Assembly: GCA_944322965.1 (NCBI GenBank) | Contig: CALUQR010000006.1 | Location: 38,456-102,455, forward strand | Source of the DNA: Vulcanimicrobiota bacterium | Lineage (GTDB): Bacteria > Vulcanimicrobiota > Xenobia > Xenobiales > Xenobiaceae | Length of the DNA stretch: 64,000 nucleotides | Direction: 5' to 3' | Part shown: one piece after another, positions 1 through 64,000 of the stretch | Layout of the letters: each line of letters opens with the position of its first letter | Position numbering within the stretch: the first letter of the stretch is position 1 | Notes under the pieces: generated by a model | Database searches by the model: none | What the model saw: the letters and a program-made list of their open reading frames with translations, nothing else | Told to the model about the DNA's origin: nothing | Translations under genes and position numbers: made by a program

Positions 1-444
1 CTCTACCCTCCCCCCTTGCGGGGCGCCGACTCTTGGCGGCTCGATTTAGAGCGCCCTTACTCTAATTATTGCGCCCTCTGGGAGGGGGAGCGCCTCATAG
101 CTTGCGCCTCCTCCTGGAACTTACTCCAAGAGCTAGAGGTAACCCAAGTCTTAGTCCATCCCCGCTACCAAGGTCAGGGCTGGGGCAAGTTTATCTTCGC
201 CAAGCTCTTAGAGAGCGGCATCCAAGGCGGGGTTGAGCGCGCCACCCTGGAAGTGCGTAGAGATAACGAGCCGGCCCTCAAAGTCTACCGGCGCTTTGGC
301 TTTACCCAAGTGGGGATCCGCCCCAAATATTACCAAGGTCGTTACGACGCCCTCCTCATGGTCTGCGAGGACTTACAAGATCCAGCTTACCGCCAGAACT
401 TAGAGCATTTTTTAGAAGAGTACGCTGAGCGCATCTCAAAGTAA
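1..444 (+). CDS. rimI: GNAT N-acetyltransferase, RimI-like (ribosomal-protein-alanine acetyltransferase). Probably 5'-truncated by the window edge: the ORF has a TTG start at 16 and stays open to position 1.
   Basis: GNAT motifs (QGQGWGK..., RRFGF) and its position immediately upstream of tsaD, as in the conserved rimI-tsaD pair. Confidence 0.6.
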   Translation, partial: LYPPPLRGADSWRLDLERPYSNYCALWEGERLIACASSWNLLQELEVTQVLVHPRYQGQGWGKFIFAKLLESGIQGGVERATLEVRRDNEPALKVYRRFGFTQVGIRPKYYQGRYDALLMVCEDLQDPAYRQNLEHFLEEYAERISK

Positions 445-456
445 GGAGGTCTCCAT

Positions 457-1497
457 ATGTATATCGCCCATCCCCCCTTTAAGCCGCGCTACATCTTGGG
501 CTTAGAGTCTTCCTGCGATGAAACCTCAGTAGCCATTTTGGCCGATGGGGAGCGCGTCTTAGCTAATCTCATCTCCTCCCAAATTCCCCTCCACAGCCGC
601 TATGGCGGGGTAGTCCCCGAAGTCGCCTGCCGGGCCCACTTGGAGGTTTTAAACCCCCTCTTAGCCGAGGCGTTAGAGCGGGCCCAGATCGGCTTTCACG
701 ACTTAGAGGCGGTCGCCGTGACCTGCGGCCCGGGTCTGGTGGGGGCCGTCCTCTTGGGAGTGGCCGTAGCCAAGACTCTGGCTGGAACGCTCGATATTCC
801 CCTCATCGGGGTCAACCATATGGAGGGCCACCTCTTCTCGGCGCTCTTAGAGGATCGCTGCTTGCCCTTGCCCCTGCTCTGCCTCTTAGTCTCTGGGGGA
901 CATACCCTCCTCTGCCTAGTAGAGCGCTGGGGGGAGTATAGAGTCTTAGGCTCTACCCGCGACGATGCGGCCGGAGAGGCTTTCGACAAAGTCTCTAAGG
1001 CCCTCGGTTTAGGTTATCCGGGCGGCCCCAAGATCCAAGAGTTGGCCCAAAAGGGCGACCCCCAAGCCGTCCGCTTTAGCCGCCCCATGCTCAATGAGGG
1101 TTTCGATTTCTCCTTCTCTGGCCTCAAGACGGCCGTCTTGCTCCATTTGCAGAGTCCCCAGCGGGTCTCCGATCCCGATCTCTGCGCCTCCTTCCAAGAG
1201 GCGGTGGTCGACGTCTTAGCTACCAAGGCCCTGCGGGCGGCGCGCCAGTTTGGGGTTAAATCCTTGGCTCTAGCGGGAGGGGTGGCGGCCAATAAGGCCT
1301 TGCGCCAGCGCTTAGCCGCCGGGGCCCAGCGCCTCAACTTGCCCTTCGTCTGCCCCCAATTAGATCTCTGTACCGACAATGCGGTCATGATCGCCAAAGC
1401 GGGCTGGGAGTTGGCCTCCCGGGGCTGGGTCTCCCCGCTCACCTTAGACGCTAAACCCAACTTAGAGCTAGCGCGCAGCCCAGAAGCTGGGGCCTAA
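457..1497 (+). CDS. tsaD: tRNA N6-adenosine threonylcarbamoyltransferase TsaD (Kae1/YgjD family)
   Basis: N-terminal ILGLESSCDETSVAI and the metal-binding HMEGH motif. An AAGGAGG Shine-Dalgarno sits at 445-451. Confidence 0.9.
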   Translation: MYIAHPPFKPRYILGLESSCDETSVAILADGERVLANLISSQIPLHSRYGGVVPEVACRAHLEVLNPLLAEALERAQIGFHDLEAVAVTCGPGLVGAVLLGVAVAKTLAGTLDIPLIGVNHMEGHLFSALLEDRCLPLPLLCLLVSGGHTLLCLVERWGEYRVLGSTRDDAAGEAFDKVSKALGLGYPGGPKIQELAQKGDPQAVRFSRPMLNEGFDFSFSGLKTAVLLHLQSPQRVSDPDLCASFQEAVVDVLATKALRAARQFGVKSLALAGGVAANKALRQRLAAGAQRLNLPFVCPQLDLCTDNAVMIAKAGWELASRGWVSPLTLDAKPNLELARSPEAGA

Positions 1498-1628
1498 GTC
1501 AAAAGGGGCCCTCCTTTTAGAGATCGAATTGGGCCTCCAAAAGGGTCTGCCGCTAATCTAAAAAGTAAACAACCTAGGTCAGGCTCCAAATTTTCGCCCC
1601 ACTTGGTCTTGGAAGGAGATTAGAATCG

Positions 1629-2213
1629 ATGTCTAAGCGCAGTTTAGCCCCCCGCTGGTTTATGGCCATGGTAGCGGCCTCCGCGGCGCTAGTTATCTAT
1701 GGAACTACCCAGGAAAGACTGGCCCCCACTCCCCCCAGCGCTCCCGCTCCCACCTCGCAAATAGTCCCCCTCCACGACCAACTGTGGCTCGATTCTATCC
1801 CCGAGAATAGCTGGGACTCCTTCCAGATGTACGTCTTCCTCAAGAAGGGACACAAGGTGGGGCTGCACGTCCAGGCCCACTCTACCTTTAAGCAGACCCT
1901 AGAGGTCTTTGAGTATAAGGATAAGGCGGGGGGCGACCTCTTCTTCTACTTCCCCCACGATCAGCGCAAGGCTCAGACTAAGTACTCCATTATCCCTCTG
2001 CGCGAGCCCCAAGGGCCTTTCACCTGCAAATTGCGCTTAGAGCAGGATCCCCAAAATGGAGGGCGGCCCCACATCTTCTATTCGGGCCCTGAGTTGATCT
2101 TAAAGGGCGTCCAGGAGGCTCCTCTGCCCTACTCTACCCGCCGCCAGATCGGTCAGTGGTTAGAGAGCGCCGTCTGGCCCACCCAATTGCAGAGCGCTCC
2201 CCAAGAGGGTTAG
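1629..2213 (+). CDS. hypothetical exported protein (N-terminal signal/TM segment)
   Basis: The hydrophobic N-terminus MAMVAASAALVIYG is followed by a Pro-rich stretch. I recognise no domain. Confidence 0.45.
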   Translation: MSKRSLAPRWFMAMVAASAALVIYGTTQERLAPTPPSAPAPTSQIVPLHDQLWLDSIPENSWDSFQMYVFLKKGHKVGLHVQAHSTFKQTLEVFEYKDKAGGDLFFYFPHDQRKAQTKYSIIPLREPQGPFTCKLRLEQDPQNGGRPHIFYSGPELILKGVQEAPLPYSTRRQIGQWLESAVWPTQLQSAPQEG

Positions 2214-2215
2214 AC

Positions 2216-2725
2216 GTGATTTTAGCTATCCTCTCCGATAGTCACGACCATTTAGACTATTTGGGGCGGGCCCTAGAGCGGGCCCGCAGCGCCGGAGCTC
2301 AGGCTATTATCCACGCCGGGGACTTTGTCTCCCCCTTTAGCCTCAACCCCTTCCAGGACTGGGAGGGCGAGCTCTACGCCGTTTTGGGCAATAATGACGG
2401 CGAGCGCGAAGGGTTGCGGCGGCGCTTCGCCTCTTTGGGAGCCCATTATTACGAGGGGCCCGTCCAATTTAAGTTGGGCGGCCTCCAGATTAGCCTCCAA
2501 CATTTCCCCTACCGCGAAGAAGAGGTAGCCGCCGCTCAGCTCCAGGCCTCTCCCGAGCGCCCTACCTTGCTCATCTCCGGCCATACCCACCAACCCTTAC
2601 TCCACAGAGAGGGCGCCTTGTGGCTCTTAAATCCCGGAGAGTGTTGCGGCTGGCTGAGTAAGCGCCCCACTATGGCCCTCTTCGATAGCGCCTCCCGCCA
2701 AGCCCAGCTCTTAGAGCTAGCCTAA
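2216..2725 (+). CDS. YfcE/MJ0936-family metallophosphoesterase. I prefer the GTG start at 2216 over the ATG at 2156, which overlaps the upstream gene.
   Basis: ILSDSHD...HAGDF...GNND motifs typical of calcineurin-like phosphoesterases. The N-terminus then matches the family consensus M-I-x-x-ISD-HG. Confidence 0.65.
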   Translation: MILAILSDSHDHLDYLGRALERARSAGAQAIIHAGDFVSPFSLNPFQDWEGELYAVLGNNDGEREGLRRRFASLGAHYYEGPVQFKLGGLQISLQHFPYREEEVAAAQLQASPERPTLLISGHTHQPLLHREGALWLLNPGECCGWLSKRPTMALFDSASRQAQLLELA

Positions 2726-2729
2726 ATTT

Positions 2730-3275
2730 ATGGACCTCACCCTCACCCCCTGGCGCCCCGACCTTTGTTGCCGCGATCTGAGCCAAGTACCCTTCGACAA
2801 GTTGGCGGAGCGCCAGATCGTCAATATCTGCTTAGATGTAGACAATACCTTAGCCCGCCGCGACTCCTGGCAGATAGAGCCTCAGCTTTTAGAGACTCTG
2901 CAAGGGGCCCTAAAAGCGGGCTTTATTCATAAACTCTGCCTCCTCTCCAATATCGGCTGGGGCAGTCGCCGTAAGCGTCGGGTCCAACAGATGGCCGCCC
3001 AACTGGGGACGGAATACTATTTTGCCGCCCGCTTTTGGGAACATAAGCCCCGCTCCCTCCCCTTCCGCCGGGCCTTGCATATGATGGAGGCCCAGCCTGC
3101 CCAGACGGCCATTATTGGCGACCAACTCTTTACCGATATTGCGGGCGGCAATAAGTTGGGACTCTATACGATCTTGGTGCGCCCCTTAGGCCCCGATCAC
3201 TGGTCGACCCGTCTCAGCGGGCGGCGTTTGCGGGAAGCGCGTATCCTCAGGGCTTTGGGCCTAGAGGGAACCTAG
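2730..3275 (+). CDS. HAD-superfamily IIIA phosphatase, YqeG-like
   Basis: DxDNTL motif I (CLDVDNTLA), followed by a C-terminal GDQLFTDI motif. Confidence 0.6.
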   Translation: MDLTLTPWRPDLCCRDLSQVPFDKLAERQIVNICLDVDNTLARRDSWQIEPQLLETLQGALKAGFIHKLCLLSNIGWGSRRKRRVQQMAAQLGTEYYFAARFWEHKPRSLPFRRALHMMEAQPAQTAIIGDQLFTDIAGGNKLGLYTILVRPLGPDHWSTRLSGRRLREARILRALGLEGT

Positions 3276-3381
3276 GCCTAGGGGGGACGCCCGGGGAGTA
3301 TTTGCGCCCGGTGGGTGATTTGTGCTTTAATTGGTAGCTATGAACCCTTTATACGCCCTCTCTAAAAGAGGTTGAGATCCC

Positions 3382-5007
3382 ATGACTGCCAATTTTGCCC
3401 CCGTTAGTCCCGGTTATTGGACCCCTACTTTAGAATCCGCCCCCCTAGCGCCCAGCGCCGCGCTGCGCTCCTTAAAGAGCCCCCTCTTCGTCGTCGCCCC
3501 TCCCAGCGGCGAGCCTTACGCGCTCTACACTTCTGGCCAAGCTTATTTTGGGCCCCAGCCGCCCGCCCAGGGCCTGCCCCTCTTGGCCTACGCCCCCCCG
3601 CTCAGCCCCCAAAATTTAGGCTCCGCCTCCTTTAAAAGAGAGTACGGTTTAAAGTACGCCTGTTTGAGCGGCTCTATGGCCAATGGCATCGCCTCCGAGA
3701 GCTTAGTTATCGCCATGGCCCGGGCGGGTATGCTGGGCTTTTTCGGTTCGGCCGGCCTGTGGCCCGAAGAGGTCAGCCGCCACATCCACTCCCTGCGCTC
3801 CCAGTTGGGGAACTTGCCTTTCGGCTGCAATTTGATCCATAGCCCCTCCGATCCCCAGTTAGAGATGGCCACCGCCCAGCTCTTTATAGAACAAGGGGTC
3901 ACCCTTCTGGAGGCTTCCGCCTATTTGGGCCTCACCCCCGCCCTCTTAGCCTACCGTTATAAGGGGTTGCGCCGCCAGAGCGACGGTTCTCTCTACGCCC
4001 CCCACCGCCTCTTGGCCAAAGTCTCGCGCTTAGAAGTGGCCCGCAAGTTCCTCTCCCCGCCGCCCCCCGAGATGATCTCCGCCCTCGTCGAGCAGGGCCT
4101 TTTAACCCCCGCAGAGGGCCAATTGGCTTCCCTCCTCCCTCCGGCCTCGGGCTTAACCGCCGAAGCCGATAGCGGCGGCCATACCGATAACCGCCCCGCC
4201 TTAGGTCTCCTGCCCTCCATCTTAGAATTGCGCAACCAAATCCAAAAAGAGTACGGCTGGACGGTCCCCGTAGGCTTAGCGGGCGGGATCGCCGTCCCCC
4301 AAGCGGCCGCGGCCGCCTTTATGATGGGCGCCGCCTACGTCATGACCGGCTCCATCAACCAGGCCTGCTTAGAGTCCGGTTCTAGCCCCGTGGTGCGGGA
4401 GATGTTAGCTAAGGCTACCCCCGCCGACGTCACTATGGCCCCGGCTGCCGATATGTTTGAGATGGGCGTCAACGTCCAAGTCCTCAAGTGGGGCACGATG
4501 TTCCCAGTGCGAGCCAAAAAGCTCTATGAGGTCTACCGCAGCTACCCCAACTGGGAGGCGGTTCCAGCTAACCTACAGAGTCAGATTGAGCGCGAGATCT
4601 TGCGCTCTACCTTCGCCCAGGCCTGGGAGTCGACTAAAGCCTTCTTCACTAAGCGCGACCCCCGCCAGATAGAGCGAGCCCAGCGCGATCCCAAGCATCT
4701 GATGGCTTTAGTCTTCCGCTCTTACTTAGGTCAGGCCTCGCGCTGGGCCAATAGCGGCCTCCCCGAGCGGCGCGCCGATTACCAGATCTGGTGCGGTCCG
4801 GCCATGGGAAGTTTTAACGAGTGGACTAAAGGAACATTCCTGGAGGACGTAAAAGAGCGCCACGCCGATTTGGCGGCCCTCAACATCCTCGTTGGGGCCT
4901 GTGTAGAGCTGCGAGCCGCTCTCTTGAATAACCAGGGGATCGAGCTCCCCGCCCACTGGAGCCATTACGCGCCCCTACCTTACTCACAACTAGCCACGTA
5001 TTTATAG
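3382..5007 (+). CDS. pfaD: PfaD-family trans-2-enoyl reductase (NPD/FMN enoyl-ACP reductase of PUFA/secondary-lipid synthases)
   Basis: The FKREYGLKYACLSGSMANGIASESLVIAMARAGMLGFFG block is diagnostic of PfaD/ORF-C-type ER. The gene ends 10 bp upstream of the PKS subunit. Confidence 0.85.
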   Translation: MTANFAPVSPGYWTPTLESAPLAPSAALRSLKSPLFVVAPPSGEPYALYTSGQAYFGPQPPAQGLPLLAYAPPLSPQNLGSASFKREYGLKYACLSGSMANGIASESLVIAMARAGMLGFFGSAGLWPEEVSRHIHSLRSQLGNLPFGCNLIHSPSDPQLEMATAQLFIEQGVTLLEASAYLGLTPALLAYRYKGLRRQSDGSLYAPHRLLAKVSRLEVARKFLSPPPPEMISALVEQGLLTPAEGQLASLLPPASGLTAEADSGGHTDNRPALGLLPSILELRNQIQKEYGWTVPVGLAGGIAVPQAAAAAFMMGAAYVMTGSINQACLESGSSPVVREMLAKATPADVTMAPAADMFEMGVNVQVLKWGTMFPVRAKKLYEVYRSYPNWEAVPANLQSQIEREILRSTFAQAWESTKAFFTKRDPRQIERAQRDPKHLMALVFRSYLGQASRWANSGLPERRADYQIWCGPAMGSFNEWTKGTFLEDVKERHADLAALNILVGACVELRAALLNNQGIELPAHWSHYAPLPYSQLATYL

Positions 5008-5017
5008 GAGTCTCATC

Positions 5018-8000
5018 TTGTCTTCTAAATCCCATTCTCCCCACAACACCCCCATCGCCATTATTGGTCTGGGCTGCCTCTTCCCCAAAGGGGGGAGTAA
5101 ACAGGGCTTTTGGCGCGTCTTGCGCACCGGGGCTAACTGTATCGAGCCCGTCCCGGAGACTCACTGGTCCGTCAACGACCTTTACGATGGCGACCACGCC
5201 AGCCCCGATCGCTGCTACGCCAAGGTGGGCGGTTTTTTAGAGCCCTATCCCTTCGATCCTACGGAGTTCAATATCCCTCCTAACGTCTTGGAGGCCACCG
5301 ATACTTCGCAACTTTTGGGCTTAGTGGGAGCTAAGGCGGCTTTAGAAGACGCCGGTTACGGTCCGCAGGGGAAAGAGTTGCCCAAAGATCGCACGGGCGT
5401 CATCTTGGGGGTTACGGGCGCTCTGGAGATGGTAGTACCCTTGGGGGCGCGGTTAGGCCACCCTCGTTGGCGCAAAGCTCTGGCCGAAGCGGGGATCGAC
5501 CGCCAGACCTGCGAGAAGATCGTAGCCCAGATTTCCGACTCTTACGTCTCCTGGCAAGAGAACTCTTTCCCCGGCCTCTTGGGGAACGTGGTGGCCGGGC
5601 GCATCGCCAACCGTTTAGACCTGCACGGTACTAACTGCACCGTCGACGCGGCCTGCGCTAGCTCCCTAGCCGCCGTCCATCTGGCTATCAACGAATTACA
5701 AGCCGGCCAAGCGGATATGGTCCTCACCGGCGGCGTGGACACCTTCAATGACATCTTCATGTTCACGTGCTTCTCCAAGACCCCGGCCCTCTCCGATTCC
5801 GGCCGCATCGCCCCCTTCTCAGCCGACGCCGACGGCACCCTCTTAGGGGAAGGGGTGGGCATCTTCGTCCTCAAGCGCTTAGCCGACGCCGAGCGCGATC
5901 AAGATAAGATCTACGCCGTCATTAGAGGCATGGGTTCCTCCTCCGACGGCAACTCGGGCTCTATCTACGCCCCCAGCGCCCCCGGCCAAGCTATCGCCCT
6001 GCGCCGGGCCTACGAGGCGGCCCACATCGATCCCCAAACGGTCGATATGGTAGAGGCCCACGGTACGGGGACTAAGGTGGGAGATATTGTCGAATTCAAC
6101 TCTCTGCGCGAGGTCTTTAAGGAGCGCCAGCCCTCCGACTCCTGCGCTTTGGGAACGGTCAAATCGCAGATTGGCCACACCAAGGCGGCGGCGGGAGCGG
6201 CCAGTTTAGCCAAGACGGCCCTGGCCCTCTTCTATAAGGTCTTACCCCCCACCCTCAATATTAGCGCCCCCCATCCTAAGCTCAACTTAAGGGAGACGCC
6301 CTTCTACCTCAACATCGATACTCGCCCCTGGCTCAGTTCCCAGCATCCGCGCCGGGCGGGGGTCTCCTCCTTTGGCTTTGGCGGCAGCAACTTCCATATC
6401 GTCTTAGAGGAGTACTCTCCCAAGCGCACCCAGCCCGCCTGGGACGGTTCCTGCCAGATCTGGGCCTTCAGCGCCCCCAGCCGTCCGGAGTTAGCGGCGG
6501 CCGTACGCCAAGCCTCCCAAGTTCCGCCCTACGAGAGCGCCTACTGGGCCCAAGAGTCGCGCCGCTCCTTCCAGGCTTCCGCCCCCTTCCGGGCTACCTT
6601 AGTCTGCGGCCCTAACGACTCGCAGGAGAAGTTAGCCGAATTGGCTCAAGCTTTAGAAGAGGAGTCGACCCTGCCCGCCAACGCCTTCTACGGTGAAGGC
6701 GAGATCGAGCGCGGTCAGATAGCCTTCCTCTTCCCCGGTCAGGGCAGTCAGTATGTGGGCATGGGCCGCGACCTCTTCTCTATCTTCCCCGAGGCCTTCG
6801 CCTCCTTAGAGAAGGCCCACCAGCTCTTAGATCCCTCCCAGGATCCGGCCGCCTTCATCTTCCCCATCTCCCACTTCGACCCTCAAGAGGCTACTAGCTG
6901 GAATCAGGCTCTGACCGCTACCCAAGTGGCCCAGCCCTCCTTAGGGACTATCGAATCCTCTATGGCTCGCGTCTTAGAGAGCTTTGGCTTAAAGCCTCAG
7001 GCTTTGGCCGGCCACTCCTACGGCGAGTTAGTAGCCTTAGAGCGGGCGGGGGTCTACTCTCAGAGCGAGCTCTTCCGCCTCTCCGCTCTGCGCGGTTCCT
7101 TGATGGCCGCCGGCGACGGCGGGCGCGGGGCCATGTCCGCCCTCTCCGCTCCTTTGGCCAAGATCGAGGCCTTAGTGGCAGAGGTGGGCGGCGAGTTAGT
7201 CTTAGCTAACCGCAACCACCCCACCCAAGGGGTCATCTCCGGTCCTAAGGAGGCTATCGACCAGGCGGAGGCCCTCTGCAAAGAGCGCAAGATTACCGCC
7301 CACCGCCTCCAAGTTTCGGCCGCTTTCCACAGCTCCTTAATGGCTAGCGCCCGCCAGCCCTTCGGAGAGGCTCTGGCCGCCTTAGAGCTCAAGGCGCCCC
7401 AAGTGCCCGTCTATGCCAATATCTCCGCCCAGCCCTATCCGCAGAGCCCGGAGGAGATCGCCAATACTTTGGGCGACCAGTTGGTGAGCTCGGTGCGCTT
7501 TATTGAGATTATCGAAAATATGTACCAGGCGGGCTTCCGCACCTTCATCGAGGTGGGTCCCAAGACGGTCCTCACCGGCCTCGTCAAGAAGATCTTGGGG
7601 CAGCGCCCCCACTACCTGATCTCTACCGACGGCCGCAAGGGCGGGGCCGAGCTCCAGGGTATCGCCCTGACTTTGGCTCAACTCTCCGCTCTGGGCGCCC
7701 CTCTCAAGTTGAGCGCCTGGGAGGCCCCCGTCTCCAAGCCGCGCGCTAAACGCATGGTAATCCCCATTAGCGGCGCCAATTACCGGACCCCCAATAAGAA
7801 GGCCCCCGCCCCTTATTGCGATCCTAAAGAGCCCGTCGAAGGTTACCAGCCCTTACACTTTGTGAGCGATAACCCGCCCGTCTTGCCAGCGCCCGCCCCT
7901 CAGCCCTTAGAGGAGGTCACTTTAGAGACGGCTGCGGCTAATGAGCCTTTGCCTCCCCTCCCCAAGGTAGCCCCTCCGGCCATCCCCGTGCCGCCCGCGC

Positions 8001-11000
8001 CCGCCCCTGGCCCGCAAGAGGGTCCGATCCCGGAGCGCATCCCGGCTCCCGCCGCCCCGGCGGCCGCGCCTAAGCTTCCAGCCCAGCTCCAGGTTCCGGC
8101 CCCCGTCAGCAGCCACGCGGCGCCCATTATGGCCCAGGCTTTGCAGACTATCCAACAAGGGTTAGCCGCTCTGCAGGCCCTCCAGGCCCAGACGGCCGCC
8201 GCTCACTTGCAATTCTTGCAAAGTCAGGCCCAGATCCAGAGCTCGCTGCAAGCGATTATTGCCGCTCAGCAGAACTTAGCGGGCGCCCAGTTAGGCCAGG
8301 CTCCCTTGAGCCGCCCCTTAACCGTAAGCGCTCCGCCCCTGGCCCAGGCCGCATTTCCCTCCGTGGCCCCGACCCCTTGGCCTCAAGCCCCGGCTTTCCC
8401 CAGCCCCTCCCTGCCGGTAGGCGCCCCGCTACCTACCCAGGCCCCCGCCCCGGAGTTGACCTCTACCCCCTTGCCCCCTGAGCCCGTAGCCCCCAGCGCC
8501 CCTAAAGCTGCGCCTACTCCGGCCCCCGCTCCCCAGGCGGTCCCTAGCCCCGCAGTTGCGACGGGAGCCGCTTTGAGCCCAGCCGAGATCCAGCAGAAGA
8601 TCTTAGCTACCGTAGCTCAGATGACGGGTTATCCCCTGGAGATGCTCAATTTAGATATGAGTTTAGAGGGCGACTTAGGGATCGACTCTATTAAGCGAGT
8701 GGAGATTCTCTCCGCTCTGCACAAAGAGTTGCCCCAGGTGAGCGAGATCGCCCCCGAGGAGATCGGCTCTTTACAGACCTTGCGCCAAGTGGCCCAGCGT
8801 TTACAGAGTAAGATCGGCACCCTCAGCGCTCCCGCCCAGACCGCTCCGACGGCTGAAGCTCCCGCCCTGTCCGCAGCCGCTCCTAGCGAGGCGGCCCCCG
8901 TAGACGCCGCCCAGCGCCTCTTAGAGGTCGTCTCCCAGGCTACCGGTTATCCTCAGGAGACGCTCAACTTGGATATGGACTTAGAGAGCGACCTGGGCAT
9001 CGACTCCATTAAGAGGGTGGAGATCCTGGCCGCTATGCAAAAGGTCTTCCCCCAGGCTCAGGAGTTAGCTCCCGAAGAGCTCAATAGCTTGCGCACCTTG
9101 CGCCAGATCGTGGAAAAATTGGCCCCCGCCCAGAAAGCTACGGCCAGCGCCGCTCCCGCCGCAACGACCGCTCCCAGCGAGACGGTGGCTAGCGCGGCGC
9201 CTCCCGCAGCCCACTTAGATCCCGCGGAGGCCGTCTTGGAGGTCGTAGCCCAGACCACGGGTTACCCTCTGGAGACCCTCAACTTAGATATGGACTTAGA
9301 GAGCGACCTGGGGATCGACTCTATTAAGAGGGTAGAGATCCTGGCCACCTTGCAGAAGCTCCTGCCCGGCAGCGCGGCCCACTTAGATTCGGAGAGTCTC
9401 AGCAACTTGCACACCTTGCGCGATATTGCCCAAGCTCTGCAAGCTAGCGCCCCCTCCGCTCCGGTGGCCGCTCCCGCCCAGGCCGCCTCTCCTAGCGACG
9501 CTCTGGCCTTAGTCTTAGAGGTCATCGCCCAAGCTACGGGCTATCCCTTAGAGACGCTCAGCCCGGAGATGGACTTAGAGAGCGATTTAGGGATCGACTC
9601 TATTAAGAGGGTCGAGATCTTAGCTACCTTACAAAAGGTCCTGCCTAAGGCGGGCGAGATCGCCCCCGAGGAGCTCAATAGTTTGCGCACTATTGGCGAT
9701 ATTGTGCGCGCCTTATCGGGCGAAGACGGCCCCCAGCCCCCGCAGCCCGGTCCCGCTCCTCAAGGTCCCAGATCCGACTCCACCTCTGACTCTGACTCTA
9801 CCTCTCAGGCTGCGCCTCAAGCGGAGGAGGCACCCGTCCCTAGTCCCGCTCCCGCTGAGAATGCGGCCCCTGCGGAATCGGCCGCGCCCGCTGAGACTGC
9901 GGCGCCCACCGATGCGGTAGCCCCGGTAGCGGAGACGGACGCCCTCCCTTTTGAAGTAGAGGAGCTGGGGGGAGCTCCCGCCGATCGCCTCTTACGTCGG
10001 GTCCTCAGCTACGAGTTGGCTCCCAATCCGCTGCGCGGTCGCCAGCTCGATAAGCGCGGCCTCTACCTGCTCTTAGACGACGGCTTTATCGCCCCCGCCT
10101 TAGCCCCCGTCTTAACTAGGCAAGGGCTCCAGGTAGAGTTAGTCGATCTCGCCCAGGCTTCCGATCCTCAGTATCTGGCCGCCCTGCCTGCGGTTAGCGC
10201 CCTCTTCTTGACCTTGCCCTCCCAGGCGCCCCAACGGGAAGAGGAGATCTTCTTCCAGCGTTCCGCCGCCGCGGAGAATCTCAAAGAGCGCTTCCGCTTG
10301 GCCCGCAGTCTGGCCCAGACCTGGGCCCTGCAGCGGCGTCAGCCTAGCTTAATAGTTACGATTACCCGCTTAGACGGTCAATTTGGAACGAGCGGTCAGC
10401 CCTGCGATCCTTTGGCCGCCGGGCTACACGGCTTGACTAGGGTCTTAGCTCAGGAGTATCCGCACACCGTCTGTCGCTCCTTCGACCTCCATCCCCAGCT
10501 GACGGCGACCGAGGCGGCGGGCCAGTTAGTGCGCGAGTTACAGTCGGAAGGCAGCAACGAAGTGGGCCTCTCCCCCCAGGGGAGGCGCATCCCCGTCTTG
10601 CGCGAGGAGCCCTTAGACTTTACTAACTTACACCTCTTGCCCCCTCACTCGACCATCTTAGTTACGGGGGGCGCGCGCGGGGTCACCGCCCAGTGCGTCA
10701 AGTTATTGGCTAAGCTCTGCCGCCCCAACTTCGTCTTGGTGGGGCGCTCCGCCGTCCCCACGCCGGAGTCTTCCCTCACTACCGGAGCTACCAACGCCCG
10801 CGACTTAAAGTCCCTCATCTTCAAACAGGCTAAAGAGGGTGGGCGCAGCCTCTCCCCCCAGCAGTTGGAGAAAGAGTGTCAGCGCATCTTAGCTAATCGG
10901 GAGATCACGAAGACTATCGCCGAGGTCCGCTCTTACGGTTCTCGGGTCAATTACGTCTCCATGGACGTCCGCGACGACGAGTTGGCCCAGATGATCGTCC

Positions 11001-12436
11001 GCGACGCCCACGAGCGCTTTGGTCCCATCGTAGGCCTCATTCACGGGGCGGGCGTCTTAGCCGACCGCTTAGTTGTAGATAAGACGGACGAACAGTTCGA
11101 CCGCGTCTTCGATACTAAGGTCACCGGCCTCTACAACTTCTACCAGGCCTTACAGGATGAACCCCTGCAGTTCGTCTACTCCTTCTCTTCCGTCTCCGCC
11201 CGCTTCGGTCGTCCGGGCCAGTGCGATTATGCCATGGCCAACGAGGTGATGAATAAGTTTACCTACCTGGCCTCCCACTTCCGCCCCGAGGTGCGCTTTG
11301 GCGCTTTAGGGTGGGGTCCTTGGGACGGCGGGATGGTCGACCGCAACTTGCGCCAGCAGTTCGATAAGTTGGGAATCGAGCTCATCGACTACCGGCGCGG
11401 CGCCCAGAGTTTAGTCGCCGAGATCTTGGCCGGTCCCCAAAATGAGCATGAACTCATCTTTGGCAAAGGCTTTGACGCGCCCCAAGAGAGTTATCCCTCC
11501 CCGGAGGAGACCCCCGGCGCCGAGACCGCTCCCCCAACTAGCGCCCCAACGGAGCCCGAGTTAGACGTCCACACCCCTTACCAGACGCCCCTCACCTTAA
11601 AGGAGTACCCCCTCTTAGAAGATCACGTCTTTAATGGCAACTCCGTAGTGCCCTTGGCCCTTATGGTAGAGATCGTAGCTCAGGCCTGCCAGCGTTACTT
11701 CCCCCACTACCATTTCCGGGGCTGCGACAACTTGCGCATCTTAAAGCCCGTCACCCTCCCCCACGGCGAGACCCCCCAAGAGTTATTGGCCGATAGCTCT
11801 CTGAGCGTCAATATCGTAGACATTAAGGAGCAGTCGGGCCTCTTGCAGGTCAACTTCTACTTAGATCACCACCTGCCCGGCGAGAAGACGGAGCGCTGCG
11901 CCGCGGGTACGGCCCTTTTGAGCGCCGAGGTGCGCCATCAGCCCGCCGACTCTAGCCGCCTGCCCCACATCCAGGAGCGGGATTATCCCCTCTCCACCCA
12001 GGAGGCCTACCAGCGTTACCTCTTCCACGGCCCCAGCTTGCAAGCCATCCGCAAGGTCAAATCTTGCAGCGACCAGGGCTTATTGGCCAAGGTAGCGGCC
12101 CCCAAGGGCGAGCGCGCCCCCTTAGCCTGCGGTAAACAGACGATTACCCATCCCCTCTTCTTAGACGGAGCCTTGCAGAGTGGACTCTTCTGGACTGGCG
12201 CTCAGCGCCACATGTGCTCCCTGCCCATGTTCGGCGGCCGCTACCGCCAGTACGTGCGCGAGTTCCCGGAGGAGGCTAAGATCTTGCTCTATCCCAAGGA
12301 GATCTCCAAAAACCAGATGTGCGGAGACATCTTCTTAGTCGATAAGCGCGGTATCCTGGCCGAGTGGCGCGACGTGCGCTGGATTATGACCCCCGAGTTA
12401 GCTCAGTCCTTCCGCCACAATAAGTTGGGCCAATAG
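5018..12436 (+). CDS. pfaA: PfaA-like multidomain PKS subunit: KS (Cys codon 5654-5656), malonyl-CoA:ACP transacylase (GQGSQ ~6740, GHSYGE 7009-7026), Pro/Ala-rich linker, four tandem ACPs (LGIDSIKRVEIL x4), KR (TGGARGV ~10660), PKS-type DH (HxxxGxxxxP ~11620)
   Basis: Domain motifs read directly from the translation. The architecture matches PfaA/Pfa2 of PUFA synthases. Confidence 0.9.
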   Translation: MSSKSHSPHNTPIAIIGLGCLFPKGGSKQGFWRVLRTGANCIEPVPETHWSVNDLYDGDHASPDRCYAKVGGFLEPYPFDPTEFNIPPNVLEATDTSQLLGLVGAKAALEDAGYGPQGKELPKDRTGVILGVTGALEMVVPLGARLGHPRWRKALAEAGIDRQTCEKIVAQISDSYVSWQENSFPGLLGNVVAGRIANRLDLHGTNCTVDAACASSLAAVHLAINELQAGQADMVLTGGVDTFNDIFMFTCFSKTPALSDSGRIAPFSADADGTLLGEGVGIFVLKRLADAERDQDKIYAVIRGMGSSSDGNSGSIYAPSAPGQAIALRRAYEAAHIDPQTVDMVEAHGTGTKVGDIVEFNSLREVFKERQPSDSCALGTVKSQIGHTKAAAGAASLAKTALALFYKVLPPTLNISAPHPKLNLRETPFYLNIDTRPWLSSQHPRRAGVSSFGFGGSNFHIVLEEYSPKRTQPAWDGSCQIWAFSAPSRPELAAAVRQASQVPPYESAYWAQESRRSFQASAPFRATLVCGPNDSQEKLAELAQALEEESTLPANAFYGEGEIERGQIAFLFPGQGSQYVGMGRDLFSIFPEAFASLEKAHQLLDPSQDPAAFIFPISHFDPQEATSWNQALTATQVAQPSLGTIESSMARVLESFGLKPQALAGHSYGELVALERAGVYSQSELFRLSALRGSLMAAGDGGRGAMSALSAPLAKIEALVAEVGGELVLANRNHPTQGVISGPKEAIDQAEALCKERKITAHRLQVSAAFHSSLMASARQPFGEALAALELKAPQVPVYANISAQPYPQSPEEIANTLGDQLVSSVRFIEIIENMYQAGFRTFIEVGPKTVLTGLVKKILGQRPHYLISTDGRKGGAELQGIALTLAQLSALGAPLKLSAWEAPVSKPRAKRMVIPISGANYRTPNKKAPAPYCDPKEPVEGYQPLHFVSDNPPVLPAPAPQPLEEVTLETAAANEPLPPLPKVAPPAIPVPPAPAPGPQEGPIPERIPAPAAPAAAPKLPAQLQVPAPVSSHAAPIMAQALQTIQQGLAALQALQAQTAAAHLQFLQSQAQIQSSLQAIIAAQQNLAGAQLGQAPLSRPLTVSAPPLAQAAFPSVAPTPWPQAPAFPSPSLPVGAPLPTQAPAPELTSTPLPPEPVAPSAPKAAPTPAPAPQAVPSPAVATGAALSPAEIQQKILATVAQMTGYPLEMLNLDMSLEGDLGIDSIKRVEILSALHKELPQVSEIAPEEIGSLQTLRQVAQRLQSKIGTLSAPAQTAPTAEAPALSAAAPSEAAPVDAAQRLLEVVSQATGYPQETLNLDMDLESDLGIDSIKRVEILAAMQKVFPQAQELAPEELNSLRTLRQIVEKLAPAQKATASAAPAATTAPSETVASAAPPAAHLDPAEAVLEVVAQTTGYPLETLNLDMDLESDLGIDSIKRVEILATLQKLLPGSAAHLDSESLSNLHTLRDIAQALQASAPSAPVAAPAQAASPSDALALVLEVIAQATGYPLETLSPEMDLESDLGIDSIKRVEILATLQKVLPKAGEIAPEELNSLRTIGDIVRALSGEDGPQPPQPGPAPQGPRSDSTSDSDSTSQAAPQAEEAPVPSPAPAENAAPAESAAPAETAAPTDAVAPVAETDALPFEVEELGGAPADRLLRRVLSYELAPNPLRGRQLDKRGLYLLLDDGFIAPALAPVLTRQGLQVELVDLAQASDPQYLAALPAVSALFLTLPSQAPQREEEIFFQRSAAAENLKERFRLARSLAQTWALQRRQPSLIVTITRLDGQFGTSGQPCDPLAAGLHGLTRVLAQEYPHTVCRSFDLHPQLTATEAAGQLVRELQSEGSNEVGLSPQGRRIPVLREEPLDFTNLHLLPPHSTILVTGGARGVTAQCVKLLAKLCRPNFVLVGRSAVPTPESSLTTGATNARDLKSLIFKQAKEGGRSLSPQQLEKECQRILANREITKTIAEVRSYGSRVNYVSMDVRDDELAQMIVRDAHERFGPIVGLIHGAGVLADRLVVDKTDEQFDRVFDTKVTGLYNFYQALQDEPLQFVYSFSSVSARFGRPGQCDYAMANEVMNKFTYLASHFRPEVRFGALGWGPWDGGMVDRNLRQQFDKLGIELIDYRRGAQSLVAEILAGPQNEHELIFGKGFDAPQESYPSPEETPGAETAPPTSAPTEPELDVHTPYQTPLTLKEYPLLEDHVFNGNSVVPLALMVEIVAQACQRYFPHYHFRGCDNLRILKPVTLPHGETPQELLADSSLSVNIVDIKEQSGLLQVNFYLDHHLPGEKTERCAAGTALLSAEVRHQPADSSRLPHIQERDYPLSTQEAYQRYLFHGPSLQAIRKVKSCSDQGLLAKVAAPKGERAPLACGKQTITHPLFLDGALQSGLFWTGAQRHMCSLPMFGGRYRQYVREFPEEAKILLYPKEISKNQMCGDIFLVDKRGILAEWRDVRWIMTPELAQSFRHNKLGQ
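8570..9720 (+). repeat. Four tandem ~300-bp coding repeats (the ACP domains) inside pfaA, with near-identical cores (gacttagggatcgactctattaagagggtggagatc).
   Basis: The repeated GIDSIKRVEIL blocks are visible at the nucleotide level at about 8671, 8990, 9303 and 9581. Confidence 0.85.
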
Positions 12437-12457
12437 TGAGCGCTCTAGTTAGCGCAG

Positions 12458-12508
12458 TGGCTGCCCCTCTAGGAGCTCGCTCCTAGAGGGGCAGCCATAC
12501 CCTTTTTT
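12458..12508 (+). terminator. Strong GC hairpin (tggctgcccctctagga / tcctagaggggcagcca) followed by a T-tract, between pfaA and the next PKS gene. It could be an intrinsic terminator or attenuator.
   Basis: A perfect 17-bp inverted repeat followed by cccttttttaa. Confidence 0.55.
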
Positions 12509-12541
12509 AAGACCCCAGACATTTTTTAGGGTGAAAACGAA

Positions 12542-15500
12542 ATGAGAGAGTATCAAGATAGAGCGGCCATCGCCATCGTAGGTTTAGGTCTCCACTTCCC
12601 CGGAGCCCACAATGTAGAGGAGTACTGGCAGCGCCTGCTGGAAGGGCGCGATCTATCCCAAGACTCTCCGCCCGGCCGCTGGCCCGAGTATATCCACCAG
12701 CGCCTGAGCTCTACCTTCCAGCCCGATACTTTGCGCAATAAGCGGGGCTACTACCTCGATACTATCCCGACTCCGGCCTCCTTGGGCTTGCCTGAGGGGA
12801 TAGACCCTCTCTTCTGCCTGGCCTTAGCTACCGCCCGCCAGACTATTATTTCTCAGACCGCCCTCCCCTTAGAGGAGACGGGGCTCATTATGGCCTCCAT
12901 CGCCCTCCCCACCGACACCACCTCCAACTTAAGTTGGGAAGTCTTAGGGGGCGACTTCTTAAAGAGGCTGCGCACCCTCTGGCCCCAGGATAGGCCCTGC
13001 CCGCTCCCCGCAGCTAATCCCCAACTCCCTCCCGCCGCTCCCTACAACGTGGCGGCCGTAGGTCTCCCCGCCCAGCTGGTAGCCGCTCAACTCCATTTAG
13101 GTCTGGGGGGCTACACCTTAGACGCGGCCTGCGCCTCCTCGCTGGTAGCTATCGAATTGGCCTGTCGAGAGCTCTTAGCCGGTCGGGCCCAAGCTATGTT
13201 GGCGGGCGGACTCTCTCGCCCCGATTCCCTCTACACCCAGATGGGCTTCTCCGCCCTGCGAGCCCTTTCGCCCAGCGGTCTGTGCGCCCCCTTCGATAAG
13301 CGGGCCGACGGTTTGATGGTGGGCGAAGGCTGCGGTTTAGTCTTACTCAAGACCTTAGAGCGCGCCCAAGCCGATGGAGACCATATCTACGCTATTATTC
13401 GCGGGGCGGGGATCTCCAATGACCTCCAGGGCAACTTATTGGCCCCCTCCAGCGAGGGCCAACTGCGCTGCCTGCGCCAAGCCTACCAGAGCTGCCATTT
13501 AGAGCCTTGGCAGGTGGAACTGATCGAGTGTCACGGCACGGGCACTCCAGTAGGCGATAAGGTGGAATTAGAGAGCTTGCGCCAACTGTGGGAGGGGGCT
13601 CCGGCCCAGAAGTTGTGCCAGTTGCGCTCCGTCAAGGCCATGGTAGGCCACCTCTTGACGGCCGCCGGGGCCGCCGGCCTCATTCGCACCGTCCTCAACT
13701 TAGAGAAAGGACAGATTACCCCCCAAGTCAATTTCCAAGAGTCGGCCTGGGATTTAGAGTCTACCCCCTTCCGCATTTCTAGCCAGCTCCAAGAGTGGCC
13801 CCAGGTAGGCCCAGAGCCCCGGCGAGCGGCGGTCAGCGGCTTTGGCTTTGGCGGTATCAACGCCCACCTCATCTTAGAGGAGTACCGCTCCCCCGCCGCA
13901 GAGCTTACCCCCCTCCCGACGATCGCCGCGAACGCCGCCCCCTCCCCCGCCGCAGATGAAGAAGAGCCGGTAGCTATCGTCGGCTTGGCCTGCCATTTAG
14001 GGCCTTTAGAGAATTTAGACTCCTTCCAACGGGCCCTCTTCCAGGGCTTAGAGCTGAGCGAGCCCCTTCCCCCCCAGCGTTGGCAGGGGATAGAGGGTCC
14101 CAGCGCGGGCGGCAATTATATCGACAAATTCTCCTTCCCGTTGGGTCGCTTCCGCATTCCGCCCGCCGACTTAGATTCCATCCTGCCCCAACAGTCGGCC
14201 CTCTTGACCTGCGCCGCCCAGGCCCTCTTAGATGCGGGCGAGCCTCTGCGCCAGGTACGCCAGCGGGCGGGGGCCTTTATCGGTATCGCCCTCGATCCCA
14301 ATACGACCAACTTTAATTTGCGCTGGAACCTGCCCCCCTTAGTAGCCCAGTGGGCTAAGGAGCTGGGTTTAAGCCCCGCCGAAGAGGAAGAGTGGTTAGA
14401 TAAGCTCCAAGAGGATATCTCCGCCCCCTTAGACGCTACTAGGACTTTAGGGGCCTTGGGGAGTATCGCCGCTAGCCGCGTAGCCCGCGAGTTCCAATTT
14501 GGCGGTTCCTCCTTTAGCCTCTCCGCCCAGGAGCTCTCCGGTCTGGAGGCCTTAAAGTTGGGCTTAGACTCCCTGCGCGCCGGCCATTTAGACCTGGTCT
14601 TAGTGGGGGCTATCGACCTCCAGGGCGATATTCGCCAGGCCTTAACCCACCTCAGCCCTCAAGAGCAGGGCTTAGATAGCGAGGAGCCCTTATACTCTGA
14701 GGGGGTCTGCACCTTAGTCTTAAAGCGCCTCAGCGAAGCCCAAGCGGCAGGGGACCGCATCTACGCCGTCTTGCGCGGGGTAGGTCTAAGCCAAGGGGAA
14801 CTCTCCAAAGCCTGCGCCCAGAGTTGGTCTAAGCCCCAGAATTTGAGCTACTTAGAGTTAGCTAACTCCCTGTGGCTGGAAGAGTCCTCCACCTTAGCCC
14901 CCCAGCTTTTGAACTTATTTAAGGAGGGCCAGCGCCCCTTAGCCGTGGGCAGTTTAGAGCGCTTAATCGGGCAGACGGGTTGTGTCAGCGCCTTAGCCTC
15001 CGTCTTAAAGAGCGCCCTCTGCCTCTACCGCCACGCCCTACCCGCTACTCCCAACTTTACCCGCCCGTTGGCCGAGCCCCAATTGTGGCAGGATAGTCGC
15101 CTCTTTGCGCCCCGCCAGAGCGCTTACTGGTACCGCAATAGAGCCCAAGGGAAGCGCCAAGCGGGCGTCTTAGCTAGAGCCTATCCCGACCATTATGGCG
15201 CCGCCCTCTTAGAGGAGGTGGAAGAGTCCCCCGCGGAGGCTAAAGCCCTCTCCTCGCTCCTCCCTCCCAGCGCCTTAGTAGTCGTAGCGGCCGGCCCCGA
15301 GCCCGCAGCCATCACCCAGCGGCTGAGCGCCCTCTTGGCGGAATTAGAGAACCTCCCGGCCTCGGAGCTCACCCCCGCCCAGCAGCGCCAGACTTTGGCG
15401 GCCCTCAGCCTGCAGTGGTATCGAGAGAGCGATCTCCAAGCCCCCTTGGCGGCGGCTATCGTCCTCAATTTAGAAGTCGAGAATCCCCTCCAAGACCTCA

Positions 15501-18500
15501 AGCGCGACTTAGAGTTGGCCTTACAACATGTGAGCGAGCGCCCTCAGGAGAGTTTAGAGCGGGGCAATATCTACTATCACCCCCAGCCTCTGGCCGCCCA
15601 AGGGAAAGTGGCCTTCGTCTATCCCGGCTCCGGAGCTAACTTCTTAGGTTTGGGCAGAGAGTTGGCCCTGCGCTTCCCGGCCCAGATGGAGGCCTTAGAT
15701 AGTCGCCAAAAGTACTTGGCCGACGAGTTTATGGCGCGCTGGAATCAGCCGTACGCCCTAGATTGGAGCGAGGGTTGGCAACATCGCGCTTGGGAGCGTC
15801 TGAGCGCCGATACCCACCAGATGATGTTCTCCCAGGTCAGTTTCGCCATGCTCTCTACGGCCGTCGTACGCCACTTGGGGATCGAGCCCCAAGCGGCCAT
15901 CGGCTACAGCTTAGGGGAGTCGGCGGCCCTCTTCTCTTTAGGCGCCTGGCCCGATCCCGATCTGATGTACGAGCGCATGCAAAGTTCCGAGCTCTTTAGG
16001 AAGGATCTCTCCGGTCCCTGCCGCTCCGCCCGCCAGGCCTGGCAGATCCCAGCTGAGGAGCCCTTCACCTGGGTAGTGGGCCTCTTGCGCCTGCCCGCCC
16101 CCCAAGTTAGCGCCGCTATGGAGGGGATCGAGCGTATCCGCCTCTTAATCGTCAATACCGATACAGAATGCGTAGTGGGCGGCGTCCCCCAGGCCTTAGA
16201 GGAGCTCTGTCGCCGCTTGCATACCCAAGCTATTACCGTGAGCGGAGTCGATACCGTCCATTGCGACTGCTTAGCCCCCGTAGCCCGCCAGTATTGGGAG
16301 ATGCACCATCTGCCTTGTACCCCTCCGCCCGGTATCGATTTCTATAGCGCCTACTTCCAAAAGGCCTACCCCCTCACCTCGGAGGCCATAGCCGACTCTA
16401 TCGCCGGCCACGGCCAGCACGGCTTCAACTATCCCGCCACTATCCGCCAAGCCTGGGCGGACGGGGTGCGCCTCTTCTTAGAGATGGGTCCGGGCGCCTC
16501 TTGTACGCGCATGATCCGCAGTATCTTGAGAGACGAGCCCCACGCGGCCTACAGCTTGAGCGTCCGCAACCAGAATGAGGCCCTCTCCTTGGCCCACTTC
16601 CTGGCCGCCGTCTTGAGTCAGGGCCTGCGCCCCAACTTAGTAGAACTCTGGGGCCAGCTGGAGAGCGCTCCAGCCGCTACCCCCAGTAAGGACCTGCGCT
16701 TAGGGAGAGCCCCTTACGCCCCCGCCTTACCTAAGTTCCCGACGCTAACCCAGAGCGCTCCCGCCCTGTCCGAGGAGCTTACTCCCGCCCCCGAGGCTGC
16801 GCCCCCCGCCGCGCCCAATTTCCCGGCCCAACCTATAGCCCCGGCGCCCGCTCTCTCTACCCCCGCCCCGGCCCCTCAGTCGGCCCCGACGCCCCAATTG
16901 GCCGCAGTTCCCACCTCTACTTTCAACCCCCATCCTTGGGTCCAGCTCTTACAGGAGGGCGGCCAATGGGAGGAGAGTTTGCACCGCCAGTGGTTGGCCT
17001 TTACCCAGCAATCGGCCCAAGGGTGGGCGGAGATCGTCAACCGGCAGAGCCAGTTAGTGGCCGCCCTCCAGGGTCAAGGTTACGCCCTCGCCGCGCCCCT
17101 CCCCTTGGAGTCCCTTCCCTTAGAACCTCAGGCCCAAGTTCAGATCCAACCTCAGCCCCAGGCCCAAGTTCAGGTCCAAGTTCAAAGCCCGACTCAGGGT
17201 CAGGAGTTCCCGCCCTTAGAGTCGCGTTCCGCTTATCTGCCCATGTTGGCCGGGCGCCAGATCCTCCATCCGGGCGCTTACGCCTACGGTCCTAAGCCCA
17301 GTCTGGCTCCGCCCTCCTTGTCCCTCTTCCTCGATCGCGACCAGTGTTTAGAGTTTGCGGTGGGGAAGATCGGTCAGGTCTTAGGGCCTAAATTCGCCCC
17401 CATCGACTCCTACTCTACTCGCGTGCGCCTGCCAGCTGAGCCGCTCATGTTGGTGGATCGCATCTTAGAGGTGGAGGGGGAGCCTCTCTCCTTAGGCTCG
17501 GGCCGGGTGGTCACTGAGCACGACGTCTTAGAGGGGATCTGGTACTTAGACGGGGGCCGGGCTCCGGTCTTTATCTCCGTCGAGGCCGGTCAGGCCGATC
17601 TCTTCCTCTGCAGTTGGTTAGGTATCGACTTTAAGGCTCAGGGGCAGCGCGTCTACCGGCTCTTAGACGCCCAAGTGACCTTCCATCGCGGCTTGCCCCA
17701 GCCCGGGGAGACGATCCGCTACGATATTCGCATCCGCCATTTCCTCAACCAAGGCGCGACTTGGCTCTTCTTCTTTGAGTACGATAGTTATATAGGCGAC
17801 CAGCCCTTCTCTACCATGCGCAATGGCTGCGCCGGGTTCTTTACCTACGCCGAGATCGAGAATAATGGCGGGCTCATCTTGAGCGCCGACCGCGATCGCC
17901 CCGCCCCCGGGAAGTGCGATCCTAACTACCGGCCCTTACTCCCGCTGCAGGCTGAGAGCTATGGAGAAGAGGTAGTAGAGGCCTTGCGCCAGGGCCGCTT
18001 AGAGGCCTTAGGGGCGCCCTTTGCCAATTTGGCCTTAAAGGATCCGGTGCGCTTGCCCGACGGGCTCTTGGCCCTCATCCATCGGATCCCCGAGTGCGAT
18101 CCCCAAGGCGGCCGTTGGGGCTTAGGACGCGTCGTCGGCGAGGCCGACGTCCATCCTCAGGATTGGTACTTAGTCTGCCATTTCTGCGACGATATGGTTA
18201 TGCCCGGGACCTTGATGTACGACTGCTGCTCCCAGGCCCTGCGCTTCCTCTTGACCCGCTTAGGGTGGGTGGGCGAGCGCCAAAAGGTGGCTTACGAGCC
18301 GGTACCCGGTTGTAAGGTGACCCTCAAGTGTCGCGGTCCGGTCTTAGCGACCACTAAGACGGTGCGCTACCAGATCGAGATCAAAGAGCTGGGCTACAAT
18401 CCCACCCCTTACGTCATTGCCGAAGCGGTGATGTACGCCGACGGGAAGCCTATCGTAGGCTTTGAGGATATGTCCCTCCAGCTGAGCGGCTTAGATCGAG

Positions 18501-19690
18501 AGTACTTAGAGGGGCTCTGGCAAGTGGCTGAGCACTCGCTCCACCGGGGCGATCCCCCTAAAAAGGCCGTCTTTACCGAAGAGCAGCTCCTCGAATTGGC
18601 GACGGGGTTACCCTCTAAGGCCTTAGGTCCGGAATTTGCTCCCTTCGATGGGCGCTTCTTAGCGCGCTTACCCGGCCCGCCCTACCAGTTCTTGAGTCGC
18701 ATTACCCAGGTCGACCAGCCCTACTTAGACCCCACGCCCGGAGGCTGGGTAGAGGCTCAATATGATATTCCCCCGCAGGCCTGGTACTTTGCGGCCAATC
18801 GCACTGGGAATATGCCCTACTGCGTCTTAAATGAGATCGCCCTCCAGGCTTGCGGCTGGGTCTCGTCCTACGTAGGCGGCTCGCGCTATACCCAAGAGCC
18901 GCTCTATTATCGCAATCTGGGCGGTCAGGCTACCCTCTATCGGGAGATTACCCCCCAGATGGGTACGCTCACTATCCGGGTTCGACTCACTAAGTCGGCT
19001 CAGGCGGGCGGGCTCATTATCCACGACTTCCAAATGTGGATGGGCCAGCTGGGTGAGACTATCTACGAAGGGACGACCCACTTTGGCTTCTTTACCGCCT
19101 CCGCTCTGGCCAACCAAGTGGGAGTGCGCGGCGGCCGGCAGAAGATCTGGCAGCCCGACCAGCCCCTACCCTTCCGACCCTTAGAGCGCACCGCGCCCTT
19201 AGACCCCGCCGACAGCCACTCCTCACCCCACGCCCCCCTCTCCCTGCCCAGTCGGGCCCTCCTGATGTTAGACGAGTGGGCTTGGTACCCCCAAGGCGGC
19301 TGGAAAGGACTGGGGGCGGTCGTAGCTCGCAAGCAGGTCGATCCTAGCGACTGGTTCTTTAAGGCCCATTTCTATCAAGATCCGGTCATACCCGGCTCTT
19401 TAGGCTTGGAGTCCTGCCTAGAAGCCCTCAAAGCGGCGGCCCTAGAGATCTGGCCCCAGTATCGGGAGAGCCACACCTTCTCGGCTATCCTTCTGGAGAG
19501 ACCGCACCGCTGGCTCTACCGCGGCCAAATTATCCCCCGCAACTGCGAGACGACCGTCCACCTCTCCCTAACCGAACGCGGCTCAGACGAACGCCCCTAC
19601 CTCAAAGGCGACTGCCTCGTCTGCGCCGACGGCACACCCATATACGAACTCCAAGACTTCGGGGTTTCTTTAGATGTCGTACTTACATAA
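12542..19690 (+). CDS. pfaC: PfaC-like subunit with embedded acyltransferase: KS (Cys codon 13130-13132), chain-length-factor KS-like domain (Cys replaced, ~13965-15100), AT (GYSLGES, Ser codon 15908-15910), Gln/Pro-rich linker, and two FabA-like dehydratase/isomerase double-hotdog modules (His codons 18179-18181 and 19367-19369)
   Basis: Motifs DAACASS, then GGSSFSLSAQE (no Cys), GxSxG, then HFCDDMVMPG and HFYQDPVIPG. There is no C-terminal acyltransferase (AGPAT) domain. Confidence 0.88.
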   Translation: MREYQDRAAIAIVGLGLHFPGAHNVEEYWQRLLEGRDLSQDSPPGRWPEYIHQRLSSTFQPDTLRNKRGYYLDTIPTPASLGLPEGIDPLFCLALATARQTIISQTALPLEETGLIMASIALPTDTTSNLSWEVLGGDFLKRLRTLWPQDRPCPLPAANPQLPPAAPYNVAAVGLPAQLVAAQLHLGLGGYTLDAACASSLVAIELACRELLAGRAQAMLAGGLSRPDSLYTQMGFSALRALSPSGLCAPFDKRADGLMVGEGCGLVLLKTLERAQADGDHIYAIIRGAGISNDLQGNLLAPSSEGQLRCLRQAYQSCHLEPWQVELIECHGTGTPVGDKVELESLRQLWEGAPAQKLCQLRSVKAMVGHLLTAAGAAGLIRTVLNLEKGQITPQVNFQESAWDLESTPFRISSQLQEWPQVGPEPRRAAVSGFGFGGINAHLILEEYRSPAAELTPLPTIAANAAPSPAADEEEPVAIVGLACHLGPLENLDSFQRALFQGLELSEPLPPQRWQGIEGPSAGGNYIDKFSFPLGRFRIPPADLDSILPQQSALLTCAAQALLDAGEPLRQVRQRAGAFIGIALDPNTTNFNLRWNLPPLVAQWAKELGLSPAEEEEWLDKLQEDISAPLDATRTLGALGSIAASRVAREFQFGGSSFSLSAQELSGLEALKLGLDSLRAGHLDLVLVGAIDLQGDIRQALTHLSPQEQGLDSEEPLYSEGVCTLVLKRLSEAQAAGDRIYAVLRGVGLSQGELSKACAQSWSKPQNLSYLELANSLWLEESSTLAPQLLNLFKEGQRPLAVGSLERLIGQTGCVSALASVLKSALCLYRHALPATPNFTRPLAEPQLWQDSRLFAPRQSAYWYRNRAQGKRQAGVLARAYPDHYGAALLEEVEESPAEAKALSSLLPPSALVVVAAGPEPAAITQRLSALLAELENLPASELTPAQQRQTLAALSLQWYRESDLQAPLAAAIVLNLEVENPLQDLKRDLELALQHVSERPQESLERGNIYYHPQPLAAQGKVAFVYPGSGANFLGLGRELALRFPAQMEALDSRQKYLADEFMARWNQPYALDWSEGWQHRAWERLSADTHQMMFSQVSFAMLSTAVVRHLGIEPQAAIGYSLGESAALFSLGAWPDPDLMYERMQSSELFRKDLSGPCRSARQAWQIPAEEPFTWVVGLLRLPAPQVSAAMEGIERIRLLIVNTDTECVVGGVPQALEELCRRLHTQAITVSGVDTVHCDCLAPVARQYWEMHHLPCTPPPGIDFYSAYFQKAYPLTSEAIADSIAGHGQHGFNYPATIRQAWADGVRLFLEMGPGASCTRMIRSILRDEPHAAYSLSVRNQNEALSLAHFLAAVLSQGLRPNLVELWGQLESAPAATPSKDLRLGRAPYAPALPKFPTLTQSAPALSEELTPAPEAAPPAAPNFPAQPIAPAPALSTPAPAPQSAPTPQLAAVPTSTFNPHPWVQLLQEGGQWEESLHRQWLAFTQQSAQGWAEIVNRQSQLVAALQGQGYALAAPLPLESLPLEPQAQVQIQPQPQAQVQVQVQSPTQGQEFPPLESRSAYLPMLAGRQILHPGAYAYGPKPSLAPPSLSLFLDRDQCLEFAVGKIGQVLGPKFAPIDSYSTRVRLPAEPLMLVDRILEVEGEPLSLGSGRVVTEHDVLEGIWYLDGGRAPVFISVEAGQADLFLCSWLGIDFKAQGQRVYRLLDAQVTFHRGLPQPGETIRYDIRIRHFLNQGATWLFFFEYDSYIGDQPFSTMRNGCAGFFTYAEIENNGGLILSADRDRPAPGKCDPNYRPLLPLQAESYGEEVVEALRQGRLEALGAPFANLALKDPVRLPDGLLALIHRIPECDPQGGRWGLGRVVGEADVHPQDWYLVCHFCDDMVMPGTLMYDCCSQALRFLLTRLGWVGERQKVAYEPVPGCKVTLKCRGPVLATTKTVRYQIEIKELGYNPTPYVIAEAVMYADGKPIVGFEDMSLQLSGLDREYLEGLWQVAEHSLHRGDPPKKAVFTEEQLLELATGLPSKALGPEFAPFDGRFLARLPGPPYQFLSRITQVDQPYLDPTPGGWVEAQYDIPPQAWYFAANRTGNMPYCVLNEIALQACGWVSSYVGGSRYTQEPLYYRNLGGQATLYREITPQMGTLTIRVRLTKSAQAGGLIIHDFQMWMGQLGETIYEGTTHFGFFTASALANQVGVRGGRQKIWQPDQPLPFRPLERTAPLDPADSHSSPHAPLSLPSRALLMLDEWAWYPQGGWKGLGAVVARKQVDPSDWFFKAHFYQDPVIPGSLGLESCLEALKAAALEIWPQYRESHTFSAILLERPHRWLYRGQIIPRNCETTVHLSLTERGSDERPYLKGDCLVCADGTPIYELQDFGVSLDVVLT

Positions 19691-19735
19691 TGGCTGGGAC
19701 TTAACGCTCGGCCGTAAGTTAAGTTACCGCAGGAT

Positions 19736-19757
19736 TTAAGCTAATTCGGAATTAGGC
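19736..19757. repeat. Solo copy of the TAAGCTAATTCGGAATTAGG motif shared with the terminal repeats of the MITE-like element. It overlaps the stop codon of the cysteine desulfurase gene.
   Basis: taagctaattcggaat is identical at 19736 and 36830. Confidence 0.5.
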
Positions 19758-20863
19758 TAAAACGCAATACGCACGGCGCCCAACGCGTACTCCCTCTGCA
19801 GTTTCAAGGCTTTAATTACATGAGAGATCTGGAAATCGTGGGAGTCGCAGGCGGAGCCGGTGGCTACGGCTATCCCTTGGAGGTTGAGTCGCTGTTGGAT
19901 AGTCTCCCCTTCGCAGTTGGGGAAAGAAAGATTGAGCACCCCGGGCAGTTTGGGGGGGTGGCTATTGAGCTTAAAGGGCACCCCCTTCTCGCGCAGGAGT
20001 CGGAGTAGTTCGTCTTCCAAACGTTGCAGATGCAAGTTTCTTTGCTGCAGATGGCGCAAACTCTCTTCTAGGGCTCGGGCCATGCCTACGATGGCGGCTA
20101 CGTTCTCTGTACCGGCGCGCAGGTTCCGTTCTTGGGCTCCGCCGTGGAGGAGGGGCTCGATCTCAATCCCTTGGCGCAGGTAGAGGAATCCTATCCCTTT
20201 GGGCCCTTGGAACTTATGGGCGGAGGCGGAGAGGAGGTCTACTCCCAGTTGGGGGATCTGCAAGTCGAGATGCCCTACCGCTTGGACGGCGTCGGTATGG
20301 AAATAGGCGCCCGCCTGGTGGGCGCGTTGGGCCAGCTGGGGGATAGGTTGCAAACAGCCTAGCTCATTATTGGCGGTCATAATAGAGACTAAGGTGGCGT
20401 TGGGACCCAATTCCGCTTGCAGGGTCTCCGGCTGGACCCGCCCTTCCCGGTCTACGGGCAAGTAGCTGACAGGCAAGTTAAAGAAGCGCTCTAGGTACTG
20501 GGCGCAGCGCAGGACGGCGTGATGTTCTATCTGGGAGGTTAGGAGCACAGCTCCCCCCTGGGGCGCCCAGAAGTTAGGACCCCGCTCTAAGATGGTACGC
20601 TCAATAATCCCGCGCAAGGCCCAGTTATCGGCCTCCGTACCTCCGGAGGTAAAGTAGATCTCCTGGGGCAAGACCCCTAGGGCGCGGGCGATAGTGGCTC
20701 GGGCCTCTTCGATAGCCTTCTTAGCTTGACGTCCCAGGCGGTAGAGCGAGGAGGGGTTCCCGAAGCGCTCTTGGAGGTAGGGGCGCATCACTTCTAGAGC
20801 TGCGGGACTTAAGGGGGTGGTGGCGGCGTTATCTAGATAGAGTGGGGGCTCAAACTTAGCCAA
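19757..20863 (-). CDS. Class V aminotransferase / cysteine desulfurase (NifS/IscS/DndA-like). It is the last gene of the BREX-containing co-directional block.
   Basis: The PLP-lysine region SAHKFQGPKGIGFLY and the N-terminal YLDNAATTP motif. It overlaps the upstream zinc-ribbon gene by 8 bp. Confidence 0.8.
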   Translation of the reverse strand: MAKFEPPLYLDNAATTPLSPAALEVMRPYLQERFGNPSSLYRLGRQAKKAIEEARATIARALGVLPQEIYFTSGGTEADNWALRGIIERTILERGPNFWAPQGGAVLLTSQIEHHAVLRCAQYLERFFNLPVSYLPVDREGRVQPETLQAELGPNATLVSIMTANNELGCLQPIPQLAQRAHQAGAYFHTDAVQAVGHLDLQIPQLGVDLLSASAHKFQGPKGIGFLYLRQGIEIEPLLHGGAQERNLRAGTENVAAIVGMARALEESLRHLQQRNLHLQRLEDELLRLLREKGVPFKLNSHPPKLPGVLNLSFPNCEGETIQQRLNLQGIAVATGSACDSHDFQISHVIKALKLQREYALGAVRIAF

Positions 20864-21059
20864 AGAGGGTACAGCCCTCCTCTTTAAAGAATTCGATCTG
20901 CTCTAAGAGATCTTCGGGGGTGGCGCCCAGCTCTTCGGCCAGACACTGCAGGCAGTAGAACTCGCGCACGTTGCGGCCGCGCAGTTTGCGATTTAAGCCC
21001 ACCTCGTTGCGGGTCAAAGGTTCGTGCCCGCAGGCGATACAGCGATACTTTTTAGCCAT
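20856..21059 (-). CDS. Small CxxC...CxxC zinc-ribbon protein (67 aa), possibly DUF2197/YlaI-like
   Basis: The sequence CIACGHEP...YCLQC. It begins 15 bp downstream of brxL and overlaps the desulfurase start. Confidence 0.45.
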   Translation of the reverse strand: MAKKYRCIACGHEPLTRNEVGLNRKLRGRNVREFYCLQCLAEELGATPEDLLEQIEFFKEEGCTLFG

Positions 21060-21074
21060 AATTGCGTTCCTAAG

Positions 21075-22547
21075 TTAGAAGTTAGAGATTAGCTCTTTAG
21101 AGCTGCGGAACTGGGGTTTGAGCTCTAAGGCGGGAACCCGTTTGCCGCGGTACTCGTTATCTAAGAGCCCCAGTTGGGTGACGATAGTTTGGCGCATCTC
21201 CATAGCCCTTTCCAGACAGTAGTGGCGGAAGAGCTCCCCGGGCACTTGGTTGGCCCGGCGCACGTGGGGGAAGAGCAGCTTGAGGTAGGCGGTGGCGATC
21301 CTCTTAATAGCCTCCGTATCGCGAGTATCGGCGGTCGCAGGCACTTCCAGGATCTCGTCTACTACGGCCCGGTAGGCGGTGTCGCTGCGCAATTCGTGCA
21401 TGATGGAGCAGAAATATTCGGAGTTTAAGGCCCAACCCGAGACCTTAATATTCTCGCGGATACGGGGTATATTCCAACCCTTAATAAAGCCGTGGAAGCG
21501 CTCTATGAGGGCCGACTCTTGGAAGATGGGGGGCACCTCTTGGAACATATTGGCCTGTCCGTCCTGGTCCATAATCTCTTTGCGCAAGTTGCCGCAGAGC
21601 ACTACTCCCGCTTCCGAGCGCCCGTGGTAATTGCCCACCGTAAATTGGCCCGACTCCATATACCCTTTGAGAGCGGCGCGCATCTCGTCGACGTCGGAGA
21701 AGGCGATAGTCTGCACCTCGTCTAAGACTACGAAATCGTGGCCGGAGATGAGGCCCTCCCGTTTGGTATTCATATCGTAGAACATCTTGGCCCGCGTCAT
21801 CTTTCCGCCGCTAGAGAGCCAGCCGAAGCGACTGATCTGACCGAAGAGGTAGGATTTGCCCGTCCCTTTGGGGGCCAGCTCGATGAGGTTGAGCCTCTTC
21901 TCCACAAAGGGCAAGAGGCGGGTAAGCATAGTCAACTTCTCTTCTAAGTTGAGGTAGCCCTCGGGGTTATAGTCGATAGCCCCTAAGAGGATATCGACCC
22001 ACTCTTCTAAGCTAAAATCTTCGCGGGCCTCTTGGAAATAGTCGAGCTCCACTCGGTAGGGGCAGAAATTCTTAAAGGAGCGCAAGAGGATCTTCCCGGG
22101 GTCCCGATCTTGGGCGGGTTGGTAGCCTAGCTCGACGATCCCCCAGGCCCCGCCCTCTTTGGTGAGGTCATGGGCCACTTCGTCCCAGACGTACTGCTCG
22201 ATGAGCGTCTCCCTAAAGCCCAGGCCGAACTCGGGCAAGGCGAAATTGACTTGGCCGCGGTTAATGTCGATATTAGTCTCGATCTTAGTGAGAAAGCGCA
22301 CCTCCTTATTCTCTAAGACTACCTGGGCCTTGAGGGCCTCCCAGTCGCTGCGGCGGGGCACGTGGGTGCGCACGAACTCCCGAAACTCCTCCTTATCGAA
22401 GTTGCCCTCGCTATCTTCGAAGCGCTGTAAGAGCCAGTCGCGCATAAAGGACGGCAAGCCCAAGGAACTAAAGAAGGCGCTCTCCTTAAGGTCCTTATAG
22501 AGGGCCATCTCCTCAAAATTATCGCGCAATTTGGCAACCGTATCCAT
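21075..22547 (-). CDS. brxL: BrxL-like P-loop protein (Lon-related ATPase) of a type 4 BREX operon
   Basis: The Walker A motif ELAPKGTGKSYLFGQISRFGW and its position after pglZ. At 490 aa it is shorter than type 1 BrxL. Confidence 0.5.
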   Translation of the reverse strand: MDTVAKLRDNFEEMALYKDLKESAFFSSLGLPSFMRDWLLQRFEDSEGNFDKEEFREFVRTHVPRRSDWEALKAQVVLENKEVRFLTKIETNIDINRGQVNFALPEFGLGFRETLIEQYVWDEVAHDLTKEGGAWGIVELGYQPAQDRDPGKILLRSFKNFCPYRVELDYFQEAREDFSLEEWVDILLGAIDYNPEGYLNLEEKLTMLTRLLPFVEKRLNLIELAPKGTGKSYLFGQISRFGWLSSGGKMTRAKMFYDMNTKREGLISGHDFVVLDEVQTIAFSDVDEMRAALKGYMESGQFTVGNYHGRSEAGVVLCGNLRKEIMDQDGQANMFQEVPPIFQESALIERFHGFIKGWNIPRIRENIKVSGWALNSEYFCSIMHELRSDTAYRAVVDEILEVPATADTRDTEAIKRIATAYLKLLFPHVRRANQVPGELFRHYCLERAMEMRQTIVTQLGLLDNEYRGKRVPALELKPQFRSSKELISNF

Positions 22548-22559
22548 CTCTCTCGCTCC

Positions 22560-24935
22560 CTAAAAATCGAACTCGCTATTCTGGGTCATCCCCTTCTTCT
22601 TACTCACTTGTATCTGCAACTCTTTTTGCAAGACTCCGCCCCGGTAGAGTTCCAGGGTGTAGGCAGCGGGGCCGGGCGGTTTCTCCCAGTAGGCTCGGTA
22701 GATACTGGGTTTTTCCTCTTGCAGGGGCAGGACTTCATCGTTCCAGCGCAGCTCTAAGTCGGGGGCGTTCGTCCAGGGTACTTGCAGATGCAAGGTTATC
22801 CCCTTCTTGCGGGAGTATTCCGCGCTGGGGGTCAAGAGCTCGATAGCGGGCAGACGCTCGGGGGGTAGGCTAGCCTTAGAGCTTAAGACTAGGAGGGGGA
22901 TGACTACCTCCTCTAGGGAGGCGCCCCCATGGACTTCCACTGAGGCCGCCCGGCCGCCCTTAAAGCGCTCGTAGTCGGCTAAGACCCAGTAGCCATTCTC
23001 CCGGCTGACATTCTCTAAATTGCAATCTTCCCACTCCGAGCAGGGGCAACAGCGCCCGGAATGGCGCCCCTTCTGGGCCATCTCATAACTGGCCTCTCGA
23101 CCATAGAGCACAGCCAGACGGGAGGCCCCGTGGTCGCTAGCTAAGAGCAGGCGCTGACACTGGCCCGACTCTAAGCGGCGGGCGCAATCTTGGACCACCC
23201 GGCGCAAGAGGCTAAGTTCCGCGGGCAGGTGGGTGGCGGCCCGACTCTCTTTAGAGAAGTCGTAATCGGCGTTGCCATGTTTGAGTTTATCCAGCTCCGA
23301 CTCTTTAACTTTAGGGCCCTGCCACTCTTCGAAGAAGTCTTTATTAGTAGAGGTCAGCGTAGGCAGATTGGCTCGCAAGATAGAGACTTGGCACTTTAAA
23401 TTAAACTCCCGGCAGAGGGCGACTAAGTAGGGCAAGTACTCTACCCCTAAGGCGTCTACCCAGTAAAGGCAGCTCCCGGGCTGATCGTATTTGGCGATAG
23501 GCCCCTCCTTAGTAGAGAGGCGATTATAGAGGCGCTCTATAGCCTGTTGGCGCACGATCTCTAAAAAGTCGGCAGGGATCGAATTTAAGACTTTGGCCTC
23601 CCGGTAAGTTTGGAAGTAGGAGTCCATAAAGTCTAAGCTCCGGTCCTCTAAGGGCAACTTGTAAAAAGGGGCCGCCCCATTTAAATAGCGCCCTAAGTCG
23701 GGGTAATGCTTCTCTACCAATTGGCGCTCGCTAACCCCCAAACTCCCCTTTTGGGCTAAGTAGCGCAGCCACTCGATGCGCTCTATAGGGGTAAGGTCGC
23801 TTAAATAATTCTGGTAATCCTGCTGGCGGCGCAGCTGGGGCAGCCAGGTTTGAGCCCAGTCGGGGGTCAGCTGGTCTAAGGGCGAGCGCTTTAAAAGCTC
23901 ATAGCGCTCCCAGAAGAGCTCCTCCCGGGCGGAGGCCTGCTTAGGGGCGGATTCTTCCCAGAGGGTAGACCATAAGCGCTCCCCCAAATCTTCGGGCGTC
24001 TGGGAGGCGCGCATTACCCTCTCCAAGTAGCGTTGGGGCTGGGGATTTAAGCCGTACTCTTCCTTTAAGCCTAGCCACAATTGCCAGCGCTCTTGGATTT
24101 TGGCCTCGCCCCCTAAGGAGCTAGCCACCCGGGCTAAGCGCTCGGGCAGGGAGAGGCCGCTAGGGCGCAGCTCAGCCTCTAAACCCTTAGAGAGGGCGTC
24201 TATTTCTACTTCCCGGTGGCGCTCTAAGAGCTTCTCCCAACGCTCCGGGCTGCCCCAACCCTCTTCCCAGCGCATTAAGGGCCCTAAGCGCTCTTTAAAG
24301 ACCGCCCAGGCGGAATCTAAGGAGCGGATCTTGAGGCTAGCTTGGCTCCAGGGGATGGCGCTCTGGTAGTCCAGGCGGCGACTATCGCCCGGGCGCCACT
24401 CCTCTAGGGCGTAGAGGAGATTTTTTAAACCTTGGTAGCAATTGGAGCTAGGGGCCCAGCCCAGATCTTGCCAGCGCACGATCTCTAGCTCTAGTTGGGG
24501 GTTCCACTCCTCTAAGATATGGAGGTAAGGCTTAAAGCGCGGGTCGCGCTGGGCCGCCTCCTCCAAAAAGCGCTGCCGCCCCCGCCAGAGGAAGATCAGT
24601 TGCTGCTGTGGCTCTAAGGAGAGGCGCTCCTGGCGCTCTAAGAGCTCTTGCAGCCCCTCCCGATAGCCGCGCAGGGCGGCCCACTCCCCGCAGCCCACCA
24701 CTAAGATCTGGGCCCTAGGATTCTCCGCCAACTCCTGGCGCAGCGCCCGCCACAAGCGCTCAAAGTTGGGGATCTTGTCGGGATGGGGACAGTAGTCGGA
24801 GAGTCGCCAGGTGGTAAAACCCTCGCCAGCTAGGCTCTCGCGGGTCGCCCTCCACTCGGCCCCCACTACTAACCAGTGGGGCCGTCCCCCGCCGTAGGCG
24901 GGGGGCGCCGGTGCGCAATAAGAGTCCATCTCCAA
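22560..24935 (-). CDS. pglZ: PglZ-domain protein (alkaline-phosphatase superfamily) of BREX
   Basis: The C-terminal region carries YWVDALGVEYLPYL ... LLLASDHGASRL, the TSDHG-like PglZ signature. It is flanked by brxC and brxL. Confidence 0.6.
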   Translation of the reverse strand: MEMDSYCAPAPPAYGGGRPHWLVVGAEWRATRESLAGEGFTTWRLSDYCPHPDKIPNFERLWRALRQELAENPRAQILVVGCGEWAALRGYREGLQELLERQERLSLEPQQQLIFLWRGRQRFLEEAAQRDPRFKPYLHILEEWNPQLELEIVRWQDLGWAPSSNCYQGLKNLLYALEEWRPGDSRRLDYQSAIPWSQASLKIRSLDSAWAVFKERLGPLMRWEEGWGSPERWEKLLERHREVEIDALSKGLEAELRPSGLSLPERLARVASSLGGEAKIQERWQLWLGLKEEYGLNPQPQRYLERVMRASQTPEDLGERLWSTLWEESAPKQASAREELFWERYELLKRSPLDQLTPDWAQTWLPQLRRQQDYQNYLSDLTPIERIEWLRYLAQKGSLGVSERQLVEKHYPDLGRYLNGAAPFYKLPLEDRSLDFMDSYFQTYREAKVLNSIPADFLEIVRQQAIERLYNRLSTKEGPIAKYDQPGSCLYWVDALGVEYLPYLVALCREFNLKCQVSILRANLPTLTSTNKDFFEEWQGPKVKESELDKLKHGNADYDFSKESRAATHLPAELSLLRRVVQDCARRLESGQCQRLLLASDHGASRLAVLYGREASYEMAQKGRHSGRCCPCSEWEDCNLENVSRENGYWVLADYERFKGGRAASVEVHGGASLEEVVIPLLVLSSKASLPPERLPAIELLTPSAEYSRKKGITLHLQVPWTNAPDLELRWNDEVLPLQEEKPSIYRAYWEKPPGPAAYTLELYRGGVLQKELQIQVSKKKGMTQNSEFDF

Positions 24936-24956
24936 CCTCCCTTAAAGCCTGCTTAG

Positions 24957-27900
24957 TTAAAAGGGTTTATCGATTAGGGCGATCCCCAATTCCACATCGT
25001 CTTTAATGACATCCAGTAAGAGCGTTTTGAGCACCTCCGGGGGCAGCTCGTCTAAGCGGCGGCTGAGGCGGGGCAGCCCCGTCTCCTTATATTCCGCTTC
25101 GGCCAGCTCCTTAATGGCGGGCAACATCTGGGGTTCGGTCCAGTCGTAGACCGGCGCCTTCATCTTCTTAGCTAAGCTCTCGCAGAAGCTATGGGAGGAG
25201 GGCACGAAACTATGGTAATGGCCCGCCACCCGCTGCCGGAACTGGAGTTTAGCCCGGGGCAGGTCGTTCATTAAGCCAAAGAGCGAGCTCTTCTCCAGCC
25301 ACTCCAAGATGCGCTTGGCCTCCTCTTCCCCTAAGGAGGATTGGGAGTCGTTTAAAACTCGGAAGGCGGATTCCGAGATCTCGCGCTCCTCTTGGGGCAC
25401 TAAGTAGCGGATGGGGATGAGGTTTTTTTGCGACCATTCCCGAGGATTAGGGGAGCCGCTCTTCTCTTGCCACAGGCGTTGGATGCGCCCTTGCAAGCTC
25501 TTGCGCCGCTGGGAGGCGGCCAATTTTAAAACCTGCTTTTGGGCGGAATCGAGGGAGCCGCTCGAGATATTGAGGTGGCTAGCCCGCAACTGGGCGAAGA
25601 CCTCGCCCACCGAGTCGTCGTCTAAGCCCTGGAGCTGGGTCTTATAGAGGCTCTTAAAGGAGTCTAACTCGTTGCCAAAGAGCTCCCCTAACTTCTGACC
25701 CTCCTCCTGCAAAGCGCCCAGCCACTGCTTGCGCACTAGGTCGGAGTTATAATCCCGGTAACCCTTACATAAGCGGTCTAAGCGATCGACTAAGCCCGGG
25801 CTGAGGGCCCCGCTCTCTAAGCTCGTTAAGGTGGAGAAGGGCAAGCTGAGCTCGGAGAGGCGCTTACTGAGCTCGTTCATAGCCTCCTGGAGCCCACCCT
25901 TGGGACCTTGCCCTAAGAGATTCGTCAGACGCCAGAGGAGCTCTAACTCATCCCCTACCCCGGAGATCGTATCTTGGCCTATCTCCTTAGTCCAGGAGTA
26001 GGCCATGTCCGTCGAGAAGGCCGATTGCAGGCGCTCCTGGAGCTTTTTAGGCTCCCAACCCAATTGGGCCGTCAGCTTATTTAAGCGCCCCTCCTGGAAT
26101 TTATCTAAGAAGTCGCGCAAAGCTTGCAGGGCCTTATCCTTACCCACCGCCTCCCGCAGACGGCTAGCCCACTCCTGGCCCCGCTCTTGGTAGAGCCGGC
26201 CCAACTCTTGGGCTTTGGGGCGGGCGGAGGCCGGGCCCTCCTTAGAGATCTCCCAGAAGAGTTGCAAACCTTGGACCACCTGGGGATCGTCTAAGCGCTC
26301 CCAGACCATCCATAAGGGCCAGACCCGCTCCTTTAAGGCCGCCCCTAAACGCTTCTGCCAGCTGGAGAAGTCGGACTCGTTGAGCTTAAAACTCCACACA
26401 TAAGAGGCCAACTTCTTAAAGCTGACCATCTCCGGCGACTCTCGCACCAGGGTGACCTTATTCTTATCGTTCCCGCGCACGAGGTTATTGAGCTGGTCCT
26501 GGAGCTTCCCGATATCCATAACGCCCCCGGCCCCCGCCCGATCGGCGTAACTATATTTCGGGTCCTGGTACTCCTTTAAGAGGAAGCCTAAAAGGAAGCC
26601 GTAGAGGTTATTGGGCCTAAAGCAGGCCTCCTTAACTAGATAATTCCAGACCTCTTGCCAGCCGATGTGGCCGTTAGAGCCTAGATTTTTCTCCATCAGC
26701 TCTTCTAAATGGGCCTTCAATTGGGAGATGGGCAGAACCTTAAGTTGGGGGACCTGCCAATAATTGGGGACGCTCCACACCTCCCCTAAGCCCAGGCGCT
26801 TTTCGATCTCCGCCATCTCTCCCTTAGGCTGGGCGGGGGCCTCTAAGCCGGCCCGAATGAAGCGGGAGGGGCTCAAGTTGAGCCAGCTATCTTTGAGCCG
26901 CTCATTTAAATCGAATAAGGGGTAAGAGGATGAGGCGCTCAAGAGGCGCTTTAGCTCTTCGCAGAGGGTATTTAAGGTAGGATACTTCTGCCCCGGTTTC
27001 TTTAACTTAGAGCCATAGAGGCGGAAGGGCCCCTCCGCCAATTTGGAGAGCCAAACCTGCTCGAGGAGACTCTCCGCCTTCTTGCGACTCTCCTCCGCCT
27101 GGCTGCGGTCCTTGCTACTATAGAGCGAGGCGTAGGCCATGCCCTCAATATAGTCGCCAAAATTCTTGGGCGAGAGCAAGGTGGAGGTGAGATCTACTAA
27201 GACGGTCTGGCCCCCGCCCTCCTGTTCCCAGTCGACCTTATCCAAAAGATCCTCCAATTGGCGGCTCTCCCCTTCGTCTTTAGCTACTACTAACCCCCAC
27301 TTGAGCGGACTCTTGCGCTCTAAGAGGCGCTTCAACTGGCGACCAAAGTCGGAGACGGTCAAGAGTTCAGGAGTATCTAAACGCTGGGCCAGGGCCTTCC
27401 CTAAAGCCTCGCCGCTCATCTCTAAGAGGTGGTGCTCTTTAAGATACTTACTGGCTAAGTTGGAGGTAGTAATACTCTTAGCCAGGCGCTCTTTGATCTT
27501 CTCTAACTCGATCTCGTCGCCCACCCCTAAGGCCACCACGTAGCAGTAATCGTTACTAGAGATAGACCGATCCTTAGCGATAACGTGTTTCTCGCGCAGC
27601 TCCTCTAAGCTCTTAGCTACGCAATCGTTGGCTAGACCCTCCCCCACGAAGGCCCACTCTAAGTGTTCCTGGGTGGTCTCTAAGAGCTTCACTTGGTTAT
27701 TGCAGGCCCTATTGACGGCCAACATAATTAAGAGAGCTTGCAAGACCCGCCCCGCCTCCGGACTCAGGTGGCGAGCGTAGCGCTTATAAGTACCCAAGAT
27801 GCGGTTGGCGTCTGAGGTCAGGTCCTCTTTTTTATATTCGGTAAAGTACTGCCAAAGCAGGTCCACGGTCAGTAAGGGGCGGTCCCCGTAGGGGCCGTAG

Positions 27901-29156
27901 GTGTGGATATACCACTGGAAGGCGTAACTTTTGGGCTCCTCTAAGCGCAAGAAGTCAAATAAGCTGCGCTGGTTCGATTGGAAGGTAGTAGCTACAAACT
28001 TTAAGACCAGGGCCGCCAAGGGGTGGAGGGGCAAGATTTTAAATAGGGTCTCATGATCTTCTAGACGGGACTCAGCCCCTATAGCCTCTACCACCTTCTG
28101 CAGGCGCTGGCGCAGGATCTTGATATCTTCATTAAACTCTGAGGCCTTCTCAGGGAGAAGGTGCAAGGCGTTGGCGATTAAGTGGAAGGCCACATTTTCG
28201 GGCATATCGATGCCCACCCGTTCGAAGCGGTCTTGGATGGGATTGCCCTGGCTCTCTTCGCTAGCCGCGTGGTGGGTGACGATAGTCAGGAAGAAGTTGC
28301 CCTCTTGGGCCAGGGCGGCGATCTTCTGTAAGCTATCTAAGCTCTTGGCGTTGCGATTCATGTAGGAGGAGAATTCGTCCCACAGAAAGACCAGCTGGAT
28401 CCCATTGCGGGCGATGACCTCTCGCATCCAGGCCGTCAGACTGTCGACGCTGGGGGCCATAAAGATCTCCTCCTCTTGGCGCAAGAGCTCCACCAGGTTG
28501 CGCACTAAGGAACCCGTATCCTCCCCTTGGCGCAGATCATCTAAGATTTCTGCGGCCGTACTCTGGCTAAAGAGGTTGCACCAGGGAGACTGGCTCAGAT
28601 GGCGCTCTACGATAGACGCGTAGGGGGGATCGCTCAACTTTTCGATCAGGCGCTCTCGGCTGGTAGCATTCCCTAAGTAGGAGCAGCCCGCCTCTCGGAG
28701 GGCCTGGGAGATAGACTCCTCAAAGGCCAGACAGAGGTTAGTCGTATCGCCAATTTCACCCGAGCCGTAGCGGAAGGCGATCACCATCTTCTGGCGGCTC
28801 TTAAGGCCTAAGAACTTTTGTAAGAGGTCCTTACGCCCCTCCTTTAACTCCTGGAAGCGATCCCAATACTCTTGGACTTCCTGGGCGGGCCGCTCTAAGA
28901 TGCGGCGCAGGGCTAAAAGGCACTGGGACTTACCCGTCCCGTAGGGACCGTAGATCCACAGCCCCTTAGTGGAGGAGCCATTTAAGATCTGCTCGGCCTT
29001 CTCCAAGAGCTTAATGAAGGTGGGGTGGGGGTAAGTATTCTTCCACTCCGCCCCTCTCTTAATAGCCCCCAGGTCGATACAGGGGAAATAGTTCTTTTGT
29101 AGCTGGAAGTATTGGCTGTAAGTCTCCGTCTCCGGAGCGGCGAGCACGGCGGGCAT
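24957..29156 (-). CDS. brxC: BrxC/PglY-like large P-loop NTPase
   Basis: The N-terminal Walker A motif LWIYGPYGTGKSQCLLAL. The 1399-aa size and the position between brxP and pglZ also fit. Confidence 0.55.
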   Translation of the reverse strand: MPAVLAAPETETYSQYFQLQKNYFPCIDLGAIKRGAEWKNTYPHPTFIKLLEKAEQILNGSSTKGLWIYGPYGTGKSQCLLALRRILERPAQEVQEYWDRFQELKEGRKDLLQKFLGLKSRQKMVIAFRYGSGEIGDTTNLCLAFEESISQALREAGCSYLGNATSRERLIEKLSDPPYASIVERHLSQSPWCNLFSQSTAAEILDDLRQGEDTGSLVRNLVELLRQEEEIFMAPSVDSLTAWMREVIARNGIQLVFLWDEFSSYMNRNAKSLDSLQKIAALAQEGNFFLTIVTHHAASEESQGNPIQDRFERVGIDMPENVAFHLIANALHLLPEKASEFNEDIKILRQRLQKVVEAIGAESRLEDHETLFKILPLHPLAALVLKFVATTFQSNQRSLFDFLRLEEPKSYAFQWYIHTYGPYGDRPLLTVDLLWQYFTEYKKEDLTSDANRILGTYKRYARHLSPEAGRVLQALLIMLAVNRACNNQVKLLETTQEHLEWAFVGEGLANDCVAKSLEELREKHVIAKDRSISSNDYCYVVALGVGDEIELEKIKERLAKSITTSNLASKYLKEHHLLEMSGEALGKALAQRLDTPELLTVSDFGRQLKRLLERKSPLKWGLVVAKDEGESRQLEDLLDKVDWEQEGGGQTVLVDLTSTLLSPKNFGDYIEGMAYASLYSSKDRSQAEESRKKAESLLEQVWLSKLAEGPFRLYGSKLKKPGQKYPTLNTLCEELKRLLSASSSYPLFDLNERLKDSWLNLSPSRFIRAGLEAPAQPKGEMAEIEKRLGLGEVWSVPNYWQVPQLKVLPISQLKAHLEELMEKNLGSNGHIGWQEVWNYLVKEACFRPNNLYGFLLGFLLKEYQDPKYSYADRAGAGGVMDIGKLQDQLNNLVRGNDKNKVTLVRESPEMVSFKKLASYVWSFKLNESDFSSWQKRLGAALKERVWPLWMVWERLDDPQVVQGLQLFWEISKEGPASARPKAQELGRLYQERGQEWASRLREAVGKDKALQALRDFLDKFQEGRLNKLTAQLGWEPKKLQERLQSAFSTDMAYSWTKEIGQDTISGVGDELELLWRLTNLLGQGPKGGLQEAMNELSKRLSELSLPFSTLTSLESGALSPGLVDRLDRLCKGYRDYNSDLVRKQWLGALQEEGQKLGELFGNELDSFKSLYKTQLQGLDDDSVGEVFAQLRASHLNISSGSLDSAQKQVLKLAASQRRKSLQGRIQRLWQEKSGSPNPREWSQKNLIPIRYLVPQEEREISESAFRVLNDSQSSLGEEEAKRILEWLEKSSLFGLMNDLPRAKLQFRQRVAGHYHSFVPSSHSFCESLAKKMKAPVYDWTEPQMLPAIKELAEAEYKETGLPRLSRRLDELPPEVLKTLLLDVIKDDVELGIALIDKPF

Positions 29157-29162
29157 GGGGGG

Positions 29163-31592
29163 CTATACCTCCTGGATGAGCTCTAGGACCTGAGCCGAGG
29201 ACTGGGGTCCCAAATTGATAGAGTCGAGGTCATGTGTGAAGCTGACCTGAATATATTCGGGGTAACGGGCGTTTAATCCCAGTAAGGGGGCTTTAAGTTG
29301 AGCGGGAGTCGCCCCCCACAAGCGCAAGGGACTGACCGCCTGGCGCTCGGCGGTAGGATCGGCCAACTGCCCCAAATTGAAGGCCCGATACTCGCCCCCC
29401 ATAGCCTCCGCAAATTTAAATAGGCTGTAGAGTAAGACTAAAGGCGACCCCCACTTAGGAGCGGTGCGCACCAAATACTCCTCTTTGCCCTTCTTCTCTA
29501 CCCTGCCCCAATTGAGAACCGTCCCTAAGGGGGTGGCAGCTAGGCGTTTGAAAGCCTTAACGATAGAGGCCGCATCCTTATCGCTAATCCCCAGCTCTTT
29601 TAGAGCCCCCACCAACTCTTCCCGCGCATAACGGTGTTTCAGATCCATAAAGTTGGTGTACCAGGCCATTTGGGGGTTAGTGTAGACTAAATTAGTCAAA
29701 ATCAACCCCAAAGCGTTCTCTGAATCCCAGCCCAAACGAGAGATAAATTCCGCAAATTCAGTGAAGGTGTTGCGACCATTTAATCCAGCATCTCTCAAAA
29801 AACGCCGGAAGAAATCAAACATATTGGAACCTAGGCTATGTTCCGTATAGAACCTTTGCTTAAGTGCAAAGAATGAGCGCAACCATTCCGTCTTTGGTGC
29901 ATGGTCAGCAAAAGTGTTGAGGCTGCTTTTTACCATTTTATGAGCTCCTGTTCCAGGTGGGAAATGCAAGGATTTATAGGCCAGACAATTGCCTGGAATA
30001 TCATAACAATCATGACATTGACGACAGTTCTCTATACGAACTTCGCCCTCATGAAAACTTATGGCCCCATAAGGGCAAGTAATTTCACAAGTTTGACATG
30101 CAATACAATGAGCCGTTTTGCGTAAAACAGCCCGTAAGGAAGTAATAAATTTAGGAGATGATTTGACAGTGTGCGGGTCAACCGTAATTTTAAAACCCAA
30201 TGCAGTCTTCTCAAATTGTACTTCAAACGTCTCTTTGGGAGTCATCAGTGTCAGCGAATTGCCAAGTAAAAAGACGTCTCCAATAGTCTTAAACCATTGT
30301 CGCCAGTCGGATAGTGGCTTAACTAACTCAAAGACTAGAGTTCCATTTCGCTCACATTCTATGATGTGTGACTTGTTTTTGGCTAGTGATCGCCCATTAC
30401 GACGCAATTGCCAGCCACCGCCAACCAAATAGCTTAGTTTTAGCTTCTTTTGTTCTTCAACCGTAGTATCTGCATCTTTTTCGGGGACATCATAGCTATT
30501 ACGCACTATCTTGGCGAAACGTTCGACCTTATCAGTATAGTTAGCCCAACGGAAATAATTCGCCAGGTTACCTGTCATGGGGCACAATAAACACCCAGCT
30601 CTAGAGTTACCCTTCTTATAGCCAGCATTAATCGTTAAGTTTCTAGAGAATATGTAAAGCCAAATTTCGGCTGAATTCCATTCTAAGAGAGGATTGAAGC
30701 TGTATTGCCCCTTTTGTTTTTTGCTGTAATTGTCGTAAGTGTATTCTGAGCGGCTTAGGCTTTCTGCACGTCGTACGCCCACAAAGTCCAATCCCTTATA
30801 GTTGGGCTTACCGCTCAAACGGCGAAGAGTAAGTGTCTGCGGCGTACTCTTATGCACGCAACAACACCAGCGCGCCACCTTGGCAGGAGGAGCGAACTTA
30901 CGCCAAGATGCTTCAGGAGTACATTGGGCTTTTGTTCGTTCAAAAGATATGCCCTCATTACGACATTTACGCTCATCTTGACGAACAGCCGCCAAGGTGT
31001 CAGGAAATTCCATTCCTGTATCGGCGAAGAGAACAACAAAACTATTGGCAGGTAACGCTGATTTTACAAGGTCTAACAGGACGATACTGTCCTTGCCTCC
31101 CGAATAAGCCACATGGAATATATCGACTATTGATTGGTATCTTTCATACGCATCCAATATTTTTTGAATCGTATCCGCAACTAAGACTTCTAAAAGTTGA
31201 GAGTTAGCAGCGAGCATTGCCCCCATATCAATAGGTTTTAGAATTTGTTCCTTAAATACGCAGGAACTCATTTCAGCGTCAGAGAACAAGACGCCCTGCC
31301 CAGAGCTCGTTTCCCTACTTTCATCCCAATTGACATCAAAGAAAGTCACCGTTGGTTTTTCGTAAAGATTACCCCCACGCAGCTGAGCAATCAGTTGCCC
31401 CCGATAGTAATACTTGCTCCCTTCTGCCCACATATAAGGAACTGATTCATTAGAATCATATTTCCAACGAGAATTAAAACCCAAGAGATCCATTTCTTGG
31501 GCCCATACTGGTCTAGGCTCCTTAGAGAAGGCTAACGGCAAATCACGCAAGATGATTCCGCCGGTAGCGGGATCGTAGGCATAAGAATACAT
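29163..31592 (-). CDS. brxP: BrxP-like protein: a PAPS-reductase/PP-loop domain (SGGKDS) plus a 4Fe-4S ferredoxin-type motif (CIACQTCEITCP) and a C-terminal extension
   Basis: The PP-loop HVAYSGGKDSIVLLDLV and the CxxCxxCxxxCP cluster motif. DndC-like chemistry, in the type 4 BREX gene order brxP-brxC-pglZ-brxL. Confidence 0.65.
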   Translation of the reverse strand: MYSYAYDPATGGIILRDLPLAFSKEPRPVWAQEMDLLGFNSRWKYDSNESVPYMWAEGSKYYYRGQLIAQLRGGNLYEKPTVTFFDVNWDESRETSSGQGVLFSDAEMSSCVFKEQILKPIDMGAMLAANSQLLEVLVADTIQKILDAYERYQSIVDIFHVAYSGGKDSIVLLDLVKSALPANSFVVLFADTGMEFPDTLAAVRQDERKCRNEGISFERTKAQCTPEASWRKFAPPAKVARWCCCVHKSTPQTLTLRRLSGKPNYKGLDFVGVRRAESLSRSEYTYDNYSKKQKGQYSFNPLLEWNSAEIWLYIFSRNLTINAGYKKGNSRAGCLLCPMTGNLANYFRWANYTDKVERFAKIVRNSYDVPEKDADTTVEEQKKLKLSYLVGGGWQLRRNGRSLAKNKSHIIECERNGTLVFELVKPLSDWRQWFKTIGDVFLLGNSLTLMTPKETFEVQFEKTALGFKITVDPHTVKSSPKFITSLRAVLRKTAHCIACQTCEITCPYGAISFHEGEVRIENCRQCHDCYDIPGNCLAYKSLHFPPGTGAHKMVKSSLNTFADHAPKTEWLRSFFALKQRFYTEHSLGSNMFDFFRRFLRDAGLNGRNTFTEFAEFISRLGWDSENALGLILTNLVYTNPQMAWYTNFMDLKHRYAREELVGALKELGISDKDAASIVKAFKRLAATPLGTVLNWGRVEKKGKEEYLVRTAPKWGSPLVLLYSLFKFAEAMGGEYRAFNLGQLADPTAERQAVSPLRLWGATPAQLKAPLLGLNARYPEYIQVSFTHDLDSINLGPQSSAQVLELIQEV

Positions 31593-31638
31593 GGGACCTG
31601 GTACACATGACGAGGCATGCTTAATATATCATCAAGTT

Positions 31639-34600
31639 TTAGCTGCTGATTTTCCTCAGCAAACTAAGCCCGCGCTCTTCGCTCAGTCTCCCCAAGTATC
31701 CCCCCTCAATTAGATACTCTGAAATAGCCTCCATAGTTGGCCTAACTTTAGCTCGCTTCAAAACGACAACTAGCGCATCTTCGTAATCTATTTGGCACTC
31801 TTTCCGCATCAGTAAGCCAAGAATTTTTACTGTCCATTGCCTATGAGAAGGCAAAAGTAATTTAAAACGTTTACTAAATCGATAACAGTAGGAGCTCAAT
31901 AGATACTCATTCCAGGTATAACCGCAATAAGGTAAAGATAAGAATAAACTATTGGGAATATCTCCCACAGATAAGAATTCCGGCAAAATTTCATCTAGAA
32001 TACGATCAATTTCATCAACCTGAAAATCTACCATATTGGGCTGCACAAACTCTTTAGCATCAATGCGAACTAAGTATTGATAGCCATAGTCGAAGGCCAA
32101 TTGTCTAACCGCGCCCGGCTTTTCAGGAGCATTCAGAGCTTCACACCCCAGATCGTTTAGTTCATCCAAACTAACGATTTTCTCTCCCAAATCCTTACAC
32201 AACTGGCGCATCATATCCATACCGGAGATAGTATCCTGACCAAAACGATTAATAAAAGCGCTACTCCCTTTGCGTTGGTACTTGTCGGCCAAATACTTGA
32301 AGTAGAGCCCCTTGATCCAGGCCATTTCGGTCAGGCGCGAGTCGTTTAAGTAGTGCCACTCTTCTAAGGGTAAGGAGCTTAAAGTGAAGCTACCCTCCTT
32401 ATCTAAACCCTCTTCAATTATCCTTACCATCCGCTCCACTTCCTCTGGCGGCAGTTCGAAATAATTTAAGTTGAGATAACTGGCGCAGCGGCTGGCGGTG
32501 CTAGTCTCATTTAAAACTAACTCCTCGCCCTCGCCGATGGCTAATTTAATATCCGCTTCCCCTAAGTAGGGCAGGCGCTCCTGCAGTTGGGGTAAGGTCA
32601 ATAAACTCTCCCCGCCCCAGTGGGCCCGCACCTCCCCTAAGAGTAAGCGCTCTAAATTCTTTTCCTGAGGCTCTAAAGTATAAAAATACTCCTTCTGGCC
32701 CTTAGTAGTCTTAGTAATTAACCGACCAGGCAAGTTGAGGCGCTCTAAGAGACTGGGCCAAAGCTCTACCTGGCGCAAGTTCAACTCCTCTAAATTGTGG
32801 CGCGCCCCTAAACGCTCTAAGTTAAAGACCCTCCAATCGCGCTGGCGAGCCTCCTCCAAGATCTTCTCTAACCTCTTCTCTAACTGCGGGTAATAAAAAT
32901 AATAAGAGACGCCCTCCGCACTCTCTAAAGGTAAACCGCAACGCTCTAAAAGGTCCCTATAACCCTCCTCACTCAAAGCCAAAAGGGCGTCCCGCTGCGC
33001 GTGGCCACCATAGTTAGCGCGCACCTTGTACAAAAACTTCTTATAACCCAAACGGTCGCCCATCAAAATGCCCCCGCTCTGCTCCAAAGCCACCTGACGC
33101 AAAGCCTCGCCCAAAGGACCCCAAGAGACCGCCCTACACCTAACCGGCTCTAACTTCTCTCTTACCAGAGGCCCTTTCTCGGGGGCCGGTTGTGACTCTA
33201 ACCTATGTACTGCATCGGGGGCCAGAGGCCCATTCGTCGGCCCAGGTTGCACCTCTAACTCATTTACTGCCTCAGACACAGGTTCCGGCTCTAACCTAGG
33301 GTCTACCTCGGCTGCAGGCTCAATCTCTACCTCTTCCGCAGGCCCAGGCTCGGACTCCACCTCAGCCCCAACCTCAGCCTCTCCCGCAGGCACAACCTCA
33401 ACCGCGGGGGCCGGCTCTAGCTCCACCTCCTCTGGGGTTAGGTAGATAGTTACTAACTGGGGATCTAAATTGAGCTCCCTAAAGAGGCGCTGGAAGGTCT
33501 GTAAGCTCCAGCCCCGCTCCTCTTTGAGCCGCCACCAGTAGCCGCCAATCTCAAAGACGCCCTCCACCTCGCCCTCGGAACCCTTCTCCTCTAAACGAGC
33601 GCCCATAGCCCTCAAAGCCCCCTCCAAACGCTGAGGACCACAACTAAAATCTAACTTGCGCAATAAAGACAACTGCCACGAGATCCAACCCGCAGACTCT
33701 AACTCTACCCTGCCCCCCTCGCCCCGCCACTCCCAAGCCGCCGGCTCATACCCATAAAAAGCCTGCGCCCCCTCCCCCAGGGCCAGGGCCAAAGGCCCTT
33801 TCGTCGGGGCCGGTTTTGCCCCTAACTCAGATACTGCCTCGGGGGCAGGCTCCACTCTAACCTCAGTTACCGGAGACGCCTTCGTCGGGGCCGGTTGCGC
33901 CCCTAACTCCGACTCAGGCTCGGGCTCTTCCGCGGGCGCTACTTCCGCCTCCACCTCAGCATCTTCCGCGGGCCATACTTCCGACTCGGGCGCAGGCTCA
34001 GTCTCAACCTCAGGCGCTACCTCGGACACCGGATCCGACTCTGCCTCAGGCGCCACCTCAGCCTCCACCTCTTCCGCGAGCCCTACCTCGGGTTCTATCT
34101 CTCCTACAGTTGTATCTGCAATATAATCCGCAATCTGAGAGGCGGGGTAGAGGTAAATTTTTACCTGGCGCAAGTCGATCCCTAAATGCTTAAAGAGGGG
34201 GCGGAAAGCCTTGATACTCCACTTATAATCTTCCCGGCCTACAAAGACGCGCTCCCCAATTACTACGTGGGGCTCTGAGGAGGCCTCTCTCATAAAATCG
34301 ATCCTCCACTTTAAGGGGATCTCTACCCGCTCTAAAAGCTTAACTAAGCGCCAAGGATCAAATTCCTCTAATAGCTGACTAACCAGAGAAACCTGCCAAG
34401 CGCTCCAGCTGGGCTGGGAGAGCTCCTCCCCTAAATGGAACTTACCCTCACACTCCCAAGCGATAGGGAGATAACCCTCAAAATCGGTTACCAAATTGAA
34501 AGGGGTCAAATAGAAGGGCTGTCTATCCGCCGCCGCAACTTCCGCTGGGGGTGTCTCTATGCTTGCATCTACAACACTATCCACAGGCGGACTACTCTCT

Positions 34601-36753
34601 ACCGGGGCTGCGGGCGTAGGCGCGGGCTGGGGCAGGTGGTTAGAGATGGCGATCCGCTCAAAAGAGATCCCTAAATAACGGGCGCAGGCTTTAATGGCGT
34701 CCAAAACGCTAGCCTGGTCTTCATATAAGAGCAAATAGAGATCGGAATCTATGGCCACATACTTATGGCCTGGATAGCGACCCTCCATCTCCGCTGAGGA
34801 TCTAGTCAAGGCCAAATGGCAACGGTTATAGAGATCCTCTAAAGGACGCTCCCCTAAAGAGGTATGGACTAATAACCAACCCACAAAGCGATGTAAAAGC
34901 TCGGCCCAGCTGGGAGGGGTAATCTCTATCCCCTCCTCCCCAATCTGCAACCAACGCGGACCGCTAGGCGGAGCCGCTTTAACCTCCCCAACCCCAGGCT
35001 CTTCCTCTGGACTCAGGCCCGGAGCTAAATGGATCTTTAACCCCTCCTCTAAGAGCCAAGCCCCCTCCTGGGGAGCAGCCTCCCTAGGCGCATAATAAAG
35101 TTGGGGGCGCAACCCCAAAGCCCGACAACACTTACTGAGCGTATCTACTACTCGCTGGGGCTCGCTCTCTAAGAGCAGGTAAGCGCAGTCGGCTAAGACG
35201 ATGTAGGCCTTACCCGGATGATCCTTAGCCATCCCGGCGGCGCTGGCGGTCACCACTATCCCCCAGTCGGCCTCGTGCCTATAGAGCGCGGTCACATTGC
35301 TAGCTAACTTCTTCTCATAGAGCCAGCGCACAAAATTGACATAGAGCTGAGGCCAAGTGGGCGGAGAGACCGTCACCCTATCAAAACCTATCCCCAAAGC
35401 GGTAGGACGCAGACTCCCCAAATCAGCCTTGGGTCTCGCCGTAGTTGTAGGCTCAACCTTTTCCGGAGCTTTAATCTCCTCCATAACCCCCTGAGAACCG
35501 CCCACCAGGCCCATAATTTCCGCCAACTCCCGCTCCGGATCGCCCCCCGCCCCCGGACTAGGCTGGACCTGGGGAAGCGACCGCCCGGGAGGGGGCGCCT
35601 GAGCGGGCGGCGCCGACTGGATGGGCGGAGCGGACTGCGTTGGCAAAGTAGACCGAGCGGGAGGGGTAGGCCGGGCTGGCGGAACGGACTGGGTCTTAGG
35701 CTGGGCCGCAGGGGCTACGGAAATGCCGCCCCCTAAGCTAATCATGGTCTGACTGAGATCTAAATTGGAGACGTCTACCACCCCCTGCCCTGCCTTAGCA
35801 GTAGTAGCAGTAGAATTAGCCGCGTTGGCGGTAGCAATAGCGGCGGGTAGGGTCTTAGCCTTAGGCGCTGGCTGAGGGGCGGCCGCTTCCAAGCAGTAGA
35901 AGCTCAAGTCGCCCGGGTTCTTCCCTAAGGCGGTACTCAGAGCGCGCAAGTTGGCCAAGATCTGCTGCGGCTGGTTGTAAATGGGTAAGTATAAGCCCGG
36001 ACGGACCCCTAAGACGGGCGTGCGGTAAGGGGCTTTAATATACAACTCTACCTTACTGCCCATTAAGAAGCCATTTTGCTGGAGACAGAGGACGCAGGCC
36101 TCCGGGGTGAGTTTGGACATCAAAATTAAGAGGGCGATGCGGTAAGCCTCCGACCACCTCTCCTGAGGGACGGGATAATAAAAATTCTTAAAGCGCACGT
36201 AAAGCGGCGCCTTACTAGCCAACTGGGAGGCCGACTGCAGACTATTGATCCCAATCGGCCACAAGCTATCCCCACTGCTAGGAGGCCTAGCCTCTAAAAG
36301 CGCCCCCTTATCCAACTTAGCCCGCAAAGAGGCCCAACTATCCACCTTCTCCGGACTAGGCTTAACCGCCCTAGAGGTTGCAGTCGTCGCCGCAGGGGAC
36401 GCCGCAGGAGTCGCCGGCACGGAGGTGGGCTGCACCTGCGCAGGCGCAGGCTGAGGCTCTGGACGCTGATCGACTACCGGAGGGACTATAACTAGATCCT
36501 CCCCCAAACGCCAACCGGCCCGCAAAGTCTGGTACTGGGTATCGTAGACCTGCTTTAAGCCGCTAGCCAAAAGCAAGGACTCCAAAGCCTCCGCCTCTTG
36601 AATGTAAGTAACCCGCATTAGAGGCTGACACTCCCGTGCCTGATGCTGGACCTTAGCCAGATGGACCGCTAACCTCGCGCACAACTCCCGCCCCAAAGCC
36701 GCTAACCGCTCCAACTTCGCCAACTCCGCCCCCGAAATCGCCCTGCGCTCCAT
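31639..36753 (-). CDS. Giant (1704 aa) hypothetical protein with internally duplicated ~110-aa modules of two types, separated by acidic E/P/A/V-rich linkers, and a non-repetitive ~650-aa C-terminal region. It lies 46 bp upstream of brxP and is co-directional with it.
   Basis: Repeated blocks: PPxWxxLxxxFVxWL...G+xY+...YLLL...LG, and W..SL..L...D..........F.IG....WS...F..LF..L..D.QV.IYL.P. No recognisable catalytic motif. Confidence 0.6.
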   Translation of the reverse strand: MERRAISGAELAKLERLAALGRELCARLAVHLAKVQHQARECQPLMRVTYIQEAEALESLLLASGLKQVYDTQYQTLRAGWRLGEDLVIVPPVVDQRPEPQPAPAQVQPTSVPATPAASPAATTATSRAVKPSPEKVDSWASLRAKLDKGALLEARPPSSGDSLWPIGINSLQSASQLASKAPLYVRFKNFYYPVPQERWSEAYRIALLILMSKLTPEACVLCLQQNGFLMGSKVELYIKAPYRTPVLGVRPGLYLPIYNQPQQILANLRALSTALGKNPGDLSFYCLEAAAPQPAPKAKTLPAAIATANAANSTATTAKAGQGVVDVSNLDLSQTMISLGGGISVAPAAQPKTQSVPPARPTPPARSTLPTQSAPPIQSAPPAQAPPPGRSLPQVQPSPGAGGDPERELAEIMGLVGGSQGVMEEIKAPEKVEPTTTARPKADLGSLRPTALGIGFDRVTVSPPTWPQLYVNFVRWLYEKKLASNVTALYRHEADWGIVVTASAAGMAKDHPGKAYIVLADCAYLLLESEPQRVVDTLSKCCRALGLRPQLYYAPREAAPQEGAWLLEEGLKIHLAPGLSPEEEPGVGEVKAAPPSGPRWLQIGEEGIEITPPSWAELLHRFVGWLLVHTSLGERPLEDLYNRCHLALTRSSAEMEGRYPGHKYVAIDSDLYLLLYEDQASVLDAIKACARYLGISFERIAISNHLPQPAPTPAAPVESSPPVDSVVDASIETPPAEVAAADRQPFYLTPFNLVTDFEGYLPIAWECEGKFHLGEELSQPSWSAWQVSLVSQLLEEFDPWRLVKLLERVEIPLKWRIDFMREASSEPHVVIGERVFVGREDYKWSIKAFRPLFKHLGIDLRQVKIYLYPASQIADYIADTTVGEIEPEVGLAEEVEAEVAPEAESDPVSEVAPEVETEPAPESEVWPAEDAEVEAEVAPAEEPEPESELGAQPAPTKASPVTEVRVEPAPEAVSELGAKPAPTKGPLALALGEGAQAFYGYEPAAWEWRGEGGRVELESAGWISWQLSLLRKLDFSCGPQRLEGALRAMGARLEEKGSEGEVEGVFEIGGYWWRLKEERGWSLQTFQRLFRELNLDPQLVTIYLTPEEVELEPAPAVEVVPAGEAEVGAEVESEPGPAEEVEIEPAAEVDPRLEPEPVSEAVNELEVQPGPTNGPLAPDAVHRLESQPAPEKGPLVREKLEPVRCRAVSWGPLGEALRQVALEQSGGILMGDRLGYKKFLYKVRANYGGHAQRDALLALSEEGYRDLLERCGLPLESAEGVSYYFYYPQLEKRLEKILEEARQRDWRVFNLERLGARHNLEELNLRQVELWPSLLERLNLPGRLITKTTKGQKEYFYTLEPQEKNLERLLLGEVRAHWGGESLLTLPQLQERLPYLGEADIKLAIGEGEELVLNETSTASRCASYLNLNYFELPPEEVERMVRIIEEGLDKEGSFTLSSLPLEEWHYLNDSRLTEMAWIKGLYFKYLADKYQRKGSSAFINRFGQDTISGMDMMRQLCKDLGEKIVSLDELNDLGCEALNAPEKPGAVRQLAFDYGYQYLVRIDAKEFVQPNMVDFQVDEIDRILDEILPEFLSVGDIPNSLFLSLPYCGYTWNEYLLSSYCYRFSKRFKLLLPSHRQWTVKILGLLMRKECQIDYEDALVVVLKRAKVRPTMEAISEYLIEGGYLGRLSEERGLSLLRKISS

Positions 36754-36829
36754 CCCTGCTAAGACCTATCCCTTAAAAATAGTTATCCCAAAAATACCCC
36801 ATTTAACATTAAGGTAACTTTTCCTTCTT

Positions 36830-37183
36830 TAAGCTAATTCGGAATGCTTAATGCGTAATGCGGAATTAAGAGGCTCTTGTTAATGGCCCAACAGATCCGG
36901 CAATAACTTGGCCTATGAGAGGATCGCTGGCAGTTCCACTGCCTTTTTGGCGCTTCGGTTATGGCGCGCCCCCCGGCCGCACCGCACCATGACGATTTTC
37001 CCTCTAGCTAAGCTACCTTCGGAACCAGCCAACAACTAAGTCCTTGCTCTCTCGCCCCTAAGTCATCGCCAAAACGAAAGTTAGAGCCACAACCTCCCTC
37101 CCGCCGCACTACCCCAATTACGCATTAAGCATTCGTAATTCCGAATTACGCATTCCTAATTCCGAATTACGAATTCCGCATTG
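36830..37183. repeat. MITE-like element copy 1 (~350 bp). Its terminal inverted repeats are built from TAATTCGGAAT / TACGCATTA motifs. The internal part contains a ggcagttccactgcc hairpin.
   Basis: The left end taagctaattcggaatgcttaatgcgtaatgcggaattaag is the reverse complement of the right end ...acgcattaagcattcgtaattccgaattacgcattcc.... The internal sequence is homologous to 62340-62660. Confidence 0.6.
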
Positions 37184-37256
37184 TCTTCTGCCTAAACAAC
37201 GTGATAATATGCGGGTAAGAGAGGTCAAAGGTCTTTAGAGAAAGGTACTGATTAGT

Positions 37257-47012: not shown

Positions 47013-48329
47013 CTAGATAATATAGGTCTGAGGGAACATCTTCTCTACTTCCGAGGCGCCGGTACAGATAAAGACTAGACGATCGGCCGGTTGCAGCCAG
47101 CGATTGACCAGCTGGGAGGCGCGCTCCTTGGAGACCCCTTCCAGTCCTTCCAGGTAGGCTTGGAGATCGAAGATCTCGCCCTCCCGGGCTAAGAGATGGC
47201 CCCCTAAGCGCACTCGCTCTAAGCCGTTCTCCCAGCGGCTGACCGTCCCCGCCGCGTGGCGCATAACCGCCTCTTGGAAGATCTCTGGGGCCAACTCCCC
47301 TTGGGCCAGAGAGTCGATAATCTCTTCCACTAAGAGCATCGCCTGGGGCAGATCGCGGGCGTGCATAGCCATATGCAATTTGAAGATCCCCATCCCGTCG
47401 TAGGCGTTCATAGCCGTCTGACAGAGGTAGGTGAGGCTAGAGCGCTCGCGCAACTGGCCATTTAAGAGGCTAGTGTAGCCCGCCCCTAAGAGGGTATTGA
47501 TGACCCTCCAGGTGAGCAGATCTTTAAATGAAAGGATGGGGAAGCGCCAACCTAAGGAGATAAAGACCTGCTGGGGGAAGGGGGAGCGCTTAATGATGAC
47601 GCTGCCGTCGGGATACTGGCTCTCCACTAAGAAGTTGGCCGGCTTGGGGGGCGGCCCGGAGGGGGCCTGGGCTAAGAAAGAGTTGATGCGCTCAATTAAG
47701 CCATCCTCTAAATTCCCGCAGGCTACCAAGACCATATTCTGACGCCGGTAAGTGCGCTCTAAATAGCGGCGCAGGCGCTGGGCGTCGAAGGTAGCTAAGA
47801 CCTCGTCCTCCCCTACCGGGTGGCGGCTCATAGGATTAGGCTCTAAGAGCAGGCTCTCGATGGCGTTGGCGGTGTAGACGGAGTAATTAGTCGACTCCCG
47901 CTGGCGCTCGTGGATAATAATCTCCCGCTCGGCCTCAATATACTTGGGGTCTAAGGAGGGGTGGAAGAGGATCTCTTCCAAGACCTCTAAGGCCACGGGG
48001 CCGGAATCGCTAGGAACTTTGACCCAGTAGGCGGTCAAGTCGCGCGTAGAGTAGGCCGCCGTCTGTCCCCCTAACCCTTCGACGTGGCGCGTCAGATCGT
48101 AGAGGGTGGGATAGCGCTCCGTCCCGCGCATGAGGACGTGCTCTAAAAAGTGGGAGATGCCCCACTCGTCGCGCTCCTCATAGCGCACTCCGGCCCGCAG
48201 AGCTACCAGAAAATAGCTAAAGGGCGAATGGCGATCGCGAGAGACTAAGGCGGGGACTGCAGGCTCAGTCGCCAGAGGTACAAAGGCCCTCTGGCGGGCG
48301 AACTCTTTAAAAGAGGCGGGCAATTCCAT
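47013..48329 (-). CDS. M16-family (pitrilysin/insulinase-like) zinc peptidase
   Basis: The inverted zinc motif HFLEH. Confidence 0.7.
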   Translation of the reverse strand: MELPASFKEFARQRAFVPLATEPAVPALVSRDRHSPFSYFLVALRAGVRYEERDEWGISHFLEHVLMRGTERYPTLYDLTRHVEGLGGQTAAYSTRDLTAYWVKVPSDSGPVALEVLEEILFHPSLDPKYIEAEREIIIHERQRESTNYSVYTANAIESLLLEPNPMSRHPVGEDEVLATFDAQRLRRYLERTYRRQNMVLVACGNLEDGLIERINSFLAQAPSGPPPKPANFLVESQYPDGSVIIKRSPFPQQVFISLGWRFPILSFKDLLTWRVINTLLGAGYTSLLNGQLRERSSLTYLCQTAMNAYDGMGIFKLHMAMHARDLPQAMLLVEEIIDSLAQGELAPEIFQEAVMRHAAGTVSRWENGLERVRLGGHLLAREGEIFDLQAYLEGLEGVSKERASQLVNRWLQPADRLVFICTGASEVEKMFPQTYII

Positions 48330-48345
48330 GGGGCAGACTCAATCC

Positions 48346-49629
48346 TCAAGAGGCTTCGCTGAGATGCTTCTCCAGATCGACTTCCGGCTGGTCGGCGTAG
48401 ATCAAGGTCGGTTGGGCGTGATCGCGGATCACCTCTTCAGTGACGATACACTGGCGCACGTTGGGCAGGGAGGGGATCTCGAACATGACGTCCAGGATCG
48501 CCTCCTCGATAATGGAGCGCAGGGCTCTGGCCCCCGTCTTGCGACTCTCCGCCTCTTTGGCCACCAACTCGATAGCCTCTTTAGTAAAGACCAACTCCAC
48601 CCCGTCCATAGCGAACATGCGCTGATACTGTTTAATGAGCGCATTCTTCGGCTCGGTGAGGATCTTCACTAAGGCCGTCTCGTCTAAAGCGTTGAGGGTC
48701 ACCACTACGGGCATACGTCCCACAAATTCGGGGATGAGACCGTACTTTAAGAGGTCTTCGGGCATCACTTGGGCCAAGAGGGAACCTACGTCCTTCTTAC
48801 TGCGGCTCTCGATATTGGCTCTAAAGCCCATCGATTGGGAGCTGACCCGCTGCTCGATAATATCTTCTAAGCCTTCGAAGGCCCCGCCGCAGATGAAGAG
48901 GATATTATTAGTATCGATCTGCAGACACTCTTGGTGGGGATGCTTGCGCCCGCCCTGGGGGGGTACGCTGGCTACCGTGCCCTCTACGATCTTTAAGAGG
49001 GCCTGCTGGACGCCTTCGCCGCTCACGTCGCGGGTAATGGAGACGTTCTCCGATTTGCGGGTGATCTTATCGATCTCGTCGACGTAGACGATCCCCTTCT
49101 GGGCCTTCTCAATATCGTAATCGGCGGCCTGGATGAGCTTTAAGAGGATATTCTCCACATCTTCGCCCACGTAACCGGCTTCGGTGAGGGAAGTAGCGTC
49201 GGCTAAGGCGATAGGCACTCGCAAGATGCGAGCTAAGGTGCGCGCCAGGTAGGTCTTACCGCAGCCGGTGGGGCCGATAATTAAGACGTTGCTCTTCTGT
49301 AATTCGACGTCGTCCTCTTTATTAGTATCGTTGAGGTTGATGCGCTTATAGTGGTTGTAGACGGCCACCGCCAGGATCTTTTTGGCCTTCTCTTGACCGA
49401 TGACATACTGGTCTAAGATGGTCATAATCTCCTTGGGCTTGGGCAGTTGGCCGCCCCCCTCTTCCCCGCCGCTATTGAGGGCGTCGGCGATAATCTCACT
49501 GCACATCTCTACGCAGTCCGAGCAGATATAGACGCCCGGACCGGCGATCATGCGCCTCACCTGATCTTGACCCTTACCGCAAAAAGAACAGGTAAAACCC
49601 TGTTTATCATCGCCAAATCTAAACATCAA
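48346..49629 (-). CDS. clpX: ATP-dependent Clp protease ATP-binding subunit ClpX
   Basis: An N-terminal C4 zinc finger, the Walker A motif GPTGCGKT, and a clpP-clpX gene pair. Confidence 0.95.
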
Positions 49630-49656
49630 TCTCCTCCCGAACTGGTAAAAGCTATC

Positions 49657-50313
49657 CTAGGACCGCACATCTTCATCGATGATCTTATCGATGAGCCCAT
49701 ACTCTAAGGCTTCCGGTCCCGAAAGGTAATGGTCGCGCTCCGTATCTTGGATGATGCGCTCTAAGCTCTGTCCCGTATGTTGAGCTAAAATCTTCTGAAT
49801 AATCTCTCTAGTGCGCAATAACTCGCGCGCATTGATGGCGATGTCGGTAGCCTGACCTCCGATCCCGTAGAGCTCGGGCTGATGGATCATCACCTTGGCG
49901 TTAGGCAGAGCGTAGCGCTTCCCCTTAGCCCCGCCCGCTAAGATGAGGGCTACCGCTCCCCCGGCGATCCCCATACAGATGGTGGAAACCGCCGACTTAA
50001 TAGTCTCCATACAATCGTAAATGGCTAAACAGGCCGTAGTGCTCCCCCCGGCGCTATTGATATAGAGATCGATATCTTTATCGGGATCCTCTTGCTCTAA
50101 AAAGAGCAACTGGGCGATCACTAAGTTGGCCAAAGTATCGCTGACGTCGCTATTCAAAAAGACGATGCGATTCTTTAAGAGGCGCGAGAAGATGTCGTAG
50201 GAGCGCTCGCCGCGCGCCGTCTGCTCGACGACTATCGGTACTAAATCGTTGCGAATAATCCGGCGCTCGCCCTCCTGGGCTTTTTCGGGGGTCGTATTGC
50301 GCTCTGTAGCCAT
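49657..50313 (-). CDS. clpP: ATP-dependent Clp protease proteolytic subunit ClpP
   Basis: The catalytic-triad context and synteny with tig and clpX. Confidence 0.95.
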
Positions 50314-50446
50314 TCCTCAACCTCTTTCTACTTATCCCCTCTATTAGAGAGTCTCTATACTAGAAAGGATACGGCAATCGTAAGTAACTGCCGTATCCTT
50401 TGCAGCTTAAGTCTACATTCCCCCTCCTTCGAGAGAGAAAGTTACT

Positions 50447-51868
50447 TTAAGCTTGGGCCTCTCCCCCTTGAGCCTCAGCGGGCTGGGTCTCAGGAGCCTT
50501 CTCCTCAGTCTTGGCCTCAGCTTCAGCCGCCTTAGCCGCCTCTTCCGCCGCTCTCTCTTCGGGAGTCTTGGGGGCTACGAAGGTGACGTCGGCGTGGTCT
50601 ACCAAGTACTGGGTGACCTTGTCGCGCAAGAGACTGTAACGGAGCACCGAGATCATGCCGTTCTTCTCCAGCTTGCGGCGCAGAGAAGCCGCCGTCAGGT
50701 TGGTGTGAGCCGCCTCTTCGTCGATGACCTTGTTAATATCTTCCTCGTCGACCTTCATATCTAAGAGGCGAGCCAAATTCTTGACCAAGATCTCTAAGCG
50801 CGCTTCGCCAAAACCCATAAGACCTACGTGCTTATTCCAATCTTCCGCAGTGCGGTTCTGGGCCTTGAGCATATCCTCTAAGGTCTGGCGCTGGGCCTTC
50901 AAGTTGTTCAGGACTCTATCGTTAAAGGCGCGGGCGTGGTAGGCCACTAAGCTGGCGGGCACGATCTCCGGGCTCACTTGGGGAGCGATGGCGAAGTAGA
51001 CCTTCTCGGCGATCCCTTGCTCGGCCTCGCGTTTAGCGCGGTCTTCCATGAGCTGCATAATATTCTGGCGCAGCTCTTCCACCGTATTGAACTGGGAGAC
51101 GGCCTTCACGAACTCTTCGTTGAGCTCGGGCAGGACGCGCTCTTTAATGGAGTGGAGCGTAAAGACGAAGTGGACTTTGTGGCCCGCTAAGGGGGACTTG
51201 TGGTCGGCCGGGAATTCGATATCGAACTCGCGAGTCTCGCCGGGCTTCATCCCGTACAAGTTCTCTAAGAAGCCGGGCACGTAGCTGGCCGGAGAGAGCT
51301 CCATGGGGAAGTTCTCAGCCTGGCCGCCCTCGATGGGGCTCCCCTCTTCGTAGCTCTTGTAGTCTACAAAAGCGATATCATCGGCCTGCAGACCGCGGTC
51401 GGTCACGTCGCCCAGAGTGGCTCGGCCGGCGCGGGTACGCTCGATGGCGGTATTGACGTCCTCTTCCGTAGGCTGGTAGCGCTCCTGCTCCACCTTGACG
51501 CCCTCATAATCCTTGAGATCGACGGTAGGCAAGACTTCGAACTCGGCCGTGTAGGTCAACTCTTGACCGCGATCGCCCTCAATCTTCGAGAAATTGGGGC
51601 TAGAGACCACTTCTAAATTCTCCTGGCGGGCGGCCTGGGTGAAAGAGCTGGGAATAGTCATCTCCAACACGTCGCGCTTGAGCATAGAGTTGGGGATATA
51701 CTTGCGACCCATATAGGCCGGCACCTTACCGCGCCGGAAGCCGGGCAGAGAGAGCATCTTCAAGGCCTCTTTGAAAGCCTTGGCGTAAGCCTGTTCTACG
51801 GTCTCAGCGTCCACCGAAACTACCATTTGGCGCTTGATGGGCGAAAGCTCGGTCAATGTAACCTTCAT
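50447..51868 (-). CDS. tig: Trigger factor
   Basis: The N-terminal ribosome-binding domain and its position upstream of clpP. Confidence 0.9.
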   Translation of the reverse strand: MKVTLTELSPIKRQMVVSVDAETVEQAYAKAFKEALKMLSLPGFRRGKVPAYMGRKYIPNSMLKRDVLEMTIPSSFTQAARQENLEVVSSPNFSKIEGDRGQELTYTAEFEVLPTVDLKDYEGVKVEQERYQPTEEDVNTAIERTRAGRATLGDVTDRGLQADDIAFVDYKSYEEGSPIEGGQAENFPMELSPASYVPGFLENLYGMKPGETREFDIEFPADHKSPLAGHKVHFVFTLHSIKERVLPELNEEFVKAVSQFNTVEELRQNIMQLMEDRAKREAEQGIAEKVYFAIAPQVSPEIVPASLVAYHARAFNDRVLNNLKAQRQTLEDMLKAQNRTAEDWNKHVGLMGFGEARLEILVKNLARLLDMKVDEEDINKVIDEEAAHTNLTAASLRRKLEKNGMISVLRYSLLRDKVTQYLVDHADVTFVAPKTPEERAAEEAAKAAEAEAKTEEKAPETQPAEAQGGEAQA

Positions 51869-52048
51869 TAGTTCCTCCTAGATTCTTAGGACGGGCGGCG
51901 TTAGATCGTCCACTTCGGATAGCTGGCGGCCTCCTTCCCTAAGTTGAGAAGGCGCCTTGCCCCAGTTCCCAAGCCCGCGTCGCTAAGGTTGACATATTTT
52001 TAGCTTATACACAAACAAAGGCCACCTGCTGGCGGCCCCTATCCGTTT

Positions 52049-52124
52049 TGGAGCGGAAGAAGAGATTCGAACTCTCGACCCTTGCCTTGGCAAGGCAATG
52101 CTCTACCGCTGAGCTACTTCCGCA
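52049..52124 (-). tRNA. tRNA-Gly(GCC), copy 1
   Basis: The reverse complement GCGGAAGTAGCTCAGCGGTAGAGCA TTGCC-TTGCCAA-GGCAA ...TTCGAATC...CTCCA forms a cloverleaf with anticodon GCC. Confidence 0.9.
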
Positions 52125-52180
52125 TCTACTATTTACTTATCCCCCCAGACGCCAAACCCAGACCCGCAAAAAGAAAAAGT

Positions 52181-52256
52181 TGGAGCGGAAGAAGAGATTC
52201 GAACTCTCGACCCTTGCCTTGGCAAGGCAATGCTCTACCGCTGAGCTACTTCCGCA
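52181..52256 (-). tRNA. tRNA-Gly(GCC), copy 2 (identical tandem duplicate)
   Basis: The sequence is identical to copy 1. A 56-nt spacer separates them. Confidence 0.9.
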
Positions 52257-52284
52257 TCTCCAACCATTCTGTCCCTCGTCTGGG

Positions 52285-52367
52285 TGGTGGGCAGGAAGGG
52301 ACTCGAACCCTTACGATTGCTCACTGGCTCCTAAGACCAGCGCGTCTACCATTCCGCCACCTGCCCC
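52285..52367 (-). tRNA. tRNA-Leu(TAG) with a long variable arm
   Basis: The reverse complement GGGGCAGGTGGCGGAATGGTAGACGC CTGGT-CTTAGGA-GCCAG ... CCCACCA. Confidence 0.85.
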
Positions 52368-52374
52368 GAAGGGG

Positions 52375-52450
<76 letters not shown>

Positions 52451-52504
52451 GTACCGCTTACGGGCAGTATATTACTCAAACGCCCCTACCCTGTCAAGGG
52501 CTTA

Positions 52505-52551
52505 GCCTAAAAAATTTCTGCCCCGGAGGCGGAGCCTCCGGGGCAGAAATT
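52505..52551 (-). terminator. rho-independent terminator of the carboxypeptidase gene (aaatttctgccccggagg / cctccggggcagaaatt, with the T-tract on the minus strand)
   Basis: A perfect 18-bp inverted repeat flanked by aaaaaa on the plus strand. Confidence 0.7.
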
Positions 52552-52558
52552 GGGGGCT

Positions 52559-54091
52559 CTACAAGTTATAGAGCGGCGCGTACTTAGCCTCTAAGTAGTC
52601 GATAAAGGGCTGGGCGGAGAGCTCTTGGCCCAAGACCTCTTGCAATAACTCCTGAGGATAGAGGCGCTGGCCCCAACGGTAGAGACGGCTCTCTAACCAC
52701 TGGCGCAATTTACCCAGCTCGCCCTGGCGCAGGAGGGAGTCTAAATCTAAATCCCGACCCATAACTTGCCAGGTCTGGGCCCCAATGAGATTACCCAGAG
52801 CGTAAGTGGGGAAGTAACCGAAGAGGGCGGAGGGCCAGTGGACGTCTTGCAAGCAACCTTGGCCGTCGTCTGGAGGGACTACGCCCAAATAGTCGCGCAT
52901 CGCCTCATTCCAAGCGGCGGGCAGATCTTTAACCTCTAAGCTCCCTTCGATTAAGGCCTTCTCCAGCTCGAAGCGCAACATAATATGTAAGCTGTAAGTC
53001 ACCTCGTCGGCCTCGATGCGAATGAAGGAAGGCTGGACGCTATTGATGGCCTTATAGAACTCCTCGACCCCGATGCCAGCCGTCTGAGCCGGATAGTAGG
53101 CCTGGAAGATGGGATAATAATGCTCCCAGAAGGGACGGCTGCGGCCGACAATATTCTCCCACAGGCGCGATTGGCTCTCGTGGACGGCCATAGAGGCCCC
53201 GCCCTCTAAGGGGGTATGCAGCCAAGCGGCGGGCGAGCCTTGTTCATAGAGGGCGTGGCCCGTCTCGTGCAGGGCCGTAAAGAGGGCCTTAGTCACGCAA
53301 TCTTCGCGGAAATGGTTGGTGACGCGCACGTCGCTAGTAGAGAAGGAGGCGCAGAAAGGATGGACCACGTCGTCGACCCTACCCCGAGTCCAATCGTAAC
53401 CCATATCGATCATTAAGCGCTGGCAGAAATTGCGCTGCACAGATACCGGATAGGAGCGCTCTAAGACCTTTTTGGAGGGGGCCGGCGCCTTGGCAATGCG
53501 CTTTACTAAATCGACTAAGCGGGGGCGCAACTGGGAGAAGAGCTTATCGACCTGGGCGGTACTCATCCCGGGCTCGTAAATATCTAAGAGGGCGTCGTAG
53601 ATGTGGCCCTGGTAGCCGATACACTCCGCCTGCTGGCGGCAGAGTTCGACCACCCGCTCTAAGGCCTCCTGGAATAGACCAAAATCCTTAGCTTGGCGAG
53701 CTTTGAGCCAGACGCTCTGGGCCTTAGCGGCGGCCGCCGTCAGCTGAGAGGCCACCTGGCTAGGTACGCGCGTATTCTTTTCGATCTCCCGGCGCACCCG
53801 ACGCAAGAGATGGGCCCTAATCTCCGGACGCTGCAAGGAGTAGGGATCTTTATCCTCCGACCCTAACTCCGGCGCCGCCTCCCGCTCCGCCTCCTCTAAG
53901 AGTTGGCGCAAATGGGGGCTAACTAAGAGCTCGTGGGCCAGATGGGAGATAGTCTCATTCTGATCGGCCCGCGCTTGCTCGGCGCCTATGGGCATCCCTA
54001 CCTCCAGGTCCCAGGTTAGAAGCTCTAAGACCTCGCGCAGACAGCCCAAACGTTTGACCTCTACTAAGAGTCTCTCATAAGCAGAACCCAT
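52559..54091 (-). CDS. M32 carboxypeptidase (Taq-type)
   Basis: HETGHALYEQG (HExxH) and the family motif HESQSRLWEN. Confidence 0.85.
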   Translation of the reverse strand: MGSAYERLLVEVKRLGCLREVLELLTWDLEVGMPIGAEQARADQNETISHLAHELLVSPHLRQLLEEAEREAAPELGSEDKDPYSLQRPEIRAHLLRRVRREIEKNTRVPSQVASQLTAAAAKAQSVWLKARQAKDFGLFQEALERVVELCRQQAECIGYQGHIYDALLDIYEPGMSTAQVDKLFSQLRPRLVDLVKRIAKAPAPSKKVLERSYPVSVQRNFCQRLMIDMGYDWTRGRVDDVVHPFCASFSTSDVRVTNHFREDCVTKALFTALHETGHALYEQGSPAAWLHTPLEGGASMAVHESQSRLWENIVGRSRPFWEHYYPIFQAYYPAQTAGIGVEEFYKAINSVQPSFIRIEADEVTYSLHIMLRFELEKALIEGSLEVKDLPAAWNEAMRDYLGVVPPDDGQGCLQDVHWPSALFGYFPTYALGNLIGAQTWQVMGRDLDLDSLLRQGELGKLRQWLESRLYRWGQRLYPQELLQEVLGQELSAQPFIDYLEAKYAPLYNL

Positions 54092-54133
54092 CTCTTCCGT
54101 TCCTCACTTTCCCTTATAACTATACTTTAGGAA

Positions 54134-55072
54134 CTAACCTAAAAGCACGCCTACCGCTAGGGGGCGCCCCGCCAAATAGGCCGAGCCCTCCATCCAACCC
54201 TTACCGGCCGGCTTCACTAAATCTAAGAGGACGGCCCCGCGGCCGCTAGCTATGACGTAGCCCCGCCCCTTAATAGAGCCCAAGACCTCGCCCGGCTGAG
54301 CGCTCTGGGCGCGCTCGTCCCACTCGGGCGCTAAGCGCAAGCGACCCACCTTTAAGACCTTATCCCCCGCCTGGGCGCTCGCTTGGGGCTCAGCGTAGAG
54401 GGCTCGCACCCAATCGACTAACTCCTGGGCGGGGCGGCTCCAATTAAAGAGCAGATCCTCGCGCCCAAAAGGTTTAGTGTAATTAAACTCCCCCTCTTGG
54501 GGGCGGGGGACGATCGTCCCCTGGGCCAAACCCTGGACGGTACGCCACAGTAAGGGAGCCCCCAGCTGAGCTAAGCGCTCAGAGAGCTCCGTGCCCGTCT
54601 CCTCGGGCCCTAAGTCCGTCTCCTCCTGTAAGAGGATAGCCCCCGTATCGTAGCCCTCCTCCATCTGGAAAGTAGTGACCCCCGTCTTGTGGTCGCCCGC
54701 CATAATGGCCGCCTGGATGGGGATAGCCCCCCGGTGGCGAGGCAAGAGCGAAGGGTGCAAGTTGACACACCCTAAGGGCGGCATCTCCAAAAAGCGCTTA
54801 GGTAAGAGCTTAGCGTAGGCGGCTACCACGACTATCTCGGGCTTTAAGGCTTCTAACTCCTCTAAGACCTGGGACTCGCGCAATTTTAAGGGCTGGAAGA
54901 CGGGGAGCCCCAAGCGCTGGGCGGCTACCTTGACGGGAGGCGGAGTCAACCTCTGACCCCGGCCCGTAGGCTTATCGGGTTGGGTCACGACCCCCACCAC
55001 TTGGGTATGCTGGGCCAAAAGCTCTAAGCTGGGTACGGCAAATTGGGGGGTCCCCATAAAGAGTAAGCGCAT
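54134..55072 (-). CDS. fmt: Methionyl-tRNA formyltransferase
   Basis: The N-terminus MRLLFMGTPQFAVPSL. It lies downstream of def. Confidence 0.9.
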   Translation of the reverse strand: MRLLFMGTPQFAVPSLELLAQHTQVVGVVTQPDKPTGRGQRLTPPPVKVAAQRLGLPVFQPLKLRESQVLEELEALKPEIVVVAAYAKLLPKRFLEMPPLGCVNLHPSLLPRHRGAIPIQAAIMAGDHKTGVTTFQMEEGYDTGAILLQEETDLGPEETGTELSERLAQLGAPLLWRTVQGLAQGTIVPRPQEGEFNYTKPFGREDLLFNWSRPAQELVDWVRALYAEPQASAQAGDKVLKVGRLRLAPEWDERAQSAQPGEVLGSIKGRGYVIASGRGAVLLDLVKPAGKGWMEGSAYLAGRPLAVGVLLG

Positions 55073-55081
55073 AGAATAAAG

Positions 55082-55669
55082 CTAAGCCTCCGGGGTAGGT
55101 TCGTCCGCAGTCGGAACCTCTGTAGCCGCTACCTTGTGGGCTCCGGGTGCCGCTGGGGGCTCAATAGAAGCCTCCTCTTCCGCGGCCGCCACCTCTTCTG
55201 CCAACTCGCGCTCGCTAATCGGATGGACCTCTTCCGCCAAATCGACGTATAAGACCCCGTCTAAATGGTCGCACTCATGCTGGGCGCAGCGGGCGAATAA
55301 GCCCTCGCCCTCATAACTGACCTTCTGACCAAACTCATCTAAACCGCTCAGACGCACCTTAGAACAGCGCCAGACCTCGCCCTCTAGGCCCGGGAAGGAG
55401 AGGCAGCCCTCCATGGCCAGCTCCTCTTCCTCGCTCAAGTAAGTGATCTTAGGGTTGACCACCTTGATCGGACCTTGGCCCACATCCATGACGATCATTC
55501 GCCGGGAGATCCCCACCTGGGGGGCGGCTAAACCTACCCCGGGAGCGGCGTACATCGTCTCCAACATGCGGTCTAAAATATCGCGCACCTTCTGGTCGAC
55601 CTTCTCTACGGGCCGAGCTTTGCGCCTTAAGATGGGATCGCCATCAGTGCGAATAGTAAAAGTAGACAT
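55082..55669 (-). CDS. def: Peptide deformylase (with an acidic C-terminal extension)
   Basis: The motifs GVGLAAPQVG, EGCLS and HECDHLDG. Confidence 0.9.
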   Translation of the reverse strand: MSTFTIRTDGDPILRRKARPVEKVDQKVRDILDRMLETMYAAPGVGLAAPQVGISRRMIVMDVGQGPIKVVNPKITYLSEEEELAMEGCLSFPGLEGEVWRCSKVRLSGLDEFGQKVSYEGEGLFARCAQHECDHLDGVLYVDLAEEVHPISERELAEEVAAAEEEASIEPPAAPGAHKVAATEVPTADEPTPEA

Positions 55670-55821
55670 TTCTTCTTCCTCCCAATCGATCGGAAACTCT
55701 CTCCCCCTCGCCCAAAAATCCTGCCCCCAAAATAGAAGGCGGCCCCTCCCGCCGGGTCTAAAGCCCCAGCCTGAGGAACCGCCCTTACTTTAAAAGCGCT
55801 CTACCGGCTAATCCCCAAAAA

Positions 55822-56790
55822 CTACTGAGCGGCCTGGGGAGCGGCCTGACCCTGGGGAGCAGCCTGCCCTTGCGGAGCCGCTTGGCCCTGAGGAGCGGCT
55901 TGAGCCTTCTCCTTAGGCGGGGCCTGGTGGGTCACCAAGACCTTGCACTGGACCGGCACGCGGTTGTAGTTGAGCCACAGGGGATCGGCGGGGGTGAAGG
56001 TATAGCTCTGGCCCGGGCCCATTTCGCCCACGTTGGCCGTCCAGGTGTGGACGGTGGAGCCGTCGGCCATCTTCAAGTTGACATTTAAGACTACGCCCTT
56101 GAGGGGGGTGTTGCCCCCGTTGGTGATGGTGGCGCTATTGCAGCGCACTTCCGGAGTGAAGGCTCCGCCCGCGTCGTTAGTAAACCAATCGACGCTATTG
56201 ACGACGATAGGCGAAGAGGGATTGGAACCGTCGGTCTCAATAATCCCCTGCGAGGCGCCGTCGGCGCTAGCCGTCTGGCCCTCGGCCCCGCTCTCGGCGC
56301 CCGCCGTAATCATGCGGGGCGGCGGAGTGTAGGCCACCTGATCCTTATTGATCGGGGCCAAGAGGTCGATAGAGCCTAAATTATCGGAGACGCTATACTG
56401 CAAGCCCAAGGCGGTAGAGAGGTTGCGCACGTCGACTAAGACCTTGCTGCCCACCGCGTTGAGGGGGACGCTCACTTCCTTGCCGTCATAGACGATAGCC
56501 GCCGGCACGCTCGTAATCTCCGGGCCGCCCTCTACGAAGGAGTGGGTGCGCGAACCGGGCACGTGGCGCTTAGGCACGCTGATGTAGAGCTTATTCTCCT
56601 TGACGCCCCAGGCGTAACCTAAAGCGGAGAGCACATCATCTAAAGAGGCGGTTACTTGGGAACCTACAATGGTGGCCTCCCCTTTGAAGGGGCGATTGCG
56701 CACGTAAAATTCATAATCGGCCGCGCTGACCGTAGCGGCGCAACCAAAAAGCATAGAGGCCGTCACCAGGCCCAAGAACAACTTTTTCAT
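55822..56790 (-). CDS. Hypothetical lipoprotein with a C-terminal (QAAPQG)x4 repeat. I prefer the start at 56790 (MKKLFLGLVTASMLFGC lipobox) over the upstream ATG at 56841.
   Basis: A signal peptide with an LFGC lipobox, a GGAGGAG Shine-Dalgarno before 56790, and a low-complexity tail. Confidence 0.5.
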   Translation of the reverse strand: MKKLFLGLVTASMLFGCAATVSAADYEFYVRNRPFKGEATIVGSQVTASLDDVLSALGYAWGVKENKLYISVPKRHVPGSRTHSFVEGGPEITSVPAAIVYDGKEVSVPLNAVGSKVLVDVRNLSTALGLQYSVSDNLGSIDLLAPINKDQVAYTPPPRMITAGAESGAEGQTASADGASQGIIETDGSNPSSPIVVNSVDWFTNDAGGAFTPEVRCNSATITNGGNTPLKGVVLNVNLKMADGSTVHTWTANVGEMGPGQSYTFTPADPLWLNYNRVPVQCKVLVTHQAPPKEKAQAAPQGQAAPQGQAAPQGQAAPQAAQ

Positions 56791-56913
56791 GTAAACTCCT
56801 CCCAAACGGTTAGGAATAAGGGGAGAGCGGACTCTCCGCAATTGAGCATCTTAGAGACTTTAATTCCACACTAAGACTTAAATCCCGCTTCTCTAGCCCT
56901 GCGAATTAAAGCC

Positions 56914-64000: not shown

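Follow-up and report, generated by a model that had tools for sequence, protein, structure and literature searches.

A Pfa-type secondary-lipid synthase cluster of Type I layout, probably functional, on the chromosome of an uncultured Xenobia-like bacterium

In the 64-kb stretch of DNA analysed here (the window), part of the chromosome of an uncultured Xenobia-like bacterium, three genes lie on the forward strand at 3382-5007, 5018-12436 and 12542-19690, and an ORF check returned the same coordinates as the initial annotation. They encode, in order, a PfaD-type enoyl reductase (ER), a PfaA-like protein with the domains KS-MAT-4xACP-KR-DH, and a fused PfaBC-like protein with the domains KS-CLF-AT followed by two FabA-type dehydratases (DH). 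Domain annotation with Pfam and NCBIfam bore out the earlier description of a Pfa-type secondary-lipid cluster with this position and domain order, and each of the three proteins exceeds, or has as its best match, the relevant curated model (PfaD, PfaA or PfaB/PfaC) and solved structures. The pfaD-like gene specifies an FMN-dependent, trans-acting enoyl reductase of 541 aa, which scored 588 bits against TIGR02814 pfaD_fam (cutoff 449), contains the Pfam domains NMO and FabD_helical_ins, and matches the solved PfaD structures 6lkc and 4yx6 at 525 and 512 bits, respectively. The pfaA-like gene starts with TTG, specifies 2472 aa and scored 1498 bits against TIGR02813 PfaA (cutoff 1010); it was also called in six same-species metagenome contigs. 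Its KS (5048-6262, aa 11-415; ketoacyl-synt and Ketoacyl-synt_C) carries Cys213, His348 and His387 in the motifs DAACAS, HGTGT and GHTKAAAG, and is followed by a malonyl-CoA:ACP transacylase (MAT; 6725-7597, aa 570-860; Acyl_transf_1, 138.9 bits; TIGR00128 fabD, 203.6 bits) with Ser667 in GHSYG. After an Ala/Pro-rich linker of ~290 aa (aa 900-1190, no Pfam match) come four tandem ACPs (8585-9727, about aa 1190-1570; four PP-binding stretches, 139 bits), whose phosphopantetheine-attachment serines (Ser1224, Ser1330, Ser1435 and Ser1528) each belong to a DLGIDSIKRVEIL motif. The remainder comprises a ketoreductase (KR; 10652-11326, aa 1879-2103; Pfam KR, 116.5 bits, and adh_short) and a PKS-type dehydratase (11576-12406, aa 2187-2463; PKS_DH_N and PS-DH) with His2203 in HxxxGxxxxP.

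The third gene specifies a fusion protein of 2382 aa, arranged as KS-CLF-AT-(DH'-DH)-(DH'-DH) according to Pfam and NCBIfam, of which aa 10-829 match the solved Moritella PfaC KS-CLF (6riw) at 320 bits. Domain and motif matches place its PfaC-type KS at 12566-13735 (aa 9-398; Cys197, His331). A second KS-like domain (13964-15058, aa 475-839; ketoacyl-synt, 89 bits on the segment) was assigned as a chain-length factor (CLF) because, in a KS-versus-CLF alignment, its catalytic Cys and His motifs are replaced (DAACAS by SAQELS and HGTGT by ESSTL). The PfaB acyltransferase had been proposed to be fused into the PfaC-like subunit, and a PfaB-like AT was indeed located inside this protein (15614-16537, about aa 1025-1332), with Ser1123 in GYSLGE. 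Among solved structures it matches S. baltica PfaB best (9ry8, 82.8 bits), and the Ser motifs of the two align; it falls below the curated PfaB cutoff (TIGR02816 pfaB_fam, 93.9 vs 144.3 bits) and matches Acyl_transf_1 weakly. Two dehydratase/isomerase units follow, each with a weaker FabA-like pseudo-domain N-terminal to its FabA-type hotdog. The first (17429-18457) combines a pseudo-domain at aa 1630-1750 (FabA, 19 bits) with a FabA domain at aa 1838-1972 (105.8 bits; HFCDDMVMPG, His1880), whilst the second (18719-19651, aa 2060-2370; FabA, 122.4 bits over two stretches) has its C-terminal FabA domain at aa 2235-2370 (HFYQDPVIPG, His2276). As such, CLF and FabA domains, whose absence from the third protein the initial annotation had named as evidence against its reading, are both present. 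The same annotation was correct that this protein has no AGPAT domain: PF01553 gave no match, the stop codon comes 12 residues past the last FabA domain, and no AGPAT remnant was found 3' of the gene, where the neighbouring gene is convergent.

The reading frames of all three genes are unbroken over 16.3 kb. None of the catalytic motifs is lost: both KS domains keep their Cys/His sets, the serines of the MAT, the AT and the four ACPs are in place, as are the histidines of the PKS-type DH and the two FabA domains, and the CLF lacks such residues, as expected. This makes a functional synthase probable. The ORFs are 99-100 % identical among same-species metagenome contigs, and an identical ER sequence is present on 63 contigs. 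TTA, the use of which had been remarked upon earlier, proved to be the most frequent leucine codon of the cluster, accounting for 205 of the 662 Leu codons of its three genes in spite of a GC3 of 0.73-0.75. As the housekeeping genes of the window share this codon usage, including the odd preference for TTA, the cluster is no recent foreign insertion. The gap of 105 nt between pfaA and pfaBC holds a perfect 19-bp GC-rich hairpin followed by a T-run (12457-12498, forward strand; terminator scan), which is kept in 6/6 same-species contigs; the RNA fold of 12437-12541 has an energy of -53.6 kcal/mol (z = -6.6). This hairpin resembles an intrinsic terminator or an element that stabilises mRNA, and a strong terminator-like structure here could uncouple expression of the third gene, which counts against the reading that we prefer. 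Its position between pfaA and pfaBC, the division of pfaA into two ORFs on one metagenome contig (L006) and the lack of a PPTase gene nearby would each fit a relic cluster, decaying or silent, that makes no active product. We nevertheless hold this to be very improbable, given the intact frames and motifs, the near-identity of same-species contigs, and the conservation of the cluster across a whole clade, where protein identities of 54-70 % imply purifying selection.

As previously claimed for the 64 kb, no PPTase was detected in the window, either as a PF01648 match among non-nested ORFs of ≥ 60 aa or as a W/F-x-x-KE-A/S motif in a six-frame scan. Similarly, none was present in the Pfam-annotated flanks (10 kb left and 6.6 kb right, about 17 kb extra), nor in any inspected relative within the flanks seen. 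Because the relatives' flanks also have none, and because myxobacterial pfaE is likewise found at a separate locus (PMC8436480), we do not regard the missing gene as an anomaly; activation of the ACPs is assumed here, no PPTase having been found in about 80 kb. The class-V aminotransferase gene adjacent to the cluster is not a tailoring gene: it encodes a cysteine desulfurase of the SspA/DndA-like kind and lies on the other strand, beside a BREX system. More broadly, no tailoring gene for a type III PKS, a glycosyltransferase, a reductase or an aminotransferase is linked to the cluster, which argues against a saturated, mono-unsaturated or hydroxylated very-long-chain lipid as the product, for example heterocyst-glycolipid-like or phenolic-lipid alkyl chains. 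Such a product has some basis, in that most pfa-like clusters have no proven product, some that are characterised (Types F and P) yield chains other than PUFAs (PMC3098273, PMC13291983), and > 92 % of metagenomic pfaA KS domains fall outside product-linked clades (bioRxiv 10.1101/2023.01.09.523365). However, the domain set equals that of PUFA-producing synthases, and whereas the heterocyst-glycolipid Type F has no FabA-type DH/isomerase (PMC3098273), the window has both, with His motifs intact, making this alternative unlikely.

Sequence comparison identifies the host as a Xenobia-like member of the Eremiobacterota/Vulcanimicrobiota: the best named ClpX matches, at 72-74 %, are Eremiobacterota, Xenobia and Xenobium, and the proteins nearest to those of the cluster (55-70 %) belong to Candidatus Bruticola (Xenobiaceae). 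The closest relatives of the host are gut and rumen MAGs, in agreement with the earlier view of a non-marine organism, and it is probably gut-dwelling. The same three-gene order without AGPAT occurs in Oryzomonas (Geobacteraceae), Planctomycetes, Eremiobacterota, Gemmatimonadota, Elusimicrobia and every Xenobia/UBP9 relative found; it is kept in nine Xenobia/UBP9 loci, seven of which have a Gly-rich membrane protein after pfaBC. In a PfaC-KS tree, the window grouped with Xenobia at 100 % bootstrap and, at 95 %, this clade joined Geobacteraceae, Gemmataceae, Planctomycetes and Desulfobacterales. Outside the latter grouping lay Moritella PfaC, the most distant Pfa sequence, and the myxobacterial-type reference, an ER-PfaA-Pfa3 cluster with AGPAT (PF01553, aa 2479-2621) that is carried on a plasmid of Azospirillum lipoferum. 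The type assignment relies on stand-ins (an Oryzomonas MAG, Gemmataceae MAGs and the Azospirillum plasmid) in place of the Geobacter, Gemmata, Shewanella and Sorangium type strains, and in a tree of PfaA-KS, the marker used by Shulse & Allen for typing, the attachment point of the Xenobia clade comes out without resolution.

These comparisons bear on the initial annotation's framing of the locus as a myxobacterial layout minus AGPAT. The gene order is indeed the same, as ER, PfaA-like protein and KS-CLF-AT-DH2 follow one another in the pfa1-pfa2-pfa3 clusters of Aetherobacter and Minicystis, where pfaE is unlinked too (PMC8436480); the AGPAT-less order, however, is that of Type I, the lineages of which share the 95 % KS clade from which Azospirillum is excluded. 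Moreover, the PfaA-KS of the window is less similar to the Azospirillum reference (57 % identity) than to Type-I-like lineages (61-65 %). A search with the third protein gave 7911 homologues at E ≤ 1e-20, and in the best 120 of these 7911 (2267-2544 aa) PF01553 was absent without exception (120/120), so that the absence of AGPAT is ancestral for this lineage rather than a loss. Together with the lack of any AGPAT remnant, this leaves a Type L cluster with secondary AGPAT loss an explanation to which we attach hardly any weight.

The three genes instead probably constitute a complete, functional iterative Pfa-type (PUFA-synthase-like) secondary-lipid synthase. Judging from its domains and by comparison with Pfa synthases that have been characterised, the four ACPs would first have to receive phosphopantetheine from a PPTase whose gene lies elsewhere in the genome, the PfaA MAT would load them with malonyl units, and extension by two carbons per round would be carried out by the KS of PfaA and by the PfaC-type KS-CLF pair. 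The beta-keto group of each round would be reduced by the KR, with dehydration then performed by the DH of PKS type and by both FabA-type dehydratase/isomerases; in some cycles trans-2 would be converted to cis-3 and the cis double bond kept, whilst in the remaining cycles the enoyl intermediate would be saturated by the trans-acting PfaD. Finally, the internal PfaB-like AT would off-load the finished chain, in line with the role of PfaB as terminal acyltransferase (PMC12895367). The pathway is oxygen-independent, and so suits an anaerobic gut organism. We concur with the initial annotation that the sequence does not reveal the product; most likely it is a methylene-interrupted polyunsaturated acyl chain, the fate of which may be a membrane lipid or an olefin precursor. 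A narrower proposal is that the main role of the cluster is to supply a medium-chain polyunsaturated acyl group (e.g. 16:4n-3) for head-to-head condensation by OleABCD encoded elsewhere, yielding a polyolefin such as C31:9 hentriacontanonaene. Such a role has been proposed for the Type I clusters of Geobacter and Planctomycetes, and C31:9 is made by G. bemidjiensis, in which pfaD-A-BC-oleABCD-pfaE lie in tandem (PMC4882568, PMC3098273). Furthermore, oleA-, oleB- and oleC-like genes lie directly 3' of pfaBC in seven related loci (L010, L018, L023, L025, L027, L028 and, from Oryzomonas, L034), their domains (ACP_syn_III/thiolase, alpha/beta hydrolase and AMP-binding) being confirmed for L034 only, and ole genes can sit apart from pfa genes according to Shulse & Allen. 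In disagreement with this, no ole-like gene is present in the window or in its flanks (10 kb left, 6.6 kb right), ole genes follow pfaBC in 0/9 Xenobia/UBP9 loci, and the Xenobia clade branches apart from the ole-linked lineages with 100 % support; the supply role is thus a possible but tentative reading. Overall, we judge a complete, probably functional Type I-layout Pfa synthase in a Xenobia-like host to be the best explanation, and a likely one.

Compared with known systems, the cluster shares its catalytic domain set with the marine gammaproteobacterial pfaABCDE clusters (Types A and B; Shewanella EPA, Moritella DHA), and its PfaD, KS-CLF and AT match solved PfaD, Moritella PfaC and S. baltica PfaB; unlike in those clusters, pfaD opens the gene order instead of closing it, PfaB forms part of PfaC by fusion, and pfaE is unlinked. 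Type C (Desulfatibacillum alkenivorans) and related Desulfobacterales have the same pfaBC fusion, KS-CLF-AT-DH2, and fall into the same 95 % KS super-clade, but Type C clusters carry pfaD at their 3' end (PMC3098273), and the Desulfobacterales loci that we fetched have no ER or PfaA directly upstream of pfaBC. The myxobacterial pfa1-pfa2-pfa3 clusters (Aetherobacter, Minicystis, Sorangium; Type L) agree in the order ER, KS-MAT-ACPn-KR-DH, KS-CLF-AT-DH2 and in having no PPTase beside the synthase genes, yet possess an AGPAT domain, described as unique to myxobacterial synthases, that is missing here. [quoted passage not shown] Hence the initial annotation's proviso that the locus might belong to a well-characterised type with a known product holds by half, in that the type is described and its product, a C31:9 polyolefin precursor, only inferred. 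Like the window, Type I clusters (Geobacter spp., Gemmata obscuriglobus) begin with pfaD, followed by pfaA and an AGPAT-less KS-CLF-AT-DH2 fusion, their hosts are anaerobic or non-marine, and Geobacteraceae and Gemmataceae representatives group with the PfaC-type KS of the window at 95 % bootstrap. Differences are that neither oleABCD nor pfaE lies alongside as in G. bemidjiensis, and that the Xenobia clade branches deeply on its own, its proteins being about 39-46 % identical over their full length to those of Oryzomonas and Planctomycetes. Both the phylum of the host and its gut-associated habitat are new for Type I.

The three co-directional genes proposed in the initial annotation were recovered as open reading frames with exactly matching coordinates, and a Pfam and NCBIfam domain search agreed with the order of domains suggested there. 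The first gene (3382-5007, + strand) encodes a PfaD-like ER protein of 541 aa, which scores 588 bits against TIGR02814 (cutoff 449) and matches the solved PfaD structures 6lkc (525 bits) and 4yx6 (512 bits). The second (5018-12436, + strand) has a TTG start and specifies a PfaA-like protein of 2472 aa, with a score of 1498 bits against TIGR02813 (cutoff 1010). Within this protein we identified a KS domain (aa 11-415; Cys213, His348 and His387 present) and an MAT domain (aa 570-860, motif GHSYG), followed by an Ala/Pro-rich linker of ∼290 aa and four ACPs with the common motif DLGIDSIKRVEIL, in which the DSL-type serines are Ser1224, Ser1330, Ser1435 and Ser1528. These are in turn followed by a KR domain (aa 1879-2103) and a PKS-type DH domain (aa 2187-2463, His2203).

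The third gene (12542-19690, + strand) encodes a PfaBC-like protein of 2382 aa with the arrangement KS-CLF-AT followed by two FabA-type DH/isomerase domains. Its KS (aa 9-398) is predicted to be active, with Cys197 and His331 in place, whilst a second KS-like domain (aa 475-839) was designated the chain-length factor because both its Cys and its His motifs are replaced; over its N-terminal 830 residues the protein gives 320 bits against 6riw, a solved KS-CLF structure of Moritella PfaC. For the AT domain (approximately aa 1025-1332, motif GYSLGE) the best solved match was S. baltica PfaB (9ry8, 82.8 bits), to which its Ser motif aligns, and its score against the NCBIfam PfaB model TIGR02816 was 93.9 bits, below the cutoff of 144.3. 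A domain search had been put forward as a check on this protein, and it returned the CLF as well as both FabA-type domains with intact His motifs (aa 1838-1972, HFCDDMVMPG; aa 2235-2370, HFYQDPVIPG), each preceded by a weaker FabA-like pseudo-domain. Of the features of a Pfa-type synthase, a PfaA homologue, a KS-CLF with two FabA-like domains and a PfaD-type trans-acting ER are present, and the catalytic motifs are all present and intact.

The absence of an AGPAT domain from the third protein was borne out, as there is no match to PF01553 and the polypeptide stops 12 residues after the last hotdog. As an AGPAT-bearing reference we used the cluster on plasmid AZO_p1 of Azospirillum lipoferum 4B, a genus listed among the relatives of myxobacterial clusters (PMC8436480), which comprises an ER of 535 aa, a PfaA-like protein of 1755 aa and a KS-CLF-AT-FabA protein of 2756 aa. 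In this Pfa3-like protein PF01553 was readily detected (aa 2479-2621), providing a positive control. Two other candidate stand-ins for the myxobacterial Type L were rejected, one on a plasmid of Streptomyces sp. 2P-4 because its pfaA is split and pfaD comes last, and one on a plasmid of S. albogriseolus because it is unannotated. Similarly, the claim that no phosphopantetheinyl transferase (PPTase) lies within the 64 kb held, with no PF01648 match among non-nested ORFs of ≥ 60 aa and no PPTase motif in a six-frame scan. Pfam annotation of same-species contigs extended this result to 10 kb of left and 6.6 kb of right flank, and none was seen in the flanks inspected beside related ER-PfaA-PfaBC loci. 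Unannotated ORFs of 194 and 221 aa were considered as PPTase candidates and dismissed, as they look like secreted or coiled-coil proteins. In myxobacteria pfaE is found at a separate locus (PMC8436480), and several known systems have their PPTase gene away from the cluster (PMC8436480, PMC13291983).

The pfa cluster was found at 99-100 % identity on six same-species contigs. On one same-species contig (L006, 11637-19017) pfaA was called as two ORFs of 1139 and 1273 aa, split within the linker/ACP repeats; strain variation, a frameshift or misassembly of the repeat region may be the cause. Other same-species contigs show a 2-aa indel difference in this linker/ACP repeat region. A gap of 105 nt separates pfaA from pfaBC and contains a perfect, GC-rich 19-bp hairpin with a T-run (12457-12498, + strand), and the region 12437-12541 folds at -53.6 kcal/mol (z = -6.6). 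This hairpin is kept in all six same-species contigs, and in relatives the corresponding gap is only ∼40 nt. The element may act as an internal terminator, an attenuator or an mRNA-stability element, and it may modulate the ratio of PfaA to PfaBC transcript.

The use of TTA leucine codons, remarked upon in the initial annotation, was also evident: of the Leu codons in the pfa genes, TTA is used most often (205 of 662) despite a GC3 of 0.73-0.75. A similar TTA share was observed in the housekeeping genes of the window (48346-58275; ClpX, ClpP, trigger factor and others), with CTT and CTA nearly unused. The TTA preference is an unusual, genome-wide codon bias and, as it is shared by these housekeeping genes, the pfa cluster is compositionally native.

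Directly downstream of the pfa cluster we found a type-4-like BREX defence island on the opposite strand (19757-36753, - strand). It comprises a class-V aminotransferase (19757-20863) convergent to pfaBC, BrxL (21075-22547), PglZ (22560-24935), BrxC/PglY (24957-29156) and the PAPS-reductase protein BrxP (29163-31592), after which comes a 1704-aa ORF (31639-36753) with no Pfam or PADLOC match; GC falls to 0.43 near 30-32 kb of the window. The aminotransferase was considered as a lipid tailoring enzyme and rejected; as an SspA/DndA-like cysteine desulfurase on the opposite strand that adjoins BREX, it lies outside the lipid cluster. Upstream of the pfa cluster are TsaD, a metallophosphoesterase and a HAD phosphatase. 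Homologues of these three were found upstream of the ER in none of the Xenobia-clade loci, and the latter two were rejected as tailoring enzymes on these grounds. Further away, tandem paralogues with RTX calcium-binding repeats and a Peptidase_M91 effector-like domain (37257-39020 and 39208-40929, + strand) are candidate secreted effectors or toxins. An array of tRNA genes (Gly-GCC twice, Leu-TAG and Lys-CTT; 52049-52450, - strand) accounts for a 122-aa ORF at 52048-52416 (+ strand), which is antisense to it and was discarded as a gene. A stand-alone PlsC-type acyltransferase (58321-58995, - strand; PF01553, 114 bits) overlaps by 8 nt with the cytidylate kinase gene cmk (58988-59716, - strand); located 39 kb from the pfa cluster, it represents the housekeeping form of the AGPAT activity that is missing as a domain in the Pfa3-like protein.

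In order to place the host, we compared marker and Pfa proteins with named relatives. The best named ClpX relatives belong to Candidatus Eremiobacterota, Candidatus Xenobia and Candidatus Xenobium (72-74 %), and the nearest named Pfa proteins are those of Candidatus Bruticola, which NCBI taxonomy assigns to the Xenobiaceae, Xenobia, Vulcanimicrobiota. As both ClpX and the Pfa homologues are nearest there, the host is taken to be an uncultured Xenobia-like bacterium (Eremiobacterota/Vulcanimicrobiota). Identical copies of the ER protein are encoded on 63 metagenome contigs, the longest reaching 267 kb. Among species representatives in the genome collection, those nearest to the window are Hadza gut MAGs, the rumen MAG RUG807, UBP9_UBA4705 and Ca. 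Bruticola, with identities to it of 62-64 % for the KS domain and 68-70 % for the ER. From these sequence relationships the bacterium is most likely host-associated, and it appears to branch more deeply than the gut genera that have been sampled. The host itself is mildly new, its relatives being known from the Hadza gut, from rumen MAGs and from the genus of Ca. Bruticola papionis.

To classify the cluster among the 20 types of pfa-like clusters defined by Shulse & Allen (PMC3098273), a neighbour-joining tree of PfaC-KS sequences was built from 437 columns with 200 bootstraps. The window and nine Xenobia/UBP9 loci grouped together in 100 % of replicates, with the window as the deepest branch, such that on these alignments the Pfa genes of Xenobia form a distinct, well-supported clade. 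At 95 % this clade was joined with sequences from Geobacteraceae, Gemmataceae, Planctomycetes, Riflebacteria, Elusimicrobia, Gemmatimonadota and Desulfobacterales, a grouping within which the branching order is not settled, which includes Type C-like sequences, and for which MAG and plasmid stand-ins took the place of Type I type strains, Sorangium and Aetherobacter. Outside the 95 % clade were the AGPAT-bearing Azospirillum cluster, Moritella PfaC (Type B), Persicobacter and the Streptomyces plasmid clusters. A tree of PfaA-KS, the original typing marker, left the Xenobia clade unplaced, its deep branching not being resolved. By identity to the PfaA-KS of the window, Planctomycetes and Eremiobacterota ranked highest (64-65 %), ahead of Oryzomonas (61 %), Azospirillum (57 %), Streptomyces (54-56 %) and Persicobacter (50 %). 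Based on the PfaC-KS clade and this ranking, both of which use stand-in references and the former of which also covers Type C-like sequences, we filed the cluster as Type-I-like rather than as a truncated myxobacterial type. As such, of the myxobacterial-type layout without AGPAT that was initially proposed, the missing domain stands, but the reading of the layout as myxobacterial is disfavoured, given the position of the AGPAT-bearing Azospirillum cluster.

We infer the following route from the domain content and by analogy with characterised Pfa synthases. [quoted passage not shown] The PfaA KS and the KS-CLF pair would then carry out two-carbon extensions, and the KR would reduce each beta-keto group. 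The PKS-type DH and the two FabA-type DH/isomerases would yield a trans-2 enoyl intermediate for reduction by the PfaD-like protein or, as an alternative outcome of the same step, would isomerize it to cis-3, thereby retaining a cis double bond. The finished chain would probably be off-loaded by the internal PfaB-like AT, PfaB having recently been demonstrated to be a terminal, product-determining acyltransferase (PMC12895367). The whole process would be oxygen-free and would fit a gut anaerobe.

As to the product of this putative synthase, the genes beside pfaBC were compared across loci. In seven related loci (L010, L018, L023, L025, L027, L028 and L034) oleA-, oleB- and oleC-like genes directly follow pfaBC, with the ole domains (ACP_syn_III/thiolase, alpha/beta hydrolase and AMP-binding enzyme) confirmed in the Oryzomonas locus L034 only. 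This arrangement lends support to the proposal, made in the literature, that the products of Type I synthases go into head-to-head olefin formation, and the product might accordingly be an olefin precursor if the ole genes of the host are unlinked. No ole genes, however, were in view in the window, in its 10-kb left and 6.6-kb right flanks or in any Xenobia-clade locus, and we regard an olefin precursor as a possible but rather unlikely product. What follows pfaBC in seven Xenobia/UBP9 relatives is instead a protein of 270-300 aa with Gly-rich membrane-like segments, a Pro/His-rich tail and no Pfam match (L007, 17672-18502; L011, 17360-18262; equivalent positions in L013, L014, L015, L016 and L020). 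This low-complexity membrane protein was rejected as an enzyme, and no homologue of it was found in the window. A free-standing polyunsaturated fatty acid destined for membrane lipids is also a possible product. A non-PUFA product is less likely, since the FabA domains that are missing in the heterocyst-glycolipid type (Type F, in which the KS-CLF-AT protein has no FabA-type DH/isomerase) number two here with His intact, and no tailoring genes are linked to the cluster.

A bolder and, in our estimation, improbable proposal is that Xenobia/UBP9 bacteria possess their own vertically inherited Pfa clade without linked ole genes and use it to make EPA/DHA/ARA-like PUFAs, or a new polyunsaturated lipid, anaerobically in mammalian guts. 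The gut setting is drawn from the relatives, which are from the Hadza gut, the baboon-named Ca. Bruticola papionis and rumen MAGs. If true, this would constitute a bacterial, oxygen-independent source of gut PUFA that has not been recognized before. A search of the accessible literature on Xenobia, UBP9 and Bruticola found neither Pfa synthases nor PUFA described there. An active synthase would allow a gut commensal to make polyunsaturated lipids anaerobically, with a bearing on membrane adaptation, protection from oxidative stress and possibly host lipid exposure. As the cluster is compact (three genes in 16.3 kb) it lends itself to heterologous expression, by which the large, uncharacterized Type I-like family could be given a product; in a metagenome survey, > 92 % of pfaA KS domains fell outside product-linked clades (bioRxiv 10.1101/2023.01.09.523365).

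The order of ER, PfaA and PfaBC is conserved throughout the Xenobia clade, being found in all nine Xenobia/UBP9 loci, and recurs in an Eremiobacterota MAG, two Planctomycetes, a Gemmatimonadota MAG, an Elusimicrobia MAG, a 5.4-Mb genome and Oryzomonas (Geobacteraceae). A LytB/IspH-family gene was also noted directly upstream of pfaD in a Planctomycetia locus (L009, 604-1590) and in the 5.4-Mb genome (L010, 689-1612); the window has none. Among 8000 scored candidates at least 7911 were homologues of the third protein at E ≤ 1e-20, and the best 120 of these, with lengths of 2267-2544 aa, contained PF01553 in no case.

Amongst the described types, Type I is characterized by a pfaBC fusion and is hosted by Geobacter, Pelobacter, Desulfuromonas and Gemmata, whilst Type J is a pfaD-pfaA fragment of a Type I-like cluster (PMC3098273). 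In G. bemidjiensis, which makes a C31:9 polyolefin, the order is pfaD, A, (B)C, oleABCD, pfaE (PMC4882568). The window shares with this organism, and with the Oryzomonas locus, the order of pfaD, pfaA and a pfaBC fusion, but differs in that neither it nor its flanks contain linked oleABCD or pfaE, which are frequent in the type without strictly defining it. Type L, known from Sorangium, Streptomyces and others, likewise has pfaD first, with a Pfa3 that carries an extra C-terminal acyltransferase (PMC3098273); this AGPAT domain is regarded as unique to myxobacterial synthases in the Minicystis study (PMC8436480), and the Pfa3-like protein of the window differs from these in being without it. 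The missing AGPAT and the missing linked PPTase, both stressed in the initial annotation, are therefore no anomalies when set against known clusters. The ER-first, fused-PfaBC architecture and its type are already known, having been described in 2011, and are extremely common in public data; what is new is the membership, a distinct Pfa clade in host-associated Xenobia, a lineage without a cultured member.

Follow-up and report, generated by a model that had tools for sequence, protein, structure and literature searches.

Gene content and layout of the locus

The stretch of DNA analyzed here (the window; 64,000 nucleotides of contig CALUQR010000006.1 from a Vulcanimicrobiota bacterium) carries a cluster of seven minus-strand genes which is predicted to be a complete type 4 BREX anti-phage operon (Table 1). 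Four of these genes, whose identities were assigned with PADLOC, NCBIfam, or Pfam models, make up the type 4 gene set; brxP (which encodes a PAPS-reductase domain), brxC/pglY, pglZ, and brxL lie contiguously on one strand, separated by gaps of 6 to 21 nt. No family match to a PglX-type DNA methyltransferase was found in any of the seven operon proteins with Pfam, NCBIfam, or PADLOC. An open reading frame of 1704 codons lies 46 nt upstream of brxP on the same strand, and two further genes follow brxL. The first of these, encoding a 67-aa protein, starts 15 nt past the brxL stop (21075), and the second, encoding a cysteine desulfurase, starts inside the 67-aa gene with an 8-nt overlap (TTGGCTAA).

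The original prediction had given the span of the desulfurase and 67-aa genes, together with the 15-nt spacing from brxL and the overlap, and all of these were confirmed. It had also described a co-directional cluster of six genes; the common strand and the small gaps held up, but the cluster comprises seven genes once the 1704-aa ORF is added. Translational coupling of the two end genes, as proposed from their overlap, is specific to this locus; in relatives, some 5 to 30 nt usually separate the two. A promoter/terminator scan detected no minus-strand terminator-like site between brxL and the two end genes, although with signals at the background level this is a weak test, which does not bear either way on the co-transcription with BREX suggested in the original prediction.

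Table 1. Predicted features of the locus, with positions in the window
Feature	Position	Strand	Evidence
Predicted cysteine desulfurase, 368 aa, TTG start	19757..20863	-	Family matches, catalytic residues, nearest relatives BREX-4 linked
Persulfide-forming cysteine C339 codon (predicted), motif G-S-A-C	19847..19849	-	Alignment, structure match
PLP-binding lysine K217 codon (predicted), motif S-A-H-K	20213..20215	-	Alignment
Putative 67-aa zinc-finger protein, CxxC...CxxC	20856..21059	-	Family alignment, AlphaFold model
brxL, short Lon-like ATPase, type 4 kind	21075..22547	-	TIGR02688, 412 bits (cutoff, 329); PADLOC BrxL, 5e-217
pglZ, type 4	22560..24935	-	NF033445 BREX_PglZ_4, 318 bits (cutoff, 140)
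brxC/pglY ATPase, SspC homologue	24957..29156	-	PADLOC BrxC, 1.5e-167; several SspC models, down to 1.6e-20
brxP	29163..31592	-	PF01507, 1.4e-27; PADLOC BrxP, 3e-215; SspD, 5e-7; DndC, 4e-5
Low-GC cassette, two alleles	29556..32429		Strain-variant comparison
1704-aa ORF, directly upstream of brxP	31639..36753	-	C-terminal part conserved upstream of brxP

The locus forms a chromosomal island that adjoins a PUFA-synthase cluster, and it occurs in environmental metagenome assemblies. We considered whether the desulfurase might serve the convergent PUFA/PKS gene, which ends 66 nt away, but rejected this, given that a PUFA/PKS neighbor was present in 0 of 80 related loci and that it is the linkage to BREX that is conserved.

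The desulfurase and its linkage to BREX

The 368-aa protein appears to be a class V (NifS/IscS-type) cysteine desulfurase. It matches Pfam Aminotran_5 (PF00266) at 6e-73 over residues 9 to 367 and has the attributes of a group I enzyme, namely, the fold-type I Aminotran_5 domain, the lysine K217 (identical in 51 of 51 aligned sequences), and the C339 loop, although its small domain lacks the final helix. A GAGGAGG lies about 14 nt before the TTG start, there is no ATG or GTG codon ahead of residue 24, and alignments to the family models begin at residue 8 or 9. The PADLOC models for SspA and DndA score almost equally (1.5e-119 and 6e-119, respectively; the SspA model has no curated cutoff). 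The best curated family match is to NifS (TIGR03402), at 398.7 bits against a cutoff of 530.75, and the protein likewise falls below the cutoffs for IscS (TIGR02006; 271.8 versus 643.2 bits), DndA (TIGR03235; 334.2 versus 480 bits), and SufS (NCBIfam). Against solved structures, it scores 286 bits with NifS/IscS-type enzymes, 185 bits with SspA (6m4j), and 180 bits with DndA (3vax). Judged by its sequence, the enzyme is closer to the NifS/IscS type than to the characterized DndA or SspA, and no dnd genes were found in the window. We regard it as the putative DndA/SspA equivalent of the type 4 BREX operon, yet one that lies outside the DndA equivalog.

Linkage was assessed in 80 species-level genomes, which were found through BrxL and which span many bacterial phyla as well as methanogenic archaea. 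A full desulfurase gene is present downstream in 50 of 71 informative loci (70%), with remnants in three more, and the gene for the 67-aa zinc protein comes after brxL in 74 of the 79 loci that are informative for it (94%), being kept in 15 of 18 loci without a desulfurase. The complete series of genes, from the upstream gene through brxP, brxC, pglZ, brxL, and the zinc protein gene to the desulfurase gene, is found again in Bacillota, Chloroflexota, Spirochaetota, Planctomycetota, and Verrucomicrobiota and also in Bacteroidota, Desulfobacterota, Synergistota, and methanogens. Since only one or a few of the thousands of genes in a genome are NifS-like, adjacency on this scale, in genomes from many phyla, is far beyond chance. 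The three database proteins most closely related to the desulfurase (53% identity) all reside in a type 4 BREX operon, and a collection of 5.8 billion proteins contained no homologue of more than 54% identity outside its own population, which is not expected of a vertically inherited housekeeping gene. Moreover, pairwise distances between the desulfurases track those of BrxL, PglZ, BrxP, and BrxC (r = 0.53 to 0.63; Mantel P = 0.001). The desulfurase gene thus lies directly after brxL and the zinc-finger gene in an arrangement that is conserved across taxa, and both end genes are conserved tail-end parts of the type 4 BREX operon. The suggestion in the original prediction that this is a dedicated, BREX-linked enzyme is supported by the comparison with other type 4 loci and by the correlated distances of the core proteins. 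Where the desulfurase is missing, no conserved substitute gene was found in its locus, in line with a housekeeping enzyme taking its place.

The desulfurase of this locus ends in ...GAVRIAF and is without some 22 to 29 C-terminal residues, which form the final helix of the small domain and are kept by 50 of 50 BREX-linked relatives. Past its stop codon there are only a few in-frame remnant codons of the tail. A frameshift was rejected as the cause of the short C terminus; because no other downstream frame encodes the missing tail, we conclude that it has been deleted. With these ca. 25 residues absent here though kept in all of the relatives, the enzyme could be impaired. Among six strain copies, the gene has two polymorphisms, both nonsynonymous, but at 1 to 2 variable sites per gene these are far too few to interpret.

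One alternative to a dedicated enzyme is that this is a housekeeping NifS/IscS, engaged in Fe-S cluster assembly or tRNA thiolation, which sits beside BREX by accident. Its best curated match is indeed NifS, its best structural matches are of the NifS/IscS type, and the window also contains thiI (43919 to 45172), whose function requires a NifS/IscS-type enzyme. However, it is difficult to reconcile an accident with the same adjacency in 50 of 71 unrelated genomes, with nearest relatives that are all BREX linked, and with the lack of a closer orthologue in the 5.8-billion-protein collection save in its own population; in addition, the scores fall under the curated NifS, IscS, and SufS cutoffs, and an adjacent IscU, NifU, or SufE partner gene is absent. 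We consider this explanation highly improbable. The loss of the tail raises another possibility, namely, that the gene is a decaying remnant, inactivated by that loss, and that a housekeeping enzyme supplies the sulfur. Consistent with this, decay is seen elsewhere (loci L025 and L043 retain fragments of 34 to 44 aa, and L032 has a 5′-truncated copy), and a linked desulfurase is wholly absent from 18 of the 71 informative loci. The 368-codon frame here is nevertheless intact, with all catalytic residues kept, and nearly all of 18 protein variants, on well over 100 contigs, have the same length. The curated DndA model, moreover, is covered end to end (positions 1 to 352 of 353), and the SspA chain in the solved structure, at 348 residues, is about as short. 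Decay therefore seems unlikely to us, and a dedicated, BREX-linked desulfurase remains the preferred reading.

The zinc protein, BrxP, and a strain-variable cassette

From its sequence, the 67-aa protein is predicted to be a small C4 zinc-ribbon/zinc-finger protein. Its cysteines are spaced C7-x2-C10 and C36-x2-C39, and all four are conserved at a level of 90% or higher, both among 75 locus copies and among 60 cluster representatives. A fifth cysteine (C63), not part of the zinc site, shows little or no variation; the C-terminal motif is F-K-E-E-G-C-x-L-F. In the AlphaFold model (pLDDT, 90.8), helices span residues 17 to 27, 37 to 44, and 48 to 61, giving a three-helix, helix-turn-helix (HTH)-like body with weak fold and profile matches to HTH regulators and to a NirDL-like HTH profile. 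A word-indexed homologue search with the protein returned only itself; the family, as delineated by an exhaustive HMMER search, consists of 426 clusters. In at least three of these (P0274, P0362, and P0349), the zinc domain is fused to the C terminus of PAPS-reductase proteins, and these fusions include two genes of one phage-like contig. The zinc-domain fusions P0356, P0384, P0362, and P0274 were looked up on contigs too short to give informative context. One homologue (L096) lies in an unrelated bacterial neighborhood, so the family is not exclusive to type 4 BREX. Within type 4 BREX, the zinc protein is near universal, and its presence is independent of that of the desulfurase.

BrxP contains a PAPS-reductase/PP-loop domain (SGGKDS at residues 164 to 169), a ferredoxin-type CxxCxxCxxxC cysteine cluster at C496 to C536, and a DNA-binding region in its C-terminal part. 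The ferredoxin-type region has also been described in a recent survey of type 4 systems (PMC12839542). The 1704-aa protein has no match in Pfam, PADLOC, NCBIfam, or PDB sequences; its C-terminal ca. 430 aa, which some 60 of the 80 loci have conserved ahead of brxP, likewise gave no match in Pfam and PDB profile searches. The cassette that straddles these two genes is 2.9 kb long, has a GC content of 0.435, and covers residues 1 to 679 of BrxP and ca. 1442 to 1704 of the upstream protein. Two strongly divergent alleles of it (the second at positions 1 to 2992 of locus L001) occur in strain variants which are otherwise 99.8 to 100% identical, i.e., the cassette is swapped between otherwise identical strains, and this swap constitutes a natural experiment on how the sequence specificity of the probable mark discussed below is set.

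Probable phosphorothioate marking and comparison with known systems

Phosphorothioate synthesis by type 4 BREX was shown by Yuan et al. (bioRxiv 2024.06.03.597175; Nat Commun 2026; PMC12914056). In Bacteroides, phosphorothioate dinucleotides require brxC, and brxP and brxC suffice in a SufS-bearing host; the marks and the accompanying phage protection are known from Bacteroides and other gut isolates only (PMC12914056). As cited in that work and in the type 4 survey (PMC12839542), a desulfurase is regarded as the source of the sulfur of the DNA mark in the Dnd and Ssp systems, and DndA is reported both to donate sulfur to DndC and to assemble the Fe-S cluster of DndC (You et al. 2007). The sulfur-based DNA mark that the original prediction had envisaged for type 4 BREX is therefore backed, as far as the chemistry is concerned, by the Bacteroides work.

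We think it probable that the present operon marks its own DNA with phosphorothioate by means of the dedicated desulfurase, BrxP, and BrxC and that PglZ and BrxL are directed against unmarked phage. For this we draw on the gene identities, catalytic residues, linkage, and co-inheritance from the present analysis and, for phosphorothioate synthesis by brxP and brxC, on the literature. In this organism, the self-marking module would not methylate DNA but would introduce phosphorothioate, with sulfur in place of a nonbridging oxygen. The desulfurase would use PLP (on K217) to take sulfur from free cysteine, giving a persulfide on C339, and we infer that it passes this sulfur to BrxP, whose Fe-S cluster(s) it probably also builds. 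BrxP, presumably a PP-loop/PAPS-reductase sulfurtransferase (SspD/DndC-like) fused to a DNA-binding region, and the SspC-like BrxC ATPase would then insert the sulfur at specific sites, while PglZ and BrxL would be the BREX parts that act on unmarked phage DNA. The zinc protein, a near-universal small subunit of the system, is most likely a partner of BrxP, serving as an adaptor for DNA binding or docking and possibly as a regulator, a partnership that we propose because of the C-terminal fusions to PAPS-reductase proteins. The desulfurase itself is dispensable in principle, since 30% of type 4 loci are without a linked copy and the published reconstitution used only the host SufS.

The original prediction had offered Fe-S loading of BrxP as an alternative, and it may be that the desulfurase does no more than supply BrxP with its Fe-S cluster(s), the sulfur in the DNA coming from another donor. 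The ferredoxin-type cysteine region of BrxP would fit such a role, as would the reported assembly of the DndC cluster by DndA (You et al. 2007, as cited); in the same cited literature, however, the Dnd/Ssp desulfurase is regarded as the source of the mark's sulfur. Fe-S loading and sulfur donation are not mutually exclusive, and sequence does not separate the two, but a role confined to cluster loading strikes us as decidedly unlikely. For the zinc protein, a role as a mere transcriptional regulator of the operon, partnering neither BrxP nor the desulfurase, is a possibility to be taken seriously, though not the one we favor; the three-helix HTH-like bundle with its weak regulator and NirDL-like matches is in keeping with it, the Nucleic Acids Research survey describes the protein likewise (PMC12839542), and one homologue occurs in an unrelated neighborhood. 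Against this, the zinc gene occupies the 3′ end, not the head, of the operon, the domain is fused to the C terminus of PAPS-reductase proteins in at least three clusters, and the near-invariant fifth cysteine lies beyond the zinc site. The adaptor role could be extended further. One speculative and, in our estimation, rather doubtful version is that the zinc protein is an obligate BrxP subunit, docking DNA or relaying persulfide via C63, and that the swapped cassette sets the phosphorothioate target sequence; if this were so, populations would change their self-mark through cassette exchange.

Because both the chemistry and the gene linkage were published between 2024 and 2026, the locus represents one more instance rather than a discovery, and the statement in the original prediction that the link had not been demonstrated is outdated. 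The locus is an independent, non-gut example of a type 4 BREX with its own sulfur-mobilizing enzyme, and it supports the published view of type 4 BREX as a phosphorothioate-based, restriction-modification-like system. The smaller points that are new here are the constancy of the zinc protein and its PAPS-reductase fusions, the loss of the desulfurase tail, and the strain-swapped cassette.

The proteins of the operon are only 27 to 65% identical to their relatives. The genetically validated type 4 system of Bacteroides salyersiae (brxPCZL; Yuan et al.) has the same four core genes in the same order and, like the present locus, combines a BrxP made up of a PAPS-reductase and a DNA-binding region with an SspC-like BrxC and no PglX methyltransferase. 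However, the Bacteroides operon relies on the host SufS, with a dedicated desulfurase not being discussed, while the present operon has its own; it also carries mcrA and a gene of no assigned role, and the present operon carries the zinc protein gene and the large upstream gene. [quoted passage not shown] In our sample, the zinc protein (94%) is far more constant than the desulfurase, and the present desulfurase differs in being C-terminally shortened.

Among desulfurases, the housekeeping class I enzymes (for example, the Thermotoga maritima NifS-like enzyme, 1ecx, and E. coli IscS, 1p3w) share the fold, the PLP lysine, and the catalytic cysteine loop, at about 40 to 45% similarity, but the present gene has no IscU/NifU neighbor, encodes no C-terminal partner-binding tail, and is inherited with a mobile defense operon. 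The DndA-DndC pair of Streptomyces lividans is alike in joining a NifS-like desulfurase to a PP-loop/PAPS-reductase Fe-S protein, with the same presumed chemistry; on the other hand, the present desulfurase is no DndA orthologue, dndB, dndD, and dndE are missing, and the match of BrxP to DndC is weak (4e-5). The closest mechanistic parallel appears, by analogy, to be the SspABCD system of Vibrio cyclitrophicus, which carries out single-strand phosphorothioation. In this comparison, SspA would correspond to the desulfurase, SspD and SspB to BrxP, and SspC to BrxC, although the neighbors here are BrxP and BrxC homologues and not ssp genes proper, and PglZ and BrxL stand in the place of SspE or SspFGH.

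Operon architecture and the edges of the island

Seven co-directional ORFs with short gaps between them run down the minus strand from 36753 to 19757 (see the table below), one more than the six counted in the original prediction, the addition being the 1704-aa ORF at 31639-36753. Profile searches identified four of the seven as the type 4 BREX core. BrxP carries the PP-loop motif SGGKDS (residues 164 to 169) and a ferredoxin-type cysteine cluster between C496 and C536, and it is matched weakly by SspD and DndC profiles; BrxC/PglY is also matched by many SspC models. The gene junctions at the end of the operon had been described accurately: the zinc protein ORF starts 15 nt past the brxL stop codon, and its last 8 nt are overlapped by the TTG start of the desulfurase. 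This TTG is the sole plausible start, given that GAGGAGG lies ca. 14 nt upstream, that family models align from residue 8 or 9, and that the next ATG or GTG in frame is at residue 24.

Features of the BREX island and its surroundings in the window
Feature	Coordinates	Strand	Evidence or remarks
Upstream ORF, 1704 aa	31639-36753	-	Directly upstream of brxP; no family or solved-structure match (0 in Pfam, PADLOC, NCBIfam and PDB-sequence searches)
BrxP, 809 aa	29163-31592	-	PF01507 PAPS_reduct, 1.4e-27; PADLOC BrxP, 3e-215
BrxC/PglY, 1399 aa	24957-29156	-	PADLOC, 1.5e-167
Type 4 PglZ, 791 aa	22560-24935	-	NF033445, 318 bits (cut-off, 140)
Short BrxL, 490 aa	21075-22547	-	TIGR02688, 412 bits (cut-off, 329)
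Zinc protein, 67 aa	20856-21059	-	Two CxxC pairs, C7/C10 and C36/C39
Desulfurase, 368 aa	19757-20863	-	Class-V aminotransferase, NifS/IscS type; PF00266, 6e-73
PfaD-family enoyl reductase, then two giant polyketide/PUFA-synthase genes (2472 and 2382 aa)	3382-19690	+
Two tandem paralogues, 587 and 573 aa	37257-39020, 39208-40929	+	Divergent from the BREX operon
thiI (tRNA 4-thiouridine sulfurtransferase)	43919-45172	-
Four tRNA genes	52052-52450	-

The PUFA-synthase cluster, convergent with the desulfurase, marks the chromosomal edge of the island. Beyond the upstream ORF, the two tandem paralogous proteins have RTX-like repeats rich in glycine and aspartate and, C-terminally, an H-E-x-x-H motif (MLHELCHAYN). 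The thiI gene implies a housekeeping desulfurase at another location in the genome.

A desulfurase lineage linked to type 4 BREX

Using an alignment of 20 BrxL homologues, we retrieved 80 loci with 10-kb flanks, one per species-level genome, from Bacillota, Chloroflexota, Spirochaetota, Planctomycetota, Verrucomicrobiota, Bacteroidota, Desulfobacterota, Synergistota, Cloacimonadota, Hydrogenedentota and methanogenic archaea. When these were searched by tblastn with the window proteins, the gene order proved to be the same almost everywhere. Among loci with sufficient downstream sequence, 74 of 79 (94%) have the zinc protein gene next after brxL, and 50 of 71 (70%) have a full-length desulfurase after the zinc protein. 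Three more loci hold desulfurase fragments (L025, 11716-11847; L043, 11734-11835; L032, 11965-12756), apparently decay intermediates towards desulfurase-less operons. In 18 loci no desulfurase was found within 10 kb, and 15 of these retain the zinc protein; the genes that come next are mutually unrelated (an AbiEii-type ATPase, a transposase, a sigma-54 activator, a sulfatase and a Schlafen-like protein), and the operon simply stops at that point. In one relative (L088, 8312-8512), the zinc-finger gene lies between pglZ and brxL, with the desulfurase still after brxL. A whole seven-gene operon, desulfurase included, was also found in a faecal virome entry labelled "UNVERIFIED: Bacteriophage sp." (L095, MT835511.1). 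Either this entry is bacterial DNA present in a virome, or the operon is carried by a mobile element.

Even the best desulfurase matches in a collection of 5.8 billion proteins are only 53% identical, and the top three are each encoded in an operon of the form BrxP-BrxC-PglZ-BrxL-(66-69 aa)-desulfurase. Pairwise desulfurase identities correlate with those of BrxL, PglZ, BrxP and BrxC (r = 0.53 to 0.63; Mantel p = 0.001), a correlation to which host relatedness contributes. Taken together, the linkage counts, the BREX-linked nearest relatives and the correlated identities place the desulfurase in a BREX-4-associated lineage that moves along with the system; it is not a housekeeping gene adjacent by chance.

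The enzyme retains its PLP lysine (K217) and catalytic cysteine (C339), and its C terminus (...GAVRIAF) is shortened: all 50 BREX-linked relatives have 22 to 29 extra residues, forming a final helix. The missing tail is not encoded in any other downstream frame; beyond the stop (19757-19762) only some six in-frame codons of it remain, and a 66-nt spacer (19691-19756) separates the desulfurase from the end of the convergent PUFA-synthase gene. This loss might be taken to mean that the copy is decaying, a reading that we consider improbable, since the frame is otherwise intact, the length is maintained across the population, and the shortened protein spans the curated DndA model from end to end. 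On these same grounds, the desulfurase is probably functional.

Curated thresholds exclude it from the DndA (334 versus 480 bits), NifS (399 versus 531) and IscS (272 versus 643) equivalogs. Among solved structures, NifS/IscS-type enzymes are nearest (286 bits), compared with 180 bits for Streptomyces lividans DndA and 185 for Vibrio SspA. The scores and structural matches thus suggest an enzyme that is DndA/SspA-like in its working without being an orthologue of either.

The upstream protein and an exchanged cassette

The 1704-aa protein has repeated modules and linkers rich in proline/alanine and in glutamate. Its C-terminal ca. 430 aa (motif W-N-L-F-L-L-E-S-Y-C-R-R-F-S) form a conserved domain, which about 60 of the 80 loci encode directly 5' of brxP. 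Strain variants of this operon show 99.8 to 100% identity over the desulfurase and onwards to include the final 130 brxP codons; their 2.9-kb cassette (window 29556-32429; counterparts, L001 1-2992 and L004 1303-4247) is another, very divergent allele. The cassette spans BrxP residues 1 to 679 and the final ca. 260 of the upstream protein, with sharp breakpoints. BrxP identity is 24 to 68% per 50-residue block inside it and 100% after about residue 690. The GC content of both alleles is 0.41 to 0.44, versus 0.55 to 0.57 in the flanks. This pattern looks like a specificity-cassette exchange; if so, target choice would lie with BrxP and the upstream protein rather than with BrxC. The L004 variant also has a ca. 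1.2-kb internal brxC deletion (window 25108-26350 missing; gene called at 949 aa), suggesting that the system is inactivated in part of the population.

The zinc protein and the published type 4 BREX picture

The zinc protein is commoner than the desulfurase at type 4 loci and also occurs without it. The four zinc cysteines are conserved among its 75 locus copies, as is a fifth cysteine within a C-terminal F-K-E-E-G-C-x-L-F motif; this fifth cysteine is invariant in 60 cluster representatives. The family comprises 426 clusters at 50% identity; among the best 150, three are fusions with the domain C-terminal to a PAPS-reductase protein. In two of these (P0274 and P0362) it takes the place of the BrxP DNA-binding end, and the third (P0349) lies on a phage-like contig where a second PAPS-reductase gene also bears the domain. 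This contig (L092), which also has DNA ligase, Mom and holin genes, encodes the two fusions at 7759-9021 and 10001-11245. These fusions point to a working partnership between the zinc protein and BrxP, although one homologue in an unrelated bacterial neighbourhood means that the case is not closed.

In the likely scheme, the desulfurase would take sulfur from free cysteine as a persulfide on C339 and pass it to BrxP, the hand-off from this particular enzyme being inferred; it probably also assembles the BrxP Fe-S cluster(s), as reported for DndA/DndC. BrxP, with the BrxC ATPase, would then adenylate and thiolate the DNA backbone, a chemistry taken from the literature on related operons, and exclusion would fall to PglZ and BrxL. 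Of this scheme, the present analysis itself shows the identity of the genes, their conserved linkage and the catalytic residues.

The sulfur-based mark that the original prediction proposed, and believed not to have been demonstrated, was a correct idea that is already in print. Yuan et al. (PMC12914056) described BrxP as a fusion of SspD with SspB, and BrxC as homologous to SspC; deletion of brxC abolished phosphorothioate dinucleotides, and brxP and brxC were sufficient in a Bacteroides host with its own SufS. Of 457 type 4 taxa in a comparative survey (Nucleic Acids Research 2026, PMC12839542), 255 had a cysteine desulfurase that the authors called "not previously associated with BREX"; they ascribed its patchy presence to replacement by IscS, NifS or SufS. 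The observation is thus confirmed, its interpretation supported and the finding already known. Modest leads are the role of the zinc protein, the cassette swap and the upstream gene, which is apparently unnamed in both publications. Our desulfurase (70%) and zinc protein (94%) counts independently reproduce the published picture, and the locus adds one more case of the published type 4 BREX arrangement in which a desulfurase and a zinc finger are linked to the operon.

What the first reader, a model, noticed from the sequence alone, without database searches (positions are those of the whole stretch)
21075..31592. Type 4 BREX-like defence operon (brxP-brxC-pglZ-brxL)
Four co-directional genes have gaps of 6-21 bp. 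They encode a PAPS-reductase/PP-loop plus 4Fe-4S protein (BrxP-like), a 1399-aa P-loop NTPase (BrxC/PglY-like), a PglZ phosphatase-superfamily protein, and a Lon-related P-loop protein (BrxL-like). The order and content match the rare type 4 BREX, which lacks the PglX methyltransferase and whose mechanism is unknown. BrxL here is only 490 aa, shorter than canonical BrxL.
Basis: partly seen in the sequence, partly recalled or inferred. Interest (0 to 1): 0.75.

Follow-up and report, generated by a model that had tools for sequence, protein, structure and literature searches.

The report
Phosphorothioate-type (type 4) BREX defence operon
This is a genuine but already known kind of bacterial anti-phage locus (type 4 BREX, which marks the cell's own DNA with sulfur), and its relatives suggest two features I did not find described: an unannotated DNA-binding gene always sitting in front of brxP, and a swappable middle segment of BrxP that may set which DNA sites get marked.

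Summary
Four co-directional minus-strand ORFs (809, 1399, 791 and 490 aa; gaps 6, 21 and 12 bp) are BrxP, BrxC, PglZ and BrxL by PADLOC and NCBIfam. Pfam alone misses BrxC and PglZ.

Three points in the reading need correcting:
- The mechanism is no longer unknown. Type 4 BREX was shown in 2026 to make DNA phosphorothioate.
- The 490-aa BrxL is the normal type 4 form.
- The operon has seven genes, not four. Downstream are a 67-aa zinc-ribbon protein and a DndA/SspA-like cysteine desulfurase, both recently reported. Upstream is a 1704-aa protein, "X".

X matches no library. Its C-terminal winged-helix array defines a family found directly upstream of brxP in 76 of 80 metagenome loci, 7 of 7 viral-contig loci and 6 of 6 others.

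Near-identical metagenome relatives (99.7%) carry a different low-GC 2.9-kb allele. It spans the X C-terminus and BrxP residues 1-679.

In unrelated gut lineages, BrxP residues ~330-690 are shuffled as a cassette between otherwise identical loci. This makes the cassette a candidate determinant of phosphorothioate site specificity.

The locus is a new member of a known kind. Its value lies in these testable leads.

The parts
31639..36753 (-). Gene X: a 1704-aa protein with no library match and the first gene of the unit. It has five ~105-aa repeated modules joined by Pro/Ala/Glu-rich linkers, followed by a C-terminal winged-helix array.
   Evidence: ORF. No hits in Pfam, PADLOC, NCBIfam or PHROGs. 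Repeat and linker layout. Metagenome gene callers also call it, as 1704 or 1697 aa.
33436..36210 (-). Span holding the five homologous modules of X: aa 182-290, 450-551, 598-703, 745-871 and 986-1106 (nt 35884-36210, 35101-35406, 34645-34962, 34141-34521, 33436-33798). They have a tentative SeqA C-terminal-domain-like fold.
31642..32667 (-). C-terminal tandem winged-helix / HTH array of X (aa ~1363-1704). This is the conserved hallmark of a family always encoded just upstream of brxP.
29556..32429 (.). Low-GC (0.435) allelic cassette covering X aa 1442-1704, the intergenic spacer and BrxP aa 1-679. Otherwise 99.7%-identical relatives carry a ~50%-identical alternative allele here.
   Evidence: GC profile. 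blastn breakpoints. 60-nt identity windows. Protein comparisons. GC of both alleles.
29163..31592 (-). brxP: PAPS-reductase-like PP-loop sulfurtransferase, followed by an alpha+beta domain, a 4Fe-4S ferredoxin-like cysteine cluster and a divergent C-terminal DUF4007 (SspB-like HTH/wHTH).
   Evidence: DUF4007 is supported through family members only. The domain scheme follows PMC12839542.
24957..29156 (-). brxC/pglY: a 1399-aa P-loop ATPase, SspC-like.
   Evidence: PADLOC BrxC 1.5e-167 over residues 12-1395, with weaker SspC models. Walker A at residue 70.
22560..24935 (-). pglZ, type 4 form (probable ATG start at 24929). The alkaline-phosphatase-superfamily motifs are readable: VDALG, PTLTS, SDHG, HGG.
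   Evidence: NCBIfam BREX_PglZ_4 at 318 bits against a cut-off of 140, and PADLOC PglZ 4e-78. Sequence. The motif reading is my inference.
21075..22547 (-). brxL, short form: BrxL_N plus an MCM-like AAA+ ATPase, with no Lon-protease-like C-terminal domain.
   Evidence: Pfam BrxL_N and BrxL_ATPase, TIGR02688 above its cut-off, PADLOC PDLC02505 at 4.8e-217. Walker B FVVLDE at residue 272.
20856..21059 (-). 67-aa four-cysteine zinc-ribbon protein (CxxC at residues 7 and 36). It overlaps the cysteine desulfurase start by 8 bp.
   Evidence: Conserved between brxL and the desulfurase in L007, L009 and L010 (44-53% identity). Weak PHROG 'transcriptional repressor' hit at E 0.01. Reported as a frequent companion of the desulfurase in PMC12839542.
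19757..20863 (-). Cysteine desulfurase (DndA/SspA/NifS-like, class V aminotransferase fold). It is the sulfur donor for phosphorothioation.
   Evidence: Pfam Aminotran_5 6e-73. PADLOC SspA 1.5e-119 and DndA 6e-119. NCBIfam NifS and DndA hits fall below their equivalog cut-offs.

Best explanation
This is a chromosomal seven-gene type 4 (phosphorothioate) BREX locus. The gene order is X, brxP, brxC, pglZ, brxL, a zinc-ribbon gene and a cysteine desulfurase.

Proposed mechanism:
- The desulfurase takes sulfur from cysteine as a persulfide.
- BrxP combines a PP-loop ATP pyrophosphatase of the PAPS-reductase family, an Fe-S cluster and SspB-like HTH/wHTH DNA-binding modules.
- BrxP and the SspC-like ATPase BrxC place the sulfur on a non-bridging backbone oxygen at short host motifs. 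This marks self DNA.
- PglZ (a metal-dependent phosphodiesterase/nuclease-type enzyme) and the short MCM-like BrxL ring ATPase then act on unmarked incoming DNA.

What is shown and what is inferred:
- Shown elsewhere: PT synthesis needs brxC, and brxP plus brxC (cloned together with mcrA) sufficed for it in a heterologous host that supplies a cysteine desulfurase. pglZ and brxL are dispensable for PT synthesis.
- Inferred: the restriction step, by analogy with type 1 BREX.
- Inferred here: X is a further DNA-binding subunit or regulator, because it is invariably linked to brxP.
- Inferred here: the central part of BrxP (residues ~330-690) is an exchangeable module that probably sets site specificity.
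For: - Family assignments come from PADLOC, NCBIfam and Pfam.
- Catalytic motifs are intact.
- Spacing is operon-like: 46, 6, 21, 12, 15 and -8 bp.
- The same gene order is found in distant genomes (L009, L010, L011, L012). It also holds in the metagenome loci long enough to show it: brxP follows X in 76 of 80, and brxC/pglZ/brxL follow in order wherever the contig reaches them (62, 51 and 47 loci).
- It recurs in 7 of 7 IMG/VR loci, two of which end before brxL.
- PT function of type 4 BREX, and the roles of brxP and brxC, are in PMC12914056.
- The desulfurase and the small zinc-finger protein as companions are in PMC12839542.
- The X stop codon lies 1-6 nt before brxP in 67 of 70 loci.
- Cassette exchange is supported.
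Against: - No experiment exists for this locus.
- Anti-phage activity of any type 4 BREX is asserted but not, to my knowledge, directly demonstrated. PMC12914056 cites the 2015 BREX paper for it and says its own variants await testing.
- In B. salyersiae-derived constructs, brxP, mcrA and brxC alone reproduced the native PT dinucleotide pattern. X is therefore not needed for modification there, if that system has an X at all.
- The window's BrxP and PglZ do not themselves pass Pfam DUF4007 or PglZ thresholds.
- The host organism was not identified.
Confidence: 0.88

Rival explanations
1. The locus is a phosphorothioate epigenetic or modification system without a restriction arm. On this view pglZ and brxL serve modification homeostasis or another role, and the locus does not exclude phage.
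For: pglZ and brxL are not required for PT synthesis, and phage defence was not tested for type 4 systems. L007 keeps X-brxP-brxC-ZnF-desulfurase but lacks pglZ and most of brxL, so the modification half can persist alone.
Against: pglZ and brxL follow brxC in every fetched locus long enough to show them except L007. Their motifs are intact here. Cassette shuffling and population polymorphism are typical of genes in an arms race. Homologous PglZ and BrxL are needed for restriction in type 1 BREX (established knowledge, with abstracts listed).
Confidence: 0.1
2. The locus is better filed as an Ssp-type (SspABCD) phosphorothioation system that happens to sit next to PglZ and BrxL, rather than as BREX.
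For: The desulfurase matches SspA (1.5e-119). BrxC also hits SspC models (1.6e-20) and BrxP hits SspD (4.6e-7). The literature treats BrxP as an SspD-SspB fusion and BrxC as an SspC homologue.
Against: The BREX-specific models score far higher: BrxP 3e-215, BrxC 1.5e-167, BREX_PglZ_4 above its cut-off. No SspB, SspE or SspFGH model hits any of the seven proteins. The fused, fixed order X-P-C-Z-L is the type 4 BREX signature. The difference is largely one of naming, because type 4 BREX is now regarded as a subset of PT systems.
Confidence: 0.05
3. These are housekeeping sulfur-metabolism genes (a CysH-type PAPS reductase plus a NifS/IscS desulfurase) that lie near unrelated ATPases by chance.
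For: The Pfam PAPS_reduct and Aminotran_5 hits would fit on their own.
Against: BrxP scores far below every CysH/APS-reductase equivalog cut-off, for example 61 bits against 154. It is 809 aa with extra domains. The seven-gene arrangement recurs across phyla.
Confidence: 0.01

Closest known systems
Type 4 BREX (brxPCZL), as validated in Bacteroides salyersiae (Yuan et al., Nat Commun 2026, PMC12914056) and surveyed in PMC12839542
   Same: The same four hallmark genes are present in the same order. BrxP has the same architecture (PAPS-reductase, alpha+beta domain, Fe-S cluster, DUF4007). BrxL is the short form. A linked cysteine desulfurase and small zinc-finger protein are present, as reported for 56% of taxa.
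   Different: There is no mcrA insert and no WYL/BrxR gene next to the operon. A 1704-aa upstream gene (X) is present. I did not find its family among the components listed in the main text or supplement lists of either paper. This lineage has a high-GC host with a low-GC brxP 5' part.
SspABCD-SspE phosphorothioation defence
   Same: It shares a cysteine desulfurase, a PAPS-reductase-like sulfurtransferase, an ORC/Cdc6-type ATPase and an HTH/wHTH DNA-recognition module. It uses the same PT chemistry.
   Different: Here the recognition module is fused to the sulfurtransferase. The effector genes are PglZ and BrxL rather than SspE/SspFGH. The Ssp HMMs score orders of magnitude worse than the BREX models.
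Type 1 BREX (brxA-brxB-brxC-pglX-pglZ-brxL)
   Same: It shares BrxC, PglZ and BrxL homologues, and the self-marking plus exclusion logic. A DNA-binding gene leads the operon: BrxA there, X here.
   Different: Marking is by sulfur, not N6-adenine methylation. There is no PglX. BrxL lacks the Lon-like C-terminal domain. X shows no detectable sequence relation to the BrxA-like DUF4007 (hhalign probability 0.8%).
Target-recognition-domain shuffling in Type I R-M HsdS and similar specificity subunits
   Same: A divergent internal segment flanked by conserved sequence is exchanged among otherwise near-identical loci. One backbone therefore carries several alternative cassettes, and one cassette occurs on several backbones.
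   Different: The shuffled segment lies in a sulfurtransferase fusion protein. Its link to site specificity is an inference only. No inverted repeats or recombinase were seen next to it.

Membership tests
Type 4 BREX | BrxP: a PAPS-reductase-domain protein in place of the PglX methyltransferase | tested here: met
   PADLOC BrxP 3e-215 over residues 1-801. Pfam PAPS_reduct 97 bits against a cut-off of 22.5. SGGKDS PP-loop present. No methyltransferase domain in any of the seven genes or in the flanking genes scanned.
Type 4 BREX | BrxC/PglY large P-loop ATPase | tested here: met
   PADLOC BrxC 1.5e-167, full length, with Walker A at residue 70. The NCBIfam type-1-oriented BREX_BrxC model is not met (20.6 bits against a cut-off of 400), as expected for a different subtype.
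Type 4 BREX | PglZ of the BREX-4 subtype | tested here: met
   NCBIfam NF033445 BREX_PglZ_4 at 318 bits against a cut-off of 140, and PADLOC PglZ 4e-78. Pfam PglZ is not detected at E<=0.01.
Type 4 BREX | BrxL (Lon-related / MCM-like AAA+) | tested here: met
   TIGR02688 at 412 bits against a cut-off of 329. Pfam BrxL_N and BrxL_ATPase both above their cut-offs.
Type 4 BREX | Co-directional, tightly spaced operon in the order P-C-Z-L | tested here: met
   Gaps are 6, 21 and 12 bp. The same order is seen in relatives.
Type 4 BREX | Installs DNA phosphorothioates | not testable with these tools
   Known for homologous systems (PMC12914056). Testing here needs LC-MS/MS or PT-seq on this organism or a clone.
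Type 4 BREX | Excludes phage | not testable with these tools
   This needs plaque or transformation assays. The literature support for type 4 specifically is thin.
SspABCD-SspE | Stand-alone SspB and an SspE (or SspFGH) PT-sensing effector | tested here: not met
   No SspB, SspE, SspF, SspG or SspH PADLOC model hits any of the seven proteins at E<=0.01.
Dnd (DndABCDE) | DndC and DndA equivalogs with a DndD ABC-type ATPase and DndE | tested here: not met
   TIGR03183 DndC scores 21 bits against a cut-off of 290. TIGR03235 DndA scores 334 against a cut-off of 480. No DndD or DndE hits.
SeqA C-terminal DNA-binding domain (for the five modules of X) | SeqA-C fold, with recognition of hemimethylated GATC | tested here: inconclusive

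The most novel reading that the evidence does not exclude
Type 4 BREX may have two features that are not yet recognised.

(1) It may have a further core subunit, the X family. X has a variable N-terminus, here five possibly SeqA-like DNA-reading modules, and a conserved winged-helix array. It is closely abutted to brxP (stop codon 1-6 nt before brxP in most loci), an arrangement compatible with translational coupling.

(2) The BrxP segment ~330-690 (alpha+beta domain, Fe-S cluster and the first HTH/wHTH units of DUF4007) may be a horizontally shuffled target-recognition cassette. This cassette, rather than BrxC, would set the phosphorothioate motif.

The window's population, with two alleles on a 99.7%-identical background, would be a natural experiment for testing this.
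Probability: 0.35. Interest if true: 0.7.

Novelty: new member of a known kind. Interest (0 to 1): 0.5.

Why it matters
As annotated, the locus is one more example of a rare but described defence system. A standard defence-finder would call it.

The extra value comes from comparing it with its relatives. What decides where type 4 BREX places phosphorothioates is an open question. The 2026 study swapped BrxC between species to test this and got no modification at all.

Natural chimeras supply ready-made constructs for that test. They have the same backbone with different BrxP cassettes, or the same cassette on different backbones. BrxC stays unchanged in these chimeras.

A conserved gene that no library annotates sits in front of brxP in essentially every locus examined. 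This suggests the accepted parts list is incomplete, which matters for anyone trying to reconstitute defence rather than just modification.

Tried and rejected
- **Pfam alone.** It finds nothing significant in BrxC, PglZ or X. PADLOC and NCBIfam were needed.
- **X C-terminal array as a stand-alone DUF4007/SspB.** Rejected. hhalign against the BrxP C-terminal alignment gives probability 0.8%. DUF4007 weakly matches the BrxP tail family instead.
- **X C-terminus as a motif reader that must co-vary with the BrxP cassette.** This was suggested by the joint swap in the window's population. It is rejected as a general rule. In four gut lineages the X array is 96-100% identical between loci with different cassettes, no lower than between loci with the same cassette.
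- **The untested 'unknown' gene of B. salyersiae as the X homologue.** It lies downstream of brxL (HMPREF1532_02796), so it is not X.
- **Host identification.** It failed. The genome-contig scan returned only four distant loci. The cyanobacterial HIP1 octamer is not enriched (3 found, 1.7 expected).
- **Promoter and terminator scans.** Uninformative; counts were near shuffle expectation.
- **Sequence searches of X against PDB and PHROGs.** Nothing found.
- **afdb50 fold library.** Not available.
- **Foldseek check of the SeqA-like module.** Not significant, so that assignment stays tentative.
- **Supplementary files of PMC12914056.** Not held.
Full report
**1. Observation**

The four ORFs exist exactly as described, all on the minus strand:
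- 29163-31592 (809 aa)
- 24957-29156 (1399 aa)
- 22560-24935 (791 aa from TTG; an ATG two codons in, at 24929, gives the 789 aa that metagenome gene callers report)
- 21075-22547 (490 aa)

The gaps are 6, 21 and 12 bp.

**2. Identity of the four genes**

PADLOC gives near full-length, very strong matches:

| Protein | PADLOC E-value |
|---|---|
| BrxP | 3e-215 |
| BrxC | 1.5e-167 |
| PglZ | 4e-78 |
| BrxL | 4.8e-217 |

- NCBIfam places PglZ in BREX_PglZ_4 (318 bits, cut-off 140) and BrxL in TIGR02688 (412 bits, cut-off 329).
- Pfam finds PAPS_reduct and weak Fer4 in BrxP, and BrxL_N plus BrxL_ATPase in BrxL. It finds nothing significant in BrxC or PglZ. A Pfam-only test would therefore have wrongly 'refuted' the finding.
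- Motifs are intact: SGGKDS PP-loop (BrxP 164), CxxCxxCxxxC (BrxP 496), Walker A GPYGTGKS (BrxC 70) and Walker B FVVLDE (BrxL 272).
- The short BrxL is the normal type 4 form. It fills a 482-position PADLOC model, and BrxL in other type 4 loci is 486-498 aa.

**3. The unit is larger than four genes**

- Fifteen bp after brxL lies a 67-aa four-cysteine zinc-ribbon ORF (20856-21059).
- It overlaps by 8 bp a 368-aa cysteine desulfurase (19757-20863) that matches SspA and DndA models at about 1e-119.
- Both are conserved in the same positions in L007, L009 and L010.
- Forty-six bp upstream of brxP ends a 1704-aa ORF, X (31639-36753). It has no hit in Pfam, PADLOC, NCBIfam or PHROGs.
- The flanks are chromosomal: a PUFA-synthase-like PKS cluster on one side, and RTX/M91 genes, a two-component system, thiI and tig-clpP-clpX on the other.

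**4. What is known about the system**

- Type 4 BREX is no longer of unknown mechanism.
- In Bacteroides salyersiae it makes DNA phosphorothioates. Deleting brxC abolishes PT.
- A clone carrying brxP, mcrA and brxC reconstituted the native dinucleotide pattern in a host that has SufS, whereas brxC alone did not. [quoted passage not shown]
- brxZ and brxL are dispensable for PT (PMC12914056).
- BrxP is viewed as an SspD-SspB fusion and BrxC as an SspC homologue.
- The restriction step and phage exclusion by type 4 systems remain inferred.

**5. Gene X**

*C-terminal array*
- A full HMMER scan with X residues 1184-1704 found 991 representative proteins at E<=1e-3.
- The conserved region is X residues ~1370-1691. 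In all 150 hits listed it lies at the C-terminus of proteins of 321-1582 aa.
- Ten homologues have no Pfam domain there.
- An AlphaFold2 model of X 1355-1704 (pLDDT 86.8) shows about five helix-helix-helix(-hairpin) units.
- The region is therefore a tandem winged-helix array with no full-length structural precedent in PDB. It is not detectably related to the DUF4007 tail of BrxP.

*Linkage to brxP*

| Source of loci | X homologue directly upstream of brxP |
|---|---|
| BrxP-seeded genome loci | 4 of 4 |
| Look-ups seeded on X-family proteins | 2 of 2 complete (L011, L012) |
| Best metagenome loci seeded on X | 76 of 80 |
| IMG/VR loci | 7 of 7 |

- Of the four metagenome exceptions, three contigs end within about 160 nt of the X match. 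The fourth, L030, has about 600 nt left with no brxP hit.
- The X stop codon is 1-6 nt before brxP in 67 of 70 cases. X homologues are 433-1603 aa, median 828.
- I did not find this family among the type 4 components listed in the main text or supplement lists of PMC12839542 or PMC12914056. Their gene-neighbourhood figures were not readable, so prior depiction as a 'hypothetical' gene cannot be excluded.

*N-terminal modules*
- Upstream of the array, X has five homologous ~105-aa modules separated by Pro/Ala/Glu-rich linkers.
- Foldseek gives no significant hit, although SeqA has the best TM-score, 0.44. I treat the SeqA-like fold as tentative.
- The module recurs weakly in the N-termini of other X-family proteins. 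Yet others carry different DNA-binding N-termini. L009 X, for example, has stretches I read by eye as resembling an RpoA C-terminal domain and sigma-70 region 4; no search was run on them.

**6. Population polymorphism in the window's own lineage**

- The GC profile drops from ~0.57 to 0.39-0.49 between 29400 and 32600.
- Twenty-three metagenome contigs encode an identical BrxL. L003 is 100% identical to the window.
- L001, L002, L004 and L005 are 99.7% identical from 11075 up to 29555. Homology then stops and resumes at 32429.
- The replaced 2.9 kb encodes BrxP residues 1-679 and X residues 1442-1704. BrxP 1-679 is roughly 45% identical between alleles by my reckoning from the 54% whole-protein figure, while residues ~681-809 are 100% identical. 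X 1442-1704 is roughly 30% identical, estimated the same way from the 65% figure over 507 residues.
- Both alleles are low-GC, 0.435 and 0.41.
- The nearest BrxP relatives in genomes (40-47% identity) are Selenomonadaceae, other Bacillota and a Planctomycetaceae MAG.
- L004 additionally carries a ~1.25-kb frameshifting deletion in brxC between imperfect 14-nt direct repeats.
- L006 has a disrupted brxP. Either variant could be an assembly artefact.

**7. The same phenomenon elsewhere**

- All-against-all blastn of the 80 metagenome loci shows many pairs that are 94-99% identical apart from a 0.8-1.1-kb homology gap inside brxP.
- At protein level, BrxP 1-210 is ~100% identical. Identity decays across 210-330, falls to 20-60% over 330-690 (or 720), and returns to ~100% afterwards. 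The right-hand boundary is the same as in the window pair.
- I clustered 68 BrxP sequences by flanks and by cassette:
  - flank type 8 carries cassette types 8, 22 and 40;
  - flank type 9 carries 8, 15 and 18;
  - flank type 11 carries 8, 13 and 34;
  - cassette type 8 occurs on four flank types.
- This reticulate pattern requires recombination, not merely relaxed constraint.
- Family-wide, residues 361-480 are the least conserved.
- By the published domain scheme, the cassette covers the alpha+beta domain, the Fe-S cluster and the first part of DUF4007. DUF4007 is the HTH/wHTH component regarded as the DNA-recognition element of Ssp-type systems.
- brxC and everything downstream stay near-identical across cassette types.
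- The X array does not co-vary with the cassette in the gut lineages. Its replacement in the window's population therefore looks like a longer recombination tract rather than an obligatory pairing.

**8. Interpretation**

- The locus is a bona fide, apparently intact type 4 (phosphorothioate) BREX system.
- Established by homology and literature: the desulfurase, BrxP and BrxC install PT.
- Inferred by analogy with type 1 BREX: PglZ and BrxL restrict unmarked DNA.
- Inferred from my comparisons: X is an additional DNA-binding component, and BrxP 330-690 is an exchangeable module that probably sets site specificity.
- The alternative that this is a modification-only system cannot be excluded without phage assays.

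**9. Verdict**

As an annotation it is a new member of a known kind, of modest interest on its own. The comparative leads raise its practical value because they make the open question of PT-site selection in type 4 BREX directly testable.

Noticed in passing
window 3382-19690 (+): A PUFA-synthase-like or heterocyst-glycolipid-type PKS cluster lies here. It has a PfaD-like enoyl reductase (3382-5007) and a 2472-aa KS-AT-(ACP x4)-KR-DH protein (5018-12436). It also has a 2382-aa protein with two KS-type domains, a weak AT match and FabA-type dehydratase domains (12542-19690). It ends 66 bp from the convergent desulfurase gene.
   Followed up: partly
window 37257-39020 and 39208-40929 (+): Two tandem paralogous genes each combine RTX calcium-binding repeats with a Peptidase_M91 effector-like domain. 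They are divergent from gene X across a ~500-bp spacer.
   Followed up: no
L004 (window equivalent 25109-26363): One population variant has a ~1.25-kb frameshifting deletion inside brxC between imperfect 14-nt direct repeats (CGCTTCTGCCAGCT / CGCTTCGGCCAGCT). This truncates BrxC to 949 aa and would be a PT-null variant if real. L006 has a brxP broken by indels.
   Followed up: partly
L007 8602-17923: A Selenomonadaceae MAG keeps X-brxP-brxC-ZnF-desulfurase but lacks pglZ and all but a remnant of brxL. It looks like a modification-only derivative of type 4 BREX.
   Followed up: partly
L012, L013, L094-L100: Some type 4 BREX loci sit in mobile or prophage-like contexts. A serine recombinase and a WYL (BrxR-like) gene lie upstream in L012. 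L013 has a WYL gene upstream, next to phage-type genes (Sipho_Gp157, AAA_24, an S24 repressor). Seven IMG/VR viral contigs carry X-brxP followed by brxC, pglZ and brxL as far as each contig reaches; four of them show all five genes.
   Followed up: partly
window 32830-33130 (inside gene X): A second, milder patch of divergence (88-98% in 60-nt windows) separates the window from L004. It lies outside the main cassette and suggests an additional recombination tract. Also, a relative with a divergent C-terminus (P0003, 1304 aa; 65% identical to the window's, the same figure as the window vs L004) has three of the repeated modules where the window has five.
   Followed up: no
window 43919-45682 (-): thiI (tRNA 4-thiouridine / thiamine sulfurtransferase) lies next to a 2-thiouracil desulfurase-family gene. 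These are further sulfur-transfer genes about 12 kb from the BREX locus. No link was established.
   Followed up: no
window 52049-52450 (-): A cluster of four tRNA genes: Lys-CTT, Leu-TAG and two copies of Gly-GCC. No integrase or island boundary was seen between it and the BREX locus.
   Followed up: no

What the first reader, a model, noticed from the sequence alone, without database searches (positions are those of the whole stretch)
29650..32450. Low-GC patch spanning the 5' two-thirds of brxP and the 3' end of the giant gene
The sequence from about 29.65 to 32.45 kb is visibly AT-richer than the rest of the island and the chromosome (e.g. tttaaaacgtttactaaatcgataacagtagg...). It is perhaps mid-40s% GC against about 60%. 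The boundaries fall inside both ORFs, which points to a recombinational module swap: the PAPS-reductase/Fe-S part of BrxP plus the C-terminal domain of the upstream protein. Defence loci typically diversify this way.
Basis: seen in the sequence. Interest (0 to 1): 0.55.

Follow-up and report, generated by a model that had tools for sequence, protein, structure and literature searches.

The report
Swapped low-GC module in BREX-4 brxP
The AT-rich patch is a 2.5–2.9 kb replaceable segment of a phosphorothioate-type phage-defence locus (BREX type 4): otherwise near-identical strains carry three very different versions of it, and this probably changes which DNA sites the system marks as self.

Summary
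Window 29650-32450 has 43.4% GC against 58.7 ± 2.4% elsewhere (z = -6.4). Maximum-likelihood change points fall at 29640 and 32480, and GC3 is 0.41 against 0.72-0.75 in neighbouring genes.

Contigs from related strains are 99-100% identical on both sides, yet carry three alleles that are only 45-51% identical in BrxP protein and 30-38% in the upstream protein's C-terminus. Breakpoints are razor-sharp and nested: A/B differ over 29681-32182, and C differs from both over 29556-32428. All three alleles are low-GC.

The block holds BrxP aa 1-637/679, which is every domain except the last two winged helices of DUF4007. It also holds the last 180-260 aa of the "giant" protein. That protein's C-terminal 470 aa proved to be a multi-winged-helix domain with no Pfam, NCBIfam or PADLOC match, encoded immediately upstream of brxP in 137 of 139 type 4 BREX loci.

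Five other lineages show the same kind of swap inside brxP (shared core aa ~330-640, 3' edge always aa ~640-745). There it is compositionally invisible, because the family is low-GC throughout.

No donor was found. A switch of phosphorothioation motif is inferred, not shown.

The parts
29556..32428 (-). Maximal variable cassette: allele A (window) versus allele C (L009-L012, L248-L252)
   Evidence: Flanks are 99-100% identical and the inside is 30-68% identical. The first mismatches are at 29556 and 32428.
29681..32182 (-). Inner variable block: allele A versus allele B (L005-L008, L253-L259). A and B are identical in the outer shells 29556-29680 and 32183-32428.
   Evidence: Base-level mismatch map. 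The nesting implies at least two exchange events.
29640..32480 (.). Low-GC block defined by maximum-likelihood change points (GC 0.433)
29163..31592 (-). brxP (809 aa). Domains: N-terminal beta domain, PAPS reductase (aa ~120-340), alpha+beta domain (410-500), Cys clusters (496-536), DUF4007 HTH1 (568-648), wHTH2 (654-709), wHTH3 (717-808).
   Evidence: PADLOC BrxP 3.1e-215; Pfam PAPS_reduct 1.4e-27; AlphaFold model; domain names from PMC12839542.
29163..29555 (-). Constant 3' end of brxP (aa 680-809, wHTH2-3 of DUF4007), with host-like GC3 of 0.66
   Evidence: 100% identical in A, B and C.
31639..36753 (-). 'Giant' gene (1704 aa). A repeat- and linker-rich N-terminal 1234 aa is followed by a conserved C-terminal 470-aa BrxP-partner domain.
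   Evidence: No hit in Pfam, NCBIfam or PADLOC. aa 1-1440 are 97-100% identical between alleles and aa 1523-1704 are 30-38% identical.
31642..33051 (-). Partner domain: a tandem array of about six winged-helix-like units. Conserved motifs include FPxCGxxWNxxLLESYCxRFSK.
   Evidence: 994 homologs in the exhaustive phmmer search. The domain lies immediately upstream of brxP in 74/74 and 137/139 loci. Model pLDDT 86.7. Foldseek matches UFL1, SelB, ESCRT-II and ScpB.
24957..29156 (-). brxC (pglY/SspC-like ATPase), part of the constant backbone
   Evidence: PADLOC BrxC 1.5e-167; 99% identical between alleles.
22560..24935 (-). pglZ
   Evidence: PADLOC PglZ 4e-78.
21075..22547 (-). brxL
   Evidence: Pfam BrxL_ATPase 2.4e-113; PADLOC 4.8e-217.
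20856..21059 (-). 67-aa CxxC...CxxC zinc-finger ORF
   Evidence: Translation. This component is described for type 4 BREX in PMC12839542.
19757..20863 (-). DndA/SspA-like cysteine desulfurase
   Evidence: Pfam Aminotran_5 6.3e-73; PADLOC SspA 1.5e-119.
19735..19752 (+). Left copy of the perfect 18-nt direct repeat bracketing the island
   Evidence: The island 19705-37151 is absent from L021.
36828..36845 (+). Right copy of the 18-nt direct repeat, within 7-mer repeat arrays

Best explanation
The low-GC patch is an allelic replacement cassette inside a type 4 (phosphorothioate-writing) BREX island. Recombination with diverged brxP loci has replaced a contiguous segment. The crossovers lie in short conserved stretches inside the two adjacent genes. 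The segment encodes the last 180-260 aa of the upstream multi-winged-helix partner protein, the 46-bp spacer, and BrxP aa 1-637/679. That part of BrxP comprises the N-terminal domain, the PAPS-reductase-type sulfurtransferase, the alpha+beta domain, the Fe-S cysteine clusters and the first HTH of DUF4007. The last two winged helices of BrxP, and BrxC, PglZ, BrxL and the desulfurase, stay constant and host-like in composition. The cassettes have the GC content typical of the BrxP family at large (about 42%) and an un-ameliorated GC3 of about 0.40. They therefore most likely entered this 58%-GC lineage recently from a low-GC allele pool, in at least two nested events (inferred). Published work shows that BrxP plus BrxC are the minimal phosphorothioate writers and that motifs differ between species. 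In this population BrxC is invariant. The likely consequence is therefore a change of the DNA motif that is phosphorothioated, playing the role that target-recognition-domain exchange plays in Type I R-M and in BREX PglX. Shown: the swap, its limits and its recurrence in other lineages. Inferred: foreign origin (about 0.75) and motif switching (about 0.5).
For: Composition. Same chromosomal context with three alleles. Identity is 99-100% outside and 30-70% inside, and all alleles have GC 0.40-0.45 inside. Breakpoints are base-sharp and nested. In protein, the BrxP variable part is 45-51% identical between alleles and the C-terminus 100%; the partner C-terminus is 30-38% identical. The dip is not a family property: across 63 loci, GC of the brxP variable part minus brxC is -0.022 ± 0.028, against -0.12 here, and mean family brxP GC is 0.42. 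Similar mosaic GC occurs in other GC-rich hosts (L036, L026, L031). Five independent locus pairs have BrxC at least 97% and partner 93-100% identical but the BrxP variable part only 68-84%. Their blocks map to brxP nt 300-2240 with 3' edges at aa ~640-745, and the reverse discordance never occurs. The crossovers map to the end of HTH1 and inside wHTH2. Literature: BrxP+BrxC suffice for PT and reproduce the native dinucleotide pattern, and motifs differ between species (PMC12914056). SspB/DUF4007 is predicted to be the recognition component (PMC10853773, PMC12839542).
Against: No donor was found. The best match of any cassette to anything searched is about 49-55%. A neighbour-joining tree groups A, B and C together, on long branches, which would also fit an old allele pool private to this lineage. 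Only one of the three DUF4007 helix-turn-helix units lies wholly inside the cassette. In other lineages the partner gene is not co-swapped, so its inclusion here may simply reflect where the crossover fell. No modification data exist for this organism.
Confidence: 0.8

Rival explanations
1. Old balanced polymorphism evolving in place. The three alleles diverged within this lineage under diversifying (frequency-dependent) selection. On this view the low GC reflects AT-biased mutation in a segment that no longer recombines between alleles, not foreign import.
For: All three alleles share nearly the same limits and the same GC. NJ groups them together. No donor exists in any collection searched.
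Against: Alleles separated long enough to reach 45-51% protein identity inside a genome with GC3 of 0.73 should have drifted towards host composition, yet GC3 is 0.38-0.43 in all three. That value equals the BrxP family norm. By raw distance A and B are as close to unrelated BrxPs as to each other. A and C backgrounds are 99.7% identical, so the exchange is recent.
Confidence: 0.15
2. The swap is real, but selection acts to escape phage anti-defence proteins that bind BrxP or the partner, not to change the modified motif.
For: The most variable segments are the N-terminal domain (36-43% identity) and the alpha+beta Mog1p/PsbP-like domain (26-35%), which are not obvious DNA readers. The partner's C-terminus co-varies here.
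Against: The shared swapped core in six lineages always runs into the DUF4007 HTH region, and its 3' edge is tightly conserved. Motifs are known to differ between type 4 systems (PMC12914056). No inhibitor of BrxP is known.
Confidence: 0.25
3. The patch is a compositional peculiarity of these protein domains (amino-acid content or expression control) with no transfer or exchange.
For: GC2 is similar inside and outside the patch, and brxP is slightly GC-poorer than brxC on average (-0.022).
Against: The drop is at third codon positions. 60 of 63 other loci show no comparable dip. Strains differ by whole-block replacement.
Confidence: 0.02
4. The patch is a metagenome assembly chimera joining two organisms.
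For: Some contigs of mixed samples break inside the cassette (L018 at 31107, L023 at 32568).
Against: Allele A with both junctions is present in 23 contigs read from several samples and two studies, and is 100% identical over 22.4 kb in L001. Alleles B and C are each recovered repeatedly with the same junctions. Reading frames are intact across both junctions.
Confidence: 0.01
5. Programmed diversification by a site-specific shufflon or inversion, or by a diversity-generating retroelement.
For: It is a defence locus with a hypervariable segment.
Against: No inverted repeats bound the block, and no silent copy exists in the 64-kb window. The ORF inventory of the island holds only the partner, brxP, brxC, pglZ, brxL, the zinc-finger ORF and the desulfurase, with no recombinase or reverse transcriptase. 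Divergence is spread over 2.5-2.9 kb at all codon positions.
Confidence: 0.02

Closest known systems
BREX type 4 (brxPCZL) phosphorothioation system, e.g. Bacteroides salyersiae (PMC12914056; domain survey PMC12839542)
   Same: It has the same gene set and order: brxP-brxC-pglZ-brxL plus a cysteine desulfurase and a small zinc-finger ORF. BrxP has the same architecture: PAPS reductase, alpha+beta domain, 4Fe-4S-type cysteines and DUF4007.
   Different: BrxC and PglZ are only about 30% identical to sampled systems. The upstream partner carries a 1234-aa repeat-rich extension. Neither paper appears to describe allelic replacement of a BrxP module within a population, or the conserved upstream partner, although I searched them by term and did not read them in full.
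Target-recognition-domain exchange in Type I R-M HsdS and in BREX type 1 PglX (from my own knowledge, not tested here)
   Same: Near-identical loci differ by replacement of a discrete internal module through recombination in conserved flanking sequence. This gives several specificity alleles within one species.
   Different: The enzyme writes a backbone phosphorothioate rather than a methyl group. The module is much larger: it includes the catalytic domain, spans two genes here, and takes in only part of the predicted DNA-binding array. The change of specificity is not demonstrated.
SspB / DndG / FokI-type triple winged-helix recognition modules (PMC10853773)
   Same: The C-terminal DUF4007 of BrxP is this module. 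The 3' crossover of every swap falls inside it, after HTH1 or within wHTH2.
   Different: The upstream partner is also a winged-helix array but shows no detectable profile similarity to DUF4007 (hhalign probability below 1%).
Mosaic restriction-modification genes formed by homologous recombination between diverged alleles, such as 'domain movement' in Helicobacter pylori (from my own knowledge)
   Same: There are nested breakpoints, several alleles and conserved backbone genes.
   Different: Here the alleles differ strongly from the host in base composition, which points to an allele pool outside the lineage.

Membership tests
BREX type 4 (brxPCZL) | BrxP: PAPS-reductase domain protein fused to DUF4007 | tested here: met
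   PADLOC BrxP 3.1e-215 over aa 1-801; Pfam PAPS_reduct 1.4e-27. The model shows a C-terminal HTH plus two wHTH units.
BREX type 4 (brxPCZL) | Adjacent BrxC/PglY ATPase, PglZ and BrxL in one operon | tested here: met
   PADLOC BrxC 1.5e-167, PglZ 4e-78, BrxL 4.8e-217. All lie on the minus strand with gaps of 7-22 bp.
BREX type 4 (brxPCZL) | No PglX methyltransferase in the cluster | tested here: met
   None of the island proteins hits a methyltransferase family.
BREX type 4 (brxPCZL) | Phosphorothioate modification of host DNA and phage exclusion | not testable with these tools
   Requires LC-MS or PT-seq and phage assays.
Allelic specificity-module swap (TRD-type exchange) | Near-identical flanks with a highly diverged internal block in strains of one population | tested here: met
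   99-100% against 30-70% nucleotide identity; three alleles.
Allelic specificity-module swap (TRD-type exchange) | In-frame crossovers at conserved sequence inside the gene | tested here: met
   ORFs are intact in all alleles. The A/C crossover sits at the conserved KAFKRLAATPLG motif.
Allelic specificity-module swap (TRD-type exchange) | The swapped block contains the DNA-recognition determinant and changes the motif | tested here: inconclusive
   The block contains HTH1 of DUF4007 and the variable alpha+beta domain, but wHTH2-3 remain constant. The motif itself is not testable here.
Horizontally acquired segment | Base composition and GC3 deviate from the host | tested here: met
   z = -6.4; GC3 0.41 against 0.73.
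Horizontally acquired segment | An identifiable donor or a close relative in another lineage | tested here: not met
   The best identity is 49-55% in the protein index, 185,579 species genomes, JGI metagenomes and IMG/VR.
Horizontally acquired segment | Phylogenetic incongruence between the segment and its flanks | tested here: inconclusive
   NJ groups A, B and C on long branches. The nearest neighbours differ between the variable and constant parts, but all are distant.
Shufflon / invertible-cassette or DGR diversification | Inverted repeats, silent cassettes and a dedicated recombinase or reverse transcriptase | tested here: not met
   No bounding inverted repeats or second copies. No such gene in the island.

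The most novel reading that the evidence does not exclude
The recurrently swapped core of BrxP (aa ~330-640: alpha+beta domain, Fe-S cluster and first HTH of DUF4007) would be the sequence-specificity module of phosphorothioate writing in type 4 BREX. The un-annotated multi-winged-helix protein encoded immediately upstream of brxP in about 99% of loci would be an unrecognised core component whose C-terminal half must match BrxP, acting for example as a reader or docking subunit. Natural allele series like A, B and C on one constant backbone would then give a direct route to mapping and re-programming PT motif specificity.
Probability: 0.35. Interest if true: 0.75.

Novelty: new variant of a known kind. 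Interest (0 to 1): 0.6.

Why it matters
What sets the DNA motif in phosphorothioate-based BREX is an open question. The 2026 study that established PT writing by BrxP+BrxC tested BrxC as the determinant and got no answer. This locus offers a natural experiment: three BrxP modules on an identical BrxC/PglZ/BrxL backbone. The same module is exchanged in at least five other lineages with a fixed 3' boundary. That localises the candidate specificity region and predicts that the last two winged helices of BrxP must stay matched to the backbone. The work also flags a near-universal upstream partner protein that is missing from Pfam, NCBIfam and PADLOC models of the system.

Tried and rejected
- The word-index protein search failed for the partner domain. 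It returned nothing for the single sequence and only two proteins for the profile. The exhaustive phmmer search and locus scans replaced it.
- The host taxon could not be determined.
- Searches for a donor or a fourth allele found nothing closer than 49% in JGI metagenomes and 47% in IMG/VR. Four extra look-ups through BrxC variants returned only alleles B and C.
- The 693-aa BrxP calls looked like truncations but are only start-codon choices. The DNA is identical to the intact 819-aa allele B.
- hhalign found no relation between the partner domain and DUF4007, the BrxP N-terminus or the alpha+beta domain.
- The Antarctic cyanobacterium paper that mentions BrxP was irrelevant.
- I considered the idea that low GC is a general property of brxP and rejected it on the 63-locus comparison.
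- I could not confirm that the 'unknown Bs02795' gene of B. salyersiae is the partner homolog.
Full report
**Observation.** The patch is real and its coordinates are accurate. GC of 29650-32450 is 0.434. Windows of 2.8 kb elsewhere in the 64 kb average 0.587 with SD 0.024 (n=39), so z = -6.4. The lowest such window in the whole sequence starts at 29651. A two-change-point likelihood fit places the edges at 29640 and 32480. The drop is at synonymous positions:

| Region | GC3 |
|---|---|
| brxP codons 1-640 | 0.41 |
| Giant gene, last ~200 codons | 0.32-0.48 |
| brxP, last 125 codons | 0.66 |
| brxC, pglZ, brxL and flanking chromosomal genes | 0.72-0.75 |

The patch covers about 80% of brxP rather than two-thirds. 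A shoulder of about 50% GC extends to about 33000.

**Gene content.** All relevant genes lie on the minus strand:

| Coordinates | Gene or product |
|---|---|
| 31639-36753 | 1704-aa protein with no Pfam, NCBIfam or PADLOC hit |
| 29163-31592 | brxP (PADLOC 3.1e-215; PAPS_reduct aa 161-338) |
| 24957-29156 | brxC |
| 22560-24935 | pglZ |
| 21075-22547 | brxL |
| 20856-21059 | 67-aa CxxC...CxxC ORF |
| 19757-20863 | DndA/SspA-like cysteine desulfurase |

This is a type 4 BREX system. BrxP and BrxC of such a system were recently shown to write DNA phosphorothioates (PMC12914056). A strain represented by L021 lacks window ~19705-37151 altogether. The giant gene and the BREX genes therefore form one ~17.4 kb island, which is bracketed by a perfect 18-nt direct repeat.

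**The swap is seen directly.** BrxP's two nearest relatives in a 5.8-billion-protein index are only 60% and 54% identical. Both are nevertheless encoded in exactly the same chromosomal context, between the same M91-peptidase genes and the same PUFA-synthase-like gene. Nucleotide identity to the window is 99-100% on both sides and falls to 30-70% in between.

Base-level mapping gives these limits:
- Alleles A and B differ over 29681-32182.
- Allele C differs from both over 29556-32428.
- A and B are identical in the outer shells 29556-29680 and 32183-32428.

At least two exchanges with different crossovers therefore occurred. All three alleles have GC 0.40-0.45 inside the block and GC3 0.38-0.43. 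Allele A, with both junctions, is present in 23 contigs from several samples and is 100% identical over 22.4 kb in L001. Alleles B and C are also recovered repeatedly. The block is therefore not an assembly chimera. Further look-ups found no fourth allele, and the apparent 693-aa BrxP variants are start-codon artefacts.

**What is exchanged.** Identity between alleles, by BrxP segment:

| BrxP segment | Identity between alleles |
|---|---|
| aa 1-150 | 36-43% |
| PAPS-reductase core (151-345) | 57-70% |
| aa 346-500 | 26-35% |
| aa 501-656 | 56-65% |
| aa 657-809 | 100% (A/B), 90% (against C) |

The AlphaFold model (pLDDT 72.8) and the published architecture (PMC12839542) assign the domains as follows: N-terminal beta domain, PAPS reductase (120-340), alpha+beta Mog1p/PsbP-like domain (410-500), cysteine clusters (496-536), then DUF4007 as HTH1 (568-648), wHTH2 (654-709) and wHTH3 (717-808). 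The crossovers fall at aa 637, at the end of HTH1, and at aa 679, inside wHTH2 at the family-conserved KAFKRLAATPLG motif.

On the other side, the giant protein is 97-100% identical between alleles up to aa 1440. It is 30-38% identical over aa 1523-1704, with recognisable conserved motifs.

**The giant protein's C-terminus is a constant partner of BrxP.**
- An exhaustive phmmer search with aa 1235-1704 found 994 homologs. The domain is always C-terminal, in proteins of 321-1582 aa, and none of those scanned has a Pfam family covering it.
- A profile of this domain (A1) hits an ORF immediately upstream of brxP, on the same strand, in 74 of 80 species-representative type 4 BREX loci. The six misses have less than 300 bp of upstream sequence.
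- With metagenome loci added, the count is 137 of 139 loci that have more than 1.5 kb upstream.
- The model (pLDDT 86.7) is a string of about six helix-helix-helix-strand-strand units. Its best PDB matches are tandem winged-helix arrays: UFL1, the SelB C-terminus, ESCRT-II and ScpB.
- It shows no profile similarity to DUF4007.
- I found no description of this component in the two 2026 BREX-4 papers, which I searched by term. It may be the 'unknown Bs02795' gene that is dispensable for PT synthesis in B. salyersiae, but I could not verify that.

**Is low GC intrinsic to brxP?** It is not. Across 63 loci the GC difference between the brxP variable part and brxC is -0.022 ± 0.028, against -0.12 here. 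The family as a whole sits in low-GC genomes, with mean brxP GC 0.42, which equals the patch. Other GC-rich hosts show comparable mosaics:
- Selenomonas sputigena ATCC 33150 (L036) and a Desulfobulbus MAG (L026) each have separate low-GC patches over the partner C-terminus and over brxP aa ~200-650. GC recovers at aa ~630-700.
- In a Succiniclasticum MAG (L031) the block runs on into brxC.

**Generality of the swap.** Among 160 reference loci, five independent pairs have BrxC at least 97% and partner 93-100% identical, while the BrxP variable region is only 68-84% identical. The reverse discordance never occurs. The divergent blocks map as follows:

| Pair | Divergent block (brxP nt) |
|---|---|
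| L057/L159 | ~600-2050 |
| L061/L096 | ~600-2050 |
| L083/L145 | ~300-2240 |
| L166/L173 | ~900-1925 (flanks 100% identical) |
| L094/L163 | ~1000-2090 |

The shared core is aa ~330-640. The 3' edge always lies at aa ~640-745, as in the window, while the 5' edge floats. The window is thus a compositionally visible instance of a general phenomenon.

**Origin.** No donor was found. The best identity of any cassette to anything searched is 49-55%. A neighbour-joining tree groups A, B and C, but on very long branches, and by raw distance A and B are as near to unrelated BrxPs as to each other.

I favour recent import from an unsampled low-GC pool, at about 0.75. Alleles this divergent could not have kept GC3 near 0.40 during long residence in a genome whose genes, including the rest of the island, have GC3 near 0.73. 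An old private polymorphism that escaped compositional drift remains possible, at about 0.15.

**Mechanism.**
- *Shown:* homologous or allelic replacement of a defined module, recurrent across lineages, with a conserved 3' boundary.
- *Established by others:* BrxP+BrxC plus a desulfurase suffice for PT writing and reproduce the native dinucleotide pattern. Motifs differ between species, and foreign BrxC does not complement (PMC12914056). The SspB/DUF4007 triple winged helix is the predicted recognition component (PMC10853773).
- *Inferred:* BrxC is invariant among the three alleles here, so the swapped BrxP module is the best candidate for the motif determinant. The constant wHTH2-3 probably keep BrxP matched to BrxC and the rest of the backbone. 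Exchanging the module would re-key self-marking, as TRD exchange does in Type I R-M and PglX.
- *Alternative or additional driver:* escape from phage inhibitors.
- *Partner co-swapping:* this may reflect co-adaptation or simply the position of the upstream crossover. In other lineages the partner is not co-swapped, although it has its own low-GC patch in L036 and L026.

**Verdict.** The kind of event, specificity-module exchange in a defence locus, is known. Its occurrence in phosphorothioate-writing BrxP, its fixed boundary and the universal upstream partner appear to be new.

Noticed in passing
window 19705-37151; repeats at 19735-19752 and 36828-36845; L021:400-1441: The whole BREX island including the giant gene is an insertion/deletion polymorphism and is absent from L021. 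It is bracketed by a perfect 18-nt direct repeat (TTTAAGCTAATTCGGAAT) embedded in arrays of 7-mer repeats (AATTCGG/AATGCGG/AATGCGT, 36835-37182). The empty site carries two ~450-bp repeat-bounded elements and two small ORFs.
   Followed up: partly
window 33052-36753 (giant gene, aa 1-1234); DNA repeats 33169-34101: The N-terminal extension of the partner protein consists of repeated ~100-aa modules separated by P/A/E-rich linkers. Its length varies between strains (1669 to 1778 aa), and it is split into 704 + 1020 aa in L010.
   Followed up: partly
L010/L016 and L008 versus window 24957-29156: Some strains carry internal deletions in brxC: 1.24 kb (brxC nt 2808-4048) in L010/L016, and about 150 bp in L008. 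The system may be decaying in part of the population.
   Followed up: partly
L036:8500-12400 (Selenomonas sputigena ATCC 33150, NZ_CP194411), L026:2800-7300, L031:7100-14000: Other GC-rich hosts show mosaic low-GC patches in the same two places (partner C-terminus and brxP aa ~200-650). In L031 the block extends 1.7 kb into brxC.
   Followed up: partly
window 31642-33051 and loci L024-L183: A ~460-aa multi-winged-helix domain (motifs W-G..LPYIP, MVRVD..FV, FPxCGxxWNxxLLESYCxRFSK, NSxNxG) is encoded immediately upstream of brxP in 137/139 type 4 BREX loci. It has no Pfam, NCBIfam or PADLOC model.
   Followed up: yes
window 37257-39020 and 39208-40929: Two tandem paralogous genes (~70% nucleotide identity) encode RTX-repeat (HemolysinCabind) plus Peptidase_M91 proteins, directly beside the island.
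   Followed up: no
window 5018-12436 and 12542-19690: Two giant PUFA-synthase/polyketide-like genes (2472 and 2382 aa; KS, AT, KR and FabA domains) flank the island on the other side.
   Followed up: no
window 27523-27622 and 28523-28622 (brxC): Small patches in brxC are shared by different pairs of alleles: B=C≠A at 28523-28622 and A=C≠B at 27523-27622. This indicates ongoing recombination among strains across the island backbone.
   Followed up: no

Follow-up and report, generated by a model that had tools for sequence, protein, structure and literature searches.

Type 4 BREX is still defined as brxP-brxC-pglZ-brxL, and a cysteine desulfurase, which is a frequent sixth component, has been proposed as a further member of the set (PMC12839542). 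Its BrxP and BrxC put a phosphorothioation (PT) mark on host DNA, and the PT nature of this mark was shown only recently (PMC12914056). In the same study, BrxP and BrxC (+McrA) from B. salyersiae gave the native PT pattern and dinucleotide proportions in a heterologous host that had none of the other operon genes, and PT stayed intact when an "unknown" operon gene was deleted; that B. salyersiae gene may or may not belong to the family described here. A B. salyersiae-like brxP-mcrA-brxC arrangement was not found among the loci that we fetched.

SeqA is a reader of hemimethylated GATC and acts in the setting of Dam methylation and replication control. In dnd clusters, DndB is encoded directly upstream of dndC and is a regulator of phosphorothioation. 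BrxA (DUF1819, type 1 BREX) and DUF4007/SspB (BREX/Ssp) are small HTH and winged-helix DNA-binding components. Deletion of brxA in E. coli left methylation unaffected, in a study where SeqA served as a microscopy reporter only (PMC6326788), and in type 4 a BrxA-like role has been assigned to the DUF4007 inside BrxP (PMC12839542). A paper on an Antarctic cyanobacterium that mentions BrxP proved to be unrelated to the locus studied here.

Gene X and its place in the operon

The window, that is, the whole stretch of 64,000 nucleotides that was analyzed, carries an operon that, judged by its gene matches, is a type 4 BREX, with BrxP, BrxC, PglZ and BrxL followed by a cysteine desulfurase (Table 1). 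The desulfurase is likely the sulfur donor of this system, and no methyltransferase ORF was found between 19757 and 36753. The operon is headed by a gene, here called X, whose stop codon lies 46 nt from the brxP ATG (31592) on the same strand, so that the ORF list and translation bear out the preliminary description of a 1704-aa frame ending 46 bp before brxP in the same direction.

Table 1. Gene X, its parts and the other operon genes in the window
Feature	Position	Strand	Description and evidence
Gene X, whole ORF	31639..36753	(-)	ATG start; 1704 aa + stop; first gene of the type 4 BREX operon; ORF list and translation
X N-terminal ~95 aa, non-repetitive	36469..36753	(-)	looks helical by eye; no Pfam family match
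Module A0, aa ~161-290	35884..36273	(-)	most divergent SeqA-C-like module; window-free profile matches aa 175-287; aligns with the other modules
Pro/Ala/Ser/Thr-rich linker, aa 291-445	35419..35883	(-)	probably disordered; from composition
Module A1, aa ~446-565	35059..35418	(-)	SeqA-C-like; self-BLAST vs A2, E 1e-12; profile match 458-482
Module A2, aa ~598-705	34639..34962	(-)	SeqA-C-like; copy used for the structure model
Module B1, aa ~746-872	34138..34518	(-)	B subtype; self-BLAST vs B2, E 2e-11; profile match 846-873; missing from some natural variants
Acidic Glu/Pro/Ala/Val linker, aa 873-990	33784..34137	(-)	net charge -28
Module B2, aa ~991-1107	33433..33783	(-)	self-BLAST, alignment; missing from several natural variants
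Second acidic linker, aa 1108-1210	33124..33432	(-)	net charge -19
Family-defining C-terminal core, aa ~1211-1704	31642..33123	(-)	6-7 tandem winged-helix/HTH units; motif FPxCGxxWNxYLLESYCxRFS...NSxNxG, degenerate in the window allele
Low-GC swapped cassette	29555..32429	(-)	last ~265 aa of X + spacer + first ~680 aa of BrxP; blastn, protein identity profiles, GC
brxP, 809 aa	29163..31592	(-)	PAPS-reductase-type phosphorothioation enzyme, Fe-S region, BrxP-specific C-terminal part; PADLOC BrxP 3e-215; Pfam PAPS_reduct 1e-27
brxC/pglY, 1399 aa	24957..29156	(-)	PADLOC BrxC 1.5e-167; weaker SspC matches
pglZ, BREX-4 type, 791 aa	22560..24935	(-)	NCBIfam NF033445 (BREX_PglZ_4) 1.4e-94; PADLOC PglZ 4e-78
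brxL, 490 aa	21075..22547	(-)	Pfam BrxL_ATPase 2e-113, BrxL_N; PADLOC 5e-217
Cysteine desulfurase (DndA/SspA/NifS-like)	19757..20863	(-)	PADLOC SspA 1.5e-119, DndA 6e-119; NCBIfam

The X protein had zero matches in Pfam, PADLOC and NCBIfam, and its PDB sequence search returned noise. Therefore, it bears no ATPase, nuclease or methyltransferase signature, in agreement with the absence of Walker, nuclease and methyltransferase motifs noted earlier. Nothing relevant was found near X in an Rfam search. A word-indexed homology search with the whole of X retrieved 12 near-identical proteins only, the low-complexity linkers saturating the candidates. Natural variants at 87-100% identity were intact in 12 of 12 cases, with module gains and losses staying in frame; thus, X is no fusion of pseudogene fragments, as had been considered. 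Wherever a variant includes the N-terminal ~95 aa, they are 97-100% conserved.

A check of co-occurrence with brxP, suggested in the preliminary description, was run in both directions. Among 80 loci found via the X C-terminal domain, brxP lay directly downstream on the same strand in 76, the other 4 ending at contig edges, while loci found via BrxP similarity only had X directly upstream in 74 of 76 informative cases. Pooled over the informative independent loci, X adjoins brxP in 150 of 152. The gap is mostly -4 to +9 nt, with a 4-nt overlap frequent, and the order X-BrxP-BrxC-PglZ-BrxL was kept in 58/58 loci of sufficient length. One of the two exceptions (L135) carries DndB (Pfam PF14072, E 3e-31) in the place of X, with a 4-nt overlap onto the start of brxP, and the other carries a DnaB-like helicase; a distant archaeal type 4 locus also lacked X, and a tblastn search of plasmids with one family member returned nothing. 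Nearly all of the main bacterial BrxP clade has X (in ~97% of bacterial type 4 BREX operons), and the gene is hence not particular to "this BREX variant", as first assumed. The two-way co-occurrence refutes the earlier suggestion of a hitchhiker randomly distributed with respect to BREX and, with the two predicted folds, both non-enzymatic and of kinds that bind nucleic acids or proteins, strongly supports the idea of an undescribed accessory component (sensor or scaffold).

Predicted architecture of X

The N-terminal part of X is built of repeats, five modules joined by Pro/Ala- and Glu-rich linkers that are probably disordered. By self-BLAST, aa 450-548 and 599-696 are 31% identical (E 1e-12), aa 761-870 and 1002-1107 are 33% identical (E 2e-11), and the acidic linkers at aa 894-988 and 1108-1196, which had been pointed out before, are 48% identical (E 8e-18); the second acidic linker (aa 1108-1210) also has a weak tandem periodicity of 24 nt. 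A third, weaker A-type copy is found at aa ~160-290. The repeated ~100-aa modules of the preliminary description are thus real, and all five copies (A0, A1, A2, B1, B2) can be aligned as a single module type, of which B is a subtype. Direct phmmer searches with single X modules against the family N-termini gave almost no matches, and an iterated profile was required; built without window sequences, this profile retrieves X at E 2e-12, and the module is present in 92 of 289 X-family members. Natural variants in the window organism have 0, 1 or 2 B modules.

The closest known structures are the SeqA C-terminal domain (PF03925; PDB 3fmt, 3sk7) and the eukaryotic SLED domain (PDB 2mem). The predicted model of A2 (aa 585-715), the sole module modelled, matches the SeqA C-terminal domain in 3D fold, a similarity at the level of fold with 5-8% identity. 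By hhalign, the module and E. coli SeqA are colinear (P 0.006), and the ETNxSA motif of the family consensus falls on the SeqA ITNTNT segment, which we take to be its DNA-contact loop. The Pfam SeqA model matched 1 of 48 family modules at a sub-threshold E of 0.014 and none of X's own modules. At the ITNTNT position, the five X modules read LLYEDQ, LLESEP, PIYNQP, VGREDY and RLKEER; the TN motif is lost, with acidic residues in its place. Given this loss, the X modules may not bind DNA in the manner of SeqA. The layout of X, with a non-repeat N-terminal part, flexible linkers and DNA-binding-type domains, recalls the oligomerization domain, linker and reader of SeqA. However, SeqA has one domain per subunit, whereas X has five tandem copies in one chain, and X is set in a phosphorothioate defence operon.

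The C-terminal region, described before as ~650 aa and unique, is indeed non-repetitive in sequence, but it is shorter (~490-520 aa, aa ~1190-1704) and consists of structurally repeated winged-helix units. The model of this core (aa 1185-1704) has a pLDDT of 83.9 and matches winged-helix and tandem-winged-helix folds only (UFL1, TFIIIC tau138, SelB, ESCRT-II, MarR, Z-alpha). The likeness to the tandem winged-helix scaffolds (UFL1, TFIIIC tau138, SelB C-terminus, ESCRT-II) is architectural only, with a TM of 0.1-0.2 over the whole model and unrelated sequences and biology. Because such arrays bind proteins, RNA or DNA, the match leaves the ligand unfixed. The array is acidic (net -13 in X, -3 to -29 in 10 of 11 tabulated relatives, +14 in one), which would suit a scaffold that binds proteins no less than a DNA binder.

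Only exhaustive phmmer brought out the family, a word-indexed search with the C-terminal region or the family alignment returning one protein each. Against 1.84 billion representatives, aa 1185-1704 gave 991 matches at E<=1e-3 and 445 at E<=1e-10, many of them at E 1e-20 to 1e-34 over query residues ~186-507. The domain is without a model in Pfam, PADLOC and NCBIfam and is nearly always C-terminal in proteins of 321-1582 aa, and PDB sequence searches with the core and module profiles returned noise only. The family alignment has 8 invariant columns, and the window allele retains the invariant R, F, D, P, W, S and G. Where the canonical motif is WNxYLLESYCxRFS ... NSxNxG, the window allele has WNEYLLSSYCYRFS and lacks NSxNxG; the L082/P0005 allele keeps NSQNIG. 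Read from the secondary-structure line, this most conserved motif appears to occupy a helix (model residues 432-441) together with the inter-strand loop after it in one winged-helix unit. The N-termini of relatives carry one to three SeqA-like modules or domains resembling the RNA-polymerase alpha-CTD and sigma-70 region 4 (alpha-CTD in 5, sigma region 4 in 9 and a PcrA/UvrD Tudor domain in 1; n=289), and ~13% of members are essentially without an N-terminal extension.

X resembles BrxA in being the first operon gene, in its HTH/winged-helix units and in having no enzymatic domain; by analogy, it is probably dispensable for modification. In contrast to BrxA and DUF4007, X has 6-7 winged-helix units and long module strings and is 3-8 times larger, and no Pfam or PADLOC match relates it to either. 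We rejected X as a duplicated BrxA/DUF4007 array (hhalign of the core against BrxP, including its DUF4007-type part, E 0.29). DndB holds the same place relative to the PAPS-reductase gene and is a DNA-binding, non-essential partner of the PT machine, but it has a DGQHR/ParB-like fold, ~350-420 aa, no module arrays and no sequence similarity to X, in which the DndB model PF14072 found no match. A BrxR-type architecture (wHTH, WYL and C-terminal dimerization domain) does not apply either, as X has no WYL or related Pfam match and differs in size and architecture. Both modelled parts (aa 585-715 and 1185-1704) gave winged-helix and SeqA-like matches only, with no Rossmann-type match, and no Pfam, PADLOC or NCBIfam match to the PglX/BrxX N6-adenine methyltransferase domain was found. 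A role as a PglX substitute, once entertained, is not supported, as BrxP is the modification enzyme and X has no methyltransferase fold.

Mosaic variation of X and BrxP

GC is 0.37-0.50 at 29500-32500, compared with ~0.58 in the flanks. This low-GC patch, noted before as common to the 3' end of X and brxP, is real and coincides with a recombined cassette of 2.1-2.9 kb, which takes in the last 180-265 aa of X together with 500-680 aa at the BrxP N-terminus and occurs as three alleles among natural variants of the window organism. Against L082 and L083, blastn found 99% identity on both sides of the cassette and no DNA similarity inside; the third allele has breakpoints at 32183 and 30089. Cassette alleles share 18-45% (X) and 30-70% (BrxP) aa identity between flanks of 98-100% and reassort with module number. 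X is the fastest-evolving operon product. Family-wide distance correlations show the middle of BrxP to be decoupled (rho 0.23-0.28 with all except the BrxP C-terminus), while the C-terminal part of X follows the operon (rho 0.78-0.84). A mirror-tree style test gave no coupling between the X C-terminus and BrxP beyond the operon-wide trend. As the correlations are operon-wide, the cassette is not proof of physical contact between X and BrxP, and the co-replacement may be mere physical adjacency.

Possible roles of X

We propose, as a reading that we hold to be somewhat probable, that X is a non-enzymatic DNA-targeting adaptor/reader subunit of type 4 (phosphorothioating) BREX, and we infer its mechanism as follows. 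The winged-helix core would dock X onto the BrxP/BrxC machinery, a step for which the only clues are the adjacency of the genes and their common cassette. The N-terminal modules would give multivalent DNA binding and, by analogy with SeqA, might enable the complex to sense how the sites of a DNA molecule are modified, or how dense they are. X would then act in self/non-self discrimination or PT-level control, not in PT chemistry. We count in support the operon identity, the co-occurrence, the predicted folds, the probable dispensability for PT chemistry and the fast mosaic evolution; rapid evolution and a mosaic population structure would fit a component under phage counter-selection.

X might instead be a DndB-like DNA-binding regulator that limits or patterns PT and/or represses the operon from outside the restriction complex, a role that we consider rather unlikely. 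It would accord with the in-situ non-homologous replacement of X by DndB at L135 (PF14072, E 3e-31), with a position directly upstream of the PAPS-reductase gene that mirrors dndB-dndC, with an architecture of HTH/winged-helix-type and SeqA-like modules only, and with the sufficiency of BrxP and BrxC for PT synthesis (PMC12914056); PT on a small fraction of sites (0.2-17%) makes such a regulator plausible. However, the DndB replacement was seen once, the other exception being a DnaB-like helicase, X has no sequence or profile similarity to DndB, and its size, module strings, translational coupling to brxP and very fast mosaic evolution would be unusual for an operon repressor. We do not favour, and regard as unlikely, a specificity subunit whose winged-helix units set, together with BrxP, the phosphorothioated or restricted motif, so that an allele swap would change specificity as in Type I R-M or PglX target-recognition domains. 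The joint replacement of the X C-terminal end and the BrxP N-terminal part as three alleles between 98-100% flanks, their reassortment with module number and the placing of the most conserved motif on the helix and loop of one winged-helix unit would suit such a subunit. Yet this co-replacement may reflect adjacency alone, and the variable cassette holds the most conserved motif of the family, the opposite of a target-recognition domain. Moreover, BrxP and BrxC (+McrA) reproduced native PT dinucleotide proportions without the rest of the operon, and what has a decoupled history family-wide is the middle of BrxP, while the X C-terminus tracks the operon.

Phages target host replication and transcription factors, and the N-termini of the family are combinatorial arrays resembling such factors (alpha-CTD, sigma region 4, PcrA/UvrD Tudor, SeqA-like). 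The modules could be integrated decoys, baits for phage host-takeover proteins whose binding switches BREX on. The acidic X modules without the TN motif (DNA-contacting by analogy with SeqA), the fast evolution of X and the variation in module number within a population would fit this idea. Nevertheless, we think it quite improbable, as the argument is one of pure analogy: every one of these domains is an ordinary DNA-binding domain as well, ~13% of members essentially lack the N-terminal extension, and no phage partner is known. That X is a hitchhiker or a fusion of decayed fragments without a BREX role is extremely improbable. Only the unusual composition and the absence of database matches would speak for it, against adjacency to brxP in 150/152 loci, the frequent 4-nt start/stop overlap, intact reading frames in all variants and confident fold predictions.

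Returning to the adaptor/reader, we also speculate on a more specific form of it, which we regard as doubtful: the X family would be the missing "reader", in which the SeqA-like modules and/or the conserved winged-helix unit sense the PT, hemi-PT or unmodified state and the site density and license PglZ/BrxL-dependent restriction. If true, this would explain how self is discriminated from phage although a small fraction of sites is marked. The five-module, linker-rich form in the window would then be a multivalent ruler, and the mosaicism would have been left by an arms race against phage inhibitors.

Overall, the main bacterial type 4 clade has another near-universal gene, first in the operon, for which Pfam, NCBIfam and PADLOC have no model. 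A core part of type 4 BREX may therefore be missed by current detection tools and left out of reconstitution experiments. X, having only reader/scaffold domains, one of them SeqA-related in fold, is the obvious candidate for a poorly understood step of BREX, in which the modification state is read and coupled to phage DNA exclusion. The three-allele cassette and the variants with 0, 1 or 2 modules provide natural genetic material for testing a reader role.

The gene preceding brxP in type 4 BREX operons

The window carries a type 4 BREX operon in the order X-BrxP-BrxC-PglZ-BrxL, in which protein X belongs to an unnamed family. Two 2026 papers (PMC12914056; PMC12839542) established type 4 BREX as a DNA-phosphorothioation (PT) system in which BrxP acts as a fusion of SspD and SspB and BrxC is homologous to SspC. 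The preliminary description placed X at the head of the operon, 46 bp before brxP and in the same direction. The coordinates agree: the X stop codon is followed by 46 nt and then the ATG of brxP, with brxC, pglZ and brxL further downstream on the same strand. The cysteine desulfurase encoded directly after brxL is the likely sulfur donor; the text of PMC12839542 gives type 4 five components plus such an enzyme. The window's own desulfurase had no match in the 80 genome loci described below, most of which break off within brxL on the downstream side.

Features of the window and modules of protein X
Feature	Position	Strand	Remarks
X	31639..36753	-	ATG start, 1704 aa
BrxP	29163-31592	-	PADLOC 3e-215; PAPS_reduct domain and Fe-S region
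BrxC	24957-29156	-
PglZ, BREX-4 type	22560-24935	-	NCBIfam NF033445, 1.4e-94
BrxL	21075-22547	-
Cysteine desulfurase	19757-20863	-	DndA/SspA/NifS-like
Module A0	aa ~161-290 of X		shared pattern in alignment of five copies
Module A1	aa ~446-565 of X		shared pattern in alignment of five copies
Module A2	aa ~598-705 of X		shared pattern in alignment of five copies
Module B1	aa ~746-872 of X		shared pattern in alignment of five copies
Module B2	aa ~991-1107 of X		shared pattern in alignment of five copies
Inverted arms, 37 nt	36835-36871 / 37133-37169		84% complementary, 261 nt enclosed
Direct repeats, 28 nt	37113-37182		three, 21 nt apart
Polyketide synthase gene 1	5018-12436	+	KS-AT-4xACP-KR-DH
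Polyketide synthase gene 2	12542-19690	+	two ketoacyl-synthase, one weak acyltransferase and three FabA-like dehydratase matches
RTX/Peptidase_M91 pair	37257-39020, 39208-40929	+	paralogous, secreted-type
tRNA cluster	52052-52450	-	four genes within 400 nt

The repeats in the intergenic region upstream of X (36835-37182) are built of AATTCG/GAATTAC-type words and are MITE-like or regulatory. The two giant polyketide synthase genes, PUFA-synthase-like or heterocyst-glycolipid-like, converge with the BREX operon. The pair with RTX calcium-binding repeats and a Peptidase_M91 effector domain diverges from it and is also present in two loci from elsewhere (L001 and L082).

Scanning the family motif over one genome per species gave 80 loci, drawn from a very wide range of bacteria plus one Methanoregula. 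Of these, 76 encode a BrxP homologue directly downstream of X in the same direction, usually separated from it by -4 to +9 nt, and the remaining four stop at a contig edge; the order X-BrxP-BrxC-PglZ-BrxL was kept in all 58 loci of sufficient length. Conversely, 80 metagenome loci were picked by BrxP similarity alone (44-49% identity to the window BrxP); 76 of these extend at least 1 kb upstream of brxP, and 74 of those 76 have a family member directly upstream. The exceptions carry a DnaB-like helicase (L090, 1897-3213; PF00772 and PF03796) or DndB (L135, 415-1677; PF14072, E 3e-31; 4-nt overlap with the brxP start) in the place of the family gene. X is a near-universal member of type 4 BREX operons in the main bacterial BrxP clade, which supports the earlier suggestion that it is an accessory component. 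A distant type 4 locus on the Methanosphaera plasmid pNP174 (L164; NZ_CP118754.1, 9001-18723; BrxP 25% identical) lacks the family gene, an absence that may be the reason X was left out when type 4 was defined by four genes. There, brxP is preceded by an HTH regulator, an ImmA/IrrE peptidase and a small ORF and followed by a DUF262 protein.

A winged-helix core with variable N-terminal modules

Whole protein X matched nothing in Pfam, PADLOC, NCBIfam or PDB sequence searches. When aa 1185-1704 were searched exhaustively by phmmer against 1.84 billion cluster representatives, 991 proteins matched at E<=1e-3, of which 445 reached E<=1e-10. In these relatives (321-1582 aa) the match nearly always extends to the C-terminus, and the N-termini are dissimilar. 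Among 48 members scanned, the shared region had no model in Pfam, PADLOC or NCBIfam, and some N-termini contained Sigma70_r4, RNA_pol_A_CTD, HHH_5, a PcrA/UvrD Tudor domain or WG repeats. The core alignment (A3) has invariant G1228, R1563, F1577, D1583, P1608, W1614, S1627 and G1646 and the motif FPxCGxxWNxYLLESYCxRFS...NSxNxG; the window allele is divergent, with LLSSYC in the motif and NSxNxG missing.

The AlphaFold model of the core, built using A3, is confident (mean pLDDT 83.9) and predicts six to seven successive helix-helix-helix-strand-strand units. Its top Foldseek matches were the tandem winged-helix arrays of UFL1 (E 2e-5), TFIIIC tauB, SelB and ESCRT-II; no enzyme fold was found among the structure matches, in line with the enzyme motifs already reported missing, and the modelled parts of X contain no enzymatic fold. 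The array has a net charge of -13 in the window protein, -3 to -29 in 10 of 11 relatives tabulated and +14 in the other. Because the array is acidic, protein binding is as plausible as DNA binding for the core.

The N-terminal repeats and acidic linkers noted previously are real: aa 450-548 repeat at 599-696 (E 1e-12) and aa 761-870 at 1002-1107 (E 2e-11), the two linkers are 48% identical, and aa ~160-290 form a weak third A-type copy. All five copies align as one SeqA-like module. By iterated profile, many family members have this ~125-aa module N-terminally, up to 3 copies per protein, and a profile rebuilt without window sequences still matches X (E 2e-12) at A0, A1, A2 and B1. At least one copy occurs in 92 of 289 non-redundant family proteins, and the five in X are the most seen. 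Compared with E. coli SeqA by hhalign, the module profile gave a colinear alignment (P 0.006) that sets the conserved module ETNxSA on the SeqA ITNTNT segment, the loop touching the hemimethylated base pair in the SeqA-DNA structure. One family module matches Pfam SeqA weakly (E 0.014). As these weak signals agree, a predicted SeqA/SLED-like fold is reasonably supported for the family module; membership in the Pfam SeqA family is not supported by the sequence. The window's own modules have acidic or other residues in place of the TN motif. Alpha-CTD-like and sigma region-4-like domains of other members also occupy the N-terminal variable part, sometimes alongside the SeqA-like module. Among P0051, P0127, P0118 and P0116, some family proteins have RNA-polymerase alpha-CTD-like domains, two or three in tandem, and also a sigma-70 region-4-like domain in the N-terminal part; in P0118 a SeqA-like module accompanies them.

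Overall, X consists of a conserved tandem winged-helix core and variable strings of small predicted nucleic-acid-binding modules, and it is an extreme family member: it has five modules, its acidic linkers are long and its core motif is degenerate.

Mosaicism and the low-GC cassette

Protein X is fast-evolving and mosaic. Twelve natural variants from metagenomes and one MAG (1304 to 1762 aa, 87-100% identity) have 0, 1 or 2 B modules and one of three versions of the last ~260 aa, which share 33-57% identity with one another; seven of the nine possible combinations were found. The window and L082, a locus from another source, share 99.2% DNA identity down to 32429 and 99.4% beyond 29555, with no similarity detectable in between; against a second locus, L083, the breaks fall at 32183 and 30089. 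The swapped block therefore runs from the last 180-265 aa of X across the spacer into BrxP, of which it takes the first 500-680 aa. Outside it, the rest of BrxP, BrxC, PglZ and BrxL keep 98-100% identity. The block is the low-GC patch (GC 0.37-0.50) that X had been said to share with brxP, and this cassette is firm as an observation in the window's species.

Across 120 complete loci, X is the fastest-evolving operon product (mean p-distance 0.57-0.65; BrxC 0.43, BrxP parts 0.31-0.47). The C-terminal part of X follows the whole operon (rho 0.78-0.84), and the distances revealed no special tie to BrxP. The BrxP middle (profile positions 350-560, alpha+beta and Fe-S region) has evolved out of step with the rest of the operon (rho 0.23-0.28) and is a candidate for the BrxP specificity module. 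Since the X C-terminus tracks the operon as a whole and only the BrxP middle has its own history, the cassette is no proof of contact or shared specificity.

Putative role of protein X

We somewhat favor a general model in which X is an adaptor or reader subunit of type 4 BREX. The core would attach X to the BrxP/BrxC machinery, and multivalent tethering to DNA would come from the N-terminal modules; given the SeqA precedent, these may also read modification state. BrxA and DndB are nearest in this proposed way of working as accessory DNA-binding components, but X belongs to neither family (no model match in Pfam or PADLOC), and its core has no profile relation to BrxP/DUF4007. A governor resembling DndB is a lesser possibility, to which the position of gene X and the single in situ replacement by DndB point. 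That X is a specificity subunit, as the swapped cassette might suggest, seems improbable: BrxP and BrxC (with McrA) are enough to produce the native pattern of PT in a heterologous host (PMC12914056), and the family's most conserved motif sits in the swapped part. We regard an integrated-decoy sensor as more doubtful still. A hitchhiker or pseudogene is scarcely credible, because the homologs adjoin brxP rather than being randomly distributed with respect to BREX loci, and the data contradict a fusion of pseudogenised fragments.

In the B. salyersiae operon, PT was still present after deletion of an 'unknown' gene (PMC12914056); this gene or the 'brxR' of that study might be a family member. 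X is not described in the searchable text of PMC12914056 or in that of PMC12839542, and it has no model in Pfam, PADLOC or NCBIfam; on this basis, X counts as a conserved part of a known system, type 4 BREX, that had not been described before. As an adaptor or reader, X would serve in discrimination/restriction or in the control of PT level, not in catalysis.

Follow-up and report, generated by a model that had tools for sequence, protein, structure and literature searches.

A modular palindromic repeat family that brackets rpn genes in a lineage of Vulcanimicrobiota

The window, that is, the whole 64,000-nt stretch of DNA analyzed here (57.7% GC), carries members of a dispersed, non-coding, multi-copy repeat family, of which approximately 50 further modules were recovered from six other loci and from strain variants. 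The elements are built from a small set of ordered modules around a covarying apical hairpin, rpn genes are sandwiched between their blocks, and breakpoints between strains lie at the borders of their heptamer arrays. With moderate confidence, we read the family as a REPIN/BIME-like recombination module tied to rpn cassettes, the window copies being rpn-less solo copies. The dispersed, non-coding character of the family had been proposed in a first-pass annotation of the window and is borne out. The local segmental duplication considered there as the alternative is ruled out by the approximately 50 modules located beyond the window.

Two full copies (36830–37183 and 62246–62694) and a half copy were found where they had been annotated, and they share a diverged core (identity roughly 70–77% in our alignment, compared with the approximately 75% given originally). 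Both full copies contain the core hairpin GGCAGTTYCACTGCC (36929–36943; 62395–62409) and the GACGATTTTCC block, as described. The ends of the copies are indeed inverted, and they are better described as inverted tandem heptamer arrays than as the short self-complementary units of the first description. A 17-nt left-end remnant at 19741–19757 had been overlooked.

Domain and ORF context agree with the placement of copy 1 between a BREX block and an RTX-protease gene: the copy is located in a divergent intergenic region, with the start of a 1704-aa gene on one side and an RTX/Peptidase_M91 gene on the other. This 1704-aa gene is the first of a BREX type 4 block (BrxP, BrxC, PglZ, BrxL, and an SspA/DndA-like desulfurase). 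Copy 2 is located between convergent genes for a TPR protein, which has its own perfect-stem terminator, and a lipoprotein. It had been placed next to an IS30 remnant, but the IS30-like piece (a 92-aa HTH_38 ORF, 60616–60894) is 1.3 kb away and the TPR gene lies between, so the two are not adjacent. Copy 2 differs from copy 1 by an insert of approximately 85 nt after the hairpin and is preceded by an additional outer heptamer array and a small GC hairpin. The features of the window copies are listed below.

19735–19757, plus strand: left-end remnant TTTAAGCTAATTCGGAATTAGG, the first 18 nt being an exact direct repeat of the copy 1 start; left border of the strain-variable BREX island.
36828–36845, plus strand: the 18-nt direct repeat again, marking the right edge of the BREX island and the start of copy 1.
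36830–36868, plus strand: left heptamer array of copy 1, (AATKCGK)n, from TRF and the dimer pattern count.
36863–36928, plus strand: L arm of copy 1 with the conserved box GGAATTAA..CTTGTTAATGG..GATCCGG..GAGAGGATCGCT, from nhmmer and the alignment of 25 L modules.
36929–36948, plus strand: apical hairpin of copy 1, GGCAGTTCCACTGCC followed by TTTTT, from covariation over 25 copies.
36949–36985, plus strand: apex of copy 1, a GC-rich palindromic segment, GGCGC..GGCGCGCC..CCGGCCGC.
36961–37119, plus strand: R arm of copy 1, rich in C and approximating the L arm in reverse complement, with approximately 50 extra nt, GACGATTTTCC..TCTCGCCCCTAAG..AAAGTTAGAGCC.
37113–37183, plus strand: right heptamer array of copy 1, (MCGMATT)n, ending GCATTG; a strain recombination breakpoint lies inside it at approximately 37152.
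37181–37208: promoter-like site of the RTX gene, beginning at the last bases of the copy 1 right array.
62246–62305, plus strand: outer left heptamer array ahead of copy 2, with a nested small GC hairpin (62282–62305).
62306–62394, plus strand: left heptamer array and L arm of copy 2.
62395–62413, plus strand: apical hairpin of copy 2, GGCAGTTTCACTGCC followed by TTTT.
62420–62507, plus strand: optional apex insert of copy 2, approximately 85 nt, which contains the inverted repeat CCAATTG..CAATTGG and is shared by about half of the full elements.
62508–62694, plus strand: R arm and right heptamer array of copy 2.
62695–62882, plus strand: half copy, consisting of an extra R arm, a right heptamer array, and a nested GC hairpin (62843–62866).
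62883–62910, no strand assigned: GC hairpin TTGCCGCCGCCGCAGGCGGCGGCAAC; some rpn genes (L023; second gene of L034) are preceded by a hairpin of this kind, placed after the right array and ahead of the promoter.

The array units are AATKCGK on the left and its reverse complement, MCGMATT, on the right, with a TRF period of 7 and a 21-nt super-period in copy 1. The heptamer dimer AATKCGKAATKCGK (≤1 mismatch) was counted 25 times in the window, compared with 0.19 ± 0.42 in shuffles, and the matches were confined to 19743–19756, 36836–37182, and 62248–62881. Array lengths differed between strains by 7 and 14 bp (L034 compared with L035); the arrays are thus intergenic tandem 7-nt units of variable copy number, as in STRR-type repeats. 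When the element was searched against plasmids by blastn, only its heptamer arrays were matched, in Nostocales plasmids. A cyanobacterial origin, which the heptamers had suggested, was rejected: HIP1 occurs three times in 64 kb and is not enriched, and GroEL falls beside Candidatus Bruticola. This GroEL, from a locus apparently on the 266,792-bp scaffold of the window, is 93% identical to proteins of Candidatus Bruticola MAGs and 72–73% identical to other Xenobia/Eremiobacterota proteins. The host, an uncultured and gut-associated bacterium, is on this evidence related to Candidatus Bruticola (Xenobiaceae, Vulcanimicrobiota).

Further copies were obtained through exact-protein look-ups of neighboring genes, and all added sequences were metagenome contigs from closely related strains. 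With nhmmer, 25 L and 27 R modules were detected in the window and five loci, and more were found in two further loci; approximately 50 modules lie within approximately 190 kb. The elements are 280–450 nt long and have stop codons in all frames. The modules follow a constant order: a left heptamer array (often split by a small GC-rich hairpin), the L arm (approximately 70 nt), the apical hairpin, an optional insert of approximately 85 nt, a GC-rich palindromic segment, the R arm (approximately 130–160 nt), and a right heptamer array ending GCATTG. Single L or R modules occur as well, and within blocks L always precedes R (LR, LRR, LLRR, LLLLRR). On the plus strand, the L arm is G/T-rich, and C makes up 41% and G 16% of the R arm. 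When reverse-complemented, the R arm resembles the L arm (approximately 68% identity in a transition-blind alignment), and the full unit is therefore a long imperfect palindrome with the heptamer arrays outermost.

Copies are 50–90% identical to each other (median 75% for L and 68% for R), and the only L/R pair exceeding 90% flanks one rpn gene. Despite the pairwise identity of approximately 75%, 44 of the 132 columns in the L-module alignment are invariant or nearly so. Metagenome contigs repeatedly end inside an element (L021, L023, L033, L036, and L041), as is expected of a multi-copy sequence. An exact-pattern scan of a genome contig collection with the hairpin block gave one chance match, in a coding region of an Amphritea MAG. 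A metagenome contig collection scanned exactly with the AAAGTTAGAG block yielded 16 matches, none of which extended past the pattern. Two pattern scans of viral contigs gave 0 matches, and a protein database search with a spurious ORF read through the element returned none.

The gene flanked by the blocks belongs to PF04754 (Transposase_31; Rpn/YhgA-like PD-(D/E)XK) and is multi-copy. The Transposase_31 family has carried its transposase annotation for twenty years, and neither ends nor targets are known for it. L..R blocks on the rpn strand bracketed each of the seven intact rpn genes, which came from five independent loci, and also one rpn remnant; rpn was the route to these loci, so the linkage describes a biased sample and is no genome-wide statistic. 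The loci were L023, L033, L034 (two genes; counterpart L035), L036 (with the near-identical L037 and L041), and L040, and the remnant was in L020. In approximately 122 kb of DNA away from rpn, made up of the window and what remained of the 10-kb flanks, modules were found only at the two window sites, and no rpn remnants were detected in the window by tblastn. L023, on the contig continuing past the right end of the window, has eight modules, distributed on both sides of its PF04754 gene. With the L023 Rpn protein as query, some fifty clusters (90% identity level) were retrieved at 61–92% identity, all from ENA metagenome assemblies and a few also in NCBI or Logan; the next relatives were ≤37% identical. 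Two distant Rpn loci (Beggiatoa alba, L039; an unidentified bacterium, L038) have short ordinary intergenic regions without such repeats, so the link between repeat and rpn is lineage-specific and not a general property of Rpn.

Upstream of rpn, a right array is followed, often after a small GC hairpin, by a conserved promoter-like TTGCSA-N17/18-TAYAMT and then by a leader and the gene. Downstream, the heptamers start at or directly past the rpn stop codon in most loci. Whole clusters that were examined open with a left array or an L module, and those whose end is on the contig close with an R block and a right array; rpn is therefore located between two complete blocks in direct orientation. 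When the flanks of six rpn genes were compared, the flanking L modules of two were among the most similar pairs (98.8% and 88.8% identity, median 72.5%), and the flanking blocks of the other four were not unusually similar. The rpn paralogues are 73–89% identical and their flanks 59–87%. L033 and L036 are 87% identical upstream and 74.5% identical in the rpn gene. Flank similarity thus does not track gene similarity, which points to exchange between flanks. A possible rpn-deleted derivative at an R-to-L junction (L036, 11440–11700) was rejected, as the sequence proved to be an unrelated perfect 28-bp palindrome.

The 17-kb BREX island beside copy 1 (19757–36753) is bounded by the exact 18-nt direct repeat TTTAAGCTAATTCGGAAT at 19735 and 36828. 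The repeat corresponds to the element's left end and has two exact matches, with 0 expected. Without the island and one of the two repeat copies, the order would simply be PKS–copy 1–RTX. Strain variant L020 is without window positions 19705–36830 and joins window 19306–19704 (96.5% identity) to window 37152 onward (96.9%). At the join, L020 has approximately 1 kb in which two other family members (76–78% identical to copy 1) surround the 3′ remnant of an rpn gene, and its identity to the window rises from approximately 77 to 97% at 37152, inside the right array. Between L034 and L035, a 208-bp R module has been gained or lost; its borders are formed by a 17-nt direct repeat internal to the element, GCCGCGCCACCCC(C)AATT, which indicates recombination. 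All strain differences examined map to arrays or array borders and correspond to heptamer slippage or direct-repeat recombination. Nested self-insertion, in which the outer L would pair with the outer R, was rejected as the origin of the L..L R..R order, because partner-specific L–R matching inside blocks was looked for and was not detectable. The order is more simply explained by arm-wise tandem duplication, a change of the kind seen between L034 and L035.

Among the structural features, the apical hairpin has the best support: its stem covaries over 25 L modules (GGCAG/CTGCC, GCGG/CCGC, GGAGGC/GCCTCC, and GGGCGC/GCGCC). The consensus fold of the minus strand, calculated from 14 full elements, is a rod in which R pairs with L. 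In these elements, 92.5% of the L:R cells were paired, compared with 29–52% when the partner was slid. Double-change L:R cells numbered 23, compared with 9.8 ± 2.6 in column shuffles of the 14 elements, which are related sequences; the L:R changes were mostly one-sided transitions. On the 32 long-range predicted pairs, 85 G-U wobbles were counted on the minus strand and 18 on the plus strand, and a pairing-blind (transition-blind) arm alignment gave 96 and 31, respectively. The L arm is G/T-rich on the plus strand but the R arm is C-rich, so this approximately 3:1 asymmetry does not stem from a uniform strand mutation bias. The wobble and pairing statistics favor the strand opposite to the one implied in the first-pass annotation. 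Copy 1 folded at −144 kcal/mol (z −6.1) on the minus strand and −103 kcal/mol (z −3.8) on the plus strand. In single-sequence folding, 5 of the 14 copies had |z| < 2 on both strands, and the minus strand had the lower z in only 8 of 14. The data are compatible with either RNA or DNA as the single-stranded form.

No Rfam family was matched in the window at the gathering threshold apart from tRNAs. At E ≤ 10, both copies and both strands gave no family either, the best local matches (E 0.9–5) being far under the threshold. A clear T-run follows the hairpin in roughly half of the 25 L modules, and several solo L modules run on into TTTAG, CCAAAG, or heptamers instead. The L module is disfavored as an rpn terminator, the T-run not being conserved. 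The R arm was rejected as a plus-strand structured RNA, for which RNAalifold predicted no pairs. Promoters and terminators were not in excess in the elements relative to shuffles.

In the reading that we prefer, the blocks, and above all the heptamer arrays, would serve as recombination joints. Slippage and unequal crossing-over would multiply or remove arms, and exchange between the two blocks flanking an rpn gene would delete the gene and leave a solo copy, comparable to a solo LTR. Cassettes, whether rpn with its promoter or the BREX type 4 island beside copy 1, would enter and leave at array borders. Recombination, possibly with nicks made by Rpn and template switching, would thus spread both copies and cassettes, and a minus-strand single-stranded form (DNA or RNA) would be what selection sees.

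Rpn/YhgA-like proteins are widespread, multi-copy, and annotated as transposases; they are toxic nucleases with a part in anti-phage defense, and no DNA site, end, or vehicle of spread is known for them (PMC5350276, PMC10400941). E. coli RpnA is a nuclease that is non-specific in vitro and for which no target site is known, and it promotes RecA-independent recombination by priming template switching (PMC5350276). The rpn genes are described as not autonomously mobile (PMC10400941). A role for Rpn is inferred here from the constant linkage together with these published properties of E. coli Rpn proteins, non-specific nicking among them (PMC5350276). The elements could be the native DNA substrates of an Rpn/YhgA-like subfamily that would nick the hairpin or the arrays, with nick-primed template switching copying elements, rpn cassettes, and nearby defense islands from site to site; we put this forward as a tentative proposal that is on the whole unlikely.

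The first-pass annotation had offered a non-autonomous transposon as one explanation. The element is small and non-coding and has inverted ends and a structured core, in line with that proposal, but target-site duplications, sharp termini, and near-identical copies are all absent. Target-site duplications were checked at the flanks of copy 1, copy 2, the half copy, and the two L020 copies (L020a and L020b), and none was found; the sole flanking direct repeat, of 18 nt, encloses the BREX island and not an element. Terminal inverted repeats are present, but as arrays of variable length without fixed termini. Signs of recent mobility, namely near-identical dispersed copies or presence/absence polymorphism with precise ends, were not seen. 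A cognate autonomous element was sought, and no copy had a gene between L and R, rpn always lying outside, between blocks. The element is not an active MITE. It might still be a classical MITE mobilized in trans, either by Rpn as a genuine transposase or by a transposase whose gene lies elsewhere. Such an origin would fit the many dispersed intergenic copies with inverted ends, small size, and no coding capacity, as well as the contigs that break at copies, and the constant L-before-R order (LLRR and the like) could reflect nested self-insertion beside the hairpin. Against it are the missing duplications at copy 1, copy 2, and the L020 copies, the fuzzy array termini, the lack of near-identical dispersed copies, the lack of a gene between the arms, and the one module gain or loss observed, which is bounded by the 17-nt internal repeat and indicates recombination. 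The partner-specific complementarity expected from nested insertion is also missing, and RpnA is a non-specific nuclease in vitro (PMC5350276). We consider this origin very improbable. The blocks may instead be passive, satellite-like flanks, that is, functionless non-coding DNA that was co-duplicated with rpn, decayed, and expanded by slippage, with solo copies as leftovers of rpn loss. The age and divergence of the copies (median 68–75% identity) agree with this, as do the polymorphisms, all of which are slippage or unequal recombination, the ranges of identity in paralogues (73–89%) and flanks (59–87%), and the lack of a promoter or terminator excess over shuffles. Neutral decay is difficult to reconcile with the strongly uneven conservation (the 44 invariant or near-invariant L-box columns), the compensatory changes in the hairpin, the maintained arm complementarity with its 3:1 wobble bias beyond neutral strand bias, and the flank similarity that does not follow gene similarity in L033 and L036; passive flanks are unlikely in our view.

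The first-pass annotation had also suggested a small-RNA or regulatory module. A structured RNA, most likely the minus-strand rod, would account for the G-U enrichment on that strand, the fold of copy 1 (z −6.1 compared with −3.8), and the covarying hairpin. It could have a regulatory, antisense, or stability role and might control the toxic rpn or insulate it from read-through. In keeping with such a role, the R arm upstream of every rpn has a plus strand that is rich in C, poor in G, and without structure, resembling a Rho loading region, and the hairpin with its T-run is terminator-like in some copies. However, neither strand matches Rfam, no conserved promoter was found for a minus-strand transcript, and the T-run is missing in many copies. 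The orientation toward neighbors other than rpn is also inconsistent, since copy 1 would precede a minus-strand gene as its 5′ leader and copy 2 would follow one as its 3′ trailer. Moreover, G-T is the most stable mismatch in single-stranded DNA as well, and z-scores are weak for a third of the copies. An RNA function of this kind appears distinctly unlikely. The recombination module, with its breakpoints at array borders and its rpn sandwich, is the reading retained below.

The repeat brackets every rpn gene examined in one lineage and is thus a testable candidate for an Rpn site, and strain-level rearrangements, including the gain of a BREX island, map to its borders. If Rpn does act on it, the repeat would be the first cis-acting sequence for this protein family, and the partnership of Rpn and repeat would be analogous to that of RAYT and REPIN. 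If the link is hitch-hiking only, the family would be an ordinary, if elaborate, intergenic repeat. To our knowledge, this is the first REP/BIME-like repeat system described in the uncultured phylum Vulcanimicrobiota (Eremiobacterota). The repeat also accounts for the fragmentation of assemblies of these genomes at such places.

Among known systems, E. coli BIMEs and pneumococcal BOX elements consist of few module types in variable number and order, are intergenic, and are predicted to form stable stem-loops; their module copy number varies between strains. The element resembles them in its mosaic build, placement, stem-loops, and strain-variable modules, but has no sequence similarity to them, and they contain no heptamer arrays. 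No obligatory neighbor gene is known for BIMEs or BOX. Mosaic repeats of these kinds are reviewed in PMC3184786. MITEs such as cyanobacterial Nezha and the Neisseria Correia elements are likewise small, non-coding, and dispersed, have inverted ends, and are often located near promoters. The element differs from them in that it lacks target-site duplications, fixed bases at its ends, and an autonomous partner element with a gene inside, and in that its copies are old and diverged; the changes observed here come from recombination or slippage. As with solo LTRs, a cassette, here rpn, lies between two blocks that resemble each other and point the same way, and single blocks occur alone elsewhere; the analogy covers only the origin of solo copies, as there is no retroelement machinery here.

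Cyanobacterial STRR sequences and the TAACTGA repeats of Beggiatoaceae (PMC4679880) are also intergenic 7-nt arrays of changing copy number. Their units differ from AATKCGK, and they are free-standing direct repeats, whereas the arrays of the element are inverted pairs that form the outer arms of a larger palindrome.

REPIN/REP sequences and their RAYT partners (Bertels & Rainey 2011, PMC3116915) differ from the element in several respects. The element is three to five times longer than a REPIN (280–450 nt) and has heptamer-array ends and optional inserts, and its building block is not a short REP of about 20–40 nt but arms of 70–160 nt with arrays. The partner gene is a multi-copy PD-(D/E)XK Rpn here and a single-copy HUH (IS200-like) RAYT there; no RAYT or HUH gene was seen in the loci examined. 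The hosts are Vulcanimicrobiota and Proteobacteria, respectively. The two systems are alike in being intergenic and non-coding, with two inverted arms that form one long hairpin (here the consensus rod of 14 elements), in the many diverged copies on either side of a nuclease- or transposase-like gene presumed to act on them, and in a structure maintained through compensatory change (PMC3116915).

The BREX type 4 island varied among strains and was wholly missing from one of them, the strain variant of this region on metagenome contig L020. An 18-nt direct repeat was found at both borders of the island, and no recognisable integrase was present within it (window 19757-36753). Its 1704-aa protein had no Pfam or PADLOC match.

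Window 19757-36753: BREX type 4 island, with SspA/DndA-like desulfurase, BrxL, PglZ, BrxC, BrxP, and the 1704-aa protein
Window 37257-39020 and 39208-40929: RTX/Peptidase_M91 paralogues
Window 60616-60894: IS30-type transposase fragment, a 92-aa ORF with the HTH_38 domain only

The RTX/Peptidase_M91 genes form a tandem paralogous pair, in which RTX calcium-binding repeats are fused to a Peptidase_M91 effector-like domain, and their 3' parts were ~80% identical. A 79-nt tandem unit (window 41165-41377; 2.7 copies, 79% matches) was located between the second gene of the pair and a histidine-kinase gene, and was not related to the palindromic heptamer family (AATKCGK/MCGMATT arrays). Two very large PKS/PUFA-synthase-like genes (window 5018-19690) also carried internal tandem repeats, with four ~318-nt units at 8601-9706, as well as duplicated ketosynthase segments. 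A cluster of four tRNA genes was located on the minus strand (window 52052-52450), and two of these were identical copies, 132 bp apart.

The first-pass annotation had placed the second heptamer-family copy beside an IS30 remnant. An HTH_38 ORF of IS30 type does exist, but a TPR gene lies between the two. Smaller structures were observed within and next to the repeat blocks, both in the window and in contigs of related strains or paralogous loci (L-numbers).

Window 62282-62305, 62843-62866, and 62883-62910, and numerous sites in L023, L033, and L034: small GC-rich hairpins
L036 11553-11611 and window 62200-62245: perfect long palindromes

The hairpins, e.g., GCTAGCCGCCGGGACGGCGGCTAGC, were nested within heptamer arrays. 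They resemble an additional, third repeat family, very small and with a preference for these arrays as its site. The perfect palindromes (28-bp and 20-bp stems, loops of 4-5 nt) adjoined the repeat blocks and are probably bidirectional terminators.

In L034 (12979-19350), separate DNA_topoisoIV-domain genes of 930 and 504 aa were observed, with a GyrB-like gene adjoining; the pair may represent a split or duplicated topoisomerase subunit. Inside rpn nuclease genes (PF04754) bracketed by heptamer-family blocks, a promoter-like site, ATGAAA-N16-TATAAT, was conserved.

L034 8980-9007 and 10563-10590: internal promoter-like sites of rpn genes

Both this site and the C-terminal portion of rpn were retained in the L020 remnant (760-1215). 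The remnant could be a free-standing antitoxin gene of the RpnS type, analogous to the antitoxins encoded within rpn genes (PMC10400941).
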